A DNA stretch of 64,000 nucleotides from Prevotella sp. (GCA_023665755.1 JAMPDF010000001.1:344181-408180); one strand, 5' to 3'. Shown: positions 1 through 64,000, counted from the stretch's first letter. The notes: generated from the letters alone by a model not told the origin. Made by a program: numbers and translations.

Positions 1-54
1 CATTTTTTTCTTCTTTTAGTTGTTTAATTCTTTGGATATATTCATTCTTATCCA
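1..54 (-). CDS. 5' end of a gene that continues beyond the window edge (MDKNEYIQRIKQLKEEKN...). The N-terminus looks like an XRE-type HTH regulator.
   Basis: An ATG at 52..54 on the minus strand follows an AAAGTGGTGA RBS-like stretch. The frame stays open to position 1. Confidence 0.3.
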
Positions 55-159
55 TTTTATCACCACTTTTTCTTTGTCTATTATATCATTTTTTATGATA
101 ATTGACAAATAATATGAAAAAAGATAGAGCATTTCATCTCCTCTATCTTCATTTTATTC

Positions 160-1257
160 TTAAGAATCACCCATTATAGCAAATAAAAATACACCTATTA
201 GTACAATAAGAATCAACAATACAAGCAAAGATACCTTTATAGCTGATATAGGGGTCTTTCCAGTTATTTTTCCATTCTCACCATTTATGATAAAGCGATA
301 TGATTTTTGACCAAATTGAAATGCGCCAATCCAAATAGGTACAAGTACATATTTATACTTGATATTATTATATAGTGTTTGAATATGGATGTAAGATACC
401 ACATCATAGCTATATCCTCTTAAAATTTCATTTTTAACAACTGTATTGATGCGATTTTTAGCATTGGTCCAACCATTTTCAAGACGGACTACATAATGCT
501 CTGAAGCAAAGCCAGCCAAATAACGTTTATCATATACATAAGCATTGTTGGTATCAAATGGAGAAATGGAATTTATCTCACTTTGGCTAATTTTTGTGCC
601 TGCATTTACAATTAAGTCATCAAAGGTAACATCTTTTTTCCCTTTAATGTGAAAATACCTCACTTCAGTAACAGTATGAGCATTTTTTCCCGTTCCTACT
701 GTCCTTGTATAATGTTTTCCTAATTCTCCATCATAATTTGAGGAAGTTTCAGTATCAAATGTCCATACTGGTAAATATACACCTCCTAGTTGCAAATGCA
801 AAATCGTTTTTTTGACACTACTTGGTACAAAAAACTTTTTTCTCAACCATTTGCTATAGATGTCTTTGGCTAGTTGATTGGAAATTTGAAAAGGAATAAC
901 ACGATGAGGCTTGATTCCTGCTAGTTCATCTGTATCAACTACTTGATTAGAACCACAAAAAGGGCACCGAATGCTAATTTCACCAGAATCAACTACGTTA
1001 TTTGCTCCACAATTATCACAATGAACTACTTTTGCTTCTTTATTCCACTCTGAATCATCTATTTTTCCCGCGTTAAAATCATTTTCGATACGACTATGAA
1101 TTCCCGTTATTTCCCCCTCATACCCACAGTATTCACAATGTAAAACTGCCTTTGATGGATCATATTGAACAGGTGCACCACAATTTGGACAACTATAATC
1201 TTGTGCCTTACGATTGGCTTCATCAACTATGATTTCTTGATTGTCTCCAGCACTCAT
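160..1257 (-). CDS. Multi zinc-ribbon protein (at least four CxxC...CxxC pairs) with a C-terminal transmembrane anchor. It may pair with the SPFH protein upstream, as in the B. subtilis YdjG/YdjI arrangement.
   Basis: 365 aa ORF. Repeated CPNCG / CEYCG / CDNCG / CPFCG motifs. Hydrophobic C-terminus LLVLLILIVLIGVFLFAI. Confidence 0.55.
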   Translation of the reverse strand: MSAGDNQEIIVDEANRKAQDYSCPNCGAPVQYDPSKAVLHCEYCGYEGEITGIHSRIENDFNAGKIDDSEWNKEAKVVHCDNCGANNVVDSGEISIRCPFCGSNQVVDTDELAGIKPHRVIPFQISNQLAKDIYSKWLRKKFFVPSSVKKTILHLQLGGVYLPVWTFDTETSSNYDGELGKHYTRTVGTGKNAHTVTEVRYFHIKGKKDVTFDDLIVNAGTKISQSEINSISPFDTNNAYVYDKRYLAGFASEHYVVRLENGWTNAKNRINTVVKNEILRGYSYDVVSYIHIQTLYNNIKYKYVLVPIWIGAFQFGQKSYRFIINGENGKITGKTPISAIKVSLLVLLILIVLIGVFLFAIMGDS

Positions 1258-1279
1258 ACAATTACTCCCTTACAATCAA

Positions 1280-2344
1280 TTATTCTGCAGATTTGCCACA
1301 ATTGGAACAAAATTTTGCTCCTTCACTAAGTGGAGATCCACAGTTCGAGCAGAATGCTTTTTTTCGACTTTCTACTTTAGCACCGCAATTCGAACAAAAT
1401 TTTGCATCTACATGAAGTACAGTACCACATTTACCACATACCATAGAAGTCTTATCCTGTGTAGATTCTGCAGGTTGTTGTGCAGTTATTGTATTATTTT
1501 GCATTGCATTCACCATCGCTACACCAGCGCCAAGGCCAACTCCCATTCCAGCAATCCCTGCTCCTCCAGCAGGATTATTGGCTGCATCTCTAATGGCTTG
1601 AGCAGTTTGATATTGAGTAAACTCGCCCATTACACCACGCATAGCACCAACTGATGAACGTTGATCAATAGCCCTTTCAACCTCTTCTGGAAGAGATACA
1701 TTTTCAACCAATAAATTTACAAGTTCAATACCAATTTTATCAAAATCAGTTTGAATATTTTCTTTTACAGCATCACCCAATTCACGATATTTAGCAGGAA
1801 TATCCAAAACAGGCATTTGTAATTCCCCAATTGTATCTGAGAATCCTGTTACGATAATACTTTTGAAATATTCTTTTAAACTATTAGTCTGATAATCTCG
1901 ATTGGTACCAAAAATTTCTCTCATAAATTGAGGTGCATCTTTAACTTTAAAAGAATACATTCCTCTTGCACCAACACGTACAATTCCAAAATCAGCATCT
2001 CTTAAACTAATTTTACTTGCTGTACCCCACTTTTGATGAATAAACTGCTTGGTATTGACAAAATATACTTCTGCTTTAAATGGAGAGTCAAATCCATATT
2101 TCCAAGAAAAAATCTTTGTCAAAATTGGCATATTATTGGTAGTTAGCTTATGTGTACCTTCTCCGTAAACATCACCTATTTGGCCGCCTGCCACTAAAAT
2201 AGCTACTTGTGAAGGGCGAACAATCAGTTGACATCCATTCATAATTTCATCACGATCTGTCATTGGATAACGATATACTATCGTTTCCGTCGATGTATCC
2301 TCCCAACTAATTACTTTTAATAATTGTCTTTTAATAAATCCCAT
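1280..2344 (-). CDS. SPFH/band-7 domain protein with three C-terminal zinc ribbons (YdjI / COG4260-like).
   Basis: 354 aa. The N-terminal ~250 aa resemble the SPFH fold. The C-terminus carries CGKCG..CSNCG, CSNCG..CSNCG repeats. Confidence 0.55.
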   Translation of the reverse strand: MGFIKRQLLKVISWEDTSTETIVYRYPMTDRDEIMNGCQLIVRPSQVAILVAGGQIGDVYGEGTHKLTTNNMPILTKIFSWKYGFDSPFKAEVYFVNTKQFIHQKWGTASKISLRDADFGIVRVGARGMYSFKVKDAPQFMREIFGTNRDYQTNSLKEYFKSIIVTGFSDTIGELQMPVLDIPAKYRELGDAVKENIQTDFDKIGIELVNLLVENVSLPEEVERAIDQRSSVGAMRGVMGEFTQYQTAQAIRDAANNPAGGAGIAGMGVGLGAGVAMVNAMQNNTITAQQPAESTQDKTSMVCGKCGTVLHVDAKFCSNCGAKVESRKKAFCSNCGSPLSEGAKFCSNCGKSAE

Positions 2345-2359
2345 ATTATCCTCCTATAT

Positions 2360-3868
2360 TTATTGATTAATTTTATATTGTAGTGTGGCTTGAATAGCTG
2401 TTTTCCAGCCTTTCATCCTCTTTCTTCTTTCATTTTCATCCATCCTACTGACAAATACTTGTTCTACTTGATGCAAATGTTGGATTTCTTCTTTTGAATG
2501 AAAAATACCAGTTGAAAGACCCGCTAGATAGGTTGCTCCAAGTGCAGTAGTCTCTTTACACAATGGGCGAATCAATTTACAATTCAATAAATCTGCTTGA
2601 AATTGCATCATATAATCATTCACACTAGCTCCACCATCTACGCCCAAATATTGTATATCATAATTTGATTCTTCTTGCATCACATCCATCACATCTTTGG
2701 CTTGATATGCTATTGACTCAATTGTTGCTGCAGTAATATGATTTTTTGTTGTTGAACGAGTAATTCCAAAAATCGCTCCTCTAGCATCATTATCCCAATA
2801 GGGTGTACCTAGTCCTACAAATGCGGGAACAATATAAACTCCTTGACTAGGATGATTATCCCGAGTAGCTGTTTCACATTCTGAAGACGTCTTAAAAAAT
2901 TCTAAACCATCACGAAGCCACTGAATGGCAGAGCCTGCAACAAATACAGATCCTTCTAATGCATATTCAATCTCTCCATTTAATCCCCAAGCAATTGTGG
3001 TTAACAATCCTTTTTGTGAGGTAATTCGTTGTGTACCTGTATTCATCAATATAAAACAGCCTGTTCCATATGTACTTTTTATGCTGCCTGCTTCAAAACA
3101 ACACTGACCAAATAATGCGGCCTGTTGGTCACCTATCATTGACGCAATTGGAACCTTTTCAAAAGATGGATCAATACTAGACAAGGCTGTAGCATATCCA
3201 AATATATAACTACTTGGCTTAACCTCAGGTAACATTGACATAGGTACATCAAAATAGGTCATTAACTCCTCATCCCATTTCAAGGTATTGATGTTATATA
3301 ATAATGTCCTTGAAGCATTGCTATAATCTGTAGCATGTACTCTTCCTCTAGTCAGTTTCCATAATAAGTAGGTATCAATTGTACCAAATAGTAATTCTCC
3401 TTGATCGGCACGTTCTTTTACACCTTCAACGTGATCAAAAATCCATTTGATTTTACTTGCTGAAAAATAAGGATTGATAACAAGACCCGTCTTTTCTAAA
3501 AATTCACTTTCTTTATTTTTTTGGATAAGACTTTCACAAATAGACTGTGATTGCCTAGATTGCCATACGATAGCATTGTATACAGGCTTTCCAGTAAATC
3601 GATCCCACACGATAGTTGTTTCGCGTTGATTAGTTATACCAATTGCTTTAATAAAAGAAACATCAATATTGCTTTGACGAATCACATTTTGAATTGTTTG
3701 ATATACCAATTCCCAAATCTCCTCAGGATTTTGTTCTACCCATCCACTATTTGGACAAATTGGACTAAACTCTATTTGATTCATCGCAATAATATTGACA
3801 CTTTCATCAAATAGTATTGCCCTTGTACTTGTTGTACCTTGATCAATTGTTAAGATATATTGTTTCAT
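2360..3868 (-). CDS. glpK: Glycerol kinase.
   Basis: FGGY kinase N-terminus MKQYILTIDQGTTSTRAILFD. It is ~500 aa with conserved GlpK blocks throughout. An RBS GAAGGATAC lies before the ATG at 3868. The listed ORF start at 3925 is probably too far upstream. Confidence 0.9.
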   Translation of the reverse strand: MKQYILTIDQGTTSTRAILFDESVNIIAMNQIEFSPICPNSGWVEQNPEEIWELVYQTIQNVIRQSNIDVSFIKAIGITNQRETTIVWDRFTGKPVYNAIVWQSRQSQSICESLIQKNKESEFLEKTGLVINPYFSASKIKWIFDHVEGVKERADQGELLFGTIDTYLLWKLTRGRVHATDYSNASRTLLYNINTLKWDEELMTYFDVPMSMLPEVKPSSYIFGYATALSSIDPSFEKVPIASMIGDQQAALFGQCCFEAGSIKSTYGTGCFILMNTGTQRITSQKGLLTTIAWGLNGEIEYALEGSVFVAGSAIQWLRDGLEFFKTSSECETATRDNHPSQGVYIVPAFVGLGTPYWDNDARGAIFGITRSTTKNHITAATIESIAYQAKDVMDVMQEESNYDIQYLGVDGGASVNDYMMQFQADLLNCKLIRPLCKETTALGATYLAGLSTGIFHSKEEIQHLHQVEQVFVSRMDENERRKRMKGWKTAIQATLQYKINQ

Positions 3869-3917
3869 TTTGTATCCTTCACTTCTATTTTTACTTATTA
3901 TACCATATTTTCTTTTA

Positions 3918-3947
3918 AAAAACAACCCATAATGAGTTGTTTTTTTG
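3918..3947 (-). terminator. Rho-independent terminator after the substrate-binding gene.
   Basis: AACAAC..GTTGTT hairpin followed by a T-run on the minus strand. Confidence 0.45.
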
Positions 3948-3949
3948 CT

Positions 3950-4963
3950 TTATTCTTTTTTTGTCTGCGCAACCACTTGTTTCGCAACTTCTAAATCAAC
4001 TAAAATATTGAAGTCTACTTTACTATCTAATTCTTTTGCTTCAATCATAATATCTTGAAGACGATCAAAGCCTTTTTCTGAAAAAATTGGAGTTGTACAC
4101 CAAGCATTTATAGAACGATATCTCTTTACCACTTCAACCAAAATATCTAAATCTGTATCCATAAAGAAAGGTTGTACAGCTTTAGCAATCTCTTCATCGG
4201 TTGCCGTTCGAACAAACTGCTGTCCCTTATAAAGTGCTCTTGTAAATTTTTGAATCGTTTCTTGATTTTTATTAAAATAACTAATTGATGTTGAATAAGC
4301 TGTATATGTGATTTCTCCCGCATAATCGGCCACTGGTGCTAGTAAATGTGCTCTTTTTTCTTGAACAATTGCTGTTGCTGTTGGTTCAAATAATGTAACA
4401 AAATCCCCCTCACCGTCTAAAAACGATCCAGCAAGTGCCGCAAATGCTACGTCCGTTCTTACATTTACCTCTTTGGTCGCATCATCTTGACCAACATCTA
4501 GTCCAGCCTCTTTTAAGACATACTCTAGTGTCATTTCAGGAACTCCACCCTTTCTGCCACCTAAAATAGATTTTCCTTTCAGTTGATCTAAAGTGAAATT
4601 TTCAATCGGTTCTCTACCAAAAATAAAGCTACCATCTGTTCTAGTTAATTGGGCAAAATTAATTAGATAATCACTTTTATCCTTTTTATATAAATAAATA
4701 GTAGGTTCAGGACCTTGCAAACCAATTTGTGCATCGCCTGAAAGTAATGCTGCGGTTACTTTATCTGCACCATTTGCATTGATTAAATCAATCTTTAGTC
4801 CTTCCTCTTCAAAATAGCCATTGGTGATGGCTGCATATTGTGGTGCATAGAAAATGGATCTTGCTACTTCAACCACTTTGATTTTTTCCAATTTATCTTT
4901 CTTACACCCAAATAATAAGACGCTACTGGTTAATAATAATAGAAAACATAATATTTTTTTCAT
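3950..4963 (-). CDS. ABC transporter substrate-binding lipoprotein, NMT1/SsuA/ThiY-like (NitT/TauT family).
   Basis: Signal peptide plus lipobox LLFGC. The NMT1-like fold is suggested by the sequence. Its cognate permease and ATPase lie at 44880..46359, on the far side of the prophage. Confidence 0.7.
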   Translation of the reverse strand: MKKILCFLLLLTSSVLLFGCKKDKLEKIKVVEVARSIFYAPQYAAITNGYFEEEGLKIDLINANGADKVTAALLSGDAQIGLQGPEPTIYLYKKDKSDYLINFAQLTRTDGSFIFGREPIENFTLDQLKGKSILGGRKGGVPEMTLEYVLKEAGLDVGQDDATKEVNVRTDVAFAALAGSFLDGEGDFVTLFEPTATAIVQEKRAHLLAPVADYAGEITYTAYSTSISYFNKNQETIQKFTRALYKGQQFVRTATDEEIAKAVQPFFMDTDLDILVEVVKRYRSINAWCTTPIFSEKGFDRLQDIMIEAKELDSKVDFNILVDLEVAKQVVAQTKKE

Positions 4964-4964
4964 T

Positions 4965-5087
4965 TTAATTCCTCTTCTTTCTTATTTTTTTCTCTATCCA
5001 ATTGACAACTTCATACATTAAAAAAGAAATTATAGCCAGGACAATTACACCCATCATCACTAAATCCATATTAAAAGTCTGTAATAC
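4965..5087 (-). pseudogene. Detached 3' end of the ABC permease gene (..LQTFNMDLVMMGVIVLAIISFLMYEVVNWIEKKIRKKRN*), separated from the gene body by the prophage insertion.
   Basis: It matches the characteristic C-terminus of SsuC/ThiX-type permeases. It is in frame with the permease body at 44964.. if joined at the shared AATAC core. Its stop codon lies 1 nt from the substrate-binding gene start. Confidence 0.55.
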
Positions 5088-5215
5088 AAAAAGCAAAAAT
5101 AGCAATTATTTTTAGTTTTTTATAATTTTTTTATGCTAAAATTGAATTTTTTCATTTTTTGAATTTCGGTCCTTATTATTATATAGTATATTTGAACAAA
5201 AAAAGAGCATTATGC

Positions 5216-5244
5216 TTTACTTGTCAAGCAATATGTGGTATAAT
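5216..5244 (+). promoter_or_regulatory. Sigma-A-type promoter with an extended -10 (TTTACT-17-TGgTATAAT) driving the rightward four-gene operon.
   Basis: -35 at 5216..5221 and -10 at 5239..5244. A CTTGTCAAG palindrome overlaps the spacer. Confidence 0.4.
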
Positions 5245-5276
5245 GTTAGTGTAAATAAATGAAAGAGGTATTAAAT

Positions 5277-5531
5277 ATGACAAGAAAAATGGTAAACGTT
5301 ATTTATAGAAATAATAAATTAGGAAACATTTCTATCGATAGCAAGATTATTTCAAGATTGTATACTGAAGCTGATAGTGATATGACTTATGCAAACGCAT
5401 ATATGAGCGAATTGCAAAGAGATCAAAAGAAAGAAATTGAAAGCCAAATAATGGAGAATTTAATTAACGGAAATTATTTGGTTGCTGAAGAATTAATCAA
5501 CAATGAATATTCTTGGGTTTTAAAAAAATAA
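5277..5531 (+). CDS. Hypothetical phage accessory protein.
   Basis: ORF with RBS GAAAGAGG before the ATG at 5277. The ATG at 5259 has no RBS. Confidence 0.4.
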   Translation: MTRKMVNVIYRNNKLGNISIDSKIISRLYTEADSDMTYANAYMSELQRDQKKEIESQIMENLINGNYLVAEELINNEYSWVLKK

Positions 5532-5548
5532 TTAAAGGAGGAAAAGAA

Positions 5549-5830
5549 ATGAAAAAAGTTATTTTAAAAAAAGAAATCTTAACAAGGAATAATATAATAG
5601 ATTTTACTTTCTATGAAACAAAGGAAAAAGAAGAATATTGTTATTCTTCTTGGGATGAAGCAGTAAATAAATACAACGAATTACTGCAGAATTGCAAAAA
5701 AGAGGCAAAAAGTGATTTGCCTAATAAATGGCTTTGCGAAAAAAGCCATTATTACGATGTATTAATCGTAGATGAAGATGGTATAGCATATGGACAAAAA
5801 ATAATGTCTGATGGAACAATTATTAAATAG
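5549..5830 (+). CDS. Hypothetical protein.
   Basis: RBS AAAGGAGG 8 nt before the ATG. 93 aa. Confidence 0.45.
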   Translation: MKKVILKKEILTRNNIIDFTFYETKEKEEYCYSSWDEAVNKYNELLQNCKKEAKSDLPNKWLCEKSHYYDVLIVDEDGIAYGQKIMSDGTIIK

Positions 5831-5840
5831 GAGAAAAAAT

Positions 5841-6347
5841 ATGAAAAATTTAGAAAAAAGCATTGAATTTTTAGAAAAAAAAGATTACACCATATGGGTA
5901 GAAAAGGATAGGCAAACATCTTCAATTGCCTATCCAAGACATCTAGGCAATTATGCCTTTATTGTTATTGCAGATGGCGACAAAATACCATCACTAAAAA
6001 CAAATGATGAAAAAGATGTTATTCGTTTTGCATTCGATTTATGGGAAGAGGACATCCAATTTGAAATGGATGGAAACAACAATTATATGTTCCAATTGGA
6101 TCATAACGTTTATAAAGCTCATAAATATTGTGAAAATGATTCTATCGAAAATCCAAAAGGTTTCTGTGGCGATTCTACAGAAATTTCTTACAAAGATTAT
6201 GTTTATGCAAAACAACACGAACTAAACTTTGAAGAAATGACATATGGCGAAGAACGTGAAATATATTCATACACATTTAGTGTTTCGGATGAAGATGGCG
6301 ATTATGAAACTAAAGATAGTTTCTATAGTTTCGTAAAGGTATGGTAG
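5841..6347 (+). CDS. Hypothetical protein.
   Basis: RBS AGGAGAAAA before the ATG. 168 aa. Confidence 0.45.
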   Translation: MKNLEKSIEFLEKKDYTIWVEKDRQTSSIAYPRHLGNYAFIVIADGDKIPSLKTNDEKDVIRFAFDLWEEDIQFEMDGNNNYMFQLDHNVYKAHKYCENDSIENPKGFCGDSTEISYKDYVYAKQHELNFEEMTYGEEREIYSYTFSVSDEDGDYETKDSFYSFVKVW

Positions 6348-6847
6348 GCGATGCTATGTTATCTAATAGAGAGATAAATAGAATCACTTACCTAATTAAC
6401 GAATTATTGGCAGACTTTAGTTCAGGTTTGCCTTTAAATTCCAAAATAGTCATTATATATGACAAAAATGGCAACATCGAAGATTATGATATGCTAGATG
6501 ATGTTAATGATGATGGCGCAGACAATATTTTCTTTGATGAAGAGGATGTTCACCTTCCTTTTGTCGCTTATGAAGACGAAGAATACGAAGAAACAGATAG
6601 GAAAACAGCTCTTATTTATTTCTTGACCTGTATTCATCCTGATTTGCCATACAATGCCTGCGTTTTAAAGGCAATAAGGCTCATATTTGACCTTAGCCAA
6701 CAAGAAATGGCAAATAGATTAGGCATTGCAAAACAGTTCTATAATCAAATGGAAAACGGCACAAGACCTGTTTCAAAGAATGTAATAGAAAAAATTGCAA
6801 TGTTGGATAATTTTAGTGAAAAAGATTTCAAAAAAAAGGGCGAGTAG
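6341..6847 (+). CDS. Protein with an acidic N-terminal domain and a C-terminal XRE-family HTH domain.
   Basis: HTH signature LSQQEMANRLGIAKQFYNQMENGTRPVS near the C-terminus. Its start overlaps the upstream gene by 7 nt. Confidence 0.5.
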   Translation: MVGDAMLSNREINRITYLINELLADFSSGLPLNSKIVIIYDKNGNIEDYDMLDDVNDDGADNIFFDEEDVHLPFVAYEDEEYEETDRKTALIYFLTCIHPDLPYNACVLKAIRLIFDLSQQEMANRLGIAKQFYNQMENGTRPVSKNVIEKIAMLDNFSEKDFKKKGE

Positions 6848-6875
6848 TAATTCTACTCGCTTTTTATTTTTCCTA
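6838..6875. terminator. Bidirectional rho-independent terminator between convergent operons.
   Basis: GCGAGTAG..CTACTCGC hairpin flanked by an A-run and a T-run. Confidence 0.5.
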
Positions 6876-7734
6876 AAATAAACATTTTGTTGAAAAATTT
6901 GTTCAAAATGTTCTTCTTTTCCTTAAATGCACCAACTTTATATCGCATTATTATTTTTTCACCTTCATTATATCCAGTATAACAATTAACAGCTATTAAT
7001 AACGTTCTCCAAACTGTGTCATAAACTCCTTGCCATCCACCTTTTAACACTCCCAATCCAATTGATGCAAATAAGCAGGAAAACAAGACAGAAAAAGCAA
7101 TTTTAGAGGTAGAATCACGGGCTATAACTTTATTAGGCTCAAAGCTTCCTATTTCGTCTGTAAACGTCTTTTGACCAATGCTAAATGATCGTTCATCTAT
7201 TTTTAAGCACTTTACATTTTTAGTTGTTATATCAAAATCATTATTTGGCATCTCTACTACATTGTTTTTTTCTGGTATATTTAAATATTTGTAGTATTTG
7301 AGCCACTCGATACATTTGTCTTTTTCTTTAATTAGTTCATTTCTTTTGTTTTCTTCTTTCGCTTTTGAAATTTGAATATTTAATTTTTCAATATACGCAT
7401 CACATCGATAGATTAAATTTTCAATTTTAATCATATCATACAAATCATTTGTTAAAAATGTGTTATCAACTGTTCTAAAATCTGTTTTTACGTCATCTTC
7501 TAACGCTATTACTTCGTCTAATTTACTTGTAGCATTTCTCCCTACTGCAATGAAAGCAAAATAAGGAGTTAATGTCAGAACCTGTGTAGTTGCAATATTG
7601 CTCCAAAATGATGGATTTTTTAATGTGTCAAAAGAAAAATCTAATGTTATTAAAGATAATAGTATGTTGACAAATAATACTGCCAATATAACTAATCCAA
7701 TGATGAAATACAATGTTTTATCATTTTTGTTCAT
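6853..7734 (-). CDS. Membrane protein with an N-terminal TM helix and C-terminal TM helices.
   Basis: 293 aa. Hydrophobic segments at both ends. It is the last gene of the minus-strand block. Confidence 0.45.
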   Translation of the reverse strand: MNKNDKTLYFIIGLVILAVLFVNILLSLITLDFSFDTLKNPSFWSNIATTQVLTLTPYFAFIAVGRNATSKLDEVIALEDDVKTDFRTVDNTFLTNDLYDMIKIENLIYRCDAYIEKLNIQISKAKEENKRNELIKEKDKCIEWLKYYKYLNIPEKNNVVEMPNNDFDITTKNVKCLKIDERSFSIGQKTFTDEIGSFEPNKVIARDSTSKIAFSVLFSCLFASIGLGVLKGGWQGVYDTVWRTLLIAVNCYTGYNEGEKIIMRYKVGAFKEKKNILNKFFNKMFILGKIKSE

Positions 7735-8297
7735 TCTTCCATTTCCTCTCTTTCTTTGCGAAGTTCATCCCTTCTTCTTTGGATATCTTCGATTTTTCTT
7801 GCCTCTTTGTCAATTTCTAAATCATATAAATATTTGCGATTGATTGCAGCATCTACAATTTGCAGACATAAACCCATACAAATGCTGAATATAATTAACC
7901 AGATATGTTTTGCAATATCAAGCTTTGGCATTTTATTCAATAGATCCTGGATCAATTGAACGAATGCAGCAAGAATAGTAACGGGTATAAGTGAAACAAT
8001 TCCCCCAATAAATGTTTTAAATGGGCTAGGTTTTAAATCTAAAATCTTTTTTTTCAAGTGTTTAGCCAAAAAAACTAAATAAATTAATCCTGCGATGCAC
8101 CATGTGATAGATAGCGTTTCTTTTGCAGTCATTTCAATTTTTTTTAAAACGAATAAATTTTCTGCAATCAAACCCATAGGAAAGAAATAGAGGAATATAA
8201 AACCTGAAAAATAAAGTATTCGCCTTGAAATATGCGTTTTAAGACTACTTAACTCGTTTAATTTCTTTCTTTTCATCTTCTTTTGCCTCTTGTTCAA
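7731..8297 (-). CDS. Polytopic membrane protein (about 4 TM helices) with a charged coiled-coil C-terminus.
   Basis: 188 aa. Its stop overlaps the downstream gene start. The tail is rich in E/R/K. Confidence 0.45.
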   Translation of the reverse strand: MNKRQKKMKRKKLNELSSLKTHISRRILYFSGFIFLYFFPMGLIAENLFVLKKIEMTAKETLSITWCIAGLIYLVFLAKHLKKKILDLKPSPFKTFIGGIVSLIPVTILAAFVQLIQDLLNKMPKLDIAKHIWLIIFSICMGLCLQIVDAAINRKYLYDLEIDKEARKIEDIQRRRDELRKEREEMEE

Positions 8298-8745
8298 CGA
8301 TTATAGCGTTTGAATCAGGTAATTGCTGAGTTTCATTGTTTTCAATTGCTGTGAGAGCGTCTTTTGTATCTTCTTTTATCTTTAGGATATCTTCTACTAA
8401 CAATTTAGCAGATGCTTGTAAATTTGAATTATTAAAAGCGATGGTTAAAGCTTCATTTTGCTTTTTTGCGATTTCTACTGATTGTTCTAGTGCTTTTGCC
8501 ATTTTAAGATATTCTTTTTTCAACTCATCTACAGTGTTTTCTGCATTTACCACATATTTATCATACATATTTTTAATCTCTTTAATTTCTGCACTTTTCT
8601 TATCTAATTTAATTGTCAGTTTTGTTTTGGCTACTTTATCTATTACTTTTGAAAAAATAAAATAAAGAACAGAACCAACTAATCCTATGTTTAATACTCC
8701 GCTACTTTTTACAAATTCTAATACTTGATTTAATATTTCTTGCAT
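8245..8745 (-). CDS. Single-pass membrane protein with a long coiled-coil.
   Basis: TM segment near the N-terminus (IGLVGSVLYFIFS). The remainder is K/E-rich and helical. Confidence 0.4.
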   Translation of the reverse strand: MQEILNQVLEFVKSSGVLNIGLVGSVLYFIFSKVIDKVAKTKLTIKLDKKSAEIKEIKNMYDKYVVNAENTVDELKKEYLKMAKALEQSVEIAKKQNEALTIAFNNSNLQASAKLLVEDILKIKEDTKDALTAIENNETQQLPDSNAIIVEQEAKEDEKKEIKRVK

Positions 8746-8758
8746 ATTTTACCTCCTC

Positions 8759-9070
8759 TTATGCTAAAAATCTTTTGCTATCAATATATTCAGCTAATTT
8801 GATAACTGTATTTTTTAAATTTTCTACTTCTTTTTGCAATTTTTCGTTTTCTTCTTGTAATTTTTGAATTTGATTGCCTAATGTTGTTTCTTGATATGGT
8901 ATATCTTCTAATTTTTCAAAAACAAACTCTTTATCTTGCGCATCAACACACAAAAATACGCTATTATTTATTGCTTTCTGTTCTGCATTTAATATGCTCA
9001 TCTTTGTACTTTCTTCAAATCGTTTTTTATATTTCATATTTTTCTCCTTATAAAAACACAGGTCTTTCAA
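8759..9070 (-). CDS. Small coiled-coil protein.
   Basis: 103 aa with a heptad-rich C-terminus. Confidence 0.4.
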   Translation of the reverse strand: MKDLCFYKEKNMKYKKRFEESTKMSILNAEQKAINNSVFLCVDAQDKEFVFEKLEDIPYQETTLGNQIQKLQEENEKLQKEVENLKNTVIKLAEYIDSKRFLA

Positions 9071-9077
9071 CCTGTGC

Positions 9078-9446
9078 CTATTCTACTTTCCAAACCAAAT
9101 CTATTATTTCATTTCTACAGTCCCAAATATCATACAGAGTTCCATCGATGCCACAAGTAAGGTGACCTTCTACACGTATGATGTAGATACCTTTAGGATT
9201 TTGGTTTAAAAATTCTTCAATTGTAAAGCCATGATAGCTTTCTATTCGCACCAACTTAAATACTTCATCTAGTAAATGCTTATAACAGCATACGCATAAC
9301 TCTTCGCACTCAAATAATTCGCCAATTAGTTCTAATTTGTGTTTAGTATCGTAATAATCAAGCCCTACACCAAGTGATATCGCCCTGCAAACACAGTCTT
9401 CTTCTCTTTTCCCAAGTGGTTGAAGATTCAAGAATTTGTAACGCAT
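9078..9446 (-). CDS. Cys-rich hypothetical protein.
   Basis: 122 aa. CVC..CVCC cluster. Stop/start overlap with the upstream gene. Confidence 0.4.
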   Translation of the reverse strand: MRYKFLNLQPLGKREEDCVCRAISLGVGLDYYDTKHKLELIGELFECEELCVCCYKHLLDEVFKLVRIESYHGFTIEEFLNQNPKGIYIIRVEGHLTCGIDGTLYDIWDCRNEIIDLVWKVE

Positions 9447-10177
9447 TATTCTTCTTGGCTTTCCCCTTTGATGATTTCATAGAAATAAATGCATAGCTTT
9501 TCGCTAGGTGATACTTTTATATCGTCATCTTCAAAGAATTGTTTAGCCATTTTAATATAAGTATGTGGATCGTTAGCAATATTCTTGTGAATACTAATCA
9601 TCATTAAATAGACAAAGTAGAACTCATCTTCGCTAAATTCTTCAAATTTGACACCCGTTTCTTCTGCTTTTTTGACAACCATTTGCTTTGAAAGATGAAA
9701 GATATCTTTTGACTTTAATTTTTCAGCAAATTCTTTTAGCTCTTGCTTGTATTCTTCTTCCCCATCTTTGTAATCACTTGAATACTGATCATAATTGCCG
9801 TCATATGCTCTATCATATCCTCTATAATCTTCATATCTATGTGGTGAATTAATCATGCCATATACTTCATATTGCATAGGTCTTGGATAGTCTCGATATT
9901 GTTCCATATGACGACCATCGTTCCCACCATAATTGGCATTGTCACGACCATCATATCGACTATCATATCTTGAATTATTTGCTCTGTAATCCATTTCTTC
10001 CATAGCACGGTCTCTCCCACTTCTTGAAGAAACATATCCACCTCTTGAGCCATACGGATTTCTTCCATCTTGGCTATATCTTCTGTCTCCGCCTCTTTGG
10101 TCTCGTCCATCCATAGAACGATCACGACGACCTCTTCTGCGATCGATTCTGTCTCTTAAATATCTGTTGTTAGCCAT
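9446..10177 (-). CDS. Protein with an Arg/Asp/Tyr/Gly-rich, intrinsically disordered N-terminal half and a C-terminal folded domain.
   Basis: 243 aa. RRGRRDRSMDGRDQRGGDRRY... low complexity. The nested ORF at 9853..10125 is an artefact of the repetitive DNA. Confidence 0.5.
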   Translation of the reverse strand: MANNRYLRDRIDRRRGRRDRSMDGRDQRGGDRRYSQDGRNPYGSRGGYVSSRSGRDRAMEEMDYRANNSRYDSRYDGRDNANYGGNDGRHMEQYRDYPRPMQYEVYGMINSPHRYEDYRGYDRAYDGNYDQYSSDYKDGEEEYKQELKEFAEKLKSKDIFHLSKQMVVKKAEETGVKFEEFSEDEFYFVYLMMISIHKNIANDPHTYIKMAKQFFEDDDIKVSPSEKLCIYFYEIIKGESQEE

Positions 10178-10179
10178 AA

Positions 10180-10620
10180 TTACACGACTTTCTCAACGTT
10201 TACGACAACGTTGTTGATAATTGAGCCTACACCAGGATTTAAAACAGTAATTGTTTTAGCTAAAGTAGAATCTGTGCCTAAAATACAAGTATTATCTACC
10301 AAGAAATAATAATCGATTGTTAAATTTCTAATTTCTGTTGTTGCAGTTGTGATAGTTTCTGTTGCTAATGCTCCTGGAATGATCACTCCGTTTTCAGCTA
10401 ACTGTAATGTCACATCACCTGCTGCAGTACCTGAGACATTAGCATTTAATGTCAAATGGTAAATTCCTTTATGATTTAGTGATATGCTATTGCCATTAAA
10501 CGCAAATGCGGTAACTCCGCAATTTTTTCTACAGAATTTGCGGTAAACTGCTCCCAAATTTACAATACCATCAGTCACAACAGTTTGACTAGCGGTATTT
10601 TTTACCCCCAATAATAACAT
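10180..10620 (-). CDS. BclA C-terminal-domain-like (TNF/C1q-like) protein with no collagen-like region.
   Basis: AFAFNGNSISL...LTLNANVSGTAAGDVTLQLAENGVIIPG...VVVNVEKVV aligns block by block with the B. anthracis BclA C-terminal domain (YAFNSGGISL...ITVIANTATASVLGGLTIQVNGVPVPG...SIIIEKVA). Confidence 0.5.
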   Translation of the reverse strand: MLLLGVKNTASQTVVTDGIVNLGAVYRKFCRKNCGVTAFAFNGNSISLNHKGIYHLTLNANVSGTAAGDVTLQLAENGVIIPGALATETITTATTEIRNLTIDYYFLVDNTCILGTDSTLAKTITVLNPGVGSIINNVVVNVEKVV

Positions 10621-10700
10621 TTTTTTGTCTCCTTTTTTTAAAAAATAAAGAGCATAGAATTAACTATGCCCTTATAGGATAATTAATCCTTTTCTCTCCA

Positions 10701-11507
10701 TTATTGAATTGATGCGCAACCGCAATTTCCACTATAACCTACACCTGTTGGATTGCCGTAGCAACAATTTGGATTAGGTACTACATAAGCTGGAATTGGG
10801 CAATCTCTGCCAAGTCTGCGAATGAGTTCTGCAGTTTGAGCTTCTTGATTAGCTGCAAAGTATGCGTTTTGAGCTTGTTGTGATGCTGCTAAATTTAATG
10901 CATTTACTTGTTGAGTTAATTCTGCAATACGTTCGTTCTTAGCTTCAATCTTATTTGCTACTAATTCTTCGTGTAATGCACGATAATTTGCATTTTGATT
11001 TTCAATTAAATCACGTGTATTCATGTTCATTGTGTTTTGCAATGCACATGTAGATTGAGCGATGTTATAGTTTACGCCATCTATTGCACGTTGAGTTTGG
11101 CAGCAACAATCTTGTAAACGATATCCTAAATCAGTAATTGCACTACGTGTTTCATAACCATTTTGCATGATTGCTGTATTTACACCACTAAATCCTTGAC
11201 AAAGTGTTTGTTGAATACCTGCTTGACCTAATTTTAAGTCATTTAGTGAACCTAAAACAGCACTGTTGTTAAATCCTGAAGCTACATCTGCTTGTGTTGC
11301 CATTTTTCCTAGTTCATAACCTACAAATTCGGAGCTACCTCCGCCATTTCCTGTTCCAAAACCATTTCCGTTTCTTCCCCAGCCAAAAAGTAAAGCAATC
11401 AAAATGATTCCCCACCATCCATCTGCAAATCCATTCATACCACCGTTATTGCCATTACTGCCACCAGTATTGATGACTTGTGGCATATCAGTTTCGTAAT
11501 AAGCCAT
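10701..11507 (-). CDS. Single-pass membrane protein flanked by Gly/Asn-rich segments, with a coiled-coil and a Cys-cluster C-terminus.
   Basis: 268 aa. TM WWGIILIALLFGW. GNGGG repeats. CCC and CC..C..C motifs. Confidence 0.45.
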   Translation of the reverse strand: MAYYETDMPQVINTGGSNGNNGGMNGFADGWWGIILIALLFGWGRNGNGFGTGNGGGSSEFVGYELGKMATQADVASGFNNSAVLGSLNDLKLGQAGIQQTLCQGFSGVNTAIMQNGYETRSAITDLGYRLQDCCCQTQRAIDGVNYNIAQSTCALQNTMNMNTRDLIENQNANYRALHEELVANKIEAKNERIAELTQQVNALNLAASQQAQNAYFAANQEAQTAELIRRLGRDCPIPAYVVPNPNCCYGNPTGVGYSGNCGCASIQ

Positions 11508-11565
11508 TAGAATTTTTTCCCCCTGTTAAAATTAATTTTAAAATATATTAATTCTGCATGTCGAC

Positions 11566-11859
11566 CTACAGATTAATACCTGATTGATTGAACATGTACA
11601 TCAAGGGATTTAAATTAATGCTATTTTGTTTGGCGTATTGTTGAACAAATTGTTGTGGGCTCATACCGCTTTGTTGCATTTGATTTTGAGCTTGTTTCAT
11701 TTTTTCAAGAGCAACTCGAATTTGTGGATTATTTGCTGCCATTTGTTGCAATTGTTGCATTATTTGATTAGGATTTAAGCCTTGTCTCATCATTTGTTGA
11801 ATCATCATCATTAGATTATTGTTCATTTTTGACCTCGCTAACTTGTCCTGTTTGACCAA
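11566..11859 (-). CDS. Gln/Met-rich low-complexity protein.
   Basis: 97 aa. Its start overlaps the upstream gene. Confidence 0.35.
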   Translation of the reverse strand: MVKQDKLARSKMNNNLMMMIQQMMRQGLNPNQIMQQLQQMAANNPQIRVALEKMKQAQNQMQQSGMSPQQFVQQYAKQNSINLNPLMYMFNQSGINL

Positions 11860-12241
11860 TTAAGGCAAATAATTTGTTAATTTCACCTTTAATAATGTCT
11901 AAATCTGATTTTCTTGCGTAATCGTCTTCTTGATTCATCTTTACAAGCTTGAAATGCTCAATTGAATACATACAGTTTGCATCTGCTCTTTTAATAAACA
12001 TCATATCGCTGTTTCTATCTTTGAGAAAAAATGTTTGATTTGCGCCAACAATATATGCTTTCGCATCTTCGATACCATTTACCATGTCAAAACCTATCTT
12101 TGGTTGTTGTTGTGCTTGATTTTGTTGTTGATAGTTTACGTTTTGTTGGTAATTTTGCTGATAATTTGGTTGGTAGTTTGGATAACCACCATAGAAATTA
12201 TAATTTGGTTGCATGTACTGATCCCCCTTGTACAAATGCAA
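11816..12241 (-). CDS. Protein with a Q/N/Y-rich prion-like N-terminus and a folded C-terminal domain.
   Basis: 141 aa. YQPNYQQNYQQNVNYQQQNQAQQQP. Confidence 0.4.
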   Translation of the reverse strand: MHLYKGDQYMQPNYNFYGGYPNYQPNYQQNYQQNVNYQQQNQAQQQPKIGFDMVNGIEDAKAYIVGANQTFFLKDRNSDMMFIKRADANCMYSIEHFKLVKMNQEDDYARKSDLDIIKGEINKLFALIGQTGQVSEVKNEQ

Positions 12242-12287
12242 TTATAACTTTTTATTTTTTCTTCACAATTTCATATTTGTGTCAATT

Positions 12288-12509
12288 TTATTTCGTTTTC
12301 ATTGCACAAATAAATTTCTTTATTCTTCTAATTACAGTACTAGTCGATATTCCTAGTATTTCTGCTGTAGCTTCAAATGTGTTTCTGGTACTTAAAAAGA
12401 CTGTATCCGCAATTTGATACAGTCCATTCTTGATACATATTTCTTCGATATATTCCTCATCAATTCGTCCATCTAAAATACGTAGTACTTCTTCACGAAG
12501 TCTTGGCAT
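12288..12509 (-). CDS. Small sigma-70 region-4-like HTH DNA-binding protein. It may regulate the downstream cargo block.
   Basis: 73 aa. TAEILGISTSTVIRRIKK is an HTH typical of sigma region 4 and ArpU-like regulators. Confidence 0.45.
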   Translation of the reverse strand: MPRLREEVLRILDGRIDEEYIEEICIKNGLYQIADTVFLSTRNTFEATAEILGISTSTVIRRIKKFICAMKTK

Positions 12510-12518
12510 TTTACCCTC

Positions 12519-15236
12519 CTAAAATTTCAAAATTTCCATATTTGTTAAAGTTGGAGCAAGTTCTTCTCCAATTTCTGTATTATCTACCATTTTGATGAAA
12601 TACAACTCTAATTCACTACTATTAACATTATGTTTAAAATGACCATATCCATCATTTGCCGTTCCAATCATACTAAATGTTGATGATATAATAGCAGAAG
12701 TTGAATCTACATCAAAATCGACAAAATATCTTTCATTGTTAATAGCAAATTTAAATCTATATCTTTCACCAATTTTAAATGTCCCACCATCACCGTCAAA
12801 AATAACGTATCTTTCTGTTCCTACAGTAGGAATAATATTAGTTGAAATTAAATTGGAACTTTGTTTTAATGGTGATAAATCTACAGATGTATGCCCAGCA
12901 GTTGGATTGTCACTATTTCCTATCACGATTTCTAAAGTTTCATTTATTAATTGAGCTTGCAAAGTTGATGCTAATACATTACCGCTTTCTAAGGGTATTT
13001 CCAAAATATCAAATTTGCCCAATGCTGGAATTATAGTATAAGTATATATCCCACTACCTGTGCTTGGAACATACATCAATGTTCCCATTATCATTCCTTC
13101 TCCATTGCTAGTATGAGCAAATAATGCTGTCGTAGATAATCCATCTTGTAATATAGTTGCTTTATAAATGCCACTTTGTTTAGATAGCATTATTTGAATA
13201 ATTTCTTCAATGTCTGAAAATATGCCTAAATCTTCAACTACACCTTTTAAAGAAATAGCATCTAATTCTTCTTGCGTTGCGATATCTACAGTTGTTTTTA
13301 CCCATGTTCCATCTGCAAGGTTGACTTCAATTTTGTATACGATATTGCCTTTAAAATTGCCAAATGTTCTCGTTCCTGCGGTTTCTCCTAAAATAGTATA
13401 GGCATCGTTTGAGCCTTCAGTATTGGCTTGATAAATGATTGTATTTGGATCATTTTGCAAATTAGTTAAATCATTGCCTGTAAATGTGCCATATGTTTCT
13501 GTTGTTGAAATATAGACAGTAGGTACGGTATATCCACCACCCGTTGAATCCATATATTCCTTTAATCCTTTAGATGTAATTGCTTTGTAGTCGTCAGTTC
13601 CTTCAATAATATCATCGTTTGTCGCAATTCTATTCTTTATTGTACTTGACGTTATATCAAAATATCTCCCATCAAATGATGTCGTATCTGAATTATACTC
13701 ACCTTCTCTAGTAATTGCTGCAGTTGTTTTGTCTACACCCATTTGATAATCACTATAGCCCAATCTCAGTTCCGTTCCATTACTCGTACTAACTGTTTTT
13801 TTAACCCATTTTTTAAAAATTATAACATATTTTGTCGAAAGAGAACTTAAGCCATCATATTCATAACCTTTAAATTTAATTTTATAAGCTTGATTCTTTT
13901 GACATAATTCTAATATTTTATTTTTATTACTAAATGCATCATTAATACTATTTAAATAAATGCCATCATTTTCTTCAATTTTAGCAGATAAATTCGCCAT
14001 TTCTTCTGTTATTGTGTTTTCAAGCCTTGTAAATGCATCATTTATGCTTGATTTTTCGCCATTTCCAGTAGCATAGTTCTTTGCAGTGTCAGCAATAATT
14101 GTTCCATTCAGTATCATTTCTTGAAAATTAGCAAAAGTAACAGTTGAGACATACTTGTCAGTGTCAGTTTCTCGCCAAATGCCTTGTCCGCTCTCATCTA
14201 TGCCACTTTCATCCCAAATATACATGATTAACCACGTTCCTATGTTTACGAATGCATAATCGCCTGGATTTGCTGTAGGATATGTGCTTGTTAACTCATC
14301 ATATGACAAGAAATCACCTTTATAGTGGTTTTCGCCACCACCTCCACCACCAAGAATTGATTTTAAACTTTGCAAAGTCACTCGATATGCCTTGTTTCCA
14401 CTATTGATAATGAAATAATCACTATCCGCAACTTCATTCGCAATTGCAATATCGTTAAATACCTCATTTAATTTAATACTACGCAATTCTTCTATTGAAT
14501 TTGAGTTTAAATTAATTTGCCTTTGTGCGTTTTGACTAGATTCATCTGTGTAATCTTTTGCAATTTGTGCATTTTCAGCAATTTGTTGTTTCAATTGTTC
14601 ATCTTTGGCTTGTAAAACAGTTATCTTACTGTTTGCCCCTTGAATTGACGTGTCAATGCTATCTAATTTTGCGGAAACAAGTGTTTTATTTACTGTAGAA
14701 ATAGGTACTTGGTCTGCTCTTACTCGATGTGGATTTTCAAAGTCCTGTCTATGACGATTTATATCGCTTTGTGCTTTTTCTACCACATCTAGGGCTTGTT
14801 GGTAAAATTCTTCTTCCGTCGTTGTTTCCAAATTTGGCTTAACATTCCGTCTTACGTACAAACATGTCACTGCAGTAGCATATACTTCGTTGGTTTCAGT
14901 ATTCTTTACCTCAAACGATACTTGCAATTGTCCTGATATATCCAAAATACGGTCTTCTTGCTTGAAACCATACTGATAAACGACTGTAGGAAATTCTACA
15001 TCTGCTCCACTAGCTGGATCCAAAGTTTCGATATAGTCCATTTGGCGATTGCTGATTACAAATCCATCTGATCGTTCAAATGATACCTGCACAATAGACG
15101 ATTCTACACTATACGGAACTAAAAGTTGTATAAAATCGACATTTGAACGTCCTGTAACAAGAAATGTGGTGTCTTCTTGCTTTAAAATCAAGCCATTTTC
15201 GTTTAAATATATCTTTGCTATATTCTCTGTTTTCAT
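12519..15236 (-). CDS. Large virion protein, probably a tail fibre or receptor-binding protein.
   Basis: 905 aa. Central coiled-coil and a GGGGG linker. Position after the tail genes. Beta-rich C-terminal part. Confidence 0.45.
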   Translation of the reverse strand: MKTENIAKIYLNENGLILKQEDTTFLVTGRSNVDFIQLLVPYSVESSIVQVSFERSDGFVISNRQMDYIETLDPASGADVEFPTVVYQYGFKQEDRILDISGQLQVSFEVKNTETNEVYATAVTCLYVRRNVKPNLETTTEEEFYQQALDVVEKAQSDINRHRQDFENPHRVRADQVPISTVNKTLVSAKLDSIDTSIQGANSKITVLQAKDEQLKQQIAENAQIAKDYTDESSQNAQRQINLNSNSIEELRSIKLNEVFNDIAIANEVADSDYFIINSGNKAYRVTLQSLKSILGGGGGGENHYKGDFLSYDELTSTYPTANPGDYAFVNIGTWLIMYIWDESGIDESGQGIWRETDTDKYVSTVTFANFQEMILNGTIIADTAKNYATGNGEKSSINDAFTRLENTITEEMANLSAKIEENDGIYLNSINDAFSNKNKILELCQKNQAYKIKFKGYEYDGLSSLSTKYVIIFKKWVKKTVSTSNGTELRLGYSDYQMGVDKTTAAITREGEYNSDTTSFDGRYFDITSSTIKNRIATNDDIIEGTDDYKAITSKGLKEYMDSTGGGYTVPTVYISTTETYGTFTGNDLTNLQNDPNTIIYQANTEGSNDAYTILGETAGTRTFGNFKGNIVYKIEVNLADGTWVKTTVDIATQEELDAISLKGVVEDLGIFSDIEEIIQIMLSKQSGIYKATILQDGLSTTALFAHTSNGEGMIMGTLMYVPSTGSGIYTYTIIPALGKFDILEIPLESGNVLASTLQAQLINETLEIVIGNSDNPTAGHTSVDLSPLKQSSNLISTNIIPTVGTERYVIFDGDGGTFKIGERYRFKFAINNERYFVDFDVDSTSAIISSTFSMIGTANDGYGHFKHNVNSSELELYFIKMVDNTEIGEELAPTLTNMEILKF

Positions 15237-15266
15237 TTTTGCTCCTTTCTATCAAAAAAGAGCCGA

Positions 15267-17684
15267 TTATTTCGACTCTTCATATGGATTAATTCCTACT
15301 ACACCATCTCGCATTGGTGTGCCGTCTTCTGATGAAACATAAATTTTGAACGATGATAAGATATTCTGCATCTCGTAATAATTCTTGATCATAATTGCTT
15401 TATCATTTAGCAGCAAAACAATGCTCTTATATTCCGCATCAACGCTTTCAAAATCAACTGAAATAGATTGTGTGTTGCTATCATAGTTTGAAACCCTCAC
15501 AGAGGCTATTTCTGCCTTATATTCGCTAGGTAAAGCGTCATATCGACCAATATTAGTGTCAAATAAACGAATCGAATATGTGGGATTTTCAGCCCCATTT
15601 AAAAGATATTCCACATAGTCTTCACGAACAATTGTGTTACCTATACCTCTATAGTTCACTTGGAAGGTAAAACTGAATATTTCGTACGGGTCTTTTGCAG
15701 GATATTCACGTATGACATAATTTGCCACACTTAAATCATCTTTCATAAGCCTTACAAAAGCTTCATTTATCTTTCCTTTTCTGTCTGTATAGTTTCTTGG
15801 AATCACATTTCCTTGATTGTCTACATATTCATCCCATATTACATTGCTTTCTGCCTGTTCATTAAAGATAATGCTTGTACCAACTCTTGAAATAATTGGA
15901 TCACCATACAATAAGTACTGTTCTGTTCCAGCGTTAAAATCATTTGCAATGCGATATGTTAATTTACTATTTAAATCTATCAAATTTTCAATGTTAATAC
16001 TAGCATTATTCACTAATGCTCGATTATCTATCATTGAAAAGCCTATTTTTGCGTAATCTAATTTAATTTTTTCTACTAAATCCTCATTTGGTATGCTATT
16101 TATTTGTAAATCTGTGTTTGCTTCGATATATTCACGACGTCTTGCACGTTCTTCTGTCAATTGTGCATCAATAACTAAGTAATGTGCATTTTCTTGAACA
16201 GTAATGCTATTAAGAACATACCTTTTTTGTCCATCTTTGATAATTGATCCTGGCATAGGTATTTTATCCCAAGAATCTGTAGTTCCGCTTTTCATCAATG
16301 ATGCACTTTGCATATTGTCGATATACGTTTGTAGCACTCTTGATATTCTATCTGGGTCAACTTGTTGTGCATTTTGGTTAAAATACGCTATATCATCGTA
16401 TTTGCTATTATTTGATGATATGAGAGGGATAGATTTTGTTATAATGCCTCTATAATATGCTTTATAGAGAACATTTTTTAAATTTATTTTATATCCATAA
16501 TCTCCAAAATATCCTCTTAATATATTGAACGAATTATCATCGTCTAATTGTACGCTTTTTGCTAATCTTATTTCACCATCATTATTTAATATTCTATCAA
16601 ATAATTTATCTAATTGATTTAAGTATATTAAATTATTATTATAATAAATATAAATAATATTTTTATTTTCCTTTTCTTCAATAGTTAAATTTTCGTATTC
16701 TTCACTTTTTATTATTCTAATCCTTTTAGTTTGTTTTAAAAATTCTCCACTTCGATAACTTCTATAATAAATTATATCGGTGTTATCTTCAAAAATCCAT
16801 GGAATATTATAATCTATTTCTAATGGCTCCTTTTGATAAAAATATCCATATAAATATATTTTTTTTAACGATGTTATCGAATTATTCATTTTTAATCCAA
16901 TATTTTCTTTATTTATTTCAAATGTATTATCTGTAGTTGCTGGCTTTTTTCCGTTTTCATATGGTTCAAGAATATTACTATTAAGTCTTAAATTTTTAAC
17001 TTCACAATAGACGTTTTTAGCAAGACCTTCTCCTGTTTCATCTCTTAGGTCAACAGGATTGTCAAATACAGAAACATTATATTCTATACCATTTAATCCA
17101 TCTAATCGTTTAAACTTTAAAACCCATTTCTTGCTTTCCTCATTAAAGTCAAGATATGGCTGACAATCTATTGTTCTTGCTATCTCATACATAGTTAAAT
17201 ATGTAGTTGTTGATACAAAAGTAAGTTTTGGATTATTATATTCAATATTTGGAATTAATATTTCCGCATCAAAATTTGCAATATCAAATAGCCTGCGTAT
17301 TATTTCAAATAATGTGTAAGAATTTTCTGCTAAAGCATTTGATTCTATCTTAAATCCCCTTAAAATTTCAGTTGGTTCAATTAAAGTTAGTGTATTTATG
17401 TTTTCACTTTCTTGTGTCCAAATATTTGGATGCGCCATTTTAGATGATTTTGAATTTTTTACAATCCAATAATTGATTTTGTCACCATTTTCAGTTTTAA
17501 TCGCAGTATCAACGGGGATATGAAAATCTGTTGGTGCGAAAAAACTAAATTCTGCACAATTTTGTGCTTGATCAATACCTAAAGTATAAGTTTGAGGAAA
17601 AGTTTGTGTTATTTTTCTGTCCTCACTCTCTTTCGGTATTTCTACCCATTCTTTTTTGTCATTCAAATAATAAATTTTTGACAT
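15267..17684 (-). CDS. Large tail-associated structural protein.
   Basis: 805 aa. RBS AAAGGAGAAAAA. N/Y/I-rich low-complexity middle. Position between the small tail proteins and the fibre. Confidence 0.4.
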   Translation of the reverse strand: MSKIYYLNDKKEWVEIPKESEDRKITQTFPQTYTLGIDQAQNCAEFSFFAPTDFHIPVDTAIKTENGDKINYWIVKNSKSSKMAHPNIWTQESENINTLTLIEPTEILRGFKIESNALAENSYTLFEIIRRLFDIANFDAEILIPNIEYNNPKLTFVSTTTYLTMYEIARTIDCQPYLDFNEESKKWVLKFKRLDGLNGIEYNVSVFDNPVDLRDETGEGLAKNVYCEVKNLRLNSNILEPYENGKKPATTDNTFEINKENIGLKMNNSITSLKKIYLYGYFYQKEPLEIDYNIPWIFEDNTDIIYYRSYRSGEFLKQTKRIRIIKSEEYENLTIEEKENKNIIYIYYNNNLIYLNQLDKLFDRILNNDGEIRLAKSVQLDDDNSFNILRGYFGDYGYKINLKNVLYKAYYRGIITKSIPLISSNNSKYDDIAYFNQNAQQVDPDRISRVLQTYIDNMQSASLMKSGTTDSWDKIPMPGSIIKDGQKRYVLNSITVQENAHYLVIDAQLTEERARRREYIEANTDLQINSIPNEDLVEKIKLDYAKIGFSMIDNRALVNNASINIENLIDLNSKLTYRIANDFNAGTEQYLLYGDPIISRVGTSIIFNEQAESNVIWDEYVDNQGNVIPRNYTDRKGKINEAFVRLMKDDLSVANYVIREYPAKDPYEIFSFTFQVNYRGIGNTIVREDYVEYLLNGAENPTYSIRLFDTNIGRYDALPSEYKAEIASVRVSNYDSNTQSISVDFESVDAEYKSIVLLLNDKAIMIKNYYEMQNILSSFKIYVSSEDGTPMRDGVVGINPYEESK

Positions 17685-17747
17685 TTTTTCTCCTTTATCT
17701 TGATTTTATTGTTATTTTACAATATAATAAATATGAGGTGTTTCATA

Positions 17748-17972
17748 ATGAAAGAAAAATTTTTAAAATCTATACATACTTTATTATTAATTATTGTTAT
17801 AAATATTATAATGATTATATTTATTGATATTTTAAGTAATTTTGAATCAATAAAATTACTTTGTACAAACATTAATCACTACCTATTTATTATTTTAGGA
17901 ATCACTTTTATTGTTTTAATTTTAAAAATATTAAAACATTTAGATAAATTACTTTATGATAATTGGCAATAA
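17748..17972 (+). CDS. Small two-TM membrane protein encoded opposite to the structural module.
   Basis: 74 aa. A strong terminator follows. Confidence 0.35.
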   Translation: MKEKFLKSIHTLLLIIVINIIMIIFIDILSNFESIKLLCTNINHYLFIILGITFIVLILKILKHLDKLLYDNWQ

Positions 17973-17984
17973 ACTACGAAAATA

Positions 17985-18016
17985 TTTTAAATCTCTTAAC
18001 AACTCGCAATGAGTTG
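17985..18016 (+). terminator. Rho-independent terminator.
   Basis: AACAACTC-GCAAT-GAGTTGTT hairpin followed by a TTTTTTATTTT run. Confidence 0.55.
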
Positions 18017-18020
18017 TTTT

Positions 18021-18467
18021 TTATTTTGTCTTGTAAAACCTATTCCCCAGCCAATCAGTAGTGACAGTTGTTTCACCACTACCCAAGAATAATCTACCAC
18101 TCTTGATTTGGTTATACTTAATTTGATTGTTGACTTGAGCTTCTTGTTTTAGCTCATTTATTTTCTTGATAGCCTCGCTTGATAACTCAAGTGCAAGTGC
18201 AGCAATTGCAGTAAAATCAAACGTAAATGAACGTGCCACAAGTGAGCCATATTTCATTACATCCCCAATTCCTTTGGATAGTTGCGTATTTCCACTTGCT
18301 GCAATCAGTTTCTGCCCTGCTTGAACAAAAAACGTAGCACTAATGCCACGTCCTGTTGCTTCTCCCTTACTTATTGATGATTGTTGCTTTGCTCCGTTTT
18401 GAGGAGTTCCACTTGCCTGAGCGTTGAATTCGATGGTGACTGGTATTCTAATTTCATTTTGAGCCAT
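18021..18467 (-). CDS. Virion or tail protein (hypothetical).
   Basis: 148 aa in the structural gene array. Start/stop coupled to its neighbours. Confidence 0.35.
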   Translation of the reverse strand: MAQNEIRIPVTIEFNAQASGTPQNGAKQQSSISKGEATGRGISATFFVQAGQKLIAASGNTQLSKGIGDVMKYGSLVARSFTFDFTAIAALALELSSEAIKKINELKQEAQVNNQIKYNQIKSGRLFLGSGETTVTTDWLGNRFYKTK

Positions 18468-19240
18468 TAGTCTACTCCTTGCAATGTAATCGTAACTATA
18501 GGAATGCCTTGATTTTCATTTAAGACAATTAAAGAAAAAACAACGTTCTTTTCAATATCGCCATCTTTAAAAATACAGACCTTGCCATCTAATACTTCTG
18601 TATCTTTGTTGCTCATAACGAAATTGCAGAATGTAGTGTTTGTTCTAAGTATTGGTATGGTGATAGTATTGTTTTTACTGTCAAAATTCGCTTTGCCCTT
18701 TTGGATAGAAGGAGATAATGTGTAATTGTAGGATACGGAATCTTGGAAATTCTGTATTCCCTCGATTTCCATTTCTAAATCGTCAATGATCATCTTCTTT
18801 TTAGTTGGTTGAATGGGCATATTAGAGTAGAATGCATTAGCAATTAATGTTCCATAACTCACATATACCGTTTCAGTGCCTAAATCTTCCTTTGTATTAG
18901 TAGATACACTTGGTGTATTTAATCCTAGTTGAAACATGTACTGCATATCATCAGTTTGTAAATACACACCATTGACTGCGTTAACGTAGTCATTTAATTT
19001 GCTTAATACGTCTTGCAAAACATTTGTCTCACATTTAAAGTTAATGATTACGCTTAAATTGGTTGCGACAATGCCTTCCACACGTGAGGGAATGCCCTGC
19101 CCTGTCTTGATGCAGAAGACTACATCGTTTTTCTTAAATTGATTGTGATTAATGTCATTACTAACAATGACATTATACCCATCTAATACTTCTTTTAAAT
19201 TTTCTTTTAAAATTTTCTTTAAGCTTTGTTCAAATAACAT
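18467..19240 (-). CDS. Putative tail protein, possibly major tail or tube.
   Basis: 257 aa. Position after the head-tail joining genes. Confidence 0.3.
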   Translation of the reverse strand: MLFEQSLKKILKENLKEVLDGYNVIVSNDINHNQFKKNDVVFCIKTGQGIPSRVEGIVATNLSVIINFKCETNVLQDVLSKLNDYVNAVNGVYLQTDDMQYMFQLGLNTPSVSTNTKEDLGTETVYVSYGTLIANAFYSNMPIQPTKKKMIIDDLEMEIEGIQNFQDSVSYNYTLSPSIQKGKANFDSKNNTITIPILRTNTTFCNFVMSNKDTEVLDGKVCIFKDGDIEKNVVFSLIVLNENQGIPIVTITLQGVD

Positions 19241-19619
19241 AATTGATTTCTCCTCTCATTCCGTTTTCAATCGTATATGTAGCAAGCGAATCTAAATATC
19301 CTTGATATTCCATAATTTCATCTTCTGTATATTTGTCTTGGAAGATACCAATTAACACAGGCTTAACTGATTCGATTGCATCTTGTACCCAGTATAAATT
19401 TGGATTTTTTGCGCCTTTCCATTTGGGGCTAATCCACTCCTCATTGGTATATGGGGCATATGGTGCTACCTCACCGCCTATTACCACTTGCCAAATGCCA
19501 TCTTCAAAAACTGAACGAATTGCATTCATAGATAAATTACGTGTGTCTTTTGGGCAATAGATTCTGCAAGCTGTTTCTAGAATATTTGTCGCAAGCTCTG
19601 TTTTTAGCAGTAAATTCAT
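19230..19619 (-). CDS. Head-tail joining protein (hypothetical).
   Basis: 129 aa. Position in the array. Confidence 0.3.
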   Translation of the reverse strand: MNLLLKTELATNILETACRIYCPKDTRNLSMNAIRSVFEDGIWQVVIGGEVAPYAPYTNEEWISPKWKGAKNPNLYWVQDAIESVKPVLIGIFQDKYTEDEIMEYQGYLDSLATYTIENGMRGEINYVI

Positions 19620-19963
19620 TATTCTAAGCCTATATAATAAATCTTGTAAAAGCGCCCCATATCCTTTGTGGAAAGTTCAATGTAAGACACTATGCGCTTT
19701 TGACCTGAAAATTCGAGCATATCGCCACTTTCTATTTTGTCGGCATAATTATTTAGAATTGTGCTTTCAACGATAACACTGCTCGAAAATCGCCCTGATT
19801 TCAAGCCTTCCACAATCGTTGTAGATTCTGTTCTCGCATTAGTATAACTTTTCACAGCAATAGGATAAAATGATGCAGAATGACCAATCACTTCGCCATC
19901 TTCACTAATAATCTTCTTTCTTAGTTTTGCATTTGGTATCATCAATAAAGCCCCCTGTAACAA
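19619..19963 (-). CDS. Head-tail joining protein (hypothetical).
   Basis: 114 aa. Position in the array. Confidence 0.3.
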   Translation of the reverse strand: MLQGALLMIPNAKLRKKIISEDGEVIGHSASFYPIAVKSYTNARTESTTIVEGLKSGRFSSSVIVESTILNNYADKIESGDMLEFSGQKRIVSYIELSTKDMGRFYKIYYIGLE

Positions 19964-20316
19964 AAGCCATATTGTTTAAGCTTATTTTTAACAGAAGGAG
20001 CAATGTATCTGTTTTCTACTTCTTCCACAGGAATAGTTGTGCCTGTTGCAATATCTAAGGTGCTAACTGTTCTATAGTCGTAAGTATTGAGAACGTAATA
20101 CATTTGCTCTAAGATTGCTTGGTCAAATACACTCTTTTGCCTTTCTTTTAAATTGTCATAATTAAATCGAATATTAAAATTGTTGCAAAATAAAATAAGC
20201 ATTTCTTTTTGTTGTTCAAAAAAACGCTGCACTTTGTTTTGAGGAAAATCTCCATCAGGTAATACATTTTCAAGATCAATACCGTATTTTTCTAAAAATT
20301 GTTGACTTATTTTCAT
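19942..20316 (-). CDS. Head-tail connector-like protein.
   Basis: 124 aa, immediately after the major capsid gene. Confidence 0.3.
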   Translation of the reverse strand: MKISQQFLEKYGIDLENVLPDGDFPQNKVQRFFEQQKEMLILFCNNFNIRFNYDNLKERQKSVFDQAILEQMYYVLNTYDYRTVSTLDIATGTTIPVEEVENRYIAPSVKNKLKQYGFCYRGLY

Positions 20317-20350
20317 AAAGCCTCCTTTTTAAAGCAAGAAAGAGGCTTTT

Positions 20351-21229
20351 TTAAGCCTCTTTTGCTGCTGATGTTCTTGCAGGATCTGCTGCTGATTTGT
20401 GAACAATGACTGCTTTTTCTGCTCCTGGTTCTACCCAGCAATCGAAATAAATACCAATATCTACTTGTGATCTTCTTCCACCAAATCCTGGTATTTTGTC
20501 AAAGTATACATTTTCTTGATATTTGGGCATAAATGCAATTGCTGCATTTGGAGCTAAAATATAGTCGACATTTTCAGGAAAATATTTGTCTGGGATTTGT
20601 TTAATCTTTACCTTTATGTTGTCGCCATATGTTTCGACATTTGCGCTTAAATCTCCATTCCAATTTCCAAGTGAAATTGATCCTGTTGCTTTAGCTGCTT
20701 GTTTTAATTTTCTTGCAGCAGATGTTTTGATGTTCAAAACTACAGCTTCTGCTACGCCTAAATCAAATAAATAATCTATGTCAGCATCTAAAGCTGCTTC
20801 AATATTATCTTTGGTTAATGCGCTAGTATTAGTTTTTACTCCTGTCGTTGAAGCAACGTTTTGAATATTGTATTTGTCTACATATGGAATTAAAATCGTA
20901 TTTTCATACTTTTTGCCTTGAGAAACAATTTCAATACCTTGCGCTTCCTCTCCATCCATTTTGTCAATTACCAAAGAATTACCTTTATCTTGGGTTAATG
21001 TCTTTTCAACCCATCCTGAATTAATGTCAATTCTTTTATAACCTGTTTCTCTGTCAAAGTCGCCTAGCGTTTCAGAACCAAATGTTGTTTGTCTATATTT
21101 TACTGTCCTAGCTCCAACAGCTACATTTGGTTTTAGCCAATCATAGGTAAATGATCTTGCTTGGAATATTTTCGCTAATTCTGCGTCGTTATTTAAGTAT
21201 CTTACTGCACTTTCAATGTTGTTTGGCAT
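20351..21229 (-). CDS. Major capsid protein.
   Basis: 292 aa, directly downstream of the scaffold gene. Size and position are typical. Confidence 0.5.
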   Translation of the reverse strand: MPNNIESAVRYLNNDAELAKIFQARSFTYDWLKPNVAVGARTVKYRQTTFGSETLGDFDRETGYKRIDINSGWVEKTLTQDKGNSLVIDKMDGEEAQGIEIVSQGKKYENTILIPYVDKYNIQNVASTTGVKTNTSALTKDNIEAALDADIDYLFDLGVAEAVVLNIKTSAARKLKQAAKATGSISLGNWNGDLSANVETYGDNIKVKIKQIPDKYFPENVDYILAPNAAIAFMPKYQENVYFDKIPGFGGRRSQVDIGIYFDCWVEPGAEKAVIVHKSAADPARTSAAKEA

Positions 21230-21252
21230 TTTGTTTTTTCTCCTTTTTTATT

Positions 21253-21816
21253 TTATAAATTTCTAAATGCTGCAAACTCGTCTGTTTTGCCATCTGTTCC
21301 ACCAACTTGTTTGCCATGTTCTGAACCCACACTCTTTGGGACTTGATTGTTAAAAAGCCAATCATTGTCTTTCTTGATTTGCGCAATTTGTTCGTCTAAT
21401 CCTGTGTACTTCCCGTCTTTAAACTCACATTTGCTTAAATCAAGCATTCCTTTTAAGGCATTTGCGTTTTTAGCTCCACTTTTACCAAGTACTGATTCAA
21501 GTGTGTAGTCTTTTTGCATCTGAAGAACTTTGGCATCGTGTTCTTCTTTTGCTTTCGTGTTTGCTGCTTGTAGTTCAGCAATTTGTTTGGTAAGTTCTTC
21601 ATTTCCTTTAGCTGCTTTTTGAAGTTCCACAAGTTGAGAATCTCTGCTAGCAATTTGATTCCTTAATTCCTTGTTGTTTTCGTTTACCTCATCAAATCGA
21701 GCTTTTGGAACGTAGTCCTTTCCTTCAGCAAAGAAATAATCCTTGCCCTCAAATTTTGAAGAGATTGTTTTGTACAATTCTTCGCCTAATACTTGTTTTA
21801 AATTTTCTAATGACAT
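21253..21816 (-). CDS. Phage scaffolding protein (DUF4355-like).
   Basis: The N-terminus LGEELYKTISSKFEGKDYFFAEGKDYVPKARFDEVN and the coiled-coil body resemble scaffold proteins. RBS AAAGGAGAAAA. Confidence 0.55.
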   Translation of the reverse strand: MSLENLKQVLGEELYKTISSKFEGKDYFFAEGKDYVPKARFDEVNENNKELRNQIASRDSQLVELQKAAKGNEELTKQIAELQAANTKAKEEHDAKVLQMQKDYTLESVLGKSGAKNANALKGMLDLSKCEFKDGKYTGLDEQIAQIKKDNDWLFNNQVPKSVGSEHGKQVGGTDGKTDEFAAFRNL

Positions 21817-21996
21817 AATTTTCTCCTTTCGTTTTTTAACGTGGTACGACCACGAAATAGATTAGTTATTCATGCTTTTAACGTGTTTTGCTCACGAGGT
21901 ATAATAAAAGACCCCATTGCTGGAGTCTTGTTATTATTAAGAAGGCACAGGTAGGCGAAAGAGAATACCTACCTGAGATAGTTTAATGCCTTGTCT

Positions 21997-22022
21997 AGGG
22001 CAAAAAGAAAAGAACGCAAAAT
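21997..22022 (-). terminator. Rho-independent terminator after the small gene 22038..22328.
   Basis: AAAGAACGC..GCGTTCTTT hairpin followed by TCTTTTTG on the minus strand. Confidence 0.45.
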
Positions 22023-22037
22023 AAGCGTTCTTTAATA

Positions 22038-22328
22038 CTATAAATCTGTATAATCTTCAAAATATTTTCTGTTTTCTTTTGTCATTGTTATTTCACCATC
22101 TTTAATTGCTTTTTCTAAAATCTCAATCTTTTTTTCTATATAATCTGGATTCCCATTTTCTGTTTTTAGCATTGTTAGTAATTTATTTTGCAATTCAGAA
22201 TATGGAACAAACATATAAAATTCTAATGACAACCAATCTAATAAAGTTTGTCCACCTTCTTCATATGCCGTTTGTTTCATAATTTCGCAAATATTATCAC
22301 CTGGTTTTAAAATTTCATCATTTTTCAT
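22038..22328 (-). CDS. Small acidic protein overlapping the 3' end of the MuF-like gene. It is a candidate immunity protein.
   Basis: 96 aa. Its start overlaps the MuF-like gene stop by 11 nt. Confidence 0.4.
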   Translation of the reverse strand: MKNDEILKPGDNICEIMKQTAYEEGGQTLLDWLSLEFYMFVPYSELQNKLLTMLKTENGNPDYIEKKIEILEKAIKDGEITMTKENRKYFEDYTDL

Positions 22329-24363
22329 TTTTAATCCTTTCTAGAGCAATGTCCTTATATTTTTCCAAAGAATCATATGTTTTTGGGAACAACTTCTTAA
22401 ATTCATCTAATTGTTCATTTGCATTTTTAACTTTTAAAGCCATAAAATTTGCAAACAATTCAGCAGATATAGTTTCCAAATCTCTAAATGCAGAACCATG
22501 TCCCCAACTTACACCATATCCTTTTCTTATATTTTCTTTTGATGTTGCTCTTCCATATGTCATTGCATCTATCATATCATAAAATAATATATTTTTGTTT
22601 TCTTCCTCTCCATTTTTTAAATTTAATGCATTTTCTTTTATTTGTTCATATTCCTTTTTACTGTATTTTTCAGCCTCTTTACTATATTTCATTATTTCTC
22701 TTACTTGCAATTTATTTGGGTTTTCAAGAATTTTCCCTTCTTTAACAACACATCCACTTAATTCACTTAATTTAGAATCATATAGTTCTTGGGCTAATTT
22801 AGAATTATTTGTTTTCCATTCAAAACTTTTTTTCTGAGTTTCTAAAATTTTGGGTGTAATTTTTCCAAACAATTCTTTTATTCTTTCGCCTGTATAATCA
22901 TCAAAAGTCTCTGCAGTAAGTGAATTTTTTAATTCTTCAGTTGAACCTATTCTTCCTAAATAAAATGACCCATCTTGCTCTTGGGCTAATTGATCTATAT
23001 AATGTCCTATTTCGTGATATGCAGTCATTTTACCTTCAAATGTATCTGTGTTGTTAATAGAAATTGTATTACCTTGCTGATAAGCTCTTTTGGATGAATG
23101 TATAAATTTTAAGTCTTTATTTTTAGAACCAACAAGATTGTATAATTCAGCAACAATTTTATCATTTGTTTGTACATTTTCAAATGCTTTATTTACCCAT
23201 TTATCATCTTTTAGTTTTCCAGTAATTTCTATTTTTACAGGCTCTATTTTAATTATATTATTTGTTTCCTTGTTGCCAAAGGGGTTTATTCTATTCTGTC
23301 TTTCTTCATCACTAATTCTTGTGCGCCATCTGTAGAAAGCACGTCCGTTCTTGATTGAATACTCTTCGTATCTCTTGTTCAAATTCTGCCACTGCTTGCG
23401 CATTTTAGATGCTTCTTCAGTAAAGCCTTGCTGCCTTAATAGTGTTTCAGTTGTCTTTTTGTGGCGAATCTCATTCTCATACTGTCTTTGCCTTTGGTCG
23501 ATTCTGTATTCCTTTTGAATTTCCTTTGATGTGAAATGTCTAGGAGCAACACTACCTTTTTCCCATTCGATGAGATAATGCCTGCAATTATAGCCATTGA
23601 TGATGGAATTACCACCATTTGCATTTAAAGCATTTTCTATTGGCTCGTATTTAATACCATCAATTGTGCCACTTGTTCCATCTAAACTCCAAAGCCTACC
23701 TTGAAAAGGAGCACAACGGGGCGATGCATCCGCATGACTACTTGTCCATACCAACTTGATGCCTAAAGCCTTGTACTGCTCCAAATCTTTCATATTTGCT
23801 TCGTATCTTACAGCCATTTCCACTTTGTTACGAAGACTAATTGCTCTACCATCTTTAGCAATATACTTCACAGGCTCGCTTGCAAGAAGTTTGGTTTGTT
23901 CAATAACTTTGCTGTCGTAATCCTTAATCAATGCTAAGCCTTTTTTAGCGTTGCTAATGCGATTTCTAAATTCTGTGATAACTTTTCTTTGATTAATGTT
24001 TCCGTTTAAATATTCGGCGTAAATTGCCGTCAAATCAACAGTATAAGTGTTGTTACTAAGTGTTGTTCCTGTTCCTACAGGAAATGCCTTAATAACTTGA
24101 TTGATAAACATTTGATTGACAATTTTCATGTTGTAGTTATACTCATACAACATTTTATTTGCTGATTGAATCAAATTTCTGCGAAATACTGCTTGCGTTT
24201 GCTCATTCGCAAATCTCATACAGTAATTATTAATTACAGCCTGTATCTGCTTTTGGCTTGCTCCGCTGATAATAAGCTTCTTGATTTCTAGTGTTGCTGT
24301 TTCGAGTAAGACTAGTTGTTCGCCAGCTACATTTTGGCTTGGGCTATTGAGTATCCTCGCCAT
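22318..24363 (-). CDS. Minor head protein with an N-terminal SPP1 gp7 / Mu F-like domain and an extra C-terminal domain (about 300 aa) carrying an HEIGH zincin-like motif.
   Basis: 681 aa. The MuF-like block WTSSHADASPRCAPFQGRLWS lies downstream of the portal. The C-terminal part contains MTAYHEIGHYIDQ. Confidence 0.6.
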   Translation of the reverse strand: MARILNSPSQNVAGEQLVLLETATLEIKKLIISGASQKQIQAVINNYCMRFANEQTQAVFRRNLIQSANKMLYEYNYNMKIVNQMFINQVIKAFPVGTGTTLSNNTYTVDLTAIYAEYLNGNINQRKVITEFRNRISNAKKGLALIKDYDSKVIEQTKLLASEPVKYIAKDGRAISLRNKVEMAVRYEANMKDLEQYKALGIKLVWTSSHADASPRCAPFQGRLWSLDGTSGTIDGIKYEPIENALNANGGNSIINGYNCRHYLIEWEKGSVAPRHFTSKEIQKEYRIDQRQRQYENEIRHKKTTETLLRQQGFTEEASKMRKQWQNLNKRYEEYSIKNGRAFYRWRTRISDEERQNRINPFGNKETNNIIKIEPVKIEITGKLKDDKWVNKAFENVQTNDKIVAELYNLVGSKNKDLKFIHSSKRAYQQGNTISINNTDTFEGKMTAYHEIGHYIDQLAQEQDGSFYLGRIGSTEELKNSLTAETFDDYTGERIKELFGKITPKILETQKKSFEWKTNNSKLAQELYDSKLSELSGCVVKEGKILENPNKLQVREIMKYSKEAEKYSKKEYEQIKENALNLKNGEEENKNILFYDMIDAMTYGRATSKENIRKGYGVSWGHGSAFRDLETISAELFANFMALKVKNANEQLDEFKKLFPKTYDSLEKYKDIALERIKNEK

Positions 24364-26032
24364 CGTCGTCTACTCCTATATTTCCATCTGTGTTAAATTC
24401 CATTTGCAAAAGCGTTGGGTCTTCCATACCCATGTTGTTTTCAAACTTAATCTTTGTGACTTCATCGAGTATTTGATCATCTGTCCAATCAGGATGAAGC
24501 TTTTTGACACAGGTCTCAACTGATGCTAATCCGCTTGTTTTAGCAGTTGCCCATCTTGTTATGACATTCGTTTCATCTTCTACTACATACTCGCCAAAAT
24601 CAAATGTAATATCCGCATTGTCAAAGTTTACTTCTTCTACATCTAATCCTTCTTGTTTTGCTCCAGCTTTCTTGACAAGCCAATTGTTGAAAGCAAGAAG
24701 TTGTAAAGTTAACTCACTTAAGAAAGGTTTCCAATAGTTGTTGATTTTATCTTTTCTAGTTTCAAGAGTTACCCTATTTCGTTCCTTTTGTGATTGTTCT
24801 CCAGCATTAATTGCCTCAAGCCCTGTAATACCTAAAGCAAGAGGGGATAATCCTGCAAGATTAATCGCAGTAATTAAGCAATTCTTGTATTTTTCAATCA
24901 ATGATACTGTCTTATCGTCAATTGTCTGTATGAGCATTTGATTATTGGCGTTTTGATCCATACTGCCACCTACTAATTGATAGTTGGTAATAAATGCCAT
25001 ATCTATTGCAAGTTCGTTTCCATCTTCGTCTTTAGGTATCATTGAAGTTGGCATATAACGAATGGTCTTGTTGTTTCTAATTTCGCTTACTAACTCGCTA
25101 TATGCCTCGTCTAATGCATCGAAGGAATCAATTGCACCTTGATAATCACTCGCTCCATAAACAGAACCTGGAAATTCATTATTTGGCTTTTTGTTTGGCT
25201 TGTGGAAAGCAATCATTCCTTTTAAACCTTCAAATCGATAATACTCTTCTAATTCGGCAGTTTGAGGAATAGTCGTTAAAGGTACTTCCTTTTCTTTGCC
25301 ATCAACAAGGATTTGATAAAGCGTATTTACAATCAGTGCATCGCCGTTTTCATCAGTGGTGTATTTTTCTTCATATCGATATTTTTCCTTTTGTTCTGTC
25401 ACATACCTTGTTTTAAAAATGATGGCTGTGGTGACACCTCGTTCAACAATTGCTTCTGCTTGTGTTAAGTCGCTAGCTTCAATAATTGGATATTGGCTCA
25501 AGTCTAAGTTGTAGTTAAATTTGATAAACCCCTCACCACACCAAGATTCTTTTACTGCGGTAAGATGAAACACCTCTTTAGCCTTTGTTTTGTCAAATAG
25601 AGCGTTTAAAACGTCTTGAGCCTTATTGCTTTCTTCCTCGTTCTTATCTTTTGAAATTTGCCCATCTTCGGCTTTATAAACAGTTACCTCAGGCTTAAAT
25701 CCAGCCCCAAAAATAATAGTACCCATTTTGTTGGATATCAATTTTGGTATGCCTGTATGACGTTTAATTGTTTTATCTAAAGCGAGCTGCCAAAAGTAAT
25801 TTAAATTTGAAGAAAACGGATTCTTTATGTAAAAGGCACGAATTAAGTCGCTATTCCCTGTATTCCATATTTGGTATTCTTGAATTTTCCTTGTAAAGTA
25901 ATTCTTTCCTAATACGTTGCTTAAATCTACTACTTGTTCTGCATCGTAATTATCTTGTCTTTTGATCATATTTAAATCTCTCCTTAATTTGTCCAGTCTC
26001 TTCTTTGTGAAATAATCCTTGATTCTTCCCAT
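24344..26032 (-). CDS. Portal protein.
   Basis: 562 aa between TerL and MuF, as in SPP1-like head modules. Confidence 0.55.
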   Translation of the reverse strand: MGRIKDYFTKKRLDKLRRDLNMIKRQDNYDAEQVVDLSNVLGKNYFTRKIQEYQIWNTGNSDLIRAFYIKNPFSSNLNYFWQLALDKTIKRHTGIPKLISNKMGTIIFGAGFKPEVTVYKAEDGQISKDKNEEESNKAQDVLNALFDKTKAKEVFHLTAVKESWCGEGFIKFNYNLDLSQYPIIEASDLTQAEAIVERGVTTAIIFKTRYVTEQKEKYRYEEKYTTDENGDALIVNTLYQILVDGKEKEVPLTTIPQTAELEEYYRFEGLKGMIAFHKPNKKPNNEFPGSVYGASDYQGAIDSFDALDEAYSELVSEIRNNKTIRYMPTSMIPKDEDGNELAIDMAFITNYQLVGGSMDQNANNQMLIQTIDDKTVSLIEKYKNCLITAINLAGLSPLALGITGLEAINAGEQSQKERNRVTLETRKDKINNYWKPFLSELTLQLLAFNNWLVKKAGAKQEGLDVEEVNFDNADITFDFGEYVVEDETNVITRWATAKTSGLASVETCVKKLHPDWTDDQILDEVTKIKFENNMGMEDPTLLQMEFNTDGNIGVDDDGEDTQ

Positions 26033-27417
26033 CTGTCCACCTTCTTCTTTTCATTCTTTACTGCACTAAGTAATGCTTTCATATGAACGGTTAAGGCATA
26101 TTCAATTGAGTCAATAATATCGTTGTGACGTTCGTTATTGTCTTCTCTTTCCTTGCCCTTGCCCTGTTCTTTCCATTTGGCAATCAAAAAGGCATTGTAA
26201 GAATCAATGCCTTCATTTGTGTTATTAAATAAAAATCTTCCCATTGATAACAATGCGATACCTAAATCTATTCTATCTTTGATTGTTGCCTTGTAAGATG
26301 CAATAACCTCTATACCATATCTTCTAAACATCGTGTTTAAATCAATGATAAAATTCTGTTCTGCGCTATCTACTGATATACACTCAATATACTTGCCTTG
26401 CTCTTTCCATTTAATCACTGTTGCAAGGATAATTTCTTTTTTCTTGTCATAGCCACATTGTTGAAATGTCATTTTATCGACCACACCAACATATTCATAG
26501 TTTCTTGTAAATCCCACTAAAGAAACAGAATTTTGAGCCTTTGTAGCTCCTATATCAATTCCAACAACAAATTTATTAAACAATCCTTTATATTCCTTGC
26601 TGCTAAAATCCTTGATATGCTTTTCTTTGGACATGTAATCATTGTAGATTAATTCACCCCAAGAACCACGTTCGCCAAGAATTTTGCAGGTATGGTAATA
26701 TGATCCAACAGGATACATTCTACTTGCTCTTTCAATCTTTGCTTCTGTCATAATTGGGTTGTCTTTCATTGTCCAATGCTGTAAATACCATCCTGGATCA
26801 TTTGGCACTTGGTTCATTTCCATTTGAATGGAAAGAGGCGCAGTTCCAATTATCTTGCAACGATTAATATATTTTTGGTAGATATAATGCTGTGGTTGGT
26901 CTCCATTTAATGTCCAAATCATAAGTGGTGAATCAACTGATGCTGTTCTTGCAAAGCATTCGTCGATAAATTGCTCATTTGCGTTGTTTACCTCATCTAT
27001 TAGAATAACACCAAGCGTCTTTCCTAGTATCTTTTTCCATTTCGATTTATCAGCATAGCTAGCAAGTAAGATTTTCTTTTCTTTTGGCTTGCCATATAAA
27101 TCACATTTAACTGATACATAATTGCCACCTATCTTATCTTTCACCAAAGAACAGTATTCAGGATACATTTCAAGTAGACCAAAACCATCGCTTTTTAAGA
27201 TGTTGTCCATTATGGCATCCATATCCTGTGCAACAATTGCATGTAATATCTTGTCGCTGTTTTGTACAGCCTCAAAAAACTCTTGTATTGCAGTAACTGT
27301 TTTGGATGAACGAATAGCACCTTCATGAACGTGTAAATAGGTATTTGGCTTTAAACCTATAGCAATAGCATCAAGTATTTTGTCGTTGTATTGAAAGCTA
27401 TTCATCGTCAATTCCAT
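25984..27417 (-). CDS. Terminase large subunit.
   Basis: 477 aa. Walker-A-like HEGAIRSSKT. The C-terminal nuclease-like half has acidic residues. Position after TerS. Confidence 0.7.
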   Translation of the reverse strand: MELTMNSFQYNDKILDAIAIGLKPNTYLHVHEGAIRSSKTVTAIQEFFEAVQNSDKILHAIVAQDMDAIMDNILKSDGFGLLEMYPEYCSLVKDKIGGNYVSVKCDLYGKPKEKKILLASYADKSKWKKILGKTLGVILIDEVNNANEQFIDECFARTASVDSPLMIWTLNGDQPQHYIYQKYINRCKIIGTAPLSIQMEMNQVPNDPGWYLQHWTMKDNPIMTEAKIERASRMYPVGSYYHTCKILGERGSWGELIYNDYMSKEKHIKDFSSKEYKGLFNKFVVGIDIGATKAQNSVSLVGFTRNYEYVGVVDKMTFQQCGYDKKKEIILATVIKWKEQGKYIECISVDSAEQNFIIDLNTMFRRYGIEVIASYKATIKDRIDLGIALLSMGRFLFNNTNEGIDSYNAFLIAKWKEQGKGKEREDNNERHNDIIDSIEYALTVHMKALLSAVKNEKKKVDRWEESRIISQRRDWTN

Positions 27418-27811
27418 CTATTTTTCTCGCCATCAAAGCTTCAAGAGTAGCATTGTGTGTAGGATTTTCTTTTATTTCTGCATCTATTTCTACTTTGTTT
27501 GGATTCTCTCCTACTAAATTCGTTAAATATTCAGCAGCTCTTGTATCGCCATTTGTCGCCTTAATCAATTGCCCTACAAGCATTGCCATTTGATTGTTCA
27601 TATCTTTCGCTTTTATTCCCATTTTCTCGAGTTTAGCAATTACTTTAGGATCTTTAACTTTAAGAGATAATAAAGCATCAGCAGCTTCTGCCATAGCTTT
27701 TCTTTTCCTTTTCGCCTTGCCACTTGCAATGCCACCATTGCGACCTCTCTCTCTTGCTTCTTCCGTGGTTCTTATGAGCTTTAAATTGTTAATATTTCCC
27801 TTATTAGGCAT
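27398..27811 (-). CDS. Putative terminase small subunit.
   Basis: 137 aa basic protein (RGRNGGIASGKAKRKRK) immediately upstream of TerL. Confidence 0.45.
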   Translation of the reverse strand: MPNKGNINNLKLIRTTEEARERGRNGGIASGKAKRKRKAMAEAADALLSLKVKDPKVIAKLEKMGIKAKDMNNQMAMLVGQLIKATNGDTRAAEYLTNLVGENPNKVEIDAEIKENPTHNATLEALMARKIDGIDDE

Positions 27812-28938
27812 TATTCAATCAACTCTGCTTTCTTTCCTGTCAATGTCTCCCAACGTTTGATAATAACGTCGCAATATTTAGGATCTAATTCCATCATATA
27901 GCATTTGCGATTTAACTGTTCACAAGCTATAAGAGTTGAGCCAGAACCACCAAATAAGTCTAGTATATTTTGTTTGCCATACAAACGAATATATTTAGCA
28001 CAAAGTTCAACTGGTTTCGAGTAACTTAACTCATTATCGTGGTCTTTCTTACCAATATAACACTTTGAATATGTTTCTTTTGGAAATCCTTTATTTGGAT
28101 TTTGTTTTCCTATAATTGCAATGTATTCGCAATCTGTCATCATATGACCTTTATAATTTGGAACAGTACAAAGTTTTTTATAAAAGCATAAATCGTAAGG
28201 TTTATTATTATTTTCTGCAAGTTCAATATATTTTTTAATCAAAGTTTTATTATGACAATATATATTTGTCTCACTTTGCAAAATAAGTTTTGATGGATCA
28301 AAAGCATCGACTTTATTTTCTCTAATCTGCTTCATAGAGTTTGCTTTTTTGAGTATTCCACCTCCTTGTGTTTTAAGTTGATAAGGTGGATCTGTAAATG
28401 TTAATTCGCATTTATTGCCATCAAGTAATTTGTCAATATCATTCTGTTCAAATGAATCACCACACATTAAACGATGCTCACCTAATTGCCAAATATCGCC
28501 AAGTTTAGTAATTGGTTCGTTTTCTTCATCAACTTGTGGCGCTTCATCTTCAATGATTTCCTTTTCTTCTTGTTCTTCCAGCATATCAAAACCAAAAATA
28601 GACATATCCAAATCAATGCCTTCTAATTCTAAATTTAATAAATCCATATCCCATTCAGCAAGCTCTGCTGTTTTGTTATCTGCTAGCCTAAATGCTTTGA
28701 TTTGTTCCTCGTTCAAATCGTCAGCAATAATAACAGGAACTTCTTTAAGTTTTAATTTCTTTGCAGCTTTGTATCTTGTATGTCCTGCCACTATTTCATA
28801 ATTACTATCTATGACAATTGGAACTTTAAAACCAAATTCCTTAATGCTTTCTGCTACTGCGTTTACTGCAGAATCATTCTTTCTTGGATTATTCTTATAA
28901 GGCTTTAATTTGCTAACCTCAATATTTAAAACATTCAT
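27811..28938 (-). CDS. ParB-like nuclease domain fused to a DNA N6-adenine/N4-cytosine methyltransferase.
   Basis: N-terminal ParB/Srx motif (KPYKNNPRKN..GHTRYKAA). TDPPY motif (LTFTDPPYQ). SAM-binding FGGSGST near the C-terminus. Confidence 0.75.
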   Translation of the reverse strand: MNVLNIEVSKLKPYKNNPRKNDSAVNAVAESIKEFGFKVPIVIDSNYEIVAGHTRYKAAKKLKLKEVPVIIADDLNEEQIKAFRLADNKTAELAEWDMDLLNLELEGIDLDMSIFGFDMLEEQEEKEIIEDEAPQVDEENEPITKLGDIWQLGEHRLMCGDSFEQNDIDKLLDGNKCELTFTDPPYQLKTQGGGILKKANSMKQIRENKVDAFDPSKLILQSETNIYCHNKTLIKKYIELAENNNKPYDLCFYKKLCTVPNYKGHMMTDCEYIAIIGKQNPNKGFPKETYSKCYIGKKDHDNELSYSKPVELCAKYIRLYGKQNILDLFGGSGSTLIACEQLNRKCYMMELDPKYCDVIIKRWETLTGKKAELIE

Positions 28939-29053
28939 TTTTGTTCCTCCTTCTTTTTAACGACAAAAAAAGCACAATTTCTTGCGCTTTTTGTTTAAAT
29001 AATATTTCACGATACCATTATAACATATGAAAGGTGCCATCGAGGTGCCATTT

Positions 29054-29527
29054 TTAAAAGTTTTTTAACTTTTTTTTCAAATTTTGATGAAATCTCTTTA
29101 TTTGCCTTAAAGAATAGTATTCTTGGCTATTTTTTCTAATCAATACTTGATTAAGTCGCTTGCCATAAATATACATTTCAACAAACAATTTCATTTCCAC
29201 ATCGTTGAACTCTTCTGCATATTCCTTAAAGTCCTTTTCCATACTTTCTAGAGCATTCTCTATTTTGCTTTTGTATTCTTCTTTAACACTAATTTCTTTA
29301 CTTAAAGAGATAAAGTCCTGATAAAAAGTGTTGATATCTTTCGTTTCCTTTAATACAGGAGCTTGTGCGTAGTCTATTCCTTTTAAGTTGTGGCAACCAC
29401 TATACAATTCTTGATTATATTTCTTTTTCATTACATTCAATTCTTGCTCCAAAGTAGATAGTTCAAGTTTTAGTTTCAAATATCGCATATAAAATCCCTC
29501 CTTGATTTCTTCTATCTCTCTATTCAT
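29054..29527 (-). CDS. Putative late-gene transcriptional regulator (ArpU/RinA-like position).
   Basis: 157 aa. Its C-terminus has a sigma-region-4-like helix. It sits just upstream of the packaging genes. Confidence 0.25.
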   Translation of the reverse strand: MNREIEEIKEGFYMRYLKLKLELSTLEQELNVMKKKYNQELYSGCHNLKGIDYAQAPVLKETKDINTFYQDFISLSKEISVKEEYKSKIENALESMEKDFKEYAEEFNDVEMKLFVEMYIYGKRLNQVLIRKNSQEYYSLRQIKRFHQNLKKKLKNF

Positions 29528-29753
29528 CTTTTCTCACCGCAAATTTAAATTCACTATTGGCTATATCATAATACTTATCTTTGGTTATATTTTCGTTTTC
29601 ATCCAGATACAACATTATTTTTAATTGAACTTTTACAAGTTTTTGCAGTTGAATATTATCATCGTAAAGTTGTTTATTTTTAATCCAAAGAGTACAAATA
29701 GTAATGATATAGATTACACTAACAATAATATTAATTATATTTTGTAAGCTCAT
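29520..29753 (-). CDS. Small membrane protein.
   Basis: 77 aa with one TM helix. Confidence 0.3.
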   Translation of the reverse strand: MSLQNIINIIVSVIYIITICTLWIKNKQLYDDNIQLQKLVKVQLKIMLYLDENENITKDKYYDIANSEFKFAVRKDE

Positions 29754-29866
29754 TTTTCTCCTCCCATCCTAGCTTTACAGCTAATCTGTATAAAAATTTC
29801 TTTTCTTTTGCCCAAAGAGCATTTACTCGATAATCGCTATCCTGCGCGATTATAAATTTAATTAAA

Positions 29867-30076
29867 TCACATTTCGTAAACGTTTTGCCCTTCAACATGA
29901 TTTTTCATTTCTTCCTTTAATTTGTCATATGCTTTACTATGAATGTCATAGGATAAATCATATAGCTCATTGCTTTTAGCATTTCGTAGTCTATCTCTGA
30001 CTATTTTCTTTGAATTGATGCCGTCTTTGCAGAGCGTTTGAATTATCCAGTCTAGTGTTATTTTTTCTTCATTCAT
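29867..30076 (-). CDS. Hypothetical small protein.
   Basis: 69 aa ORF in the early array. Confidence 0.3.
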   Translation of the reverse strand: MNEEKITLDWIIQTLCKDGINSKKIVRDRLRNAKSNELYDLSYDIHSKAYDKLKEEMKNHVEGQNVYEM

Positions 30077-30251
30077 TTTTATTACCTTCTTTTATTTTAT
30101 CTTTGCAATTATATTGTGGCAAAATATGTTCAATATCTTTTAAGCAGCATTTTACCCATCCAAGTCTATCTAGAAAGCCACTATATTTACAAGTGTAGCA
30201 ACTACTTTTTTTAAATTGTTCTTTAGTCATTTTTTCTCCTTTATTGGGCAT
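30069..30251 (-). CDS. Small Cys-containing protein.
   Basis: 60 aa. CYTCKY..CC motif. Confidence 0.3.
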   Translation of the reverse strand: MPNKGEKMTKEQFKKSSCYTCKYSGFLDRLGWVKCCLKDIEHILPQYNCKDKIKEGNKNE

Positions 30252-30526
30252 CCTATCGGATGAATTTCACTTAAACTATATCTTTTTCTAATTTCGTTTA
30301 ATCCTTCATAAAATTCAGGATATTCTGTGCAAGGATTGTGTGGATTGCAATTATGTTTTAAATTAAAATCTGCAATATATAACTTTTCTTCTTCCAAATA
30401 TAACGTATATGAAGTATTATTTAACTCCTGTTGTAAACTATTTATTAAATTAACGTTAGAAAGGTAAGAATCTAGCATTTTAGGTTTAAATACATTAATT
30501 ACATTAACTTCGCTTTCTTTTTTCAT
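30227..30526 (-). CDS. Hypothetical protein.
   Basis: 99 aa ORF. Confidence 0.3.
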   Translation of the reverse strand: MKKESEVNVINVFKPKMLDSYLSNVNLINSLQQELNNTSYTLYLEEEKLYIADFNLKHNCNPHNPCTEYPEFYEGLNEIRKRYSLSEIHPIGCPIKEKK

Positions 30527-30546
30527 TCTTTAATGACACTATCCTT

Positions 30547-30999
30547 TTATCCACCAAAATATAGCCACCATTTAGCAGTTTTGCTTTCTAAGATATTCTT
30601 TTTTAAATTCTTAATTTCTTCTCGATTACTTAAAAATACACTTATTTGTGTTTGAACTAGTTCATTTGATTTTAGTTCTGGATAAAGTTGTATTAAAGTA
30701 ATTGTAGATTCGTTGTTAAATTGGTCATACACATCACTTTCCCAATTCATATATTCTTTTACAATCACTTTTAATTCTTCATCGATAACCATGTTTTCTT
30801 CTTCTAATATTTCTATTTGTTGCTGATAAACTTTTTCATAAATAATATCATTTATACAAAAACCTATAAGCGCTATCAACAAAAACATAATAAATCCAGA
30901 TATCATAATACCACCTATAAACCCATCAACATCTTTAAAATATAATATCGTAGACACAATAAGTAAAATTAAAAATAAAATAAATAATACTATTAACAT
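30547..30999 (-). CDS. Membrane protein (two TM helices).
   Basis: 150 aa. Confidence 0.35.
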   Translation of the reverse strand: MLIVLFILFLILLIVSTILYFKDVDGFIGGIMISGFIMFLLIALIGFCINDIIYEKVYQQQIEILEEENMVIDEELKVIVKEYMNWESDVYDQFNNESTITLIQLYPELKSNELVQTQISVFLSNREEIKNLKKNILESKTAKWWLYFGG

Positions 31000-31013
31000 T
31001 TTCTCCTCCTTAT

Positions 31014-31196
31014 CTATTTAATATTTACATATAATATCCAAATCGTTATAATTACAAAAACAAATATTAAGTCTGCAATTAATACAGCCCACAATTCTCG
31101 TACATCATCTATTGCAAATGTAACCATTAATATAATCAATCCTAATAATACTGTACTAATTATTGATAGTGCTAACATTTTAAATTTTTCTCCCAA
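31014..31196 (-). CDS. Small two-TM membrane protein.
   Basis: 60 aa. Confidence 0.3.
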   Translation of the reverse strand: MGEKFKMLALSIISTVLLGLIILMVTFAIDDVRELWAVLIADLIFVFVIITIWILYVNIK

Positions 31197-31205
31197 AATC
31201 TCATT

Positions 31206-31508
31206 TTAAGCCTCTTTTTTATTCCATATTTTTTTCGTAATAACCTCTGTTTTAAGTTCTAAAACTACTTCATATGGTTGATCATAAAATTCATTTTCTT
31301 GACATTCAGTCAGTCCTTCTTCCCATTCTAATGCAAAGTATCTATCATCTATTTTAAAAATTGTTGTTGCTTCTCTAGTCCAACTTCCATTTTCACCGTA
31401 TATAGTTTCTTCCTCTGCAAATTGCCAAGTTAAATCGCTTAATTCTTCTTCAGTAAATTCTTCACCATTATCAAATTTTTCTAAAAACCTTTTTTCATTA
31501 TATGTCAT
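31206..31508 (-). CDS. Acidic hypothetical protein.
   Basis: 100 aa. Confidence 0.35.
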   Translation of the reverse strand: MTYNEKRFLEKFDNGEEFTEEELSDLTWQFAEEETIYGENGSWTREATTIFKIDDRYFALEWEEGLTECQENEFYDQPYEVVLELKTEVITKKIWNKKEA

Positions 31509-32074
31509 TATACTATTTCCTCCTTAAGGGTATATTTAAAATATTTTTCAATTTCACTTCTTACTTTTTTAATACCTTCCTGATATGCTAATTCATAGCT
31601 TTCATAATAATAATCCTTATTATCAATTACATAAGAATTTGATTTAATATCACCTTGATATCTATAAATATCTAATCCTACTATAGTACCAAAATAATTT
31701 ATTTGATAATTATATTTTCCTTCTTCTATCTTCAAAATTGGGTCTCTACTAAAATTTTTTCTTTGAGCCTTACAAAATTTATTTAAATCTTCATCACTAG
31801 TTAAACAACTTTTTAAAAATTCTTTATTAATAAAATCAGAATTTTCAATATCTGAAAAATTATAATATGATACAACTTCCAAATAAAAATAATTAAAAGT
31901 AGTAGGGATTATCTTTTTCGCTATGTCAATCTTTTCATCTATAGTGATTTCTTTTGTTTTATCAATTTCTTGAAGTTGATTTTTTAATTCTTCTATTTCT
32001 TTTTTTAATTGATTATTTTCATTCATAGCATTTTCTAATTCTGCTAAAATATATTCATCTATTGTTTTTATCAT
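31508..32074 (-). CDS. Hypothetical protein with an N-terminal coiled-coil.
   Basis: 188 aa. Confidence 0.35.
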   Translation of the reverse strand: MIKTIDEYILAELENAMNENNQLKKEIEELKNQLQEIDKTKEITIDEKIDIAKKIIPTTFNYFYLEVVSYYNFSDIENSDFINKEFLKSCLTSDEDLNKFCKAQRKNFSRDPILKIEEGKYNYQINYFGTIVGLDIYRYQGDIKSNSYVIDNKDYYYESYELAYQEGIKKVRSEIEKYFKYTLKEEIV

Positions 32075-32086
32075 TTTTTCACCTCT

Positions 32087-32308
32087 TTATAATCTACTAG
32101 CGAAATCTTTCCAACGAATTTTTATTTCATTTTCAGTTCCGTTTTCCATATGCTTTTTACAATCATCACATACACGACGATCATTAAATTCTTTTACTTT
32201 ATACATAAAGCTATCCCAGTCAATGATGCCACATTTTTGACATTGAGATAATCCTTCTCCATTTGCCTTTTCAAATATGTATTTATTCATTTTCTTCAAC
32301 CCATACAT
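32087..32308 (-). CDS. Small zinc-ribbon protein.
   Basis: 73 aa. CQKC..CDDC. Confidence 0.35.
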   Translation of the reverse strand: MYGLKKMNKYIFEKANGEGLSQCQKCGIIDWDSFMYKVKEFNDRRVCDDCKKHMENGTENEIKIRWKDFASRL

Positions 32309-32945
32309 ATTGCCAACTTTGAGGGGCTTTTGCCATCCTTAATTTTGGACATAAACCAAAATCACAATAACCATCATCACCTAATATAGAATTGCCATGT
32401 GCATATAAACAATTATTGTCGTCACAACCATTAGATTCTAATTTATCTTTTATGACTTCATAATTATTTTTATAAAAATCATCCAATTCCATTGGTTCAT
32501 TGAATATTTGCAAATCATCTATGTGCCAAGCGAAAAATGGTTTATCGATGCCCACATAATTGTAAATTTCATTTTTTGTTAGTTGACAATCGTTTAAAAA
32601 CTCAGGATCTGGACTCGAATATTTAGAATTAAATGTTTCTCTTATTCTATTTAGCGTAAATTTAGCAACAACTTTGCCATTAAAATTTGCAGTTCTATAA
32701 GATGCATTTTCATCTTCGTAAGCACAGAATGATGTTGCATATCCAAATCCAGAAAGTGGCATATCATTATAATCGCTTTCAGCATAATATCCATATAAGA
32801 ATGGTTTACTCTTACAACAATATAAGTACACATCTATGGGGAAATCACATTTAGGCATTGTTTTTCTAATCTCAATTGTTTTTTTGCCGTTCAATATGTC
32901 TACCAAATATTGTGGTTGAATACTCATTAATATTGCTTGTTTCAT
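32283..32945 (-). CDS. ASCH (PUA-like) domain protein.
   Basis: The N-terminus MKQAILMSIQPQYLVDILNGKKTIEIRK matches the ASCH signature. Confidence 0.5.
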   Translation of the reverse strand: MKQAILMSIQPQYLVDILNGKKTIEIRKTMPKCDFPIDVYLYCCKSKPFLYGYYAESDYNDMPLSGFGYATSFCAYEDENASYRTANFNGKVVAKFTLNRIRETFNSKYSSPDPEFLNDCQLTKNEIYNYVGIDKPFFAWHIDDLQIFNEPMELDDFYKNNYEVIKDKLESNGCDDNNCLYAHGNSILGDDGYCDFGLCPKLRMAKAPQSWQYVWVEENE

Positions 32946-33203
32946 TTATTCCTCCTTTGTCTCTTCTTTGTAATGAATTGTTAATATTAAATTTCTCCAA
33001 TCATTAAATATTGGGCTTGTTGCAAATGTTATCTCACTTCCAACTTCATGAGCATCATATATTTCAGTTTTTCTATCAAAAGTAATATATTGTGATCGAT
33101 AATTTTTATTTGTGACTTTTATTTCTTCTTCAGTGATTATTACTTCATAACCACTTTCTTCAAGTTTTTGCTGATATTTATTCATACTTTTTCTCCTTTT
33201 CAA
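32946..33203 (-). CDS. Hypothetical protein.
   Basis: 85 aa. Confidence 0.3.
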   Translation of the reverse strand: MKRRKSMNKYQQKLEESGYEVIITEEEIKVTNKNYRSQYITFDRKTEIYDAHEVGSEITFATSPIFNDWRNLILTIHYKEETKEE

Positions 33204-33204
33204 T

Positions 33205-33636
33205 CTATTCTTTCATCAGTTCCTCAATACTGTATGGATCATTGTCTTCACATTTAATAAATTGGAATAATGACTTAAATGGAACACCACTAACATTGTT
33301 GTTCATAAATGACCATATACCATCATCCATTTTTTTATAAGGCTTCTTTTCATATGCATACAATTTACCATTTTCGTCTCTAGCAAGCCATTTAAAATCT
33401 TTAACCATATTTTTTAAAATAATTTTCTCATCTTCACTAAGTTGTAGTTTAATTTCAGGCACTTCAAATTCTTGTGAAAAATTGATATCAAAAATTTCAC
33501 AATTGCACAAAGAATTATATATACATTTTTCGCACATTACGCTACTATCTCCAGATGATTCTACGCATATTGCCTTTTGGGATTCTTGCAATAATTCCAT
33601 TTCTTCCAATGTAAAATCAATTAGTCTTTTTTTCAT
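33205..33636 (-). CDS. Hypothetical Cys-rich protein.
   Basis: 143 aa. CVESSGDSSVMCEKCIYNSLCNCE. Confidence 0.35.
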   Translation of the reverse strand: MKKRLIDFTLEEMELLQESQKAICVESSGDSSVMCEKCIYNSLCNCEIFDINFSQEFEVPEIKLQLSEDEKIILKNMVKDFKWLARDENGKLYAYEKKPYKKMDDGIWSFMNNNVSGVPFKSLFQFIKCEDNDPYSIEELMKE

Positions 33637-33648
33637 TTTTTTTCCTTT

Positions 33649-34554
33649 CTATTTATCTTTAAAATCAAAAATAGTAGTTTGATTTCTTAAACGATAACCT
33701 ATTCGCCTGTATTCATCATATATTGGTTTCCAAATTACTTCACATTGCTTTCTTTCTGCAGGAAGCAATTCCGCCATTACATCTAATTGATGTTGTAAAT
33801 CTAAAGAATATGGACAACCTTTACATCCTGTTCTTTTAAAATTAAAAGGCGGATAATAAAGCCTGCACAATTCAATTTCATACTTTTCAATAAACCAATC
33901 TTCCCATTCTGAAGAACAAACTAGTAATGGATGGAATCTAACAACTTTATTTCCTCTTGTCATAATGCAGTTTACTAAATTTGCCCTTTGACCACCTTCT
34001 TCAGCAAGCATACCAGTCATTGCAATTGTTTTACCGTTCATTTTTTCCCATTTATGAACGATATCCTTCTTAAGTCGATAACAACATTTATCAGATAACT
34101 TGATTTTAAAATCTTTTGAATATTGATATAATAAACTTTTTGGGCAAGCAAATTTAGATTTACCTGTCATTTCTTTGTAATAAAGAACAAATTTTGCCCT
34201 ACTTCCTTTTTGCCATTCACCAACTTTTAAAGAATGTTCTTTGCTTTTAAAAGGATATCCTTCTTTCTCAAGCATTTGCTTGATATTCACACCTGAATTA
34301 ATTATTTGAATGCGACTATCTTTAGATGCTAATTCTTTTACAAAATCAACAACATAGTTGTATTCAATTCCTGTGTTGATGAAAACTCTAGGTATTTTAT
34401 TACCAGGTAATGCGATATCCAAAAGATAATGTAGTACAGTGCTATCTTTTCCTCCACTAAATGAAAGATAGCCATTACTTTCTAAATCGTATTGCTGATT
34501 GATAGATTGTATTTTTTGTATGCGATCTATTTCTAACAATTCATTATCTGTCAT
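33649..34554 (-). CDS. Phosphoadenosine phosphosulfate reductase family (PP-loop ATPase, DndC/IbrA-like) protein.
   Basis: PP-loop SFSGGKDST. C-terminal Cys motifs (CKGCPY). Confidence 0.65.
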   Translation of the reverse strand: MTDNELLEIDRIQKIQSINQQYDLESNGYLSFSGGKDSTVLHYLLDIALPGNKIPRVFINTGIEYNYVVDFVKELASKDSRIQIINSGVNIKQMLEKEGYPFKSKEHSLKVGEWQKGSRAKFVLYYKEMTGKSKFACPKSLLYQYSKDFKIKLSDKCCYRLKKDIVHKWEKMNGKTIAMTGMLAEEGGQRANLVNCIMTRGNKVVRFHPLLVCSSEWEDWFIEKYEIELCRLYYPPFNFKRTGCKGCPYSLDLQHQLDVMAELLPAERKQCEVIWKPIYDEYRRIGYRLRNQTTIFDFKDK

Positions 34555-35054
34555 ACCTCATTCCCCCAACAATCCCAACCATCAACTTGTTGTCTAGCAA
34601 AAAGTTCGATTCGAGGTTCATATGACACTTTTTCAATCATTTGCCTCATTTTTAATGGTTTTTTACTGTGTATTGTTTTTGGTTCATAAAAACCAGTAAC
34701 ACCTTGAGCACGTTTGCCATCGATTAATTTATATGATAATCGCTTAGGAGTTGTAGCAAAAGGGCAATAGTTCACATCTTTTTCTATCTCTTCTTTACAT
34801 TTAGGACAATCATAATACGGGCGAAAATAGCAGTCTTCACCTGTATAATCTTCTAGTCTTTTTGTAGACAAATCAACTTTCATAGGTGTTGATTTATCCA
34901 CTAATTCTTTGATAATCACTAAAGAATCAGTCACTTTAATTAAGTTATTTATCATATTTGACATCTTTTCTTCTTGAGATGCTGATTTTGGAATAATAGA
35001 ATTTGTCTGTGCCAATAGAGCTAAATTTCTTAGTGCTTCTTGATATTTATTCAT
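34551..35054 (-). CDS. Hypothetical protein with a C-terminal Cys4 motif.
   Basis: 167 aa. CPKC..YCP. It overlaps both neighbours. Confidence 0.35.
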   Translation of the reverse strand: MNKYQEALRNLALLAQTNSIIPKSASQEEKMSNMINNLIKVTDSLVIIKELVDKSTPMKVDLSTKRLEDYTGEDCYFRPYYDCPKCKEEIEKDVNYCPFATTPKRLSYKLIDGKRAQGVTGFYEPKTIHSKKPLKMRQMIEKVSYEPRIELFARQQVDGWDCWGNEV

Positions 35055-35335
35055 TTCTCAATTACCTCAACTATCGCATTATAATACATATAGCGTTTGC
35101 CATTTACATGAAATAGGCAATAACTACCGCTATTATCTTCTATGTCAATTTTGCCTTCATATTCTGCAATTAATTCTCCTTGATAATTGTAAATACGTAC
35201 AATTCTATCTGTTCCATTGTTTAATTCGCTTGAACAATCTTTTCGCCATCTTTCACAAGACGCACAATTACAACTAACTAAGAAAAAACTACCTAAAATT
35301 GCTGTAATAATAAATATTAATCTTTTATTTTTCAT
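35051..35335 (-). CDS. Small lipoprotein.
   Basis: Signal peptide MKNKRLIFIITAILGSFFLVSC with a lipobox. The listed ORF start is probably too far upstream. Confidence 0.4.
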   Translation of the reverse strand: MKNKRLIFIITAILGSFFLVSCNCASCERWRKDCSSELNNGTDRIVRIYNYQGELIAEYEGKIDIEDNSGSYCLFHVNGKRYMYYNAIVEVIEK

Positions 35336-35342
35336 TTCCTCA

Positions 35343-35480
35343 CCTACTCCACATACAATGGCAAATTCCATCTCTTGCCATTGATAAAGATATATTTAGC
35401 TCTATCAGAATGCGTGCTTACTGTCATTTTGGTTAGATCAAAGTAAGCGAGTGCTTCTTTGTAGTTATTAATTTTTTTCA
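35343..35480 (-). CDS. Small protein (45 aa) that was not in the ORF track.
   Basis: ATG preceded by GAGGAGG. It overlaps the stop of the replisome organizer gene. Confidence 0.3.
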
Positions 35481-36355
35481 TCTTCTTCCTCCTCGTAGCC
35501 AAGCATTTCCTCTATGCTTGTATTTTTTTTATTTTCCAACGACTCAAGCCGTTGTAATCCGTTTTGTATGGATGCTTTAAAATAAGCGAATTTGTCGTCT
35601 ATATCTTTTTTGTCTTTCATTTGATTTATTGTATATTTAATTGCAGAAATAATTTTGTTGTATCGATAATGTGTAGCAATTTCAGCTAAGAAATTGTCAT
35701 ATTCAACTATATCAATGTCATATATTGAAATGAAATTATTACTGACTAGCATATTTGTGTAGTAATTTAAAACAGGCTTTCCTGGTATGTTATTTTTGCC
35801 TTTTTTATCTATATTTATCTTATTTATCTTTTTACTTTTACTTTGTTCATTATTGCATACATTAATTGAGTTATTGTCAACAATAACTGGGTTATTGCAT
35901 ACATTAACTGTTTTTTTGGGCGCGTTTAAAGGGGATGAATTCTCAGTACAAAATTTTTTATCATCCAATAGATTGTACTTGTCTATCACTGAGTCAGCTC
36001 TTCGCTTGGTAGACATGAGGTATTGCTTCTGAATCGAAACCGCAGTTATAACGTTGTCACGTACCAGGCTTTTATCAAATAAGTCGCACTGCACACAACA
36101 ATGAATTACTTGTTGGATCTTATTCAGGGAGACAAATTGTTTCTTTCCGTTTATTTCTTTCATTAGTAATATAGCTAAATCATCGATACTCATCTCGAGA
36201 TAATAGCCTTGCTCATAGATTAAGCACAAAATCAAGATATAAACGTATACTCCAACTGCTCCATGCTGAAATTGAAGCTTTATAATTTTTTCATCTTTTC
36301 TAAACGCAACGTCGAGCGGAAAATAACAAAGTCCTTTTTTCGTTGGTCTAGCCAT
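35468..36355 (-). CDS. Phage replisome organizer (Lin1244/Lin1753-like N-terminal domain, DnaD-related).
   Basis: The N-terminus MARPTKKGLCYFPLDVAFRKDEKIIKLQFQHG is typical of the family. Confidence 0.55.
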   Translation of the reverse strand: MARPTKKGLCYFPLDVAFRKDEKIIKLQFQHGAVGVYVYILILCLIYEQGYYLEMSIDDLAILLMKEINGKKQFVSLNKIQQVIHCCVQCDLFDKSLVRDNVITAVSIQKQYLMSTKRRADSVIDKYNLLDDKKFCTENSSPLNAPKKTVNVCNNPVIVDNNSINVCNNEQSKSKKINKINIDKKGKNNIPGKPVLNYYTNMLVSNNFISIYDIDIVEYDNFLAEIATHYRYNKIISAIKYTINQMKDKKDIDDKFAYFKASIQNGLQRLESLENKKNTSIEEMLGYEEEEDEKN

Positions 36356-36364
36356 ATGTTTCTC

Positions 36365-37069
36365 CTATTCAGGACAGACCCAAACAGGACATCCTGAAAT
36401 TTTTTGAATTTCTGTTTTAAATCTTTTTGCATCTGAATTTCCATTTGATAGATGCAGCAAATAGATTTCTTTTATTTTAGAAACGTCTTGTTCAACAATA
36501 AATTTTTTGACGTTTTCTAATTCAAAGTGGGATTTAAATAATCGTTTTGCCATTACATTGGTCAATTTCCCACTTTCTATATTTTTTTTAGCGATATCAT
36601 GTGCATAATTGCACTCAATCATCAAGTAATTAATTTGATCAAATCTATTCTTGATGTAATAAGTATCAGTTGCAAATAACAACGTTTTATTTGTTACCCT
36701 GCTTTTCAAATAATACCCAACAGGTTCTGCGGCATCATGTTCTGTTGCAAAAGGAATAACATCAAATGTACCAATGATGTATTTTTGGTTTGCTTTGATT
36801 ACTTTTGCATAGTTTTTAAACTGTTCACAATCAAAGTTATCAAATGTTCCTTGCGTTGCATATACTTCTTTGCAATTCTTTAACAATTTAACCAGTGATT
36901 TAGCATGATCCATGTGTTCGTGTGTGACTAGGCAGGCATCAAAGTCTAACCTAGTCTTTTCACGAATTTTATTTAAAGGTATGCCACATTCAAGCAGTAA
37001 AGTTGTTTTTCCGTCAGTGACAGAGTAACAATTGCCTTTACTGCTTGATGCAAAACTTTCTATCCACAT
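36365..37069 (-). CDS. MBL-fold metallo-hydrolase (putative recombination nuclease).
   Basis: HxHxDH motif VTHEHMDHAKSL. It is adjacent to RecT. Confidence 0.65.
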   Translation of the reverse strand: MWIESFASSSKGNCYSVTDGKTTLLLECGIPLNKIREKTRLDFDACLVTHEHMDHAKSLVKLLKNCKEVYATQGTFDNFDCEQFKNYAKVIKANQKYIIGTFDVIPFATEHDAAEPVGYYLKSRVTNKTLLFATDTYYIKNRFDQINYLMIECNYAHDIAKKNIESGKLTNVMAKRLFKSHFELENVKKFIVEQDVSKIKEIYLLHLSNGNSDAKRFKTEIQKISGCPVWVCPE

Positions 37070-38013
37070 TAGAAATATCCATTTCTTTGAGGCGCTTGTT
37101 GTTTTGGAGCAGTAGCTTCTGTATATGCTTTTAAAATATCCTCATTTTCGCCCATTTTTGGCTTTTCTTCTTCGACATTATTAGTTTTATCAAACGTTAG
37201 CATTTCGGCTTTATTTGCCTTATTTTCGACCTCGTTTCGCACTTCTTGAGCAGTTGATTCAACAAAATCTTGGTTTTGCATTTCGTATATCTCATCTTCA
37301 TTCTTAATAAGTGTTTCTGCAAGTAAGTCATCATCGTTTGACGTTTGAAGAATCATTTTGATCAAACGATTAATTGCTGTTCTCTTCATAAATTCACCTT
37401 CAAAATCTGTGTGATCTCTCTTATTACCCTTACTTGGATTTTTGAGCCAGGATTCTTTGATTTCAGATATCGTCATAACAGCACTTCTTTCAATTCCGTT
37501 TACAGTAACTGTTGCATACGCTCCTACACGTTTTCCTTTTAACTTGTTCTCCCAGCTTGTTTTGTGTGACAAAATAATTTCTTCGCCTAATTCGTTATGA
37601 TCCAGTTCTACTTCGTCACCTTCATAGATAATCGTTCCAATTGGCTCATTTTCAATTCCTTTTAATCTTTTGATGGAAGAACATTTGCCAAAATAGGATG
37701 TGTACCAACCAAGTTTATTGCCATATACGATGAAATACCCTTGTTTTTTCACAGGATTTAAGCCAAGAATTGCCATTTCTAAAAGAGAATTAACAACACT
37801 TTCTTTGGTGCAGACTTCTAAAGCTGGTCTACCATTGTTATCTTTCGTGTCTTGAATAATTAGCCAAGCAGAAGATAAAGCATTACCTGCAGAATAATTT
37901 TTAGGAAGGTCGAGCTTTCCTTGATTTGTTAGCTCAACAATTCTATTTAATACTTTTTCTGCTGGCGTTTTTTCCACTAATACTTGGTTTTGATTTTGTG
38001 TTTGAACTTGCAT
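37069..38013 (-). CDS. RecT-family single-strand annealing protein.
   Basis: 314 aa. Block SAWLIIQDTKDNNGRPALEVCTKESVVNSLLEMAILGLNPVKKQGYFIVYGNKLGWYTSYFG resembles the RecT core. Genomic context also fits. Confidence 0.55.
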   Translation of the reverse strand: MQVQTQNQNQVLVEKTPAEKVLNRIVELTNQGKLDLPKNYSAGNALSSAWLIIQDTKDNNGRPALEVCTKESVVNSLLEMAILGLNPVKKQGYFIVYGNKLGWYTSYFGKCSSIKRLKGIENEPIGTIIYEGDEVELDHNELGEEIILSHKTSWENKLKGKRVGAYATVTVNGIERSAVMTISEIKESWLKNPSKGNKRDHTDFEGEFMKRTAINRLIKMILQTSNDDDLLAETLIKNEDEIYEMQNQDFVESTAQEVRNEVENKANKAEMLTFDKTNNVEEEKPKMGENEDILKAYTEATAPKQQAPQRNGYF

Positions 38014-38015
38014 TT

Positions 38016-40016
38016 TTACTTAACCTCCATTTGTAGTTCTTTTTCGTTTTCTTTAACATATAATTTAATGAGTTGTGTATTTTCCAATTCATCAAATTTA
38101 GTCACACTTTCTGCGTTATCTATAAATATTGGAGCAATCGTTCCCTCAACTTTTTGCAAAGTTTTTATAATATCTAAACCAGCATTGATTTTTGCAGCAT
38201 TATTCGCATCATCAAATGGTACACCATCAATAGTGGCATAACATACTTCTTCATATCCACCATTAATTTGCTCTCTAAACATTGTGAAATTAACTTTGGT
38301 GAATAATTTGTTGACATCTTGTTCGATTAACTTCACTTTTTCTTTTAGGAATGATTCACATAGGTTTACTTTAACTATTGCTTGATTGTATTCATTAGAT
38401 AGTTGTTTTTGCTCCTGTTGTAATTCATTAATACGCTTTCTATTCGCAATATTGCTTTCATATCTAGATTTTCTGCCATAGTAGTCATCTAGTTTTTTGC
38501 TTTCTTGCATAATCGTTAAAGCTATATCTCCTGCGGAAGATGATTCACTCATCAATTGTTGCTTTTCTTCTCTTTTAGCAGCGATTTGATATTGAAGATG
38601 AATAATTTCATCTGTTGTTGACTTGAGGCATTGATTCTTTGCTTGCTCAAGTCTTTCTTCTGCTATAGTTAATTCTTGTTGCATTTCGCTAATTTTCGAT
38701 TGCATATTTATTGCTTCGATTTCATAGCTTCTTAAAGATAACTTTGAATTATTCAACTCATTTTGTATATTTCCATACTCAACTTTTAATTGCTTACCAT
38801 TTTCAATCGCTTTCTGTAATTTGTTCGCCTTGTCTAGGTTGAACATTTCTTTTGCGTGTTCAACTTGTTCTTGTGGCAATGCTTGTCCACAGGTAGGGCA
38901 AACTGTTTCGCCATTAAATACTGCGCCATCTATTTCAGCACATCTTTGATATGCTGTTTCAATAAGCTTGTCAAGATCTAAGATGCGTTCTTCTTGTCTT
39001 GATATAAGTGTTTCTGTATCTACCTTTTTCACCCCTATAGCTAATTTTTCGCCTTTTTTAAATTGAAGCGTTGTGGATAGATTTTGAACTTCTTCTTGAA
39101 GTTCTTTTAGTTTTGCACCATCATTTTCCATTTTCACTAATTTGGCTTGATGCAACTTTTCTTCTAACGCCAAAATTTCGCCATCTATCGCTTTTAATAT
39201 TGCAAGGTTAGTCTTTGTGTTCCTTTGCTCTTGAAGTTCCAAAATATAGTCTTTTTGGGCTTGAATTAACGTTTTAACGTCTTCTAAGCCACTTATATCG
39301 TCTTCCTCAGTTTCTGTATTGATCATAGATTGCAATTCTTCTATTTTGTATCCATAGGAAGGAATTTGCTTATTTGCTGTAGAAGCTGCTGCTTTGTATT
39401 TAGCTGTCAATTCTTCAATACTTAGCACTTTCAATTCCTCCAACAAAGGATACAAAGATGAATTTTTTTCTACTACATCTAAATTGGATACATCAGGAAT
39501 AGCCTTAAGCAACACCTCACGTTTTGTCTTTTTATCCATTTTGTTAAAGTAAAATGGGGCAGTGAGCATTTTGAAGGTATCTTCAGAACATAACTTGTCT
39601 ACTTCTTGTTGATATTCTTTTAACAATTTGGGCGCACCATCTTTAAAATAAGATGTTTCATGCCCTGTAAATGTGCTTTGTGTTTCACCGCGTTTTTTGG
39701 TGTATTTTTCACGTAGCACTTTTTTTAATTCCACATCGTAAGTTAACAATCCATCATCAACAGTGAATACAGCAGATACTGAATAATCAACATTGTGCAA
39801 GACATTGCCATTTGCATCAATTGGCTTAATGCTAAAATCGCTTGCCCCATTGCTGTTTTTGTTGAAAAGTAGCCAAAGGAATGCATCGACAATAGTTGTT
39901 TTACCTGTTGCATTGTCACCATAAAAGTTAACTGATTGATTTGCAAAATCGAAGGTTCTCTTTTTTATTCCTTTAAAATTCTGCAAAGTTAGATTTTTTA
40001 TTGTTATTTTTTTCAT
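38016..40016 (-). CDS. AAA ATPase with a long coiled-coil (SbcC/Rad50/RecN-like).
   Basis: Walker A GDNATGKTT at the N-terminus. About 350 aa of coiled-coil. ABC-signature-like C-terminus. Confidence 0.6.
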   Translation of the reverse strand: MKKITIKNLTLQNFKGIKKRTFDFANQSVNFYGDNATGKTTIVDAFLWLLFNKNSNGASDFSIKPIDANGNVLHNVDYSVSAVFTVDDGLLTYDVELKKVLREKYTKKRGETQSTFTGHETSYFKDGAPKLLKEYQQEVDKLCSEDTFKMLTAPFYFNKMDKKTKREVLLKAIPDVSNLDVVEKNSSLYPLLEELKVLSIEELTAKYKAAASTANKQIPSYGYKIEELQSMINTETEEDDISGLEDVKTLIQAQKDYILELQEQRNTKTNLAILKAIDGEILALEEKLHQAKLVKMENDGAKLKELQEEVQNLSTTLQFKKGEKLAIGVKKVDTETLISRQEERILDLDKLIETAYQRCAEIDGAVFNGETVCPTCGQALPQEQVEHAKEMFNLDKANKLQKAIENGKQLKVEYGNIQNELNNSKLSLRSYEIEAINMQSKISEMQQELTIAEERLEQAKNQCLKSTTDEIIHLQYQIAAKREEKQQLMSESSSAGDIALTIMQESKKLDDYYGRKSRYESNIANRKRINELQQEQKQLSNEYNQAIVKVNLCESFLKEKVKLIEQDVNKLFTKVNFTMFREQINGGYEEVCYATIDGVPFDDANNAAKINAGLDIIKTLQKVEGTIAPIFIDNAESVTKFDELENTQLIKLYVKENEKELQMEVK

Positions 40017-40028
40017 GCAAAATTCCTC

Positions 40029-40286
40029 CTACTCCCCATTCAAATCGTATAGTTCGATAATGATTATTCTTCTATCTTGCTCATCGATTATTTCTTCTTT
40101 AATAAACGGAAAAGCGCCTATCAAAACACCTGTTCCTTTCTCATTTGCAAAGGCGATAGCCTTCATTGTTTGGTTGATTGCACCTGCTCCAATGCACTTG
40201 ATTTTGACATCTTCCTTCTGTATATTCTTCAATATATACGTTCCTAAAGCAGCTGGTTTGGTTTTGCTGCTACACTTTAAAATCAT
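40029..40286 (-). CDS. SpoVS (stage V sporulation protein S) family protein encoded in the phage early operon.
   Basis: 85 aa. KCIGAGAINQTMKAIAFANEKG...IIIELYDL aligns with B. subtilis SpoVS (AIGAGALNQAVKAVAIARGF...IKLIVEPR). A strong AGGAGG RBS precedes it. Confidence 0.6.
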   Translation of the reverse strand: MILKCSSKTKPAALGTYILKNIQKEDVKIKCIGAGAINQTMKAIAFANEKGTGVLIGAFPFIKEEIIDEQDRRIIIIELYDLNGE

Positions 40287-40302
40287 ATTTTCTCCTCCTT
40301 TA

Positions 40303-40458
40303 ATTTAATGATTTTGCCTTCTTGAGTGACTTCGATTAGCCCCTCTTTTATCTTTTTTTCTAACAAACTGTAAACAAAAATACCCATACGATCTAGAGAT
40401 TTTTGTTTTGATTCGTTATAAATTATTTCAATTTCGTTGTATAACTCTGTTTCCATTG
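40303..40458 (-). CDS. Small protein (51 aa) that was not in the ORF track. It is the first gene after the ribozyme.
   Basis: METELYNEIEIIYNESKQKSLDRMGIFVYSLLEKKIKEGLIEVTQEGKIIKL. Its stop overlaps the SpoVS RBS. Confidence 0.3.
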
Positions 40459-40607
40459 AATCTTCTCCTTTCTCTCAATCGTATGAGTATAATTTGTTAA
40501 ATATGCAAAGCTAGACTGTGCCTAATTAAGTTTAGCCATGATTGGTACAAAGTAATGTAGTTATTTCCTGGGGGGAAGCCATGGATAGACACTTTGCATT
40601 TGGCTTG

Positions 40608-40670
40608 TGCCAAGACCATCGCCATTTAGGCTAGGTTTCGCCTGAGTTGCACAGGCTCATCAGTTGGCTA
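40608..40670 (-). ncRNA. Hammerhead ribozyme, type I topology, in the early leftward transcript.
   Basis: Minus strand: UAGCCAA-CUGAUGA-GCCUG(UGCAACU)CAGGC-GAAA-CC..GGU-C-UUGGCA. The full conserved core is present (CUGAUGA, GAA, G10.1-C11.1, A15.1-U16.1, GUC cleavage triplet). Stem II is 5 bp. Stem I is UUGGC/GCCAA. Stem III is ACC/GGU plus an inner GCC-UAAAU-GGC. Confidence 0.6.
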
Positions 40671-40722
40671 TTTGTCAATGTTACAATTGTTTTTTGCTTT
40701 TCAGTCATGAAAATAGAGACAA

Positions 40723-40911
40723 TTATTTTAAAAAAATATTGATATCAACATTGTAATGGCTAGCAATTATTTGAACTTCGCTAAATTTAAATTCTGTTTT
40801 TCCCTTCATTTTATGATATAAAGATGTAACATGAATATTTAACAATTTAGCAATATCTTCTTGGGTATCGCCATGTTCTGCCATTAAACCTTTTAATTTT
40901 GAAATGTTCAT
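40723..40911 (-). CDS. Cro-like XRE-family HTH regulator.
   Basis: 62 aa. HTH QEDIAKLLNIHVTSLYHKMKG. Confidence 0.6.
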   Translation of the reverse strand: MNISKLKGLMAEHGDTQEDIAKLLNIHVTSLYHKMKGKTEFKFSEVQIIASHYNVDINIFLK

Positions 40912-41000
40912 TTTTAATCTCCTTTCTTGTATTATATTTATTTTTGCCCTTTACAATTTTTAAACTATATGATAAAATTTTGTCGAAAGGGGGTGATGTT

Positions 41001-41144
41001 ATGCCAAATTCAAAGCAAACATCTAAGAAAGTCGCTACAAAAGCTTCTAAAATACTTAACGATAATAGATACAGCAAAACATCGAAAAGTGTTGCAGGAA
41101 GCGCATTAGCTCAAACCAAAACGTCAAATAAAACTAAAAAATAG
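41001..41144 (+). CDS. Small basic protein (47 aa) divergent from cro.
   Basis: Strong RBS AAAGGGGGTGAT before the ATG. MPNSKQTSKKVATKASKILNDNRYSKTSKSVAGSALAQTKTSNKTKK. Confidence 0.35.
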   Translation: MPNSKQTSKKVATKASKILNDNRYSKTSKSVAGSALAQTKTSNKTKK

Positions 41145-41469
41145 TTTTATTGTCGTTTAAAATTTGATAGATTGAACTTGCTAAACTATCTATCAAATGC
41201 TCATTATCGTGTTCTTCTGCGAATCCTAATTGTTCAAATATACTATGTAGGATTTCGTGTAGTAACACGATTTTTTTTCGCTCCTCGCTTAATCCTTTTT
41301 TTAATAAAATAACTTGATCTATATGATTTATCTCACCTATTTGGCTTCCTCCATGTGAAATACATTCTACCTCTCTTATTTCAAATTCCAAATTAAGAAT
41401 TTTAATTTTATTGACAGATATGTTTTGTGTCGCTATCGTTTCATTTATTGATCCTTTTTCCCAATCCAT
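41134..41469 (-). CDS. ImmA/IrrE-family metallopeptidase domain protein (anti-repressor protease-like).
   Basis: HEXXH embedded in LLHEILHSIFEQ. 111 aa. Confidence 0.5.
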   Translation of the reverse strand: MDWEKGSINETIATQNISVNKIKILNLEFEIREVECISHGGSQIGEINHIDQVILLKKGLSEERKKIVLLHEILHSIFEQLGFAEEHDNEHLIDSLASSIYQILNDNKTIF

Positions 41470-41470
41470 T

Positions 41471-41845
41471 TTATTCCTCCTGATCTATATCTTCTTTAAT
41501 AAATTTTGCTATTCTTTCAGCATTCATATCAATTCTTTTTAATTGTTTTTTGTATTTTGAGCGAACTCTTTTTATGGTAGGTGGATCAAATCTTTTATCT
41601 ATTCTTACTGTACGGCTATCTTTTAAAAATTCCTTTTTAGCTTTTCTTGTCGGTTCTTTAACTAGCGTTTTAAAAGTATTTTTGGAAAAACTGAGTGTTT
41701 TTTCCTCATTATTTCCTTTTTGATAATATAAGCTATATTCTATTTCCATTCGTATTTTTATATCATCACCTAAATATTTTTTTATCTTTTTTAAAAATAT
41801 TTTCTTTTTTGAAAACATGTTATTCTCCTTAAAAAAATGTGTCAA
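41471..41845 (-). CDS. Basic hypothetical protein.
   Basis: 124 aa, K/R-rich. Stop/start coupled to the ImmA-like gene. Confidence 0.35.
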   Translation of the reverse strand: MTHFFKENNMFSKKKIFLKKIKKYLGDDIKIRMEIEYSLYYQKGNNEEKTLSFSKNTFKTLVKEPTRKAKKEFLKDSRTVRIDKRFDPPTIKRVRSKYKKQLKRIDMNAERIAKFIKEDIDQEE

Positions 41846-42170
41846 AAAGCCTTACTTTTTAACACACTAAAAATTTATATTTAAATAATCCTCGTGAGTT
41901 TTCGACAATTCCACAAGGCATAAGGCTATCAAGTTGCCACCTCTTTTTTCCAATCAATTGCAATTCACAAAAGCTTAAGCCGTGATGCTTTTGCTACGAT
42001 AGCATTCTATATTTACTGATACTGTGCTATCTTTCTCGAGTGTGTTTCGGTAAGTGGTGCAACTCGAGCTGCAAGTGTTCCACTCTTTACTACCAACGTT
42101 ATAATTCTTTCGGCTAGGCTTTCAAACGTTCTATTCCTAGCGACTAGGTATCAACTAGTCATATATAAAA

Positions 42171-42428
42171 TTAAATCATTAGCCATCCTTTTGACGTTTC
42201 GTCAAGAATTGTAAAAACAGGTTTATGGGATAAAATTCCCCCATTCCCCCATTTGTACACAGTTATCTCACGAACATTTGTTTCTTCACTTAAACAAACG
42301 TTCTTATTATAGCGATTATCTAATGCGGCTTTAATTGCCTCATTTAGTGAAGAAAACGAACCTATATAATAGGTACCACTTTTCATCCTAGATTTTTTTC
42401 CTCTAATTTCTGATGCAACAACAAACAT
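42171..42428 (-). CDS. Hypothetical protein. It may be the 3' part of a degraded gene together with the frame fragment at 42448..42600.
   Basis: 85 aa ORF. An upstream out-of-frame fragment (..VIVHSDNGFKYEG..) reads like a gene remnant. Confidence 0.25.
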   Translation of the reverse strand: MFVVASEIRGKKSRMKSGTYYIGSFSSLNEAIKAALDNRYNKNVCLSEETNVREITVYKWGNGGILSHKPVFTILDETSKGWLMI

Positions 42429-42745
42429 ATTTTCCTCCTTTATTCAATAATTATATATAATGTCTTTTTGGATAATTCCCATTTTACAACTTCATTACTT
42501 GATTTTTTCCATATATCAAATAACTCAATTGTTTGGGGAGTATCCCAAGTTCCTTCATATTTAAATCCATTATCTGAATGAACAATCACTTTGTTATATT
42601 TACGTTATTTTGTCAGTGTTTTTATGACATCAACAACATTATAACAATTTTTTGCTGACAAGTCAAGTGTTTTGTCATTATTTTATTGTTTTTTTTCAAA
42701 TCAAATGCTATAATTTGATAGTAAATTAAAAGAGGTGTCACTATA

Positions 42746-43087
42746 ATGCTAAAAAATAATATAAAATTTCTAAGAAAAGAACAAAAAATTACAATAAGAG
42801 ATTTAGAAGAGAAAGTACATATTAATAGAACAACATTATCAAGAATGGAAAACGGATTACAAAATATTAGTGATGAATATCTTCATACACTATCTAATTT
42901 TTTCAATGTGTCTACAGACTACTTATTAGGACTATCAGATATTCGCAATCCTGAAAAGGAATTGAATAAACAACAAGAATCAGATCCTATCTTCTTCTCA
43001 TTATATGATGAAGTAAAGGAATTAACTGAAGAACAAAAGGAGGAGATATTAGATATAATCAAAAAATTAAAAGCTTTTAAAAAATAA
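42746..43087 (+). CDS. cI-like XRE-family repressor.
   Basis: The HTH QKITIRDLEEKVHINRTTLSRMENG sits at the N-terminus. A TATAAT at about 42709 lies upstream. The gene is divergent from the early operon. Confidence 0.6.
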   Translation: MLKNNIKFLRKEQKITIRDLEEKVHINRTTLSRMENGLQNISDEYLHTLSNFFNVSTDYLLGLSDIRNPEKELNKQQESDPIFFSLYDEVKELTEEQKEEILDIIKKLKAFKK

Positions 43088-43116
43088 CGCATTATACATA
43101 TTTAGGAGGGGGAATA

Positions 43117-43317
43117 ATGTTAAAGGAGGCGAATTTAAAAAGTATCAATGGTATTGTTGTTAAAATAGACAATACTTTTTACATCGTTTACGACGAAAAA
43201 CTTAGTGATGGCGAAAAAGAAAAACTAATTAATTGTCTACAAACTCATATCAAACTAAACAGGTTTGATTTCAAACTCATTGGCAATGAAATCATTGAAA
43301 GTGAGGTAATAAAATGA
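43117..43317 (+). CDS. Small protein between the repressor and the integrase.
   Basis: 66 aa. RBS GGAGGGGG. It overlaps the integrase start. Confidence 0.35.
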   Translation: MLKEANLKSINGIVVKIDNTFYIVYDEKLSDGEKEKLINCLQTHIKLNRFDFKLIGNEIIESEVIK

Positions 43318-44750
43318 AAACAGTGCTCTACATAAGAGTATCAACTAAAGAGCAAGCCAAAGAAGGCTTTTCAATTCCGTTTCAAAAAGAAAAACTATGC
43401 AAGTATTGCGAAATGATGAATTGGGATATAGTCGATATTTATTCGGATGAAGGAATATCAGGCTCTACAATTGAAAAAAGACCTGCAGCAACACGTATGC
43501 TACAGGATGCAAAAAAGAAATTATTTGAAAATATATTAATATTAAGAGTAGACAGACTTTGCAGAAACACAAAGGATTTACTCGAAATTGTTGATTTGCT
43601 AAAAGAATACGACATAAGTCTAAATGCAATTGATCAACAAATTGACTATAAAACAAGCATCGGTAAAATGACGCTTACCATTCTAGGTACTTTTGCTGAA
43701 TTTGAACACTCTATCATTCACGAACGTATGATGGAAGGAAAAAGGCAAAAAGCAACTACAACAGGCATCAAGATGATAGGTAGACGTGTTCCATATGGAT
43801 ATGACTACATCGACAAAAAACTAATTGCTAATCAATTTGCACCAACAATTAAACTAATATTTGAAAAAGTAGCTGAAGGATACGGATATAATTCAACAGC
43901 TACTTTTTTACGCAAAAATAATGTGCCAACTATTGATGTGTTAGACTGGAATAGAAATCAGATAAAAAAGATTATCAATAATAAAGTATACATGGGTCAT
44001 TGTTGTGTCAAATTTGATAGAATTGAAGTTGTTGATGTAGTAGCGACAAACGTTGAACCTATTGTAAGCGAGGAACTTTGGCACAAAGCAAACGATATTC
44101 AATCGTTTAAAACTAAAAATGGCATCAAAAAATATGCCTATGATGATTTCATATTTGCTGATGTCCTCTACTGTTCAAGGTGTGGCTGGAAATTATCATC
44201 AAAGAAATATAAAAGAAAAGGAAAAAATAAGGATGATTATACATTCTACCGCTATTATAAATGCATCTACAACGAGTGGCATTTAAGCAATCCAGTATGC
44301 AATACTAAAATTGTAAATGCTGAAAAATTTGAAAAAGCATTTATTGAATTTATTAAGCAATACCATATCCAATTAAAGAAAGAGAAAAAAAAGGAAAATG
44401 ATCCTTCTTTTAATGATGATTTTTTGGAAAAAGAATTAGCAAATTTAGTAAGGCAAAAATCAAAATTATTGGATAAATATTTAAACGGCTTTATTGAGGA
44501 TGAGATGTACTTTTCTAAAAATAGCACATTATCAGAAGAAATTAAAAGTTTAAAAGAAAAGATTGAAAGTAAAAAGTATATTAATAAGGAAGAAAAAGAA
44601 ATAGATCTAAATTATTTGGAAAGCATAAAAGTGATATTAAGCGATATTTGGGAAATAATGAGCGATAAAGAAAAAAGAGTTTTTATATCGACAACTTTTG
44701 AAAAGATTTTAATTGATAATGGGCAAATAAAACAGGTAATATTTAGATAA
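43314..44750 (+). CDS. Large serine recombinase (phage integrase).
   Basis: Resolvase-type N-terminus MKTVLYIRVSTKEQ..GFSIPFQ. Recombinase and zinc-ribbon region (CSRCGWKL). C-terminal coiled-coil. 478 aa, at the prophage edge. Confidence 0.8.
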   Translation: MKTVLYIRVSTKEQAKEGFSIPFQKEKLCKYCEMMNWDIVDIYSDEGISGSTIEKRPAATRMLQDAKKKLFENILILRVDRLCRNTKDLLEIVDLLKEYDISLNAIDQQIDYKTSIGKMTLTILGTFAEFEHSIIHERMMEGKRQKATTTGIKMIGRRVPYGYDYIDKKLIANQFAPTIKLIFEKVAEGYGYNSTATFLRKNNVPTIDVLDWNRNQIKKIINNKVYMGHCCVKFDRIEVVDVVATNVEPIVSEELWHKANDIQSFKTKNGIKKYAYDDFIFADVLYCSRCGWKLSSKKYKRKGKNKDDYTFYRYYKCIYNEWHLSNPVCNTKIVNAEKFEKAFIEFIKQYHIQLKKEKKKENDPSFNDDFLEKELANLVRQKSKLLDKYLNGFIEDEMYFSKNSTLSEEIKSLKEKIESKKYINKEEKEIDLNYLESIKVILSDIWEIMSDKEKRVFISTTFEKILIDNGQIKQVIFR

Positions 44751-44751
44751 A

Positions 44752-44783
44752 CTTGACTAATTTGTAAAAATTTGTTATAATAT
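44752..44783 (+). promoter_or_regulatory. Consensus-like promoter TTGACT-17-TATAAT immediately after the integrase gene.
   Basis: TTGACT at 44752..44757 and TATAAT at 44775..44780. A hairpin plus T-run follows at about 44815..44880. Confidence 0.35.
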
Positions 44784-44879
44784 AATAGCAGTTAGAATTT
44801 CTAAGCTGTATACCTATGGCAGTGAATTAACGTTTAAACGATATGTAATATCGTCACCCATAGGGTTCTTCTTCTTATT

Positions 44880-45632
44880 TTAATAATAAGTATATGCAAT
44901 AAAAAAATCCAATTTCTTTTGTGAAGTTGGATTTTTTTTGTCTTTTGTCGCCCAGACAAATACCTGAGATCCGTACATAATTAAATAGCCTATTCCATAT
45001 CTTGATACAATAAATTCTCCTACAATAACACCTACCCAAGACATCCCAATATTGATTTTAACAATACTGACTAGATTAGTCAAATTAGCAGGTAAAATAA
45101 GTTTGGTTAAAATTTGCCATTTACTGGCTTTAAAACTTTGTAACATTTTTATTTTTTCTTCTTCTACTTGTACAAATGCACTATGAGCTGATATGATAGT
45201 GAGCACCAGTGAAATAGAAATAGCTACTGCTGTAATCCCCTTAATGCCTGTGCCTATCCAAATGATAATGATTGGGGCAAGTGCCGTTTTTGGAAGTGCA
45301 TTAAATACAACTAAAAACGGATCACATATTTTTGCCAATGTTTTATTCCACCAAAGAGCAATGGCTATCCCTATTCCTGCTAGTGTTCCAATGATTAGCC
45401 CTAGCATAGTCTCTAATACAGAAATGCCAATATGCTTATAGATTTCTTTTGTCTCAATATATCTTTTTAACAATGCCCCTATTTTAGATGGCCGGCTAAA
45501 TAAAAATGCATCAATAATTTCAAATCGAGAACATAATTCCCATGAAACAAGAAACACCACCAAGAGAAGGATTTGAGTGATTAAGACCGTTATTGCTTTC
45601 TTTCTTTTTTCAATTAAATATGGATTATTCAT
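44880..45632 (-). CDS. ABC transporter permease (SsuC/ThiX-like). Its 3' end has been replaced by phage-derived codons.
   Basis: Six-TM permease body. The last 17 codons (..KNPTSQKKLDFFIAYTYY) run into phage att-arm DNA. The true C-terminus is at 4965..5087. Confidence 0.65.
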   Translation of the reverse strand: MNNPYLIEKRKKAITVLITQILLLVVFLVSWELCSRFEIIDAFLFSRPSKIGALLKRYIETKEIYKHIGISVLETMLGLIIGTLAGIGIAIALWWNKTLAKICDPFLVVFNALPKTALAPIIIIWIGTGIKGITAVAISISLVLTIISAHSAFVQVEEEKIKMLQSFKASKWQILTKLILPANLTNLVSIVKINIGMSWVGVIVGEFIVSRYGIGYLIMYGSQVFVWATKDKKNPTSQKKLDFFIAYTYY

Positions 45633-46359
45633 TCAATAGCCCCCATATTTCATCAAAATAAATTCGAAATTCTTTAGATAAACGTTTAGCGTAGGGTGTA
45701 TTCTCAGTTGTATCTGTTACAATGGGAATAATCTTTTTAAGTCTAGCAGGCCTGTGACTCAATACAATGACTCGATCTGCCATCGCTATAGCTTCTGATA
45801 TATCATGTGTAACCAAAATTGCTGATACATGTGAATCTTTAATCATTTGATGAATATCATCACTTACTGTAATTCGCGTTTGATAGTCTAGTGCTGAGAA
45901 TGGCTCATCTAGTAATAAAACATCTGGGTTAGTTGCAAGTGTTCTAATTAATGCTATTCGTTGTCGCATTCCACCTGATAGTTCTTGAGGATAATTATTG
46001 ATGAAATCTGATAAATCGTATTTTTTCAATAGATCTCTGATTTTTTCTAATTTTTGATCATCAATATCTTTTTTTATTTCTAAACCAATTAGAATATTTT
46101 TCCACACTGTTCGCCAATTGAATAAGTGATCTCTTTGAAACATATACCCAATATCTCCATCAACAATAATTTCTCCTTCTGTTGGATCCAATAATTTGGA
46201 AATAATATTTAGCAAAGTAGATTTTCCAGAACCACTTGGACCAACTATTGCTATAATTTCTCCTTCTTCTAAATCAAATGAAATATCATCTAAAACATCA
46301 AGTGCACCTATTTCAGTATAGAAAGTCTTTTTTACATTTTTCATCTCTAGCTTCTTCAT
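45625..46359 (-). CDS. ABC transporter ATP-binding protein (NitT/TauT family, SsuB-like).
   Basis: Walker A GPSGSGKST, signature LSGGMRQR, Walker B LLLDEP. RBS AAAGAGGCGAGGA before the MKKLEM start. Confidence 0.85.
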   Translation of the reverse strand: MKKLEMKNVKKTFYTEIGALDVLDDISFDLEEGEIIAIVGPSGSGKSTLLNIISKLLDPTEGEIIVDGDIGYMFQRDHLFNWRTVWKNILIGLEIKKDIDDQKLEKIRDLLKKYDLSDFINNYPQELSGGMRQRIALIRTLATNPDVLLLDEPFSALDYQTRITVSDDIHQMIKDSHVSAILVTHDISEAIAMADRVIVLSHRPARLKKIIPIVTDTTENTPYAKRLSKEFRIYFDEIWGLLNE

Positions 46360-46509
46360 TATCCTCGCCTCTTTCAAGTACACTTTATCATATTCATTAA
46401 ATTCTATTTCGTGTGGGCAAAAAAACCCTGTTCATTTTAGAACAGGGTGATGATATATTTTTTCATTTTTCAATATGAATAGGTCTTACAATATACGATT
46501 AATTATCTA

Positions 46510-49257
46510 TCAATATCTAATTTTTCTGATTTGTGGAGTTTTCTTTTTTTCTTGCTCTACTTGATTATTTTTCAAACGTTCTTGTTTTAATTCTATGTTT
46601 TTCAGCAATAATTCAACTCCAAGCATTGAGGTTAATGAAATAACTACCATACTGAACGTAAGCCATAGAGCCGTGGCATTTGTGATGGTTTGTCCATCAC
46701 GTATGACTTTGCATGCTAAATCAGAATATTCAAATAGATTATAAAAACTAATGGTTCTTCCTCCAAGTCGCCATGAAACCTTGAAAATAGATAGACAAAT
46801 TAACGTAAGTGAAAGAACCCACATTCCCATACAAAGAATGGTCTTTTTCCTATCGAGTGGCATACATGCTCTACACATTACAATCAAAAGCGTGAGTGTT
46901 GCGGTAAGTGAAACTACTGTTTTAATTTCTGCTGGTGTGAATCCATAATCATTTGAAAGTAAATAAGTAAATATAATAGCAACTACAATACCAGATGCAC
47001 CTGGAAGTGCGCTCTTTAACGCATTTTTCATAAAGTTTCCTTTGATTGGAGAATTGTTGCTTTGCAAAGATAAAATGATTGATGGTAATCCAATAGCAAA
47101 CATTTCAACAATTAACAATTGCTTTGCTCCAGCAAATGGGAAGGTACCATTTGTCGTACCAGAACTTGTTAGTTTGAAGAATCCAACAGCAGTTAAAATT
47201 GCTAAAAAAGTCATGAAAAGGGTTTTTACCAAATACAACATAGCCGTTTGTTGCACATTATTGATAACTCTTCTTCCTTCTGCCACAACCTTTGGCATAT
47301 TTGCAAAATTAGAATCTACCAACACCAATTGTGCCACACTCTTGACAGAATCATTTCCTGATGCCATTGCTATACTACAGTCAGCCGCCTTTAATGCAGG
47401 AATATCATTTACACCATCGCCTGTCATAGCTACTGTCTTGCCCGCATTCTGCAATGCAGTGACTAACAATTTCTTTTGTTCTGGTTTTACGCGCCCAAAT
47501 ACAGTAAATTTAGTTGCCGCCTCAATTACTTCTTCATCTTTCATACCATCTAAACTAATACACTTTTCTGCATTTTCAATACCTACTCTTCTTGCTACTT
47601 CCGCAACAGTCACTGGATTATCACCAGAAATAACTTTTACTTCTACCCCACTTTTTTTGAAGTATTGAATTGTGTCAAATGCTTCATCACGAATTTGATC
47701 TTCAATCAAAATTAGGGCAATCAGTTTAGGCATTCGTTGAATTTTATCATTTTTAATCGGAAGTGTGGATTGAGCAAGACAAAGTACACGAAGTCCTTGA
47801 TTGGCATAGGCAGTGATTTGATCAGCATAACGTTCAAAATTACTTTTTAAGACAAACTCAGGAGCCCCCATAATGTACGTTTCTCCTTCACCAAAAGAAA
47901 CAGCACTAAATTTTCGTTCTGAAGAAAATGGGATAACTTCCGTTGGTTTCAAAACCGGTGTTGCACCAAAATAATGTACCATTGCTTGTGCTGTTGCGTT
48001 GGTTTCTTGTAGTGCCGCATTCATTGAACTCATAATATTTTCAATACTAAATTTGATTGGCTTATTGATGGTTTCATATTTGACAACGCTCATTCTTCCA
48101 TTGGTAATTGTTCCGGTCTTATCTAAACAAAGCACATTCACTCTAGCTAACATTTCAATACAATAAATATCTTGAACCAGTGTATTATTCTTAGATAGTC
48201 TAAATACACCTACAGAAAGAGCTACTGAAGTAAGCATATAAAGACCCGCTGGAATCATCCCAATTATCGCTGCGGTTATTGGGCGAATGGATTGGACATA
48301 ATTCACTTTTAATCTTTGGATCATATCTGCGGTGGCTTTCCAATTAACTTCCTTGATTTCCTTAAATGTAGCCCAATCAAAAGTCCATAAAAACATCGCA
48401 ATAGATGTCAAGACAATGAATATCGCAATAACAACCAATAGTTTTCGCAAGCTGCCTAAAATTTGTGAATTCGGTGCAGTATATTTTTTCGCTTGAGAGG
48501 TTAATTTATTGATTTCATTTAACCTACCTACATGAACTACTTTAGCATAACTTGTCCCAGAAACCATAAAACTACCTGAGTAAATCATATCTCCAACATG
48601 TTTTTTAATTGGTACAGATTCCCCTGTGAGTTGTGATTCATTGACTTCAATTTCACCCTCAAGCAAAATAGCATCAGAAATGATTTGTGACCCTGGAGTT
48701 AAAAACACGACATCATCTAAAACCACATCAGTATCAAGTTTTGATACCTTTACACCATTTCGAATAACCGTTACTTTAGGATTAGTAACCAAGCGTAGTT
48801 TATTAATCGCCAATTTTGATTTTGTTTCTTGAACAATACCAATAATCAAATTAATGGATACAATCACCAAAAACATAAAATCGGTAATAGCAAATCTTTG
48901 ATCTGTAAGTTCTGGATTATTCCACTTCATCGCAATTAGCAATAAAATAAGTACAATAATATATAAAATATTAAAAAAAGTGAATGTATTTTTCCAAATC
49001 ACTGATAAAATCATTTTTAGATTTTTTTCAAATGGAGATTGAATCTTTCCATCAATATTGACTTGAAGATGTTCAATTCGTTCTTCTACTTCTTCGTCTG
49101 TCAATCCTTGTAAATAATTACCTGATTTTTGATAAAGTGGTTGATTTCTTTCTTCTTGATATACACCATATGTAATGTTTTTTTTCTTTTTTGGTTTCTT
49201 CTGTTCTTCTACTTTATCGTTTGGAGCAGATATCATATTTTCTTGTTTTTCTTTCAT
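46510..49257 (-). CDS. Cation-translocating P-type ATPase (P2/P3-type, Ca/Mg-like).
   Basis: DKTGTIT, TGDGVNDIPAL and 10 TM segments. 915 aa. Confidence 0.85.
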   Translation of the reverse strand: MKEKQENMISAPNDKVEEQKKPKKKKNITYGVYQEERNQPLYQKSGNYLQGLTDEEVEERIEHLQVNIDGKIQSPFEKNLKMILSVIWKNTFTFFNILYIIVLILLLIAMKWNNPELTDQRFAITDFMFLVIVSINLIIGIVQETKSKLAINKLRLVTNPKVTVIRNGVKVSKLDTDVVLDDVVFLTPGSQIISDAILLEGEIEVNESQLTGESVPIKKHVGDMIYSGSFMVSGTSYAKVVHVGRLNEINKLTSQAKKYTAPNSQILGSLRKLLVVIAIFIVLTSIAMFLWTFDWATFKEIKEVNWKATADMIQRLKVNYVQSIRPITAAIIGMIPAGLYMLTSVALSVGVFRLSKNNTLVQDIYCIEMLARVNVLCLDKTGTITNGRMSVVKYETINKPIKFSIENIMSSMNAALQETNATAQAMVHYFGATPVLKPTEVIPFSSERKFSAVSFGEGETYIMGAPEFVLKSNFERYADQITAYANQGLRVLCLAQSTLPIKNDKIQRMPKLIALILIEDQIRDEAFDTIQYFKKSGVEVKVISGDNPVTVAEVARRVGIENAEKCISLDGMKDEEVIEAATKFTVFGRVKPEQKKLLVTALQNAGKTVAMTGDGVNDIPALKAADCSIAMASGNDSVKSVAQLVLVDSNFANMPKVVAEGRRVINNVQQTAMLYLVKTLFMTFLAILTAVGFFKLTSSGTTNGTFPFAGAKQLLIVEMFAIGLPSIILSLQSNNSPIKGNFMKNALKSALPGASGIVVAIIFTYLLSNDYGFTPAEIKTVVSLTATLTLLIVMCRACMPLDRKKTILCMGMWVLSLTLICLSIFKVSWRLGGRTISFYNLFEYSDLACKVIRDGQTITNATALWLTFSMVVISLTSMLGVELLLKNIELKQERLKNNQVEQEKKKTPQIRKIRY

Positions 49258-49396
49258 GGTTCTCTCCTTTCACTTCTTTTTTTATCATTATAACACTAAA
49301 TGTAATTTTTATAAAGCAACATGCTAAAAATATTTTTATCGTATTTAGAGTGTTTTTCATGTTTTCGTGATAAAATGATTGAGGAGGTATTATCTT

Positions 49397-50095
49397 ATGA
49401 ATTATCCAATTATTGGCATTAGCCCCCGTTTTTCCAAAGAAGAAAAGTCGGGTTATTCCTTTCTAAAAGTCAACCAAGATTATATCAAGCAAATCATCAA
49501 CCGAGGTGCTATTCCTCTAATTTTACTTCCCTCTAATGGTTTGGAAGCGATGCTTTCACAGTGTGATGGCTTTTTAATTATTGGAGGCGATGATATCAAT
49601 CCCACCTATTATGGTAAAACCAATGATGCAAATCTATCTAAAGGAATTGACCCGGTAACCGATGAAGTTGATCAAAAAATCATTCAATATGCAACTGCCC
49701 ATCAAATTCCAACATTTGGGATTTGCCGAGGTATTCAGGCATTTGCGGCATTTATGGGAGGAACACTTCATCAAGATTTAGCTACTGAACAAGTAAGCCA
49801 CCCCATTCCATTAGAAAAAAAGCATTATGTAACTTGTGTAAATAAGACTCCCCTTACTAATTTACTACCCGAAAAATTCCTAGTCAATACATTTCACCAC
49901 CAAGCTGTTCATCATATTCCTGAAGGTTTTATTGCGACTTATCAAAATGAAGGGACAATTGAGGCGATAGAACATACACAATGGCCTATCTTTGGAGTAC
50001 AATGGCATCCAGAACGATATTACACAGCAGAATCTGCTATTATTTTTGATTATTTTATGGAGAAAGTCAATGAGTATCGAAAAAAGCATATCTGA
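49397..50095 (+). CDS. Class I glutamine amidotransferase-like peptidase C26 / gamma-glutamyl hydrolase family protein.
   Basis: Catalytic GICRGIQ and HH..H blocks. RBS GAGGAGG 9 nt before the ATG at 49397. Confidence 0.7.
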   Translation: MNYPIIGISPRFSKEEKSGYSFLKVNQDYIKQIINRGAIPLILLPSNGLEAMLSQCDGFLIIGGDDINPTYYGKTNDANLSKGIDPVTDEVDQKIIQYATAHQIPTFGICRGIQAFAAFMGGTLHQDLATEQVSHPIPLEKKHYVTCVNKTPLTNLLPEKFLVNTFHHQAVHHIPEGFIATYQNEGTIEAIEHTQWPIFGVQWHPERYYTAESAIIFDYFMEKVNEYRKKHI

Positions 50096-50609
50096 AAAAG
50101 TGATCTTTAACGGAAAAATTGTTCAACTTGTTTTACGAGATGTCTTATTGCCTAATGGAAATGTTGCAAGACGTGAAATTGTTCACCATCAAAAAGCCGT
50201 AGCCATAGTGGCTTTTGATGGTAGCCATATTTTAATGGTTCAACAATATAGAACGGCTGTTGGAAAATATATGCTAGAAATTCCCGCTGGCTTATTAGAG
50301 GCAAATGAAGATGCTTTAGTATGTGCTCATCGTGAGTTGCAAGAAGAAACTGGTTATGATGCAAAACAAATGGAATTGCTTTGTTCTTTTTATCCTTCCT
50401 GTGGATTTACTGATGAGGAAACTTATATTTATCTTGCAACCGATTTATATGAAAGTAAGTTGCCTGAAGATGAAGATGAATTTATTGAACTTACCAAATT
50501 ACCTCTTCCTTCTATTCCTACTTTCTTATCACAAAATGATACTTTAGATGGAAAAACGGCTCTTGGTCTTTCCTTATTTGCCTTGTGGCGACAAAAAAAG
50601 AATTTATAA
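50070..50609 (+). CDS. NUDIX hydrolase (ADP-ribose pyrophosphatase-like).
   Basis: Nudix box GLLEANEDALVCAHRELQEETGY. It overlaps the upstream gene by 26 nt. Confidence 0.75.
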   Translation: MSIEKSISEKVIFNGKIVQLVLRDVLLPNGNVARREIVHHQKAVAIVAFDGSHILMVQQYRTAVGKYMLEIPAGLLEANEDALVCAHRELQEETGYDAKQMELLCSFYPSCGFTDEETYIYLATDLYESKLPEDEDEFIELTKLPLPSIPTFLSQNDTLDGKTALGLSLFALWRQKKNL

Positions 50610-50648
50610 AAAAGGTATGATTTCAAATGAAGTCATACCTTTTTATGA

Positions 50649-52709
50649 TTAGTTCTTTTTATATTCTGCTACAATCTTTTCCACCAATTGACTTGGGACA
50701 TCATCATAACGTGCAAACTTACGTGTAAATTTACCACTTCCTTGTGTCATCGCCTTTAAATCAATAGAATAATTGATAATTTCCGCCTCTGGAATATATG
50801 CGGTAATAGCCGTTCTACCCAATTCAGTTGGCTCCATTCCTATTACTGATCCCCTCCTTTGTGGAATGTCCCCCATAACATCTCCTACAAATTCATCTTT
50901 TACCGTAATAACAACCTCCATAACGGGTTCTAAAATAGTTGGTTTAATAACTTTGCATGCTTCTTTAAAGGAAAGTGCTGCGGCTATTTTAAAGGAAATT
51001 TCATTTGAATCCACTGGATGATAAGATCCATCATATAATACAGCTCTCACACCAATTACTGGAAATCCTGCTATTGGACCATGTTCTAGTGTTTCAATTA
51101 GCCCCTTTTCTACTGCAGGGAAGAAATTCTTAGGCACAGCTCCTCCCACTACTTCTGACGCAAATTCAAATTCTTTATCTGCCAATGGTTCGAATCGAAT
51201 CCATACATCACCAAACTGTCCAGCTCCACCCGATTGTTTTTTATGTCTTCCTTGGGCTGAACCTGTTTTACGAATTGTTTCACGATAGACAATTTTTTGG
51301 TCAGAAGTAGTCACATCAACCTTAAACATATTCTTCATTTTTTCTAAAATATACCCAAGATGTGTCATACCTTGACCACCAATTAATAATTGTGCCGTTT
51401 CCGGATTTCTTCTAATTTCAAATGTTGGATCTTCCAAATTTAATTTTTGCAATGCTGATGATATTTTGTCCTCATCTTGCTTTGTCTTGGCTTGGATAGC
51501 AATATAAATAACTGGTGTTGGCATTTCCATTGGTGGATACATTACCGCTTCTTTTTTTGTACATAATGTTTGTCCAGTTTGAATATCCCCTGATTTAGTC
51601 AATACACCGATATCTCCTGCATGTAAAACTTCAATAGGAATTTGCGTCTTTCCCATAATGCAAGAAATCACACCAACTTTTGTCATTTGATCGCTATTTG
51701 GAATATAAACCTCAGTCAATCCTTGAGTTGTACCTGAGCATACCTTAAAGAAATTAATTGTTCCTAAGAATGGATCCACTATCGTTTTAAATACATAAGC
51801 CGAAAATGGTTCTGTATCTATCGTATCTCGCAATATCAATTGATGTGTTTTAGGATCAAAACCCTTGGATGGCTTTAAATCTTGTGGTGAAGGTAAATAA
51901 TTGCAAATTTTTTGAAGGAGCCCCCTTAACCCCATATTTTTGCTAGCACAACCAATTAAAATTGGAAATATATCACAATTCAAAAGAGCCTTCCGTAATC
52001 CTTCAATAATCTCTTCATCTGTCAACGTTTCACCACTGAAATATTTTTCTAGCATTTCCTCACTTTCACCCGCAACGATTTCGACAAAATGATCATAGAG
52101 TTCGTCAACTTGAGACATATAGGCATCTGGAATCATTGTTTCTGTTTCCTCTTGTCCCATATAAGCCTTTTTCTCAATAATGTCAATATATCCTTGGTAA
52201 TGATTCTCTGTACCTAGTGGAATCACAAAAGGAACTACTTTAGGTCCGAATCCATCTATTACGTTTTGAATCACTTTCTCAAATTTTACATTTTCTTTAT
52301 CCATTTTATTAATGAATAAAATAGTTGGTGTATGTCTCGTTCGAAGTTCATCCCAAACTCTCTCAGTACCCACTTCAATACCCTTTTGCGCATCAATAAC
52401 TACAACAGAACCTTTTACTACCGCTAAATCTTGTGTAATTTCCCCTACAAATTCCTCTGAACCAGGTGTATCTAAAAAATTAATTTTATAGTTTTTCCAC
52501 TCTACTGGAATAATAGATGTGGATAATGAAGTTTGTCTTGTTTGTTCTTCTTGCAAATAATCTGATACAGTATTCTTTTTTTCTACTTCTCCCTTTTTAG
52601 GAATCGCCTTCGTAAGATACAACATTGACTCACAAATAGTTGTTTTTCCTGAGCCCATATGCCCCAAAACGGCCACGTTCCGGATTTTTTCAGTTGAATA
52701 GATTTTCAT
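50649..52709 (-). CDS. Elongation factor G family GTPase paralog with divergent G motifs.
   Basis: Five-domain EF-G-like length. The G1 motif is GHMGSGKT rather than AHIDAGKT. The G3 motif is DTPGSEEF rather than DTPGHVDF. RBS AAGGAGGAG before the MKIYS start. Confidence 0.7.
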   Translation of the reverse strand: MKIYSTEKIRNVAVLGHMGSGKTTICESMLYLTKAIPKKGEVEKKNTVSDYLQEEQTRQTSLSTSIIPVEWKNYKINFLDTPGSEEFVGEITQDLAVVKGSVVVIDAQKGIEVGTERVWDELRTRHTPTILFINKMDKENVKFEKVIQNVIDGFGPKVVPFVIPLGTENHYQGYIDIIEKKAYMGQEETETMIPDAYMSQVDELYDHFVEIVAGESEEMLEKYFSGETLTDEEIIEGLRKALLNCDIFPILIGCASKNMGLRGLLQKICNYLPSPQDLKPSKGFDPKTHQLILRDTIDTEPFSAYVFKTIVDPFLGTINFFKVCSGTTQGLTEVYIPNSDQMTKVGVISCIMGKTQIPIEVLHAGDIGVLTKSGDIQTGQTLCTKKEAVMYPPMEMPTPVIYIAIQAKTKQDEDKISSALQKLNLEDPTFEIRRNPETAQLLIGGQGMTHLGYILEKMKNMFKVDVTTSDQKIVYRETIRKTGSAQGRHKKQSGGAGQFGDVWIRFEPLADKEFEFASEVVGGAVPKNFFPAVEKGLIETLEHGPIAGFPVIGVRAVLYDGSYHPVDSNEISFKIAAALSFKEACKVIKPTILEPVMEVVITVKDEFVGDVMGDIPQRRGSVIGMEPTELGRTAITAYIPEAEIINYSIDLKAMTQGSGKFTRKFARYDDVPSQLVEKIVAEYKKN

Positions 52710-52886
52710 ATGTAATCTCCTCCTTATGCCATTCAATTCTCGTCTTAATAGTGCTGACATTAGTATTATATACTAGATATTCAATATTTTCAATTAAATA
52801 AATAATTTTTTTGAAAGCGCATACATTTTAATGAAAGCGCGTTCATTTTTGAGCAAAAAAAGAGAATTTTTTCAAATTCTCCTTTT

Positions 52887-53210
52887 CTATAATTTATAAT
52901 AACTTTCTACATCTAATACAAAAATAGTGGCACCATTGATTTTTACGCTTGCTGGAAAATTAGAGAATACAGTAAAGTCACCTGGTTCTCCTGATGCAAC
53001 CTTCTTTTTCCTTGTTTTCGAATATGTATTGATTATTTCTTTTACATCATCTATCTTACTTTCATCTAAGCCTACAAGTAGTGTTGTATTTCCACTCGGC
53101 AAAAGCCCTCCTGTTGTAGACAATTTTGTGAAGAAGAATTTTTCTTTTAAAAGTGCATTGGTTACCCCTTGCACATCATCATTGCTAATAATGATTAACA
53201 TCAGTTTCAT
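52887..53210 (-). CDS. darA: PII-like c-di-AMP receptor DarA/PstA family protein.
   Basis: 107 aa. TKLSTTGGLLPSGNTTLLVGLDESKIDDV...ATIFVLDVE aligns closely with B. subtilis DarA. Confidence 0.65.
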   Translation of the reverse strand: MKLMLIIISNDDVQGVTNALLKEKFFFTKLSTTGGLLPSGNTTLLVGLDESKIDDVKEIINTYSKTRKKKVASGEPGDFTVFSNFPASVKINGATIFVLDVESYYKL

Positions 53211-53351
53211 ATCATCACCTCAGTTTATTTTACCATATTTTGACTAAAAAGTAAAGAAATACGTCCCCCTATGCCACTGCATACCTGAATCGAAAGCCTT
53301 TACATTGAAGAAAAACACTTTTTTTGATATAATAAGAGAAAGAGGTGGATT

Positions 53352-54842
53352 ATGCATTCAAAAAAAATACTGATTAATCATTTATTATTCATTCTTATTT
53401 TATTCACTTATACTTGGACGTTATTTAGTTGTACAATTCAAAAAGCCAATTATTTGGAACAACCTGTTGCCATTGTATATAAAAAAAATATTCCTTATAT
53501 TATAAATACAAGATTGCAGCGTTTTAGTCTAGAAGAATATGATTATATCGTTCCTTACTTTGACGATATTTTAATTGTGAAAAAGAATAACTTATTTGGG
53601 TATATCAAGAATACTGGTGAAGTATTGATTGAACCGATTTATAACGAGGCCTATCCTTTTTCTGAAGGAAAAGCAATCGTCAAAAAAGATGGAATAACCA
53701 AAATTATTGATTCAAACAATAATACCTTATACGAACTACCTGTTGGTTATACATCTATTAGCTCTTTCTCAAATGATTTACTTGTAATTGGTGATGGTAC
53801 CAAACAGGGATATCTAAAGTATGATTCAGAAAGTCAATCATTTTATTTCTTATATTACAGTAAAGATGCTGAGAACAATGAAATCAATTACTTTCCCTAT
53901 GAATTCTGTGGGAAATTCAAAAATGGCTATGCTGTAGTAGGATATACTGATTCTTATAATCAGTTTAAATATACTCATATTGATCAAAATGGGAAACGTC
54001 TTTACGATTTAGAATGGGATTATGCTAGTGATTTTTCTGAAGGGTATGCGGTAGTTGGCGACTATGGTGCATATGATGTTTATTACTGGGTCAATAATGT
54101 TTCTACACCTAGCACAACTGAAAGTACAACCATTCAATCAATGAGTTACAAATACATTTCTCCAGAGGGAAACTATTTGGGTAGTAGCCGTATCAATATC
54201 AATGGTGAGACTGAAATTACACCTTATATCTATTCACAAGCTTATGATTTTAAAGATGGAGTGGCAATCGTTTCTAAAATGTATTGTTATCGAGATCGCC
54301 AATATAGTAGTGTCCCTGTATCTAGTGATGACTTTTATCACAATTATCGCATCATTAACCAAGAAGGCGAAGAAATATTTAGTTATTTTTTAAGTCGAAC
54401 CAATAATGTACGTCCTGGTGCTGGATTCTATTATTTAGATTTATTCCAACTCAACGATTATTATGTTCTATCCTATTATAAATCTTATATTCAAATTTTT
54501 TATAATCCTATCCATGAATTAGAACCTTATACATTTAAAGAAGCAGATTTACAGCTAGATTTAGATGAAGAATGGATTAATGATTATCTCAACGAATATA
54601 CAGCTGGAAATCAAACCCCAAATTATGTGAAAGACCATACTCGATATCCTTATAGTCAAACTGCATTTAAGCAATCTAGATACTTGAATAATATCTATGT
54701 TGCTAAAACGCAAGTATTTAGCGGATATTATGATTCATGTGGTTTGATTACACTTCAATTTGAAACCAATGCGGAAAACGATTCGCAAACGCTCATCAAA
54801 CAATATGTGATTCCACCAGTATATGACGATATTATTTTTTAG
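53352..54842 (+). CDS. Secreted or membrane-anchored WG-containing-repeat protein.
   Basis: N-terminal TM/signal. Repeated FGYI..G...IEPIY..A..FSEG.A.V modules. Confidence 0.45.
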   Translation: MHSKKILINHLLFILILFTYTWTLFSCTIQKANYLEQPVAIVYKKNIPYIINTRLQRFSLEEYDYIVPYFDDILIVKKNNLFGYIKNTGEVLIEPIYNEAYPFSEGKAIVKKDGITKIIDSNNNTLYELPVGYTSISSFSNDLLVIGDGTKQGYLKYDSESQSFYFLYYSKDAENNEINYFPYEFCGKFKNGYAVVGYTDSYNQFKYTHIDQNGKRLYDLEWDYASDFSEGYAVVGDYGAYDVYYWVNNVSTPSTTESTTIQSMSYKYISPEGNYLGSSRININGETEITPYIYSQAYDFKDGVAIVSKMYCYRDRQYSSVPVSSDDFYHNYRIINQEGEEIFSYFLSRTNNVRPGAGFYYLDLFQLNDYYVLSYYKSYIQIFYNPIHELEPYTFKEADLQLDLDEEWINDYLNEYTAGNQTPNYVKDHTRYPYSQTAFKQSRYLNNIYVAKTQVFSGYYDSCGLITLQFETNAENDSQTLIKQYVIPPVYDDIIF

Positions 54843-54851
54843 AGGTGCAAG

Positions 54852-57395
54852 ATGATTTCTATACATAATCTTAATAAATACTATTATTCAGGCGGTGAAC
54901 AATTTCATGCCTTGAAAAACATTAGTTTAGAATTACCAGAAAAAGGATTGGTTTTTATTGTTGGTAAAAGTGGATCTGGTAAATCAACTCTGCTAAATAT
55001 CATAGGAGGTATAGATACCTACGATTCTGGTGAATTGATTATTGATGGACTAAATACGAAAGATTTTTCAAGAAAGGATTTTAATGCTTATCGTAATTCT
55101 TATATTGGCTTTATTTTTCAAGAATTCAATGTCATTAAAAACCTAACCGTTTATGAAAATATTGCACTAAGTCTACAGTTACAAAACCAATCTATCAAAG
55201 AAAACCATCAATTGATATTAGATACAATTGAAAAAGTTGGTTTAAAGGGAAAAGAAAAGCGAAAAATGAACCAACTTTCTGGAGGTGAGCGCCAAAGAGT
55301 CGCTATTGCTAGAGCAATCGTAAAAGATCCTCATGTGATTATTGCGGATGAACCCACTGGGAACTTGGATAAAAAAAATCGTGATATTGTTTTAACTATT
55401 TTAAAAGATTTATCCAAAGATCATCTTGTAGTCATCGTTACACATGATAAAACATTATCAGAAGAATACGGAGATATTAAAATTACATTAAAAGATGGCG
55501 AAATCATTGAGAATTTGAAATTAAAGGAATTAGCCTCTTCTAGTTCTTCTTCTCATCAGTTATCTCAGGTAAAACCTGTTCAACCTTCCTTTAGGACTTC
55601 ATTTATTTTATCTATGAAAAGTTTAAAGCAAAATTTATTCCGCTTTATCGTGGTTGTTCTCTTTTTCACCATATCGCTCGTGTTTGCATCAACGACCATT
55701 AATTTATATTTTTCTGACTCTACCTCACAATATGTGGATTATCAATTGAATGAACACAATCAATACATCACAATTAGTGATCAAAAAACCCTTTATAATC
55801 AAACTGTACAGGCTGGTTTCTTTCAAATTGATACACTAAACTATGAAAAAATTATTACTTCTACAGACAATGGATTTCGTATCTATAAAACAATTCCTCT
55901 CGATTTTGCAATTGATCGTCACTTAACCGAAAGTTTAGATTTTATGTATCGTTCTTCTATTGATCATATTATTGTTATGGATAACCTCAATGATTTAACT
56001 AAAGATTATGAAATTATTGACGTGCTCAATACAGATCCAAATATTAAAATTGCATGCTATATTACGGACTATGTTGCTGAATGTTTAATCCAAAATCACT
56101 ATTTTGATATTCCTTATCAAAATGAACCAATAGGAGATTATTTTTCTAATAAGTCTCTTGTCTGTGATGCTTTTACTTATCCTATTTATATTGATGGTAT
56201 CATTCAAACTAGTTTTTCAGAATTCAAAAATCGAGACTTTGATGATCCAAATGTCTATGCTAGTTTTTGTGATAATCTGTCATTCTATAATACTTTATTT
56301 TTTTCAACAGGATATTATGTTGATGTTGTCGATGGTGAACAATTTATTTCTACACAAAATATCAAATATACTTATGATGATTTTATTTTAAGAGCATTTG
56401 GAAATACTAGCAAAATTGAGAATGTAAAATGCCAGGCTTATCAATCTAGTTTAGATGCTTTACTTGTGAAAGGAGATAAACCTAAAAAACCTGCCAACAA
56501 AGAAGAATTAGAACAAATTGCTATTTCAACAGGCTTTCTCGAACAATTCCTAGGTATGACTATAGATGAAGTCGTTTTTGATAGAAGCGATTTGAATCCT
56601 GCCTATGCGCTAATTGATCCAGCAACAAATACGCAAGGTGTCTTTGCCTTTTATGCTTACCGAAGAATTATGTCTAACTTTAGTTGTAGAATTGTTGGCA
56701 TCTATGAAGATGAGCAACCTACCATTTATTTTTGTGATCAAACAGAAACTAATTTATACTACAATTATTTAAAAACTTCCTATTCCAATTACGATAATAC
56801 CTCAAAAAATTATGGTGGTTTAATCACTATTCAAATGACTGATAACAAAGATACTAACTTAAAATTATATCGTGTTTTAAAAGACAATAATATTGTCATT
56901 GACAATTTATCATTCATAAAATTGCAAGTGGTAAATGATTTTATTGATAGCAATCTTCTCTTATTTTTGGGATTATTCTTCTCACTATGCCTATTTAGTA
57001 TTTTGATGATTTTTAACTTTGTCGTTGTTACAATTAAAAATAGTCAAAAGGACATTGGCATTTATATGTCACTTGGTATGAATGGATTTAAAATTGCTTG
57101 TATTTATTTATTTCAAATCCTCATTGTCAGTGTAGTTGCATTTGTTTTGTCATCAATTGGTTCAACTATTTTCCTAAAACTCTTAGACTTATCCTTAAGT
57201 GAAACCGCCTCTACACTTATACAAGAAAGATTTGCCATCAGTCTTGCTCCAATTGATTTTAGTATATTTAAAATGACTGGAAACGGATTTATGATTTCCT
57301 TGATTATTGCATTCTTAGCACCATTTGCTACTATTGCTATTCCCCTTCTCAATTTAAGTCGGAAAAAACCAATTGATGTCATCAAAGTTTCTTAG
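54852..57395 (+). CDS. Fused ABC transporter ATP-binding protein and FtsX-like permease.
   Basis: Walker A GKSGSGKSTLLN, LSGGERQRVAIARA, Walker B IIADEPT. C-terminal TM/FtsX-like region. Confidence 0.8.
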   Translation: MISIHNLNKYYYSGGEQFHALKNISLELPEKGLVFIVGKSGSGKSTLLNIIGGIDTYDSGELIIDGLNTKDFSRKDFNAYRNSYIGFIFQEFNVIKNLTVYENIALSLQLQNQSIKENHQLILDTIEKVGLKGKEKRKMNQLSGGERQRVAIARAIVKDPHVIIADEPTGNLDKKNRDIVLTILKDLSKDHLVVIVTHDKTLSEEYGDIKITLKDGEIIENLKLKELASSSSSSHQLSQVKPVQPSFRTSFILSMKSLKQNLFRFIVVVLFFTISLVFASTTINLYFSDSTSQYVDYQLNEHNQYITISDQKTLYNQTVQAGFFQIDTLNYEKIITSTDNGFRIYKTIPLDFAIDRHLTESLDFMYRSSIDHIIVMDNLNDLTKDYEIIDVLNTDPNIKIACYITDYVAECLIQNHYFDIPYQNEPIGDYFSNKSLVCDAFTYPIYIDGIIQTSFSEFKNRDFDDPNVYASFCDNLSFYNTLFFSTGYYVDVVDGEQFISTQNIKYTYDDFILRAFGNTSKIENVKCQAYQSSLDALLVKGDKPKKPANKEELEQIAISTGFLEQFLGMTIDEVVFDRSDLNPAYALIDPATNTQGVFAFYAYRRIMSNFSCRIVGIYEDEQPTIYFCDQTETNLYYNYLKTSYSNYDNTSKNYGGLITIQMTDNKDTNLKLYRVLKDNNIVIDNLSFIKLQVVNDFIDSNLLLFLGLFFSLCLFSILMIFNFVVVTIKNSQKDIGIYMSLGMNGFKIACIYLFQILIVSVVAFVLSSIGSTIFLKLLDLSLSETASTLIQERFAISLAPIDFSIFKMTGNGFMISLIIAFLAPFATIAIPLLNLSRKKPIDVIKVS

Positions 57396-57404
57396 GAGGC
57401 CACT

Positions 57405-59888
57405 ATGATTAAACTTGTCAACGTAAATAAATACTATCAATCTGGAAACGATAAAATTCATGTTATTAATAATTTGAATTATACTTTTCCTAATACTGGT
57501 CTAGTTTTTATCCTAGGTCCTAGTGGTTCTGGTAAATCAACTCTGCTCAACTTATTAGGTGGATTAGACACACCCGATAGTGGAGAAATTTGGATTGAAA
57601 ATAGACAATTATCAAGCCTATCCAAAAAAGAAAAGAATAACTATTTAAATAGTTATCTAGGATTTGTGTTTCAGGAATACAACATTTTAAAAGATTTAAA
57701 TTTATCACAAAACATTAGCCTATCTTTAGAAATTCAAGGATGCAAGAAAAAAGAAATTAAGCAAAAAACAAAACAAATTATCCATGATGTCGAACTAGAT
57801 GGGTTAGAGAAAAGAAAAGTATCCCAATTATCAGGTGGTCAAAAACAACGCATCGCTATAGCTAGAGCACTTGTAAAAGATCCTAGTTTAATTATTGCGG
57901 ATGAACCCACAGGAAATTTAGATAGTGAAACCAGTGCTAAAATATTTGATTTATTCAAAAAATTATCACAAGACCGCTTGATTATCATTGTTACTCACGA
58001 TGATGAGTCAGCACAATTGTATGGAGATGATATTTTAAGAATTGATACCGCAAATATTGATTCTAGTAATGAAGATCATACTCAACTTCTAGCTTCTTCT
58101 GATTCCCTTTCTACAAGTTCACCTCTTAAATCGGATCGGAAATTGTATTTAGAAAATTCAAAAGTACCACTAGGTACAATTCATCGCATAGCCTTTAAAA
58201 ATATTTGGAAAAAGAAATTTAGATATTTACTGATTATGATTATTGCGTCTATTAGTCTTGCCTTTTTGGCATTTGCCATTGAATTAAATGGTGATAAACT
58301 TTATCAAAACGCCTATACTATGGTAAATAACAATAACCATTATACTGATATTTATCAGTATCGTCCAAACCAAAACTCTATAACTAATGATTTTTATAGC
58401 AAATATGAAAAGGGAAATCTAATGGATAATTCCTATGCTATCATTAAGCAATTTTCACCCGATTTGATTATTCATAAGTATCAAAAAGTATCGATAAATT
58501 ATGCTAAGTATTTAATTGAAAAAGCAAACTTTTTATATTCAGGAAAAATTGATACCATTATCCTTTTTGATTCTAGCAATTCTTACAAACTCATTGCGGG
58601 AAGACTACCTAATAATAGTGAAGCAGAAATTTTAATTACTGATTTTCTTCTAGATGCTTTTAAACATTTCGGTATATTTGATAAAAACGCACAAATATAT
58701 GATGTCTTAAATAAACAAATAGATTTAGGATATGATATAGATTTCAAAATTGTCGGTATCATTGAGAGCAACTACAAGGATTGGATTCATTTAAATCGTT
58801 TAAGCCTTTCTTATGAAATTGATCCTTATGATAAAGACTTCCAAGGTTTTGAATACGACTATTTGATGATGAACTCTATTGTCGTTGGTAGTAATTACTA
58901 TGACTATATTTTGAACACTGCATTTCAGAATACAAAAGTTTCTATCAATCAATATGAATTAGTAGATTCCAATTTGATGTCTTATCATAATCAACCCATT
59001 TTAGTTGGTAGTACACCCCAAAATGCCGATGAAATAGTTCTTCCTTTCTCTTTAGCAAAAGATATATTGCATATTACAGATTGGCGCTATCAATCTTATG
59101 ATAACAATTGGAAATACAATTACTTAACGACTAATTTCATCAATCCAGGCACGTACATTCCTGTACTCACCAAGTACAATGAATTTGAAACGGATTCAGG
59201 GGACGTAGAATTATTTGCTTCCACTAATTTTAAAATTGTTGGTTTTACAAGTGGCAATGATTTTCTAATTCATCCAACAGGTTATGCCAATTACAGTGAG
59301 AGTATCCTCGAATCTAAAGTTAAAAATGATGAAGAGCGAATTATTGTTGAACTACCTAATGATCCAAAACTATTTTTGAAACAATTTAAACAAGTTTATA
59401 ATAATGATTATCATTTTGTTATTGATATCTTCCTTTATAAAGATCAAATTGAAAGTTATAACGTAGATCCTTTGATTGAGTTTGCATCAACTGGTGGATT
59501 AATTGTTTTTACAATCATGACAATAGGTATTATGTGGACGGTCATTTCAATTGAAATCGTTGATTCCAAAAAAGAAATTGGAATTATGCGTTCCATTGGT
59601 TTAAATGGAAAACAGGTATCCACTATCTTTATCATACAGATGCTATTTATCAATTTACTTGCCTATTGTATTTCTATCCCTCTTGCCAATTATGCCATTT
59701 ACCATTTCGGATCTGGTATAACTGATGCATTAGGCGAAATTCGGCTTTCACTATATACTATGACCTATCGTACGCCGATTTATCTACTTGTTTTTGTAAT
59801 CTTAATTACGGCTATATCGACTAGTATACCTTTATTTAAGATTATGTCGCAAAAGATAGTTAATGTCATCAATGATAGAGATAAATAA
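57405..59888 (+). CDS. Second fused ABC transporter ATP-binding protein and FtsX-like permease.
   Basis: GPSGSGKSTLLN, LSGGQKQRIAIARA, IIADEPT. C-terminal TM domain. Confidence 0.8.
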   Translation: MIKLVNVNKYYQSGNDKIHVINNLNYTFPNTGLVFILGPSGSGKSTLLNLLGGLDTPDSGEIWIENRQLSSLSKKEKNNYLNSYLGFVFQEYNILKDLNLSQNISLSLEIQGCKKKEIKQKTKQIIHDVELDGLEKRKVSQLSGGQKQRIAIARALVKDPSLIIADEPTGNLDSETSAKIFDLFKKLSQDRLIIIVTHDDESAQLYGDDILRIDTANIDSSNEDHTQLLASSDSLSTSSPLKSDRKLYLENSKVPLGTIHRIAFKNIWKKKFRYLLIMIIASISLAFLAFAIELNGDKLYQNAYTMVNNNNHYTDIYQYRPNQNSITNDFYSKYEKGNLMDNSYAIIKQFSPDLIIHKYQKVSINYAKYLIEKANFLYSGKIDTIILFDSSNSYKLIAGRLPNNSEAEILITDFLLDAFKHFGIFDKNAQIYDVLNKQIDLGYDIDFKIVGIIESNYKDWIHLNRLSLSYEIDPYDKDFQGFEYDYLMMNSIVVGSNYYDYILNTAFQNTKVSINQYELVDSNLMSYHNQPILVGSTPQNADEIVLPFSLAKDILHITDWRYQSYDNNWKYNYLTTNFINPGTYIPVLTKYNEFETDSGDVELFASTNFKIVGFTSGNDFLIHPTGYANYSESILESKVKNDEERIIVELPNDPKLFLKQFKQVYNNDYHFVIDIFLYKDQIESYNVDPLIEFASTGGLIVFTIMTIGIMWTVISIEIVDSKKEIGIMRSIGLNGKQVSTIFIIQMLFINLLAYCISIPLANYAIYHFGSGITDALGEIRLSLYTMTYRTPIYLLVFVILITAISTSIPLFKIMSQKIVNVINDRDK

Positions 59889-59892
59889 AGCA

Positions 59893-59922
59893 TAAAAAGC
59901 AGTCAAATGACTGCTTTTTTGT
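59893..59922. terminator. Bidirectional rho-independent terminator.
   Basis: GCAGTCA..TGACTGC hairpin flanked by A and T runs. Confidence 0.5.
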
Positions 59923-59927
59923 ATGTT

Positions 59928-60638
59928 TTACTTTTTCTTTTTATGATTCATTTTTTCCTCTAATGATAACAAATACCGCTTCATATGCGTATTGATTTTT
60001 ATTATTGGAGAAAAAATGTTTTCTTTTTTTACTTTTTCTACAAAAGACTGTGCTTGTTGTTTAAAATTCATTAATATAATGCGTTCATGAATTCGCATAG
60101 CATAGGCTTTAATTTTATGCATCACATCAAGAGAAACAATCATATCAATTAAAAATATACCCATATATAACCCCATCATAAATATGCCAATGGGTTGATT
60201 AGCCATATAATGAGCAAGTGGTGCTAACCAAGGATAAATTGCGTAATAAAAGCCAATAGAAAATAGTCCCCAAACTAATGAAAATAATGGACAAATGATG
60301 CCTTTATAATTTCCCCATTCCTTAGAATAATCCCATAACATAATATGATATACTTTTACAAAGAAAATACCTGTAATTAGTTCCAATATAGTCATAATTA
60401 CTGCCGATGTAATAAATATACAAAGACATTTTAAAATGGGTTCTTGAATCAAGGATAAATCAGCTTGGCAAATACAATACATAATTAGTCCACCACAACC
60501 ATAAATAGGAAGTGAACATCCATGCATAAAACCTGGATTAATCAATCGTTTATTTCGGATACTTCGAAAAATTACTTCATTTATCCACCCTGCTACACAA
60601 CAAAACATAAATACAAATACAATTTCAAAAAAATACAT
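59928..60638 (-). CDS. Polytopic membrane protein (DUF1113 / putative ABC-transporter type IV-like).
   Basis: Motif WINEVIF...GCSLPIYGCGG. 236 aa with multiple TM helices. Confidence 0.35.
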   Translation of the reverse strand: MYFFEIVFVFMFCCVAGWINEVIFRSIRNKRLINPGFMHGCSLPIYGCGGLIMYCICQADLSLIQEPILKCLCIFITSAVIMTILELITGIFFVKVYHIMLWDYSKEWGNYKGIICPLFSLVWGLFSIGFYYAIYPWLAPLAHYMANQPIGIFMMGLYMGIFLIDMIVSLDVMHKIKAYAMRIHERIILMNFKQQAQSFVEKVKKENIFSPIIKINTHMKRYLLSLEEKMNHKKKK

Positions 60639-60652
60639 TATTCAATATCCTC

Positions 60653-61696
60653 CTAAAAAATAGGTAATTGTAAAGCAAGTTGTACCAATAAATACATTAT
60701 TGGAAAACTGATAAGACAAATGAGTGTAGATAGTAAACACATTTGACTAGACAATGATGCTTCTGTATCAAATTGTGAAGCATATGTATTAACTACAGCT
60801 GAAAGAGGTGCCCCAAAACCAATGACAAGGGTTGCTAAGGAAAATGGACCAAGATGAATAATCTGCAAAGCCTGTAAAACGATTAATATCAATAATACCA
60901 AAAGTGGAATAACAATGGTTCTAAGCATAGCTAACATCCAAGCTGTTTTATTCTTCATTGCATCCCCTATTTTTTCCTCACCCAAAACACTTCCTACTAA
61001 AATCATTGCTAGAGGCGTGGTTAGACTTTTTGTTACATCTAGTACTTGATAAAGGGCAGGTAAAGTTTGATCAATTCTAAAAATAGAATAATCAATTTGA
61101 TTGATTGATACCTGAGGAGCAATGTTTTGCGTTAACCATATCAATAATCCGATGAACATCGCAATCATAATCGGATTTAAAACAATTTGGCGAAGAGATG
61201 ATTTTAAATTTTCAGAATTAAACTGCAATTTAGACATCACCAAATAACAATAAATATATAGAATGAAACGAAATACGATTGTGACCATATTGGCATAAAT
61301 CATAATTTCCCCACCATAAATAGCTAAAAGTACGGGTATAGAAAAAAAGGTGAATTGTCCAACTGTCATCAATATGCTATAAATTCTTCGCTTTTCTTTT
61401 CCCTTTCGAAAGAAAAGCAACTGTCCCATTAGTAAAAAGAATATATAAAATACAATAGAAAGAACGAGGACTACCAGATGTTCTAAGAAAGTCTCAGCAT
61501 GAAAATCCGTCATAAAACTATTGAATGCCATCGCTGGAAGGGCTACTTTGAGTGTCAAAAAAGTGATTACCTTTTTTCCATCATGATTCAATATTTTATA
61601 ATGTGCTAAAACAAAGCCCAGTAAAATAAATGCTAGTGAAATAAGTATGGCTGATAAAAACTGTTTGTCTTTGAGTATAGAGAAAATTGCTTCCAA
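60653..61696 (-). CDS. AEC (auxin efflux carrier / malate permease-like) family transporter.
   Basis: 347 aa with about 10 TM helices. The N-terminal block is typical of Mem_trans. Confidence 0.6.
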   Translation of the reverse strand: MEAIFSILKDKQFLSAILISLAFILLGFVLAHYKILNHDGKKVITFLTLKVALPAMAFNSFMTDFHAETFLEHLVVLVLSIVFYIFFLLMGQLLFFRKGKEKRRIYSILMTVGQFTFFSIPVLLAIYGGEIMIYANMVTIVFRFILYIYCYLVMSKLQFNSENLKSSLRQIVLNPIMIAMFIGLLIWLTQNIAPQVSINQIDYSIFRIDQTLPALYQVLDVTKSLTTPLAMILVGSVLGEEKIGDAMKNKTAWMLAMLRTIVIPLLVLLILIVLQALQIIHLGPFSLATLVIGFGAPLSAVVNTYASQFDTEASLSSQMCLLSTLICLISFPIMYLLVQLALQLPIF

Positions 61697-61759
61697 TATA
61701 GGACCTCCATTTCTTCTTATCTATTATATCATAACTATATCCATATTTCAATCATTGCG

Positions 61760-62131
61760 CTAGTCGTTTTGCCCTTCTGTTTCTAGTCTTTTTTTATTGG
61801 TGTGAATAAAAATGACACGCTCTCCAATTAATTCTAACACCAATATTCTTTTTCTAAGTGTTTCTGTATCCTTACTAAAAGAGACCTCCGATTCTTTTAC
61901 CGCAAGTCTTCCTTTTATCCCTACAATATCACCTTTTTGAATATATTCGCATGTTGACTGTGCAACACCATTCCAAAGCGATACACGAATAAAATCTGTC
62001 TCTATATTGCCTTCCATATTTTTAAATGGTCTTGCTACAGCAAGCGTTAACGTGGATGCAATAACCTCTTCATACTTTCTAAGCGTCGGATTCTCTACTA
62101 CTCTCCCAATTAATGTCACTTGATTTATCAT
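61760..62131 (-). CDS. ssb: Single-stranded DNA-binding protein (short SsbB-like form without the acidic tail).
   Basis: OB-fold blocks VTLIGRVVENPTLR, DFIRVSLWNG, KGDIVGIKGRL. RBS GGGAGGT. Confidence 0.65.
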   Translation of the reverse strand: MINQVTLIGRVVENPTLRKYEEVIASTLTLAVARPFKNMEGNIETDFIRVSLWNGVAQSTCEYIQKGDIVGIKGRLAVKESEVSFSKDTETLRKRILVLELIGERVIFIHTNKKRLETEGQND

Positions 62132-62369
62132 ATACATACCTCCCAATTGATGTTACCATTATACGCTAGTTTTTATTTTTTTCCTAATCATCTATTGGTT
62201 CTTTTTCTTGTTCATAGCCAATTCTTTTTTCAATATTTTTACTTGATGCTACTTCATTTTTGATATACCAAGGAAGTACATTGCTCATATTTGACAAAGA
62301 AAAAAGAATAGAAAGTTTTTGTATTTTTTCATCATTTTGGCAAAGAATAAAAGTAAAGGATGTGAAAAT

Positions 62370-63368
62370 ATGAAGAAATATAATTATCAATATTATATTT
62401 TTGGTATATATTTGATTTGTGGTAGTTTTTCTTTATTTGCCTCTAATTTGGCCATGAATATTTTTTCTTCTTATTCCTATGTTATTTTTTTTGCCTTGCT
62501 ACCCATTTTATTCCTATTTATCTTCTTTCTTCCTAAAAAAAGAAATGTTCTACTAGCGCTATCTCACCATCACTTCTTACGTATTCTATTGTATTTGTAT
62601 CTTATTTTGAGTAGTTTTTTTCAAATGTTTTCTTACATCAATGTTATTAGCGATTACTACTATCCTTTGACTCCTAAATACGTTCTCTTTTTCCTCTTAT
62701 TGCTTTGTAGTCTTTTTATTGGCCACTATGGGATATCTAATATCGCCAAAATGGGATTTGTTTTGTTTTTATGTACATTATCTTTATATTCTATTACTTT
62801 ATTTAGCGAAACTAAGCATGACTTTTTACTTCTACAAACCAATATGAAAACAACGATTCAACCTTTTTATGCGCTATCGTTTATTTTTGTTTTTTTAGAT
62901 GTCTTTTTATTTTTTCTCTTGCTTCCCTTTGAAAAGGTGAAAAAAACCAATTTATTTTTGGTCCTTTTGGTTGGCATTCTTATTAGTAGTTTATTTATTT
63001 TTGAAAATTATCTGTTTTTCCCGGCTCAATTTTTTGATAATGTCAAATACCCTTATATCTTTAAATATTTGTCATACAAAAAAGCACAATTCTTTGAACA
63101 TTTTGATTTACTTTATTTGATTTGTGTTAGTTTGTACATGCTCCTTCATCTAGGAATGCAACAAGAAATGGCAAGACTCGTTTTATTAAAGAAAAGAAAA
63201 ACAATTTCTGCATTTCTATTTCCATTTATTCTTACCCTTTTGTATTTCTTGTTAAAAGGCTTTCATTTTACTACACAGATAAATATATTATTTATGAGTG
63301 CTTGTAGCATTTTGATTACTGTTTTCTTTATTTTTTATTATATAATCGAAAGGAGAAAAAAAGCATGA
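62370..63368 (+). CDS. Spore germination protein GerAB-like (APC-type permease).
   Basis: About 10 TM, F/L-rich. It is translationally coupled to the downstream GerAA-like gene. Confidence 0.45.
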   Translation: MKKYNYQYYIFGIYLICGSFSLFASNLAMNIFSSYSYVIFFALLPILFLFIFFLPKKRNVLLALSHHHFLRILLYLYLILSSFFQMFSYINVISDYYYPLTPKYVLFFLLLLCSLFIGHYGISNIAKMGFVLFLCTLSLYSITLFSETKHDFLLLQTNMKTTIQPFYALSFIFVFLDVFLFFLLLPFEKVKKTNLFLVLLVGILISSLFIFENYLFFPAQFFDNVKYPYIFKYLSYKKAQFFEHFDLLYLICVSLYMLLHLGMQQEMARLVLLKKRKTISAFLFPFILTLLYFLLKGFHFTTQINILFMSACSILITVFFIFYYIIERRKKA

Positions 63369-64000
63369 ATCCCATTCAGCAATTTTTAGCCGATGCTCGC
63401 CTACAAGATGATGTATGTGTCCAAGATGTCGAAATGGATCAACTTCACTATACCATTGTTTATGCAGTTCAATTTGTAGACATCCAGAAATTTAATTTTG
63501 AAATCAAGCCACAGATACTGCCTTCTAATTACCAACAACTCACTCGTTTATTTCTTGGTCTTTGTAAGCCTATTACTGACTGTTCCGTATCTGAACTAGA
63601 GTTTTTACTCTACAGTGGAAAAATCCTTGTCTTTTTTGAAGATGAACAATACCATTACTATTTTGAATTCACCAATAAACCCAAACGATCTATTTCAGAA
63701 AGTACCATTGATCCAGAAGACCCTATGTCATCTAGAGATGGATTGGTCGAAGACCTTGATGATAATATTACTCTTATCAAAAGACGCTTAAAGACCAACG
63801 ACTTACAAATTAAGAAATATCAACTTGGTCTAATCAATAAGAACAATTGTGCTGTAATGTATATGAAATCGTTTCATGACAAACTTTCCTTACATACCAT
63901 TTTAGAAAAACTTTCCAAGTACAAAGAAGATATTGTCACTTCAATCAATGATATTGCTATGCTTTATCAAGATGATTCTTTGCTTCCTCAGATATTCAAT
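63365..64000 (+). CDS. Spore germination protein GerAA-like. It is 3'-partial and continues beyond the window.
   Basis: The SRDGLVEDLDDNITLIKRRLKTNDLQIKKYQLG...AVMYM block is typical of the GerA N-terminal region. Confidence 0.5.
   Translation, partial: MNPIQQFLADARLQDDVCVQDVEMDQLHYTIVYAVQFVDIQKFNFEIKPQILPSNYQQLTRLFLGLCKPITDCSVSELEFLLYSGKILVFFEDEQYHYYFEFTNKPKRSISESTIDPEDPMSSRDGLVEDLDDNITLIKRRLKTNDLQIKKYQLGLINKNNCAVMYMKSFHDKLSLHTILEKLSKYKEDIVTSINDIAMLYQDDSLLPQIFN

Follow-up and report, generated by a model that had tools for sequence, protein, structure and literature searches.

A predicted temperate tailed phage integrated by its own large serine recombinase into an ABC permease gene of an Anaeroplasma-like gut bacterium

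The DNA analysed here, a window of 64,000 nucleotides, carries a prophage that splits the genes of an ABC importer. The best account, to which we give a probability of roughly 0.93, is that a temperate tailed phage, 39,885 bp long, used its own large serine integrase to recombine its attP with an attB inside the permease gene of its host, an Anaeroplasma-like gut bacterium. Insertions of this type are well known, and the feature is real. The original prediction had placed a serine-recombinase prophage in the 3' end of a permease gene, with the substrate-binding protein (SBP) gene split from the ATPase and permease genes. That outline is borne out by prophage-free relatives, by the phage genes, by the adjacent three-domain recombinase and by a second insertion in another genome (L092), and the SBP gene and the permease/ATPase pair (44880..46359, minus strand) lie where they had been put. 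The features are collected in Table 1.

The integration site and its junctions

Three prophage-free relatives (L001, L037 and L038), which are 89–92% identical to the window at the DNA level and alignable on both flanks, were used as empty-site references. This alignment of the flanks, which had been proposed with the original prediction, recovers an attB on which all three agree and which lies in the same gene. In L001, positions 1–10675 correspond to window 55631–44958 and positions 10673–15746 to window 5075–1. Collinearity with the three references runs up to 5075, the common break is a 3-bp overlap (AAA at 5073–5075 and 44958–44960), and the DNA between 5076 and 44957 is missing from all of them, with discrete edges. 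Because the empty-site alignments overlap by these 3 bp, the insert including one copy of the core is 5076..44960, or 39,885 bp. The 3-bp breakpoint is not due to chance, since it recurs in three references and in a second insertion, which is independent of the one in the window: in L092, a second species, the same codon of a 76%-identical permease is interrupted by an insertion with a 63%-identical integrase, and upstream of that integrase come homologous ORFs, one HTH and one of 74 aa. An insertion at this permease site was seen in one of 80 species representatives.

In the proposed mechanism, the phage integrase would have recombined attP with the attB of the host chromosome, a conserved coding sequence (...YGSQVF/NMDLVMMG..., the slash marking the junction) of a NitT/TauT-type ABC permease gene. 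The strands would have been exchanged within codon Phe225, and the likeliest point is the dinucleotide AA of the plus strand (TT on the gene strand). The crossover dinucleotide is probably 5074–5075 in attL and 44959–44960 in attR, its exact place inside the 3-bp identity being set by symmetry and alignment. The attP rebuilt from attR and attL reads ...TTTTGTCGCCCAGAC-AAAA-GTCTGTAATACAAAAAGC... on the plus strand, and its centre is a perfect 5-bp inverted repeat, CAGAC/GTCTG, around AAAA, with imperfect arms of about 25 bp. The att sites are short, and attP and attB share a core of 3 bp only. The attP arms of the prophage are kept in two phage contigs, L118 and L120, whose intact attP aligns collinearly with the rebuilt one, and the end of a trimmed prophage contig, L119, coincides exactly with the prophage boundary.

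An alternative crossover, the one originally predicted, lies in a shared AATAC (5083–5087 and 44959–44963) and was said to restore a permease of 272 aa. The 5-bp identity is real and joining there keeps the frame; the product, however, is a protein of 263 aa in which a spurious LQT, present in no aligned homolog, is added between V224 and F. This crossover also lies 9 bp (three codons) from the break in the three empty-site genomes, the AATAC of attL is part of a phage arm kept as xTCTGxxAxAC in the attP of L118 and L120, and two AT-rich junction windows some 30 bp long can be expected to share a 5-mer by chance. The alignments to L001, L037 and L038 refute this crossover, and virtually no weight is left to it. 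The orphaned C-terminal fragment of the permease does exist, but it is not the 40 codons at 4965..5087 first described; its chromosomal part is 4965..5075 (35 codons, the stop and the shared Phe codon), and the LQT is phage DNA.

Restored at the Phe225 codon, the permease has 260 aa (...GSQVF/NMDLV...) and matches 260-aa homologs at 94–96% identity over 100% of their length, and the orphaned fragment aligns with the C-termini of seven intact homologs (P0001–P0007). The Pfam BPD_transp_1 match ends at profile position 146 of 184 in the chimeric ORF and reaches 184 of 184 in the restored protein. The permease has thus lost its last 35 residues, including a hydrophobic helix, and gained 25 hydrophilic phage-encoded residues (VWATKDKKNPTSQKKLDFFIAYTYY), not the 17 that had been counted. 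The only protein found with such an ending (KNPTSQ..YTYY), P0008, is identical and comes from the same organism. The junctions could also be imagined as a metagenome-assembly chimera of a phage contig and a bacterial contig, since the source appears to be a metagenome-assembled genome (MAG) and the deposited taxonomy labels are inconsistent (Prevotella sp., Staphylococcus sp.). However, both junctions lie at the same 3-bp core and give a perfect gene when joined, two deposited MAGs have the identical chimeric protein and the integrase under adjacent accessions, and the boundary is the same in the independent genome L092 and in L119, so that such an artefact is extremely improbable.

Table 1. 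Features of the prophage and of the interrupted transporter operon (window coordinates)
Feature	Position	Strand	Basis or remark
Substrate-binding lipoprotein gene (NMT1/SsuA-like)	3950..4963	-	Pfam NMT1 7e-19; lipobox LLFGC
Orphaned permease 3' end	4965..5072	-	Codons 226-260 (NMDLVMMGVIVLAIISFLMYEVVNWIEKKIRKKRN) and stop; last hydrophobic helix
attL copy of common core AAA	5073..5075		TTT, Phe225, on gene strand; three empty-site references, attP symmetry, L118/L120 attP alignment
Prophage DNA	5076..44957		Not in L001, L037, L038; phage gene content; related viral contigs
Left-end cargo operon	5216..6847	+	Promoter 5216..5244, 10/12 with TG extension
Three small cargo ORFs	5259..5531, 5513..5830, 5811..6347	+	Without family matches
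HTH regulator of cargo operon	6341..6847	+	43% identical to L118 5604..6080
Bidirectional terminator	6835..6865	both	Terminator scan; between cargo operon (+) and long minus-strand phage block
Head and packaging module	20351..27417	-	PHROGs matches, E 1e-5 to 1e-58
Major head	20351..21229	-	PHROGs 2e-31
Scaffold	21253..21816	-	PHROGs 2e-42
Minor head	22318..24363	-	PHROGs 2e-26
Portal	24344..26032	-	PHROGs 5e-58
Large terminase	25984..27417	-	PHROGs 1.5e-5
DNA modification, replication and recombination module	27811..40016	-	PHROGs and Pfam
ParB-methyltransferase	27811..28938	-	PHROGs/Pfam
PAPS-reductase-like	33649..34554	-	PHROGs/Pfam
MT-A70	34551..35054	-	PHROGs/Pfam
Lin1244_N	35468..36355	-	PHROGs/Pfam
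Metallo-beta-lactamase-fold protein	36365..37069	-	PHROGs/Pfam
RecT	37069..38013	-	PHROGs/Pfam
SMC-like ATPase	38016..40016	-	PHROGs/Pfam
HTH repressor-like gene	42746..43087	+	Pfam HTH_3 3e-14; PHROG transcriptional regulator
Conserved 66-aa ORF	43117..43317	+	Overlaps integrase start
Predicted large serine recombinase (phage integrase), 478 aa	43314..44750	+	Pfam Resolvase, Recombinase, Zn_ribbon_recom; adjoins attR
Stand-alone small RNA gene	44753..44938	+	Promoter TTGACT-17-TATAAT (44753..44781), RNA 44781..44902, hairpin and T-run 44901..44938
Chimeric permease ORF, 250 aa	44880..45632	-	Residues 1-225 native (44958..45632), 226-250 phage-derived (44883..44957)
attR copy of common core AAA	44958..44960		Empty-site alignments and reconstructed attP symmetry
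ABC ATPase gene, first of operon	45625..46359	-	Pfam ABC_tran 1.5e-35; 8-nt overlap with permease start

The integrase and gene content of the prophage

Judged by its genes, the 39,885-bp element is predicted to be an integrated temperate tailed phage and not a cassette. The predicted integrase is a large serine recombinase with the full three-domain architecture: a catalytic domain (Pfam Resolvase, PF00239, 4e-36, residues 4–147) is followed by Recombinase (PF07508, 5e-18) and Zn_ribbon_recom (PF13408, 5e-7) domains, both of which exceed the Pfam cutoffs. The putative nucleophile is Ser10 in YIRVSTKEQ, a motif kept in L092. Sequence relatives in the PDB are the TP901-1, A118 and SPbeta integrases, and residues 137–472 align to the C-terminal-domain structure of the A118 integrase (4KIS). 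Together with the integrase gene, the upstream region 42746..43317 makes up a lysogeny module, in which an HTH_3 repressor-like gene stands on the same strand as the integrase; no recombination directionality factor was identified in the prophage. At the other end, the regulator of the cargo operon resembles an HTH gene that comes directly after attP in L118.

Would such an element still be mobile? A decaying remnant, integrated by the same mechanism, with excision and particle formation gone and the transporter lost for good, is a rather unlikely reading, though it draws on several observations. Family searches of the prophage ORFs recognised no tail or lysis protein (endolysin included) and gave no match for the large ORFs 12519..15236 and 15267..17684 or the membrane-protein ORFs 6853..8297; no directionality factor was recognised either; no excised or circular attP junction of exactly this phage was found among public contigs in the viral or metagenome collections searched; and the DUF3800 gene of the RNA cassette beside attP appears, from comparison with L118, to have been lost. 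Against decay, the minus strand of the prophage is densely packed with long ORFs and shows no fragmentation of the sort expected from decay, the integrase keeps its full length and every domain, core and arms of both att sites match the intact attP of relatives, and 39.9 kb fits the related complete viral contigs L118–L120 (37.7–39.3 kb). Missing family matches for tail and lysis genes are, moreover, expected for phages of a poorly sampled and probably wall-less host.

A small RNA gene between the integrase and attP

The RNA encoded between the integrase gene and attP matches the whole model (1–115) of the DUF3800-I RNA, Rfam RF02969, at 72.8 bits against a gathering score of 44.2. Its predicted terminator is the hairpin with a T-run that the original prediction had seen in the phage-derived tail of the permease. 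The terminator scan calls this hairpin on the minus strand as well, and its fold energies on the two strands are -17.2 and -13.2 kcal/mol (z-scores -7.1 and -6.1).

DUF3800-I is an orphan RNA class without an assigned function (Weinberg et al., 2017; PMC5737381). The RNA of this prophage is like its relatives in having its own promoter and a location in prophage accessory DNA near the element end, as in the viral contigs examined, and a predicted terminator follows it. It is unlike the usual case in that the abutting GC-rich terminator is missing: the terminator stem of the model aligns poorly to AT-rich sequence, and the hairpin with its T-run lies 35 nt further downstream. Also unlike the usual case, no DUF3800 gene stands alongside or elsewhere in the window; Pfam gave no DUF3800 (PF12686) match in 30 prophage ORFs, and tblastn of two DUF3800 proteins against the whole window gave E > 1 only. 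A DUF3800 gene neighbours the RNA in L011, L032, L014, L016, L022 and L024 and in L118, where it follows an RNA about 80% identical to the one described here. In this phage lineage the slot between integrase and attP is empty in L120 and L092, is filled by RNA and DUF3800 gene in L118, and contains only the RNA in the window and in L146. Tentatively, this slot may be a site of gain and loss of a DUF3800-I cassette, in which the lone RNA could still function, for instance as an RNA that the prophage expresses for defence or immunity, or as partner of a protein encoded elsewhere; we consider this possible though far from likely. If true, these natural slot variants would be a ready genetic series for finding the function of the DUF3800-I RNA.

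The interrupted transporter and comparison with known systems

In L001 the SBP gene comes directly after the permease gene and the order ATPase-permease-SBP is contiguous (the ATPase ortholog has 244 aa), as it is in 60 of 80 related genomes. An ATPase, a BPD_transp_1 permease and an NMT1/SsuA-like SBP side by side in the empty-site loci identify an importer of the NitT/TauT type (SsuABC/TauABC-like). None of the candidate substrates (sulfonate, taurine, nitrate, thiamine precursor) could be assigned, all NCBIfam equivalog matches falling far short of their cutoffs (SaoP, for instance, with 90 bits versus 295, and TauC with 85 versus 342); the SBP match to SsuA_fam is likewise under the curated cutoff, and Rfam gave no riboswitch upstream of the operon.

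The SBP gene, normally abutting the permease stop codon, is now 40 kb away from the rest of the operon, and its ATG still lies 1 nt from the stop (4965–4967) of the orphaned fragment, as first described. The arrangement suggests that the transporter would be inactive in the lysogen. Transcripts that start on the ATPase side probably terminate at the hairpin 44901..44938, which is bidirectional, and expression of the SBP would be lost. No promoter of its own was recognisable for the SBP gene, minus-strand matches between the 6835–6865 terminator and the gene being at chance level; the same scan also missed the operon's native promoter ahead of the ATPase gene, so that this negative result is weak evidence in an AT-rich genome.

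Precise excision would give back the 260-aa permease gene exactly and would need the integrase and a directionality factor. A reversible switch (active lysogeny), in which a regulated, non-lytic excision brings the transporter back at times of need for its substrate, would build on this restoration, on the stable association suggested by related phages that target the same codon in two host species, and on the precedents of large-serine-recombinase elements inside comK, spsM and sigK. We nevertheless hold it to be improbable: there is no evidence of regulated excision, serine integrases commonly find a stable attB in conserved coding sequence with no adaptive reason needed, and the site is occupied in so few species representatives. 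An ordinary integration by the phage's own integrase remains our preferred reading.

Among known systems, the nearest are the A118 and TP901-1 integrases. In this type the integrase gene lies beside attP, a short attB lies within a protein-coding gene, and there are few bp of identity at the crossover; the A118 integrase inserts into Listeria comK. The present integrase shares their three domains; in the PDB it matches the catalytic domain of TP901-1 at 3e-27 and the C-terminal domains of A118 at 1e-15. It differs in its target, the 3' end of an ABC permease gene, in its Anaeroplasma-like host lineage and in its attP and attB sequences, and its identity to integrases of the phage collection reaches only about 27–32%. 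In Bacillus subtilis, SPbeta (SprA/YokA, in spsM) and skin (SpoIVCA, in sigK) are elements whose precise excision rebuilds a split gene. YokA is a PDB sequence relative of the present integrase (7e-15). Excision of SPbeta and skin is developmentally regulated, with SprB known as a directionality factor, and no such regulation or factor is known here; the present insertion, in contrast, removes only the last 35 permease codons and also separates a downstream operon gene. Finally, staphylococcal Ccr recombinases insert SCCmec at the 3' end of rlmH/orfX, which is also a conserved gene. The best NCBIfam similarity of the integrase is to CcrB (1e-46), and membership of that family was rejected at 159 bits against a curated cutoff of 900. 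Unlike SCCmec, the element described here is predicted to be a tailed prophage and not a cassette, and its target gene is truncated and not preserved.

Junctions of the prophage within the permease gene

The lipoprotein gene, orphan frame, permease, ATPase and recombinase named in the original prediction are all present in the window, as seen in the ORF map and domain matches. The stop codon of the short orphan frame, which ends in ...NMDLVMMGVIVLAIISFLMYEVVNWIEKKIRKKRN, lies 1 nt upstream of the binding-protein gene. On L001, the prophage-free contig that encodes the intact homolog P0001, the ATPase, permease and binding-protein genes stand back to back, and the binding-protein gene directly follows the permease in 60 of 80 related permease loci, one each from 80 species genomes. 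By NCBIfam the transporter proteins fall near the SaoP, TauC and SsuC families, far below the cutoffs of those families.

The crossover had been placed at a shared AATAC, and this join is indeed in frame; it gives a protein of 263 aa (not 272 aa, as had been predicted) that reads ...GSQV-LQT-FNMDLV.... A database search with the joined protein returned many full-length homologs of ~260 aa, and the closest seven (P0001-P0007, 94–96% identical, one annotated as Anaeroplasma bactoclasticum) all read ...GSQVFNMDLV... in the alignment, without LQT. Only P0008 carries the ...VWATKDKKNPTSQKKLDFFIAYTYY tail, and it is identical to the window's own ORF.

By BLASTN, L001 1-10675 aligns to window 55631-44958 (89.8% identity) and L001 10673-15746 to window 5075-1 (92.4% identity), two collinear blocks that overlap by 3 bp. 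Two further prophage-free relatives, L037 (an A. bactoclasticum MAG, 91% identity) and L038, reproduce this 3-bp overlap at identical positions of the window, and therefore the common core is AAA on the + strand. The inserted element spans 5076..44960 (39,885 bp). With the core at Phe225, the restored protein has 260 aa, the left fragment is 35 codons plus stop, where 40 chromosomal codons had been proposed, and the chimeric ORF ends in 25 phage codons rather than 17; the three empty-site genomes assign the AATAC in attL, the left junction, to phage DNA. The junction sequences are ...GCCCAGACAAAAGTCTGTAATAC... for attP, the phage site, and ...CCATATTAAATACCTGAGA... for attB, the bacterial site. 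While these details had to be corrected, empty-site relatives, phage genes and integrase agree in supporting prophage integration. Deposited annotations misname the 250-aa chimera as an ordinary ABC permease.

Coordinates of the transporter, prophage and junction features in the window
Feature	Position	Strand	Remark
NMT1/SsuA-like binding-protein (lipoprotein) gene, 337 aa	3950..4963	-	ORF map
Common core AAA, two copies	5073-5075 and 44958-44960	+	permease Phe225 codon TTT
Bidirectional terminator	6835..6865	both	closes long minus-strand phage block
ParB-like/DNA-methyltransferase fusion	27811..28938	-	side observation
PAPS-reductase-like protein and MT-A70 methyltransferase	33649..35054	-	side observation
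Integrase, 478 aa, with Resolvase, Recombinase and Zn_ribbon_recom domains	43314..44750	+	domain matches
DUF3800-I RNA	44781..44902	+	72.8 bits, gathering score 44.2
BPD_transp_1 permease ORF, 250 aa, chimeric	44880..45632	-	~40 kb from binding-protein gene
ABC ATPase gene	45625..46359	-	8-nt overlap with permease ORF

Attachment sites and a second insertion at the same codon

Among the 80 loci, a single one, L092 from a second species, carries a serine recombinase, and there the permease matches only to residue 228. This permease shares 76% identity with P0001, has the sequence ...YGSQVF|PCETKIKKGRKLP* and runs directly into an opposite-strand integrase gene of 491 aa; the integrase shares 63% identity with that of the window, and homologs of the 66-aa ORF and the HTH repressor precede it. 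The same codon is thus the target of two diverged integrases, each in a different host species, and attB owes its conservation to the conserved protein motif encoded there. Chance or an assembly artefact as the source of the junctions is ruled out by this insertion at the same codon, and equally by two deposited MAGs in which the window's chimeric permease and integrase again occur together. The proteins concerned (MCM1259671/2 and MCM1349925/6) come from MAGs labelled Prevotella sp. and Staphylococcus sp., whereas the DNA flanking the prophage indicates an Anaeroplasma-like organism.

When the phage-derived halves of attR (the right junction) and attL are joined on the + strand, the reconstructed attP reads ...TTTTTTTTGTCTTTTGTCGCCCAGAC-AAAA-GTCTGTAATACAAAAAGCAAAAATAGC..., with a centre flanked by the perfect inverted repeat CAGAC/GTCTG and T/G-rich arms that match by eye at 19 of 29 positions once one arm is reverse-complemented. 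Its shape is that expected of a serine-integrase attP. An exact 23-mer of this attP has no match in viral or metagenome contigs; the 16-mer core has 14 matches in viral contigs, and both of the two inspected are unrelated chance matches. Scanning viral contigs with the integrase as a single protein query yielded one relative only, at 23% identity, and an alignment-based scan found three related phage contigs of 37.7–39.3 kb (L118-L120) with an integrase 63% identical to that of the window. L120 and L118 carry the integrase in mid-contig, followed by an uninterrupted site, ...GTTTCACAAG(A/G)GAA-CATCTGC(G/A)A(T/C)ACTAAAA..., with a promoter and cargo genes beyond it, and the L119 contig ends exactly at ...CACAAGGGAA. 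The reconstructed attP and its flanks align collinearly with the intact sites of L118 and L120. Because this alignment and the centre of the palindrome both point there, the crossover dinucleotide is probably the AA at 44959-44960 and 5074-5075.

A variable RNA cassette between integrase and attP

Rfam recognizes exactly one family in the 64 kb, the orphan RNA DUF3800-I (RF02969). A near-consensus promoter, TTGACT-17-TATAAT with a TG extension, lies immediately upstream of the RNA, and the hairpin and T-run already noted in the original prediction follow it; 44753..44938 (+) is a predicted self-contained small RNA gene that occupies the 207 bp from the integrase stop codon to the att core. The paper that first described DUF3800-I notes that its structure is conserved, that a terminator stands at its 3' end and that DUF3800 genes are associated with it, and proposes no function (PMC5737381); our literature search found no function assigned to the RNA. 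The DUF3800 protein has an RNase H-like fold and occurs in type VII retrons and some Cas12 loci (PMC7736814, PMC10910872).

A scan with the core pattern found DUF3800-I in 34 viral contigs; of these, 20 were checked and every one exceeds the Rfam threshold. The genomic context was examined by hand in about 10 of the 34: in most of these loci a DUF3800 protein of ~229 aa follows within about 15 nt of the RNA, and the pair stands beside lysin genes near the prophage end. The layout of RNA and DUF3800 in a Streptococcus satellite looks alike. In four viral contigs (L022, L029, L035 and L034) tRNA genes are found about 200 nt or less from the RNA.

Pfam and tblastn searches of the window detect no DUF3800 protein. 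The sister phage L118 holds promoter, RNA and DUF3800 gene in exactly the same slot (4500..5349), and the slot is empty in L120 (4458..4520) and L092. The window aligns with L118 across promoter and RNA core at ~80% identity, and the alignment resumes just downstream of the DUF3800 stop codon and continues through attP, so that the window appears to hold the L118 cassette shortened by about 750 bp. The RNA-only layout of the window recurs in L146 (3810..4019), a contig of a related phage from another sample (Logan ERR13983015) with a different immunity region, which has four HTH genes against one in the window. This contig (1..4019) ends exactly at ...CCCAGACAAA, the att core, as would be expected if the assembly graph branched there between the integrated form and an excised or empty-site form. 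We rejected a link of the RNA to the integrase or the att site: its neighbours in most viral loci are lysin and DUF3800 genes, not an integrase, and the phages of L092 and L120 use this integration site but lack the RNA. The variable cassette between the integrase gene and attP is the most interesting remaining feature. It offers a comparative handle on an RNA class of unknown function since 2017.

Consequences for the host and relation to known elements

The Pfam transmembrane profile matches the chimeric permease to position 146 of 184 and the restored protein to 184 of 184; the segment lost is a hydrophobic helix and its phage-encoded replacement is hydrophilic. On either strand the hairpin and T-run (44901..44938) form a stable fold (-17.2 and -13.2 kcal/mol; z-scores -7.1 and -6.1) and could thus stop the operon transcript just inside the phage. 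The phage genes of the left end (5259..6847) face away from the binding-protein gene, and promoter matches facing it are at chance level in a scan that also misses the native operon promoter. Upstream of the ABC ATPase gene, the intergenic region 46360..46510 (-) contains the preceding P-type ATPase gene's terminator (46448..46425), and in the 65 nt that remain no sigma-70-type promoter of the native operon is recognisable. Given the lost permease end, the hairpin terminator and the absence of a clear promoter facing the binding-protein gene, loss of transporter function in the lysogen is a reasonable inference, and the predicted phenotype of carrying the phage is that lysogeny probably knocks out a sulfonate/taurine-family importer.

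PHROGs and Pfam searches recognize head and packaging genes (major head, scaffold, minor head, portal, large terminase), RecT with a metallo-beta-lactamase-fold partner and an SMC-like ATPase, an HTH repressor and, as a weak match, an ImmA-like peptidase, as well as ParB-methyltransferase, PAPS-reductase-like and MT-A70 proteins that probably modify DNA or counter host restriction; the same searches recognize no tail or lysis proteins in the prophage. Just across attP, the left-end operon (5216..6847, +) has a strong promoter and three small ORFs of 90, 105 and 178 aa without a family match, and closes with a conserved HTH regulator with a weak Aca2/YdiL-like match, a layout that resembles anti-defence operons of the acr-aca type; L118 has an HTH gene alone at this place (5540..6080). 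The block 6853..12509 (-) ends in membrane-rich ORFs (6853..7734, 7731..8297) beside the bidirectional terminator, and no endolysin or holin families are recognised in it. The host flanks are ~91% identical to an Anaeroplasma bactoclasticum MAG, and the Anaeroplasma lineage is wall-less, so the phage may be released without a peptidoglycan hydrolase.

Among 50,697 phage records, megablast found no nucleotide match to 25 kb of the prophage, and the nearest integrases in that collection are ~30% identical. The integrase, the att-site pair and the phage are all new and come from an under-sampled host; an integrase is thereby mapped with its attP, attB and probable crossover dinucleotide in Anaeroplasma-like mollicutes, a barely studied host group, and the second integrase at the same site backs the pair. 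Such pairs are raw material for genome-engineering toolkits and for the prediction of prophage boundaries. The sequence relatives of the integrase in the PDB are the TP901-1, A118 and SPbeta integrases, and the element shows the features of a large-serine-integrase lysogen that can be tested from sequence. On these features it is a standard lysogen of this class within a coding sequence, not a new kind of system. Large-serine-recombinase elements are found inserted in coding sequences as A118 in comK, SPbeta in spsM and skin in sigK, and the window prophage, which interrupts a permease gene, is like them.

Follow-up and report, generated by a model that had tools for sequence, protein, structure and literature searches.

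A conserved four-gene membrane-protein cassette at the end of a prophage late operon: a tentative lysis or egress module in an Anaeroplasmataceae-type host

Layout of the locus

The window, the whole 64,000-nucleotide stretch that was analysed (GCA_023665755.1, JAMPDF010000001.1:344181-408180), carries a prophage (approximately 5105-44880) whose insertion site is the 3′ end of an ABC permease gene. At the left end of this prophage, where the original prediction placed a five-gene operon, all five minus-strand open reading frames (ORFs) are present (9446-9078, 9070-8759, 8745-8245, 8297-7731 and 7734-6853), and homologues of each in other phage contigs support them as real genes (Table 1). Their tight coupling was rightly predicted: the gene of the 122 aa protein overlaps its upstream neighbour by 1 nt at 9446, the 166 aa gene and the 4-TM gene overlap by 32 nt, the same length as in both relatives that were read (L002 and L005), and the 4-TM gene and the 293 aa gene share an ATGA overlap of 4 nt at 7731-7734.

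The block 6853-9446 is not a self-contained operon. It is continuous with the upstream late genes, with no gap, terminator or clear promoter in between, and the nearest terminator-like hairpin upstream lies at 10648-10673. A promoter scan returned fewer sites than expected from shuffles (33 against 41.7). Downstream, the bidirectional terminator that had been predicted was detected on both strands; this hairpin overlaps the stop codons at 6847 and 6853 and closes both the late operon and the convergent HTH gene. The natural unit is four genes rather than five, namely g103, g166, g188 and g293, which occupy approximately 2.2 kb at the very end of the late operon and are referred to here as the cassette; g122 belongs to a different gene module. 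GC content is 0.35 in g122 and drops to 0.25-0.31 across the cassette genes.

Table 1. Features at the left end of the prophage, with positions counted from the first nucleotide of the window.
Feature	Position	Strand	Description
Three small cargo genes (90, 105 and 178 aa)	5259-6347	+	Between prophage end and HTH gene
Convergent HTH_3 protein, 168 aa	6341-6847	+	HTH_3, E = 4e-9 (Pfam); start of variable cargo zone
Bidirectional intrinsic-terminator-like hairpin	6835-6865	both	13-pair stem on +, 8-pair stem on -, T-run after each
g293, 293 aa membrane protein, last late-operon gene	6853-7734	-	TM segments at both ends
g188, 4-TM membrane protein	7731-8276	-	Four hydrophobic segments by hydropathy
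g166, bitopic membrane protein, 166 aa	8245-8745	-	One TM segment by hydropathy
g103, soluble coiled-coil protein, first cassette gene	8759-9037	-	AAGGAG site ahead of ATG 9037
g122, cytoplasmic Cys-rich protein, 122 aa, 8 Cys	9078-9446	-	phrog_3754, E = 1.5e-16

The four cassette proteins

The first cassette gene, g103, most likely starts at ATG 9037 and encodes 92 aa, with the alternative TTG 9070 giving the 103 aa originally predicted; its homologues measure 89-92 aa, with 110 aa in one lineage. A crude heptad score exceeds that of shuffles over residues 41-92, which is the sole clear coiled coil in the block and bears out this part of the prediction. The C-terminus carries a conserved YIDSKRFL motif, and its Pfam matches are limited to weak ones with coiled-coil families.

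A strong ribosome-binding site (GAGGAGG) precedes g166, whose product has a short N-terminus, a TM segment at about residues 17-35 and a long charged helical domain. This domain is predicted to be cytoplasmic because a Lys-rich flank follows the TM segment. The single TM pass was correctly anticipated; the long coiled coil attributed to this protein gives a marginal signal in the crude heptad score.

For g188, ATG 8276 is the most likely start, giving 181 aa as in its relatives, with 188 aa if TTG 8297 is used. The protein has a basic N-terminus, the four TM segments that had been predicted and a 40-residue, highly charged C-terminal helix. The last ~40 residues are INRKYLYDLEIDKEARKIEDIQRRRDELRKEREEMEE, and this charged tail is kept across the family alignment, its coiled-coil signal again being marginal by the crude heptad score. 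The predicted topology is N-in/C-in. The g188 family comprises 23 cluster representatives among 1.84 billion proteins, all of approximately 160-185 aa, with one layout and a conserved INKxYLYxLE motif.

The last gene, g293, encodes a protein with a TM hairpin at about residues 8-30/44-65, a helical domain of ~140 aa (66-205), a second hairpin at about 209-232/240-262 and a basic amphipathic C-terminal helix. Hydropathy gives one strong segment at each end, in keeping with the original description, and the second helix of each hairpin was placed from the helices of the AF2 model together with the sequence. This model is an all-helical bundle (pLDDT 77). No segment passes the heptad cut-off, the highest score being 0.33 and that of shuffles 0.32. 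Among 5.8 billion proteins, 12 homologues were found by a word-indexed search. By the positive-inside rule, the cassette proteins are predicted to have almost no mass outside the cell.

The adjoining papain-fold protein

The Cys-rich 122 aa protein, described as such in the original prediction, adjoins the cassette and is separate from it. From its profile match and predicted fold, g122 is a putative minimal papain-fold (C39/Josephin-like) cysteine peptidase of PHROG 3754. The fold is papain-like alpha+beta and is closest to those of C39, Josephin and staphopain rather than to CHAP or NlpC/P60. Residues C18, H95 and D106 are invariant in 25 sequences, with a spacing that we take to resemble that of C39 domains, and C47, C51, C53 and C54 form a further invariant Cys cluster. 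Like peptidases of the C39, Josephin and staphopain type, g122 appears to have a Cys at a helix start and a His and an Asp on the following sheet; it differs from C39-type peptidases in the lack of a match to Pfam Peptidase_C39 at E ≤ 1, in the extra Cys cluster and in being a free-standing protein of 122 aa with no ABC exporter fusion. More than 527 homologues were found, with 60-98% identity among the 120 matches listed. Distant homologues occur among early/accessory genes of Bacillus and Geobacillus phages, where no annotated lysis gene lies within 4 kb. Since PHROG 3754 had no annotation, g122 would mark it as a papain-fold peptidase family.

The gene co-occurs with the upstream genes and is missing from some loci that bear the cassette: L009-L013 have g122 without the cassette, and L002-L004, L023 and L024 have the cassette without g122. 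We therefore rejected g122 as an obligatory cassette member.

Conservation and synteny

Among divergent, uncultured phages, the four genes occur in one order in L001-L008, which represent three distinct lineages, and in L027. The distant phages L018, L023 and L024 also keep this order (hmmsearch E = 1e-4 to 1e-42), and L014-L017 and L028-L031 were recovered via the 293 aa gene. Order is kept in every relative recovered, down to ~25-30% identity, and the cassette is always terminal in the late operon where homology is proven. Homologues of g166 are found at every cassette locus, and those of g103 (L001-L008, L018, L023 and L024) always lie directly upstream of g166, g188 and g293. Scans of IMG/VR and metagenomes returned only a handful of close relatives, and a scan with a g188-family sub-alignment led to two distant loci. 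The scan of species-representative genomes matched a single MAG, so no host range was drawn from it. One variant of the 293 aa protein is present on 385 contigs, human-gut assemblies among these.

The original prediction treated the block as cargo of a variable hotspot, of the abortive-infection or superinfection-exclusion kind. This idea does not fit, because the four genes are conserved in order across relatives; the variable region is beyond the terminator. The genes there differ by phage and include a serine recombinase, a PAPS reductase with SNF2, DUF3800, an IS element and unrelated small genes. In L002-L004 the cassette directly abuts the serine recombinase, and in L024 it comes after a protein that carries Phage_tail_C and Flg_new domains. 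Within this region the HTH_3 gene is conserved in the closest relatives (43-90% identity; L001, L005-L008, L014-L017 and L027) and absent from L002-L004, and the three small cargo genes are shared only with Podoviridae sp. ctcf755 (L001), other relatives carrying unrelated genes. The closest relative also differs by gene, being L001 for g293 (80%) and L005 for the upstream g268 (85%).

The L009 group has look-alikes of the cassette proteins, of 167 aa (TM and helical), 152 aa (multi-TM with a charged tail) and 256 aa, which are encoded midway through the late genes and precede proteins of 361 and 1997 aa. Alignment of these with the cassette by hhalign was not significant (probabilities of 35% and 1.6%), and they are consequently treated as analogues rather than homologues.

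Homology searches

The original prediction of no recognisable homology applies to four of the five proteins; the exception is the 122 aa protein with its PHROG match and papain fold. For g103, g166, g188 and g293 there was no Pfam match at cut-off and no significant NCBIfam or PADLOC match, the best Pfam values for g166 being E ≥ 0.07 and the best PADLOC values (E = 0.018-0.05) falling at chance level on coiled-coil segments. PHROGs gave a single marginal match for the cassette, of g166 to the unnamed phrog_11401 (E = 0.006), and no annotated family, superinfection exclusion included, at a meaningful E-value. None of 20 members of the g188 family had a Pfam match above cut-off or a PHROG match, holin families of both databases included, and holin profiles (Pfam Phage_holin_* and PHROG holins) gave nothing for g166, g188 or g293 at E ≤ 1.

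Searches of the PDB by sequence (g166; profiles of g188, g293 and g122) and by fold (cassette proteins) found no match. The same was true against 50,697 phage genomes, both for g188 and g293 by tblastn and for the region by megablast. An exact-sequence look-up had no record for three proteins of the window (two sequences), and gene context was therefore taken from homologues. As regards spanins, none of the five proteins has a lipobox Cys behind a signal peptide, as an o-spanin would, and g166 has the N-terminal TM and helical layout of an i-spanin, with the domain predicted to be cytoplasmic and the heptad signal marginal. These searches revealed no clear homology of the four cassette proteins to a holin, a spanin or a defence model.

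Lysis genes and host

A Pfam scan of essentially every prophage ORF identified scaffold, minor capsid, methylase, RecT, SMC-like, recombinase and HTH families, and no amidase, lysozyme, CHAP, NlpC/P60, M23 or Phage_holin family, which agrees with the original view that no canonical holin or endolysin exists elsewhere in the phage. Likewise, no peptidoglycan hydrolase was found beside the cassette in the relatives. The prophage contains further small TM ORFs, one of 60 aa with two TM segments (31014-31196) and one of 150 aa (30547-30999).

Proteins of the flanks share clusters at ≥90% identity with a MAG labelled “Anaeroplasma bactoclasticum”. The nearest named relatives of an EF-G paralogue are Acholeplasmataceae, Acholeplasmatales, Izemoplasmataceae and Liberiplasma (58-62%), with the exception of a mislabelled “Staphylococcus sp.” MAG (81%) and “Bacilli bacterium” MAGs (60-66%). 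Two related prophages occupy the same site in related genomes, and one such host matches “Staphylococcus sp. CAG:324”, also labelled “Acholeplasmatales bacterium”. These relationships identify the host, as judged from its proteins, as an Anaeroplasmataceae/Acholeplasmatales-type bacterium of the monoderm Bacilli lineage. The MAG labels Prevotella and Staphylococcus were rejected in view of a GC content of 31% and of the nearest named EF-G relatives from other submitters, which are of Acholeplasmatales type. Two MAG records with these proteins are mislabelled, as Prevotella sp. and Staphylococcus sp.

The Anaeroplasma/Acholeplasma lineage is classed as peptidoglycan-deficient (PMC3749518; PMC10868615), although mur genes are present in 40-60% of Anaeroplasmataceae genomes (PMC10868615). 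Descent of the host from this lineage offers a simple reason for the missing endolysin, and this particular host may itself be wall-less. Two mouse-gut virome studies describe active temperate phages and mobile elements of Anaeroplasmataceae, and we found no literature on lysis genes of tailed phages of Anaeroplasma, Acholeplasma or mycoplasmas.

Possible roles of the cassette

In low-GC Gram-positive temperate phages, holin-endolysin cassettes lie between the tail-type genes and the cargo/lysogeny region. The cassette described here lies downstream of tail-type genes and borders on the cargo and lysogeny region, and g188 has hallmarks of a holin in its four TM segments, basic N-terminus and highly charged C-terminus. 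Given that no other holin or endolysin family is found in the prophage, a role of the block in lysis, already considered in the original prediction, is the most economical reading. We tentatively propose, with a probability of about 0.4, that the cassette is a lysis or egress device, a holin-like membrane module working without a peptidoglycan hydrolase, with g188 as its holin-like candidate.

Such a device would be made late in infection, when read-through of the late transcript would yield all four proteins; late expression is assumed here from co-orientation. The three membrane proteins would enter the membrane so that almost all of their soluble parts face the cytoplasm, where the charged helical domains and soluble g103 may associate. 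Once a critical level is reached, g188, alone or with g293, would permeabilise or rupture the cytoplasmic membrane, and the partner proteins might time or regulate this step much as antiholins do. Where the host comes from a peptidoglycan-deficient lineage, such a lesion would by itself free the virions. Several points speak against this reading. Nothing in sequence, profile or fold connects the four proteins with a described holin, antiholin or spanin, g188 at 181 aa exceeds most holins in size, and four proteins are more than a wall-less host should need. Given the mur genes noted above, the host may also possess a wall, and the higher GC of two distant cassette contigs (0.41 in L023 and 0.35 in L024) suggests that the cassette may not be confined to wall-less hosts. 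Either of the two small TM ORFs noted above could be the true holin. Finally, because the L009 look-alikes lie mid-operon ahead of the 1997 aa protein, their position fits a morphogenetic role better.

Morphogenesis or entry, in which the cassette would provide a platform in the membrane on which tails or virions are assembled, or would help to deliver the genome through the membrane, is the most probable of the alternatives, and we consider it rather doubtful. The cassette is contiguous with tail-region genes in one late operon, all four proteins have helical or coiled-coil domains suited to scaffolding, and the structural proteins of this phage likewise mostly defy annotation; the position of the L009 analogues can be added to this. 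On the other hand, polytopic N-in/C-in proteins would be expected to enter the host membrane during translation and do not typically form part of virions, and the terminal position of the cassette holds in all loci with proven homology.

Superinfection exclusion or lysogenic conversion is unlikely. Here membrane proteins made by the prophage would block DNA entry by related phages at the cytoplasmic membrane, the only barrier of a wall-less host. Precedents for membrane Sie proteins are lactococcal Sie2009, T4 Imm and P22 SieA, and in Mycoplasma phage MAV1 membrane imm/vir genes lie at a genome end. The cassette is membrane-embedded, adjoins the cargo zone at the prophage end, shows the drop in GC relative to g122 and is exchanged as a module, as seen in the different nearest relatives of g293 and g268. 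Against this, its order is kept across divergent phages as the true cargo next to it turns over, it is co-oriented and translationally coupled with the late genes with no terminator or clear promoter in between, and its proteins are predicted to expose hardly any mass outside the cell. Moreover, all four proteins lack a match to a named PHROG, and the 50,697 phage genomes contain nothing similar to g188 or g293.

It is similarly improbable, if attractive, that the four proteins are an undescribed egress machine of the tailed phages of peptidoglycan-deficient Bacilli (Anaeroplasmataceae and relatives) that takes the place of the holin-endolysin(-spanin) paradigm. The complex would then sit in the membrane, with a large assembly of coiled coils and helices on its cytoplasmic side, and might bring about controlled membrane rupture, or scission and vesicle-type release, and the latter was reported long ago for Acholeplasma phages.

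A disguised endolysin-holin pair, with g122 as a small cysteine-peptidase endolysin and the membrane proteins as the holin system on a thin-walled host, is less probable still. The location of g122 immediately upstream of the cassette and the mur genes of some Anaeroplasmataceae genomes (PMC10868615) would suit this pairing, but the two occur independently of each other, the homologue in Bacillus/Geobacillus phages sits among early/accessory genes away from annotated lysis genes, the best folds of g122 are not those of CHAP or NlpC/P60, and identity of 60-80% over hundreds of phages is atypical for endolysins. Abortive infection or another anti-phage defence carried as prophage cargo, which the site near the prophage end and the many membrane effectors known from defence systems might suggest, is very improbable and was rejected as a defence island, since PADLOC gave only the chance-level values on coiled-coil segments, no sensor, nuclease, ATPase or NTPase component is present, and the cassette behaves in synteny as a set of core genes with the variable slot in the neighbouring region.

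The lysis or egress reading therefore leads, at the odds given above. The exit of tailed phages from wall-less or vestigial-wall cells is essentially unstudied, and the cassette is a concrete candidate, in our view the best candidate, for the route that such phages take. If it is a lysis device, it would enlarge the holin repertoire by four new protein families and reveal how a “lysis cassette” reduces or expands once peptidoglycan is gone; if it is not, it still represents a core membrane-located function of an unexplored phage lineage.

Comparison with known systems

Multi-gene holin cassettes are known from low-GC Gram-positive temperate phages and phage-like elements, for example xhlA-xhlB-xlyA of B. 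subtilis PBSX and bhlA/bhlB of SPbeta. These resemble the present cassette in their position at the late-operon end beside the lysogeny and cargo region, in having several small membrane proteins, some with coiled-coil parts, and in having a polytopic protein with a highly charged cytoplasmic C-terminus. The cassette differs in that it shows no profile or fold similarity to them, is without a peptidoglycan hydrolase partner, has larger membrane proteins (166-293 aa) and comprises four genes, of which those for the soluble coiled-coil protein and the 293 aa 2+2-TM protein have no counterpart.

Joint action of several proteins, as proposed for the cassette, is also found in the lysis timing of T4, where the holin T is bound on its soluble domains by the antiholins RI and RIII, one of them cytoplasmic. 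There is no homology between the two systems, T4 T spans the membrane once and carries a large periplasmic domain, and T4 needs the endolysin E and spanins. The spanins Rz/Rz1 of lambda share with g166 the i-spanin layout of an N-terminal TM and a long helical domain; they differ from it in that the g166 domain is predicted to be cytoplasmic, has no lipoprotein partner and belongs to a host assigned to the monoderm Bacilli lineage, with no outer membrane.

Sie2009, T4 Imm and MAV1 Imm/Vir resemble the cassette proteins in being membrane proteins that a phage encodes close to a prophage end, and the case of MAV1 shows that membrane genes of the superinfection-exclusion type occur in mollicute phages. 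No homology links them to the cassette, and Sie genes are single, variable and expressed in the lysogen, in contrast to a conserved four-gene set coupled to the late operon. Lastly, gradual or vesicle-associated release has been reported for Acholeplasma phage L3, a short-tailed phage of ~39 kb; we know of no published sequence of L3 and of no release genes for any such phage. L3 resembles the present prophage in its host group, Acholeplasma/Anaeroplasma, and in a genome of ~40 kb, and the closest public relative of the prophage is labelled “Podoviridae sp. ctcf755”.

Organization of the cassette

The flagged block forms the final genes of the prophage's minus-strand gene series, and all five ORFs of the original prediction were found as described; they are named here by length in residues (g122, the most upstream, followed by g103, g166, g188, and g293). 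Hydropathy bore out the single TM segment of g166 as well as the four TM segments and charged tail of g188. The expected TM helices at both ends of g293 are likewise present: hydropathy accounts for a single helix at each end, and a second was read from the AF2 helices. The hairpin at the end of the block reads as a terminator on either strand, which agrees with its proposed bidirectionality. Two gene starts were revised because of ribosome-binding sites and homologue lengths, so that g103 probably begins at ATG 9037 (92 aa) and g188 at ATG 8276 (181 aa).

A comparison of 31 related loci by tblastn and profile searches resolved two modules, A (g141-g97-g268-g146-g243-g122) and B (g103-g166-g188-g293). 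The natural unit therefore has four genes and not the five originally proposed, with g122 belonging to the upstream module. The module B genes, the cassette, always occur together and in constant order, either with g122 (L001, L005–L008, L027) or without it (L002–L004, L023, L024), and remain recognizable at 25%–37% identity. Most of module A, g122 included, is also present in phage groups without the four cassette genes (L009–L013). In every locus with proven homology the cassette ends the late operon; it is preceded in L024 by a protein with a Phage_tail_C tip domain and directly followed in L002–L004 by a serine recombinase. Because the closest relatives of the two modules come from different lineages (Podoviridae sp. 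ctcf755 for module B, with g293 at 80% identity; another lineage for module A, with g268 at 85%) and GC drops from 0.35 to 0.25–0.31 at the g122/g103 junction, sequence comparison points to module B having been swapped between phages as a block.

The block had been placed in a hotspot. Such a hotspot exists, but it is the neighboring region beyond the terminator, of which the cassette is the conserved boundary. This region holds four small plus-strand genes in the window and ctcf755, genes for a ParB-like protein, an acetyltransferase, PAPS reductase, and SNF2 in L005, an IS element in L006, DUF3800 in L007, and two genes only in L027. Convergent with the cassette runs a gene that most relatives keep (43%–90% identity), whose 168 aa product carries HTH_3 at its C-terminus. 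It begins within the end of a 178 aa gene of unassigned function which, like the two genes upstream of it, is common only to the window and ctcf755. The two overlapping genes may encode a regulator or form a toxin–antitoxin-like cargo pair. In L005 (10894–14745) and L023 (2674–6365) the slot contains PAPS-reductase/DUF3440, SNF2 helicase, acetyltransferase, ParB-like, and methylase genes, a set suggestive of cargo for DNA modification or anti-defence.

Module A and g122

The claim that the Cys-rich g122 lacks recognizable homology did not hold, as it matches phrog_3754 and has more than 527 homologues (60%–98% identity among the 120 matches listed). A confident model (pLDDT 89, alignment of 25 sequences) and the invariant C18, H95, and D106 of the family identify g122 as a predicted minimal papain-fold cysteine peptidase. 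Cultured phages infecting walled and Gram-negative hosts carry distant homologues (25%–32% identity). Those of Geobacillus GBK2 and Bacillus Izhevsk lie among early/accessory genes, one copy being annotated “putative peptidase,” and no annotated lysis gene is found near either.

The g268 protein matches phrog_16490 (E = 2e-60) and combines a strongly conserved N-terminus (MAYYETDMPxVINxGG) with a Gly/Asn-rich stretch, one TM segment (GWWxIILIALLFGWG), a helical region, and Cys-rich motifs. It could be a candidate double-glycine-type processing substrate, since it is found together with the C39-like peptidase g122 and L002 lacks both or has others in their place. Next to it, the 146 aa protein weakly matches the BclA C-terminal (TNF/C1q-like) domain (E = 0.003, below the cut-off), and the 243 aa protein joins a low-complexity N-terminal half rich in Arg/Asp/Gly/Tyr to a conserved C-terminal domain that aligns with a DUF7841 protein of L002.

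Prophage layout and host lineage

The prophage interrupts an ABC-transporter permease gene in its 3′ end, a site also occupied by two different related prophages (L027, L029) in related genomes. Nearly all phage genes lie on the minus strand: early recombination/replication genes (SMC-like, RecT, metallo-beta-lactamase fold, SpoVS-like), head/packaging genes (ParB-methylase, terminase, portal, minor capsid 2, scaffold, major head protein), and a long tail region in which no protein has a Pfam or PHROG match. Apart from head and packaging genes, this phage lineage is structurally uncharted. The SpoVS-like gene has counterparts of 79–81 aa in relatives, which in L005 and L007 directly precede the SMC-like gene, and is notable because some Anaeroplasmataceae genomes reportedly retain sporulation genes (PMC10868615). 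At the right junction, a DUF3800-I RNA motif directly follows the recombinase gene; in L007, a DUF3800 protein gene adjoins the recombinase.

Features of the prophage and its flanks in the window
Feature	Position	Strand	Remarks
Substrate-binding protein gene	3950–4963		Left flank
Permease remnant	4965–5105		Left flank, beside substrate-binding protein gene; 46 codons
Prophage	roughly 5105–44880		~39.8 kb
Variable region	~5105–6850		Beyond the terminator
178 aa gene and two genes upstream	5259–6347	+	
168 aa HTH_3 protein	6341–6847	+	
Terminator hairpin	6835–6865		
146 and 243 aa proteins	within 9446–10620	−	Module A
g268	10701–11507	−	Module A
Tail region	12519–19240	−	905, 805, 257, 148, 129 aa and others
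77 aa membrane ORF	29520–29753	−	1 TM
150 aa membrane ORF	30547–30999	−	2 TM and helical tail
60 aa membrane ORF	31014–31196	−	2 TM
SpoVS-like protein	probably 40029–40286	−	Pfam SpoVS, E = 6e-11
Serine recombinase	43314–44750		Right prophage end
DUF3800-I RNA motif	44781–44902	+	Rfam RF02969; 72.8 bits, gathering score 44.2
Remainder of permease	44880–45632		Right flank, with its ATPase

Prevotella sp. and Staphylococcus sp. are the labels of the two NCBI records holding these proteins, and both are contradicted by the GC content of 31%, by flank proteins and by EF-G. All tested flank proteins share clusters (≥90% identity) with a MAG named Anaeroplasma bactoclasticum, in which consecutive accessions suggest a site unoccupied by prophage, and, among sequences from other submitters, the EF-G paralogue has its nearest named relatives (58%–66%) in Acholeplasmataceae, Acholeplasmatales, Izemoplasmataceae, Liberiplasma, and “Bacilli bacterium.” By these sequence relationships the source MAG belongs in Acholeplasmatales/Anaeroplasmataceae. 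The two related prophages that share the insertion site likewise adjoin SBP-GlpK-SPFH genes, in hosts whose proteins are 67%–77% identical to those of the window. One of these hosts matches “Staphylococcus sp. CAG:324,” which is also deposited as “Acholeplasmatales bacterium” and is probably the misnamed origin of the Staphylococcus label. The anaeroplasma group falls within Mollicutes, which lost wall synthesis (PMC3749518), and Anaeroplasmataceae have served as a peptidoglycan-deficient reference family, yet mur genes occur in 40%–60% of their genomes (PMC10868615); a wall-less host is thus only probable.

Families and predicted topology of the cassette proteins

The view that no family can be assigned stands for the four cassette proteins: none reaches a Pfam family cut-off, NCBIfam and the defence models of PADLOC gave no significant match, and the sole PHROG match below 0.01 is a marginal one of g166 to the unnamed phrog_11401 (E = 0.006). 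Remaining family hits are weak and driven by coiled-coil/TM composition, and sequence searches of the PDB gave no match. Among 1.84 billion cluster representatives, exhaustive searching with HMMER found only 23 relatives of g188, all of ~160–185 aa and alike in layout (4 TM and charged tail); none of 20 family members matches a holin or any PHROG. For g293, a word-indexed search found 12 relatives, and the all-helical AF2 model (moderate confidence) has no specific match in the PDB and matches only uncharacterized proteins of ~300 aa in BFVD.

Applying the positive-inside rule by eye, we predict g188 to be N-in/C-in and g166 N-out/C-in, and a 140-residue helical domain and C-terminal amphipathic helix of g293 to be cytoplasmic; the heptad repeat of the soluble g103 is clear. 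The cassette product would thus comprise membrane-embedded helices and a large cytoplasmic helical assembly, with almost nothing extracellular.

A possible role in lysis and comparison with known systems

In line with the original prediction, Pfam scans of essentially all prophage ORFs revealed no peptidoglycan hydrolase and no holin family, and no endolysin or holin family was seen near the cassette in relatives. Three small membrane ORFs between early and packaging genes, where the prophage is richest in AT (GC 0.24–0.29), are possible alternative holin or exclusion candidates. Given the terminal late-operon position, the holin-like g188, the lack of other lysis genes, and a peptidoglycan-less host lineage, we tentatively read the cassette as a holin-type lysis/egress module (probability about 40%), in which g188, with or without g293, would damage the membrane and the remaining proteins would regulate this damage.

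A membrane platform for virion assembly or entry is an unlikely competitor, favored by mid-operon look-alike proteins in the L009 group, which are treated as analogues. Superinfection exclusion by the membrane proteins of the cassette appears somewhat less likely again. That g122 is a disguised endolysin and the cassette its holin we consider improbable, since the two occur independently. A defence system, the kind of function the PADLOC models describe, is the least credible reading.

If the lysis reading is true, the cassette would be a hydrolase-free lysis cassette built from four new protein families; an egress machine dedicated to wall-less hosts, which would be new in kind, is a doubtful further step. 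For each family compared, the cassette lacks at least one of the defining features tested, and its likeness to the multi-gene holin cassettes found in Bacillus prophage-like elements, to the timing system T/RI/RIII of T4, to the i-spanin architecture, and to membrane exclusion proteins is one of functional analogy only.

Follow-up and report, generated by a model that had tools for sequence, protein, structure and literature searches.

The seven-gene block at 9078-12509 of the window (the whole stretch of DNA analysed, 64,000 nucleotides) represents, in this prophage, a mobile and self-contained accessory module that tailed phages carry, and the set of spore-surface or exosporium-like cargo proteins that the initial annotation had proposed is not supported. 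The cassette is found in thousands of tailed phages, many of them with hosts that never sporulate, and thus serves the phage and not the spore surface; the module is independent of sporulation and of lysogeny. In its conserved order, the module's own promoter, preceded in many loci by a small HTH regulator, is followed by p141, p97 and p268; a hairpin comes next, then a beta protein of knob type, a helical protein rich in Arg, Asp and Tyr and, in some loci, p122. p268 is the universal core and the partner slots are occupied by interchangeable families. The best explanation of the whole, which we put forward tentatively, is a dispensable, separately promoted accessory module making an auxiliary fibre- or knob-type assembly, i.e., the unusual fibre or decoration module that had been listed among the alternatives.

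All seven ORFs lie on the minus strand, in the same direction and tightly packed, a discrete block with the positions and compositions first described for it. The features of the operon are as follows.

12288..12509, minus strand: p73, small HTH protein of 73 aa, first gene of the block (sub-threshold HTH matches)
12241..12268, minus strand: promoter-like site TTGTGA-16 nt-TATAAT in the p73/p141 gap (10/12 consensus positions)
11816..12214, minus strand: p141, likely 132 aa from the ATG at 12214, with an AGGGGG ribosome-binding site (listed ORF 11816-12241)
11566..11826, minus strand: p97, small Gln/Met-rich helical protein, likely 86 aa from the ATG at 11826 (listed ORF 11566-11859)
11535..11564, minus strand: second promoter-like site TCGACA-18 nt-TAAAAT just 5' of p268 (10/12 consensus positions, a consensus match alone)
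10701..11507, minus strand: p268, signature gene of the module (phrog_16490)
10648..10673, minus strand: terminator-like hairpin and T-run directly 3' of p268, within the cassette (terminator scan)
10180..10620, minus strand: p146, predicted stand-alone TNF/C1q-type jelly roll, BclA-C-like, presumably trimeric (AF2 and Foldseek)
9446..10177, minus strand: p243, disordered Arg/Asp/Tyr-rich N-terminal half and C-terminal helical DUF7841 domain, a divergent copy (jackhmmer family)
9078..9446, minus strand: p122, small Cys-rich protein (8 Cys), loosely attached member of the module (phrog_3754, E 1.5e-16)
6853..9070, minus strand: p103 (coiled coil), p166 (N-terminal hydrophobic segment and coiled coil), p188 and p293 (multi-pass membrane), four downstream genes finishing the operon
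6835-6865: bidirectional terminator, operon end (terminator scan)

The start of p73 lies 9 nt past the stop codon of a 905 aa gene that matches no family and is called "tail fibre" by position only. An HTH protein does open the block, but the "sigma region 4" assigned to it is just one among many matches, all of them sub-threshold (HTH_Tnp_ISL3 at 4e-5, HTH_8, Sigma70_r4 at E 0.017, SpoIIID at 0.08), and among the searched loci its sequence homologs occur only in the close relatives L002-L005. p141 (Q 13%, N 11%, Y 9% overall) has a Q/N/Y/P-rich low-complexity N-terminus (13 Q, 8 N and 7 Y in the 38 residues 10-47) that leads into a small conserved domain and then a helix at the C-terminus; it belongs to phrog_21718 (E 7e-13), gave no match in PDB or Pfam, and its family alignment (A4) shows an invariant K75 and nearly invariant V45 and G81. 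p97 (Q 22%, M 14%, N 13%) was assigned to no family by searches that included Pfam and PHROGs. The N-terminal 135 residues of p243 hold 28 R, 19 D and 18 Y, and Pfam DUF7841 is matched by 25 of the 29 members of its family (best E 2e-31), the window copy itself scoring sub-threshold. In p122, N7, D17, C18, H95, D106 and W119 are invariant, an Asn...Asp-Cys...His...Asp series in papain-like order; it has at least 7115 relatives, one of them named "endopeptidase" at source, and homologs also in Bacillus and Geobacillus phages. The four downstream genes are lineage-specific, found only in L002-L005 and MH552499, and matched no family in searches that again included Pfam and PHROGs.

Across 81 related loci, whose families were collected by iterative HMM search, p268 is present in all 81, p141 in 74 (each time directly 5' of p97-p268), p97 in 68 (between p141 and p268), the p243 family in 45 and the p146 family in 35, in constant order, while p122 occurs in 28, at times upstream of p141. 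Given these frequencies, the ORFs of the block do not stand together by chance. Most of 80 viral contigs read p141-p97-p268-(p146 or a Cys-rich protein of ~135 aa)-(p243/DUF7841 or another Arg/Asp/Tyr-rich protein)-p122, and most carriers are phages of gut Clostridia, the temperate ones having the cassette between lysis genes and integrase/repressor genes. The usual place is the 3' end of the late operon, past endolysin or fibre genes: within 3 kb 5' of the cassette in 49 non-redundant loci, endolysin-type domains are commonest (PG_binding_1 10, ELLD 3, Amidase_2 3, M23 3, GH25 2, NlpC/P60 2, Amidase_3 1) and fibre-type domains second (Collagen 5, LRR_5 2, Gp37 2, Gp10_C 2, Collar, S74). Butyrivibrio phage Ceridwen, seen in the lytic cycle only and infecting the non-sporulating Butyrivibrio fibrisolvens, has the complete cassette after its endolysin; in the crAss-like cr125_1 a p268 homolog next to DUF7841 follows an endolysin, a holin and a LysB-like protein, and this copy carries in-frame TAG codons. 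p268 is also present in Bacteroides phage C3_41T2LP, in predicted Methanomassiliicoccales viruses and in Edwardsiella phage eiAU (E 2e-11), whose gp08 used as query retrieved 132 records, mainly of enterobacterial phages; hhalign relates the enterobacterial set to the p268 alignment with 98.9% probability (E 3.5e-17). Carriers of p268 on the enterobacterial side include Yersinia PY100, many coliphages of the T1-like and Seuratvirus groups and phages of Escherichia and Salmonella. In phage T1 itself the module was not found (no match at E<=1), whereas other Drexlerviridae have it. PHROG 16490, 21718 and 3754 contain p268, p141 and p122, respectively, and DUF7841 is the p243 family; all four are catalogued without function, a literature search returned nothing on them, and they stand there as single-protein families, their linkage into one syntenic, separately promoted, multi-phylum module being unrecorded.

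The core protein p268 (G 13%, N 12%, 10 Cys; phrog_16490 at E 1.8e-60) has at least 8000 homologs, forming 1248 clusters at 50% identity among the matches listed. An acidic Gly-rich N-terminus is followed by a Gly-zipper-like segment, the single hydrophobic stretch (WWGIILIALLFGW), then by a long helical part that contains the invariant CCC (DCCC at 133-136) and a Pro/Cys/Gly/Tyr-rich tail ending in NCC...GNCGC. C134-C136, D166, L204 and P246 are invariant in the family and CPxPAYVVPNPNCC nearly so. The AF2 model is poor (pLDDT 43.6), with helices predicted at 32-41, 73-115 and 121-234. For the hydrophobic 17-mer the median Kyte-Doolittle value is 1.83, and its flanks hold 75 D/E vs 17 K/R on the N side and 16 K/R vs 7 D/E on the C side, a charge bias that predicts an N-out/C-in topology with the bulk of the protein in the cytoplasm.

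That p146 resembles BclA was confirmed for the modelled fold: the AlphaFold2 model (pLDDT 88.8), in which the fold begins at residue 2, is a TNF/C1q-type jelly roll whose best solved matches in Foldseek are BclA-C (3twi/1wck, E 1e-8, TM 0.70-0.75), then ExsFA/BxpB, F-BclA, the TNF-family EDA and C1q. The sequence likeness, on the other hand, is weak, with 17.8 bits (E 0.003) against a cut-off of 38 for Pfam PF18573 (BclA_C), covering residues 41-95 alone, and with BclA and ExsFA ranking top for the family profile among PDB sequences at E 0.2-0.5. BclA-C and ExsFA/BxpB (1wck, 3twi, 7r1m, 8d02) share the fold class over ~140 aligned residues (Foldseek E ~1e-8 to 1e-7, TM 0.65-0.75) at 13-20% sequence identity; unlike BclA, p146 (336 homologs) is devoid of a collagen-like stalk and of an N-terminal extension able to hold an exosporium-targeting motif, and unlike either it is encoded by a phage, in a cassette also known from phages of non-sporulating hosts. 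The nearest viral structures in BFVD are stand-alone "BclA protein" ORFs of the gut virome (130-153 aa, E 4e-14 to 1e-10, TM ~0.8), followed by C-terminal knobs of collagen-repeat proteins of uncultured Caudovirales; these share a phage late-region setting with p146, but the knobs are covalently joined to a collagen stalk whereas p146 is stalk-less. In about 20 loci the p146 slot is filled by the Cys-rich ~135 aa family (c6), which showed no relation to p146 in hhalign, and the same method gave no relation between the enterobacterial partner proteins and the clostridial ones.

Promoter-like sites in the region are not above chance (26 found vs 31.7 expected). Among related loci, however, the extended -10 motif TGnGATAAT occurs in 16 of 49 upstream regions vs 1.3 expected, phased repeats are seen among the cassette's own upstream elements, and small region-4/LuxR-like HTH genes lie directly 5' of the cassette in many loci, those of unrelated phages included, so that the opening HTH gene noted at the outset recurs well beyond this prophage. 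A hairpin 3' of the p268 homolog is found in 36 of 57 non-redundant loci vs 2 in shuffled controls. With modest confidence, the HTH gene, repeats, extended -10 and hairpin support autonomy and a set stoichiometry of the module.

The fibre- or knob-type function is proposed, again with modest confidence, on the basis of genomic setting, a single domain fusion and a single predicted fold. p268 directly follows the lateral tail-fibre genes in eiAU, T1-like PaulSarasin and Seuratvirus KurtStettler, as the window cassette follows the 905 aa gene. The KurtStettler copy forms the C-terminal part of a fusion protein, behind a fibre-like segment and Peptidase_S74 (E 1e-14), the "chaperone of endosialidase" of fibre assembly, and that gene was labelled "putative lateral tail fiber chaperone" by the depositors of BASEL, the collection of Escherichia phages to which PaulSarasin and KurtStettler belong. 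Together with the knob fold predicted for p146, these point to a link with fibres. Against it, some copies lie far from fibre genes, i.e., as a stand-alone operon amid early-type genes (PY100 ORF29-32), after replication/recombination genes (C3_41T2LP and the L018 group) or within the head module (Dulem virus 35), a setting unlike that of fibre chaperones; the knob slot, judged by sequence, is taken by unrelated families; and the predicted hydrophobic anchor with its acidic N flank would be more in keeping with a protein of the cytoplasmic membrane than with one of the virion. Unlike S74 chaperones, the window p268 has no S74 domain and has low-complexity partners, and we know of no fibre chaperone with such a hydrophobic anchor, CCC motif or Cys-rich tail.

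Another reading, which we regard as unlikely, is an accessory to lysis or egress, or a non-canonical lysis system. p268, with its anchor, coiled coil and cysteines, would work at the cytoplasmic membrane, alongside the holin or later than it, while its partners modulate timing or envelope disruption; here the cassette and the four downstream membrane or coiled-coil proteins would replace the holin-endolysin pair, with p122 (Cys-His-Asp) as candidate wall peptidase. Indeed, as the initial annotation had noticed, Pfam, PHROGs and PDB sequence searches revealed no recognisable endolysin or holin in 6800-19300, and the close relative is the same in this respect; an endolysin, with or without a holin, lies directly 5' in about half of the Clostridia-phage loci, the cassette also follows an endolysin in Ceridwen and in the crAss-like cr125_1, and source labels in the p122 family read "endopeptidase" or "putative peptidase". 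Like i-spanins (lambda Rz, P2 LysB), p268 combines a single hydrophobic segment on the N-terminal side with a long helical stretch and conserved cysteines, and often adjoins endolysin/holin genes. However, its predicted topology is the reverse of theirs, there is no o-spanin lipoprotein partner, and the family extends to phages of Gram-positive hosts and predicted archaeal viruses and stands alongside separate spanin genes in enterobacterial phages. Moreover, carriers usually also have canonical holin and endolysin genes, eiAU, T1-like phages and PY100 keep complete lysis cassettes elsewhere with the module separate, T1 lyses normally without it, and the module is retained over a host range that takes in Gram-positive, Gram-negative and predicted archaeal cells, with envelopes that call for different accessories to lysis.

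A similarly doubtful alternative is a membrane-bound host-interaction module (superinfection exclusion, counter-defence or host takeover) acting at the inner face of the cytoplasmic membrane, moron-like and with its own regulator. The HTH gene, promoter-like elements and terminators, the variable genomic positions, the patchy presence within phage families such as the Drexlerviridae, the location between lysis and integrase/repressor genes in temperate Clostridia phages and the predicted cytoplasmic bulk of p268 are all consistent with it, and the swapping of partner families among lineages is typical of arms-race accessory genes. Yet phages of different phyla share very strongly conserved p268 motifs, which speaks for a conserved partner within the phage and against a target specific to the host; the cassette also occurs in phages seen in the lytic cycle only, and the in-frame TAG codons of the crAss-like copy, a recoding tied to late genes, suggest late expression.

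The remaining proposal, a spore-coat or exosporium-like protein set that the small regulator would control in sporulation and that would remodel the surface of the host spore, is largely refuted as a general function and very improbable: the exosporium matches of p146, low-complexity compositions rich in Tyr, Cys, Arg and Gln that recall coat proteins, the predominance of gut Clostridia phages and one record calling a homolog "spore surface glycoprotein" (an automatic label, not an experimental one) are outweighed by the presence of the cassette or its core in lytic-only phages and where the host does not sporulate (phages of Butyrivibrio, Bacteroides, Edwardsiella, Yersinia, Escherichia and Salmonella, crAss-like phages and predicted archaeal viruses), by a fold that is not specific to spores but frequent in stand-alone gut-virome proteins, in the knobs of phage fibres and in proteins of giant viruses, and by the missing collagen-like region. 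The promoter-like elements of related loci resemble extended -10 sigmaA-type sites with activator repeats, and no obvious sigmaE- or sigmaK-type motif was seen there by eye. A spore-forming host is itself plausible, owing to a GerAB-type Spore_permease gene at 62319-63368, although the spoVS homolog also claimed for the phage was not matched by tblastn with an approximate SpoVS sequence, a weak test.

Returning to the auxiliary fibre- or knob-type assembly, we postulate that it would be made during lytic development. p268 may be produced in excess, given the terminator-like hairpin 3' of its gene; its Gly-zipper hydrophobic segment would fix it in the membrane or within a homo-oligomer, and it would form a long, Cys-clamped helical rod. 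This rod could anchor the stalk-less, TNF-like trimer of p146 or act as a platform for trimerisation, a step that would parallel the fibre-type intramolecular chaperones nucleating trimeric fibres; trimerisation is assumed here, since the p268 structure model is unreliable. The Met/Gln-rich p97 probably covers the hydrophobic segment of p268, and the low-complexity p141 and p243 and the Cys-His-Asp protein p122 may be auxiliary factors. As T1 is without the module and other Drexlerviridae have it, it would be dispensable, building neither the core virion nor a spore, and may instead tune phage fitness or the interaction with the host.

The prophage spans approximately 4964-44880 and has apparently been inserted in an ABC-transporter operon, with flanks at 3950-4963 (an NMT1-type substrate-binding protein gene, left) and 44880-46383 (permease, BPD_transp_1, and ATPase genes, right, adjoining the phage serine recombinase). 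Its structural operon contains terminase, portal, minor capsid 2, scaffold and major capsid genes and no tape-measure gene, and is closed by two large unannotated genes (805 and 905 aa), from which the block discussed here continues. Just upstream of the terminase region, a phage gene at 27811-28938 combines a ParB N-terminal domain with an N6/N4 DNA methylase domain. The block itself consists of seven closely packed minus-strand ORFs at 9078-12509, named here by their listed length in amino acids:

p73, minus strand, first gene in transcription order: HTH protein
p141, minus strand: Q/N/Y-rich N-terminus; real start, as read from the sequence, probably ATG 12214
p97, minus strand: Q 22%, M 14%; real start, likewise, probably ATG 11826
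p268, minus strand: Gly/Asn-rich, one hydrophobic stretch, 10 Cys (among them DCCC and, at the C-terminus, NCC...GNCGC)
p146, 10180-10620, minus strand: protein likened to the BclA C-terminal domain
p243, minus strand: 28 R, 19 D and 18 Y in the N-terminal 135 residues
p122, 9078-9446, minus strand, last of the seven: 8 Cys
Serine recombinase, 43314-44750: phage gene

The initial annotation had described the sequence of the block accurately. At the operon end (6853-9070) are four lineage-specific coiled-coil or multi-pass membrane proteins, followed by a bidirectional terminator (6835-6865).

Searches of Pfam, PHROGs and NCBIfam with all block proteins gave no functional names except the HTH and a weak BclA_C match, family profiles of p122, p141 and p243 found nothing significant among PDB sequences, and neither megablast of 6800-15300 nor tblastn of p146 had a match in phage records. 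Judged by sequence, p73 is an HTH protein, as had been proposed, with no single subtype favored by its below-threshold matches; its suggested sigma-region-4 character is only one of several such resemblances (Pfam Sigma70_r4, E 0.017, 15.1 bits vs. a threshold of 24.1; best HTH match HTH_Tnp_ISL3, 23.3 vs. 27.4 bits; NCBIfam SigF C-terminal region, E 0.001). As p243 itself has no Pfam match at E ≤ 0.1, and DUF7841 (PF25223) is matched by 25 of the 29 proteins recruited from it by jackhmmer (best E 2e-31), its putative membership in this family (a C-terminal helical domain) is by transitive homology only, the window copy being divergent. The p122 family comprises at least 7115 small phage proteins, with homologs in Bacillus (Tsamsa, Izhevsk) and Geobacillus phages. 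Across 22 diverse sequences the residues N7, D17-C18, H95 and D106 do not vary, and their order Asn-Cys-His-Asp follows the papain-like (Gln/Asn)-Cys-His-Asp/Asn pattern; the family profile has no match in Pfam and none among PDB sequences. One lead is that p122 could act as a transglutaminase of the Tgl type and cross-link p141 and p97, both Gln-rich, presumably comparable to B. subtilis Tgl/GerQ. Other candidate leads considered were a role for p97 as a Met/Gln-rich holdase of the STI1/SGTA type, metal binding through Cys or Met, and a phi29 p16.7-like membrane organizer of replication.

The block belongs to a very widespread phage cassette that is mobile and separately promoted. Neighborhoods were compared across 81 loci (80 IMG/VR loci retrieved by p268, plus Dulem virus 35) using iterative HMM searches on six-frame ORFs, and the block recurs as one conserved cassette with the same gene order almost everywhere, i.e., p268 in 81/81, p141 in 74/81 and p97 in 68/81 loci. 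The slot after p268 is filled either by the p146 family (35 loci) or by an unrelated Cys-rich protein of ~135 aa (c6), and the following one holds either a p243 family member (45 loci) or a different helical protein rich in Arg, Asp and Tyr (c8, c108); 28/81 loci have p122. Other Clostridia phages usually have the cassette after canonical lysis genes (among them GH25+LysM, ELLD+PG_binding_1+SH3, M23, amidases, Phage_holin_4_1), often before oppositely oriented integrase/repressor genes. Counted over the 3 kb upstream of it in 49 non-redundant loci, domains of endolysin type rank first and those of fiber type second. Dulem virus 35 carries it between head-morphogenesis and capsid genes, and one contig group after DNA polymerase and recombination genes.

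Directly upstream of the cassette, many loci have a terminator as well as a small gene for a region-4/LuxR-like HTH protein (the p73 analog); the "own small regulator" attributed to the block is real and recurrent. Phased direct repeats reach at least three copies in 32/49 loci (TGCACA up to five), and an extended -10 (TGnGATAAT) is found in 16/49 loci compared to 1.3 expected, 11 of those at -30 to -34; repeat array and extended -10 together look like an activator-dependent promoter. In several loci (L039, L044, L015, L036, L063 and others) the arrays (TGCACA, AGTGAT and similar) have 3-5 copies at ~10-11 nt spacing and lie between the terminator and HTH gene on one side and the extended -10, at a fixed -30 to -34, on the other, all this within 30-130 nt before the p141 homolog as far as the repeats and the -10 are concerned. 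In the window itself, a TTGTGA-16 nt-TATAAT site is all that the corresponding region contains. A sigmaH-like reading of the upstream motif was discarded, as the spacing does not fit. Inside the cassette, a terminator-like hairpin (10648-10673) lies immediately 3' of p268, and a hairpin after the p268 homolog is seen in 36/57 non-redundant related loci vs. 2 in shuffled controls, suggesting that p268 is overproduced relative to the products of the genes downstream. Taken together, HTH gene, terminator, repeats, extended -10 and hairpin designate the cassette as a separately controlled unit.

The one protein present in every locus, p268, matches phrog_16490 (E 1.8e-60, residues 16-265), a full-length family match in which the Gly-rich hydrophobic N-terminal segment, the CCC and the helical region are all present. 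The family (single-sequence phmmer, E ≤ 1e-3) contains 1248 clusters at 50% identity. C134-C136 do not vary among 50 sequences; D166, L204 and P246 are invariant as well, and the tail CPxPAYVVPNPNCC nearly so. The AlphaFold2 model, predicting one short and two long helices, is unreliable (pLDDT 43.6) and too poor for a fold search. The hydrophobic segment is membrane-like (median Kyte-Doolittle 1.83), and its flanks over 50 sequences, acidic on the N-terminal side (75 D/E, 17 K/R) and basic on the C-terminal side, predict an N-out/C-in topology.

The likeness of p146 to the C-terminal domain of the Bacillus exosporium glycoprotein BclA, as given in the initial annotation, stands at the level of fold and is marginal in sequence. 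Pfam BclA_C (PF18573) matches residues 41-95 only, at 17.8 bits (E 0.003), short of the gathering score of 38; a precomputed match to it exists in one of the 120 p146 homologs listed, and the family profile (41 members) has BclA and ExsFA at the top among PDB sequences, at E 0.2-0.5. The AlphaFold2 model of 10180-10620 is confident (pLDDT 88.8, pTM 0.83), and Foldseek against the PDB places 3twi, 3tyj, 1wck, 2z5w, 7r1m and 8d02 on top (E 1e-8 to 1e-7), the order being BclA C-terminal domain, ExsFA/BxpB and F-BclA (~1e-8 to 1e-6), then the TNF-family EDA and C1q heads. By this model, the assignment of a TNF/C1q-like jelly-roll fold to p146 holds. Unlike the BclA glycoprotein, p146 has neither collagen-like GXX repeats nor an N-terminal exosporium-targeting segment; its first modeled strand begins at residue 2 of 146, and the listed homologs are all 145-158 aa long. 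In a comparison with predicted viral structures, p146 was matched best by stand-alone human-gut phage proteins of 130-153 aa, some auto-named "BclA protein", followed by C-terminal knobs of collagen-repeat proteins from uncultured Caudovirales and by giant-virus C1q-like proteins. With stand-alone virome proteins and phage knobs as its best viral matches, the fold does not imply a spore.

The host range of the module decides its interpretation. In GTDB genomes we found 57 cassette loci, almost all in gut Clostridia MAGs, and by itself this distribution would still be compatible with a link to spores. A host gene at 62319-63368 encodes a Spore_permease (GerAB-type) domain (34 bits vs. a cut-off of 23), which supports a probably spore-forming host; an approximate SpoVS query, a weak probe, had no match in the whole window. 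Butyrivibrio are non-sporulating bacteria. HMM searches found a complete cassette (p122-p141-small ORF-p268-p146 family-...-c8) right after the endolysin of Butyrivibrio phage Ceridwen, a cultured siphovirus of B. fibrisolvens only seen growing lytically (PMC7372960).

DUF7841 proteins also occur in crAss-like phages. In cr125_1, just after the endolysin, holin and a LysB-like gene, a DUF7841 protein with an Arg/Asp/Tyr-rich tail adjoins a p268 homolog that is annotated "spike protein/glycoprotein" and carries GGWWWIWIILLFFCWGGNGFGFGG, SCCCD and CPVPAY...NP. The neighbors of this DUF7841 protein, including the p268 homolog, contain in-frame TAG (3968-6552 of the cr125_1 locus), which is consistent with stop-codon recoding in that phage. 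Searching with the cr125_1 protein retrieved homologs from many crAss-like genomes, the cultured Bacteroides phage C3_41T2LP and predicted Methanomassiliicoccales viruses.

A further p268 family member is gp08 of Edwardsiella phage eiAU (E 2e-11), encoded after the tail-fiber and fiber-chaperone genes, with the eiAU lysis cassette elsewhere. A search with gp08 gave 132 records, mostly from enterobacterial phages (T1-like Drexlerviridae, Seuratvirus, Sashavirus-type Salmonella phages, Yersinia PY100), and this set aligns with the Clostridia-phage p268 alignment at 98.9% probability (hhalign, E 3.5e-17, ~194 columns). In enterobacterial phages the p268-type gene heads a four-gene set (~220, 110-120, 165 and 85 aa), located after the lateral tail fiber in PaulSarasin and eiAU and as an isolated operon in PY100. 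The partners have hhalign probabilities of at most 3% against clostridial p97, p141, p146, c6, c8 and p243, p268 alone being common to the enterobacterial and clostridial modules, with DUF7841 added in crAss-like phages. In all, p268 occurs in phages of Bacillota, Bacteroidota (including crAss-like phages) and Pseudomonadota (T1-like, Seuratvirus, eiAU, PY100) and predicted viruses of methanogenic archaea. The T1 genome has no homolog of the four-gene module anywhere, and the module is thus dispensable; at 32632-34881, the T1 tail-fiber gene ST26 is directly followed by a bidirectional terminator, exactly where other Drexlerviridae have the module.

We rate the system, in kind, among fiber/knob plus assembly-factor modules, and tentatively favor an auxiliary fiber/knob-related function. 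Four observations point in this direction: in several lineages unrelated to one another the cassette comes directly after fiber genes, the fold of p146 is that of a knob, a relatively high expression of p268 is suggested by the internal hairpin, and p268 is fused to a fiber-type chaperone domain in Seuratvirus. The Peptidase_S74 domain that defines such chaperones is absent from all window proteins, in contrast to that fusion (bas22_0024), the only one in which it is present. The 510 aa fusion of Escherichia phage KurtStettler, a Seuratvirus (3981-5513 of its locus), has an N-terminal coiled-coil/beta-rich segment, Peptidase_S74 at residues 208-259 (E 1e-14) and a complete p268-like region with Gly-zipper, CCC and PTPPTPPTSCC tail. 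We postulate that p268 would be a hydrophobically anchored, Cys-clamped helical platform that holds or nucleates a stalk-less TNF-like trimer (p146), that p97 could shield the hydrophobic segment of p268, and that the remaining proteins may be accessory. However, some cassette copies lie far from fiber genes, the p268 anchor looks like one from a genuine membrane protein whose main part is cytoplasmic, and the partner families are not conserved.

A role in lysis or egress seems unlikely. It would suit a cassette that adjoins lysis genes, and a prophage without recognizable lysis genes of its own: no endolysin or holin was recognized in 6800-19300 or in the close relative MH552499, and a search for a hidden endolysin in the 805 and 905 aa proteins and in close relatives found none. 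However, in some phages the module coexists with a complete lysis cassette located separately, and related phages encode separate Phage_holin_4_1 or r1t-type holins upstream of it. Unlike a holin, p268 has 268 aa with one hydrophobic segment, a soluble part of ~220 aa and no holin family match. An i-spanin (Rz/LysB) is N-in/C-out, whereas the charge bias of p268 gives N-out/C-in; moreover, the cassette has no lipoprotein-type ORF, and the p268 family also occurs in phages of Gram-positive hosts. We consider a membrane-located interaction with the host (exclusion, counter-defense) similarly improbable; it would fit the moron-like behavior of the cassette. Lysogenic-conversion "cargo" as a general reading was rejected, given that some carriers of the cassette are phages observed in the lytic cycle alone. 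The spore-surface cargo originally proposed is highly improbable, since the cassette or its core is found in phages of non-sporulating hosts and in phages observed only lytically, a distribution incompatible with a spore-specific role. It also speaks, indirectly, against a spore-surface location and sporulation-specific expression of p146.

The component families are catalogued without function (PHROG 16490, 21718, 3754; DUF7841), and literature searches gave nothing relevant on DUF7841, phrog_16490, C3_41T2LP, BclA/exosporium with prophage, or phage "spore surface glycoprotein". What seems to be undescribed is the picture of a whole module, its breadth over host phyla, the fusion to S74, and the conservation of its promoter and hairpin architecture. 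As a candidate for phage-driven remodeling of the spore surface the block fails, and labels such as "BclA-like" or "spore surface glycoprotein" on phage ORFs should not be taken as evidence for sporulation-related cargo. Proteins currently labeled "hypothetical", "spike protein/glycoprotein", "outer capsid protein/viral fiber", "putative sugar-binding protein" or "spore surface glycoprotein" belong to one syntenic cassette of gut Clostridia phages, crAss-like phages, classical coliphage groups and predicted archaeal viruses. Owing to homologs in culturable, genetically tractable phages (PaulSarasin and KurtStettler of the BASEL coliphage collection, eiAU, PY100, Ceridwen), direct functional tests become possible for a large block of gut-virome dark matter. 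It is conceivable, if rather doubtful, that the p268 cassette is an unrecognized, near-universal accessory apparatus of tailed viruses, in which a hydrophobically anchored, Cys-clamped helical platform and interchangeable knob-type or low-complexity partners build an auxiliary structure by a mechanism that does not depend on the type of host envelope. No equivalent has been described, and if this were true, the apparatus could be dissected directly in coliphages of the BASEL collection.
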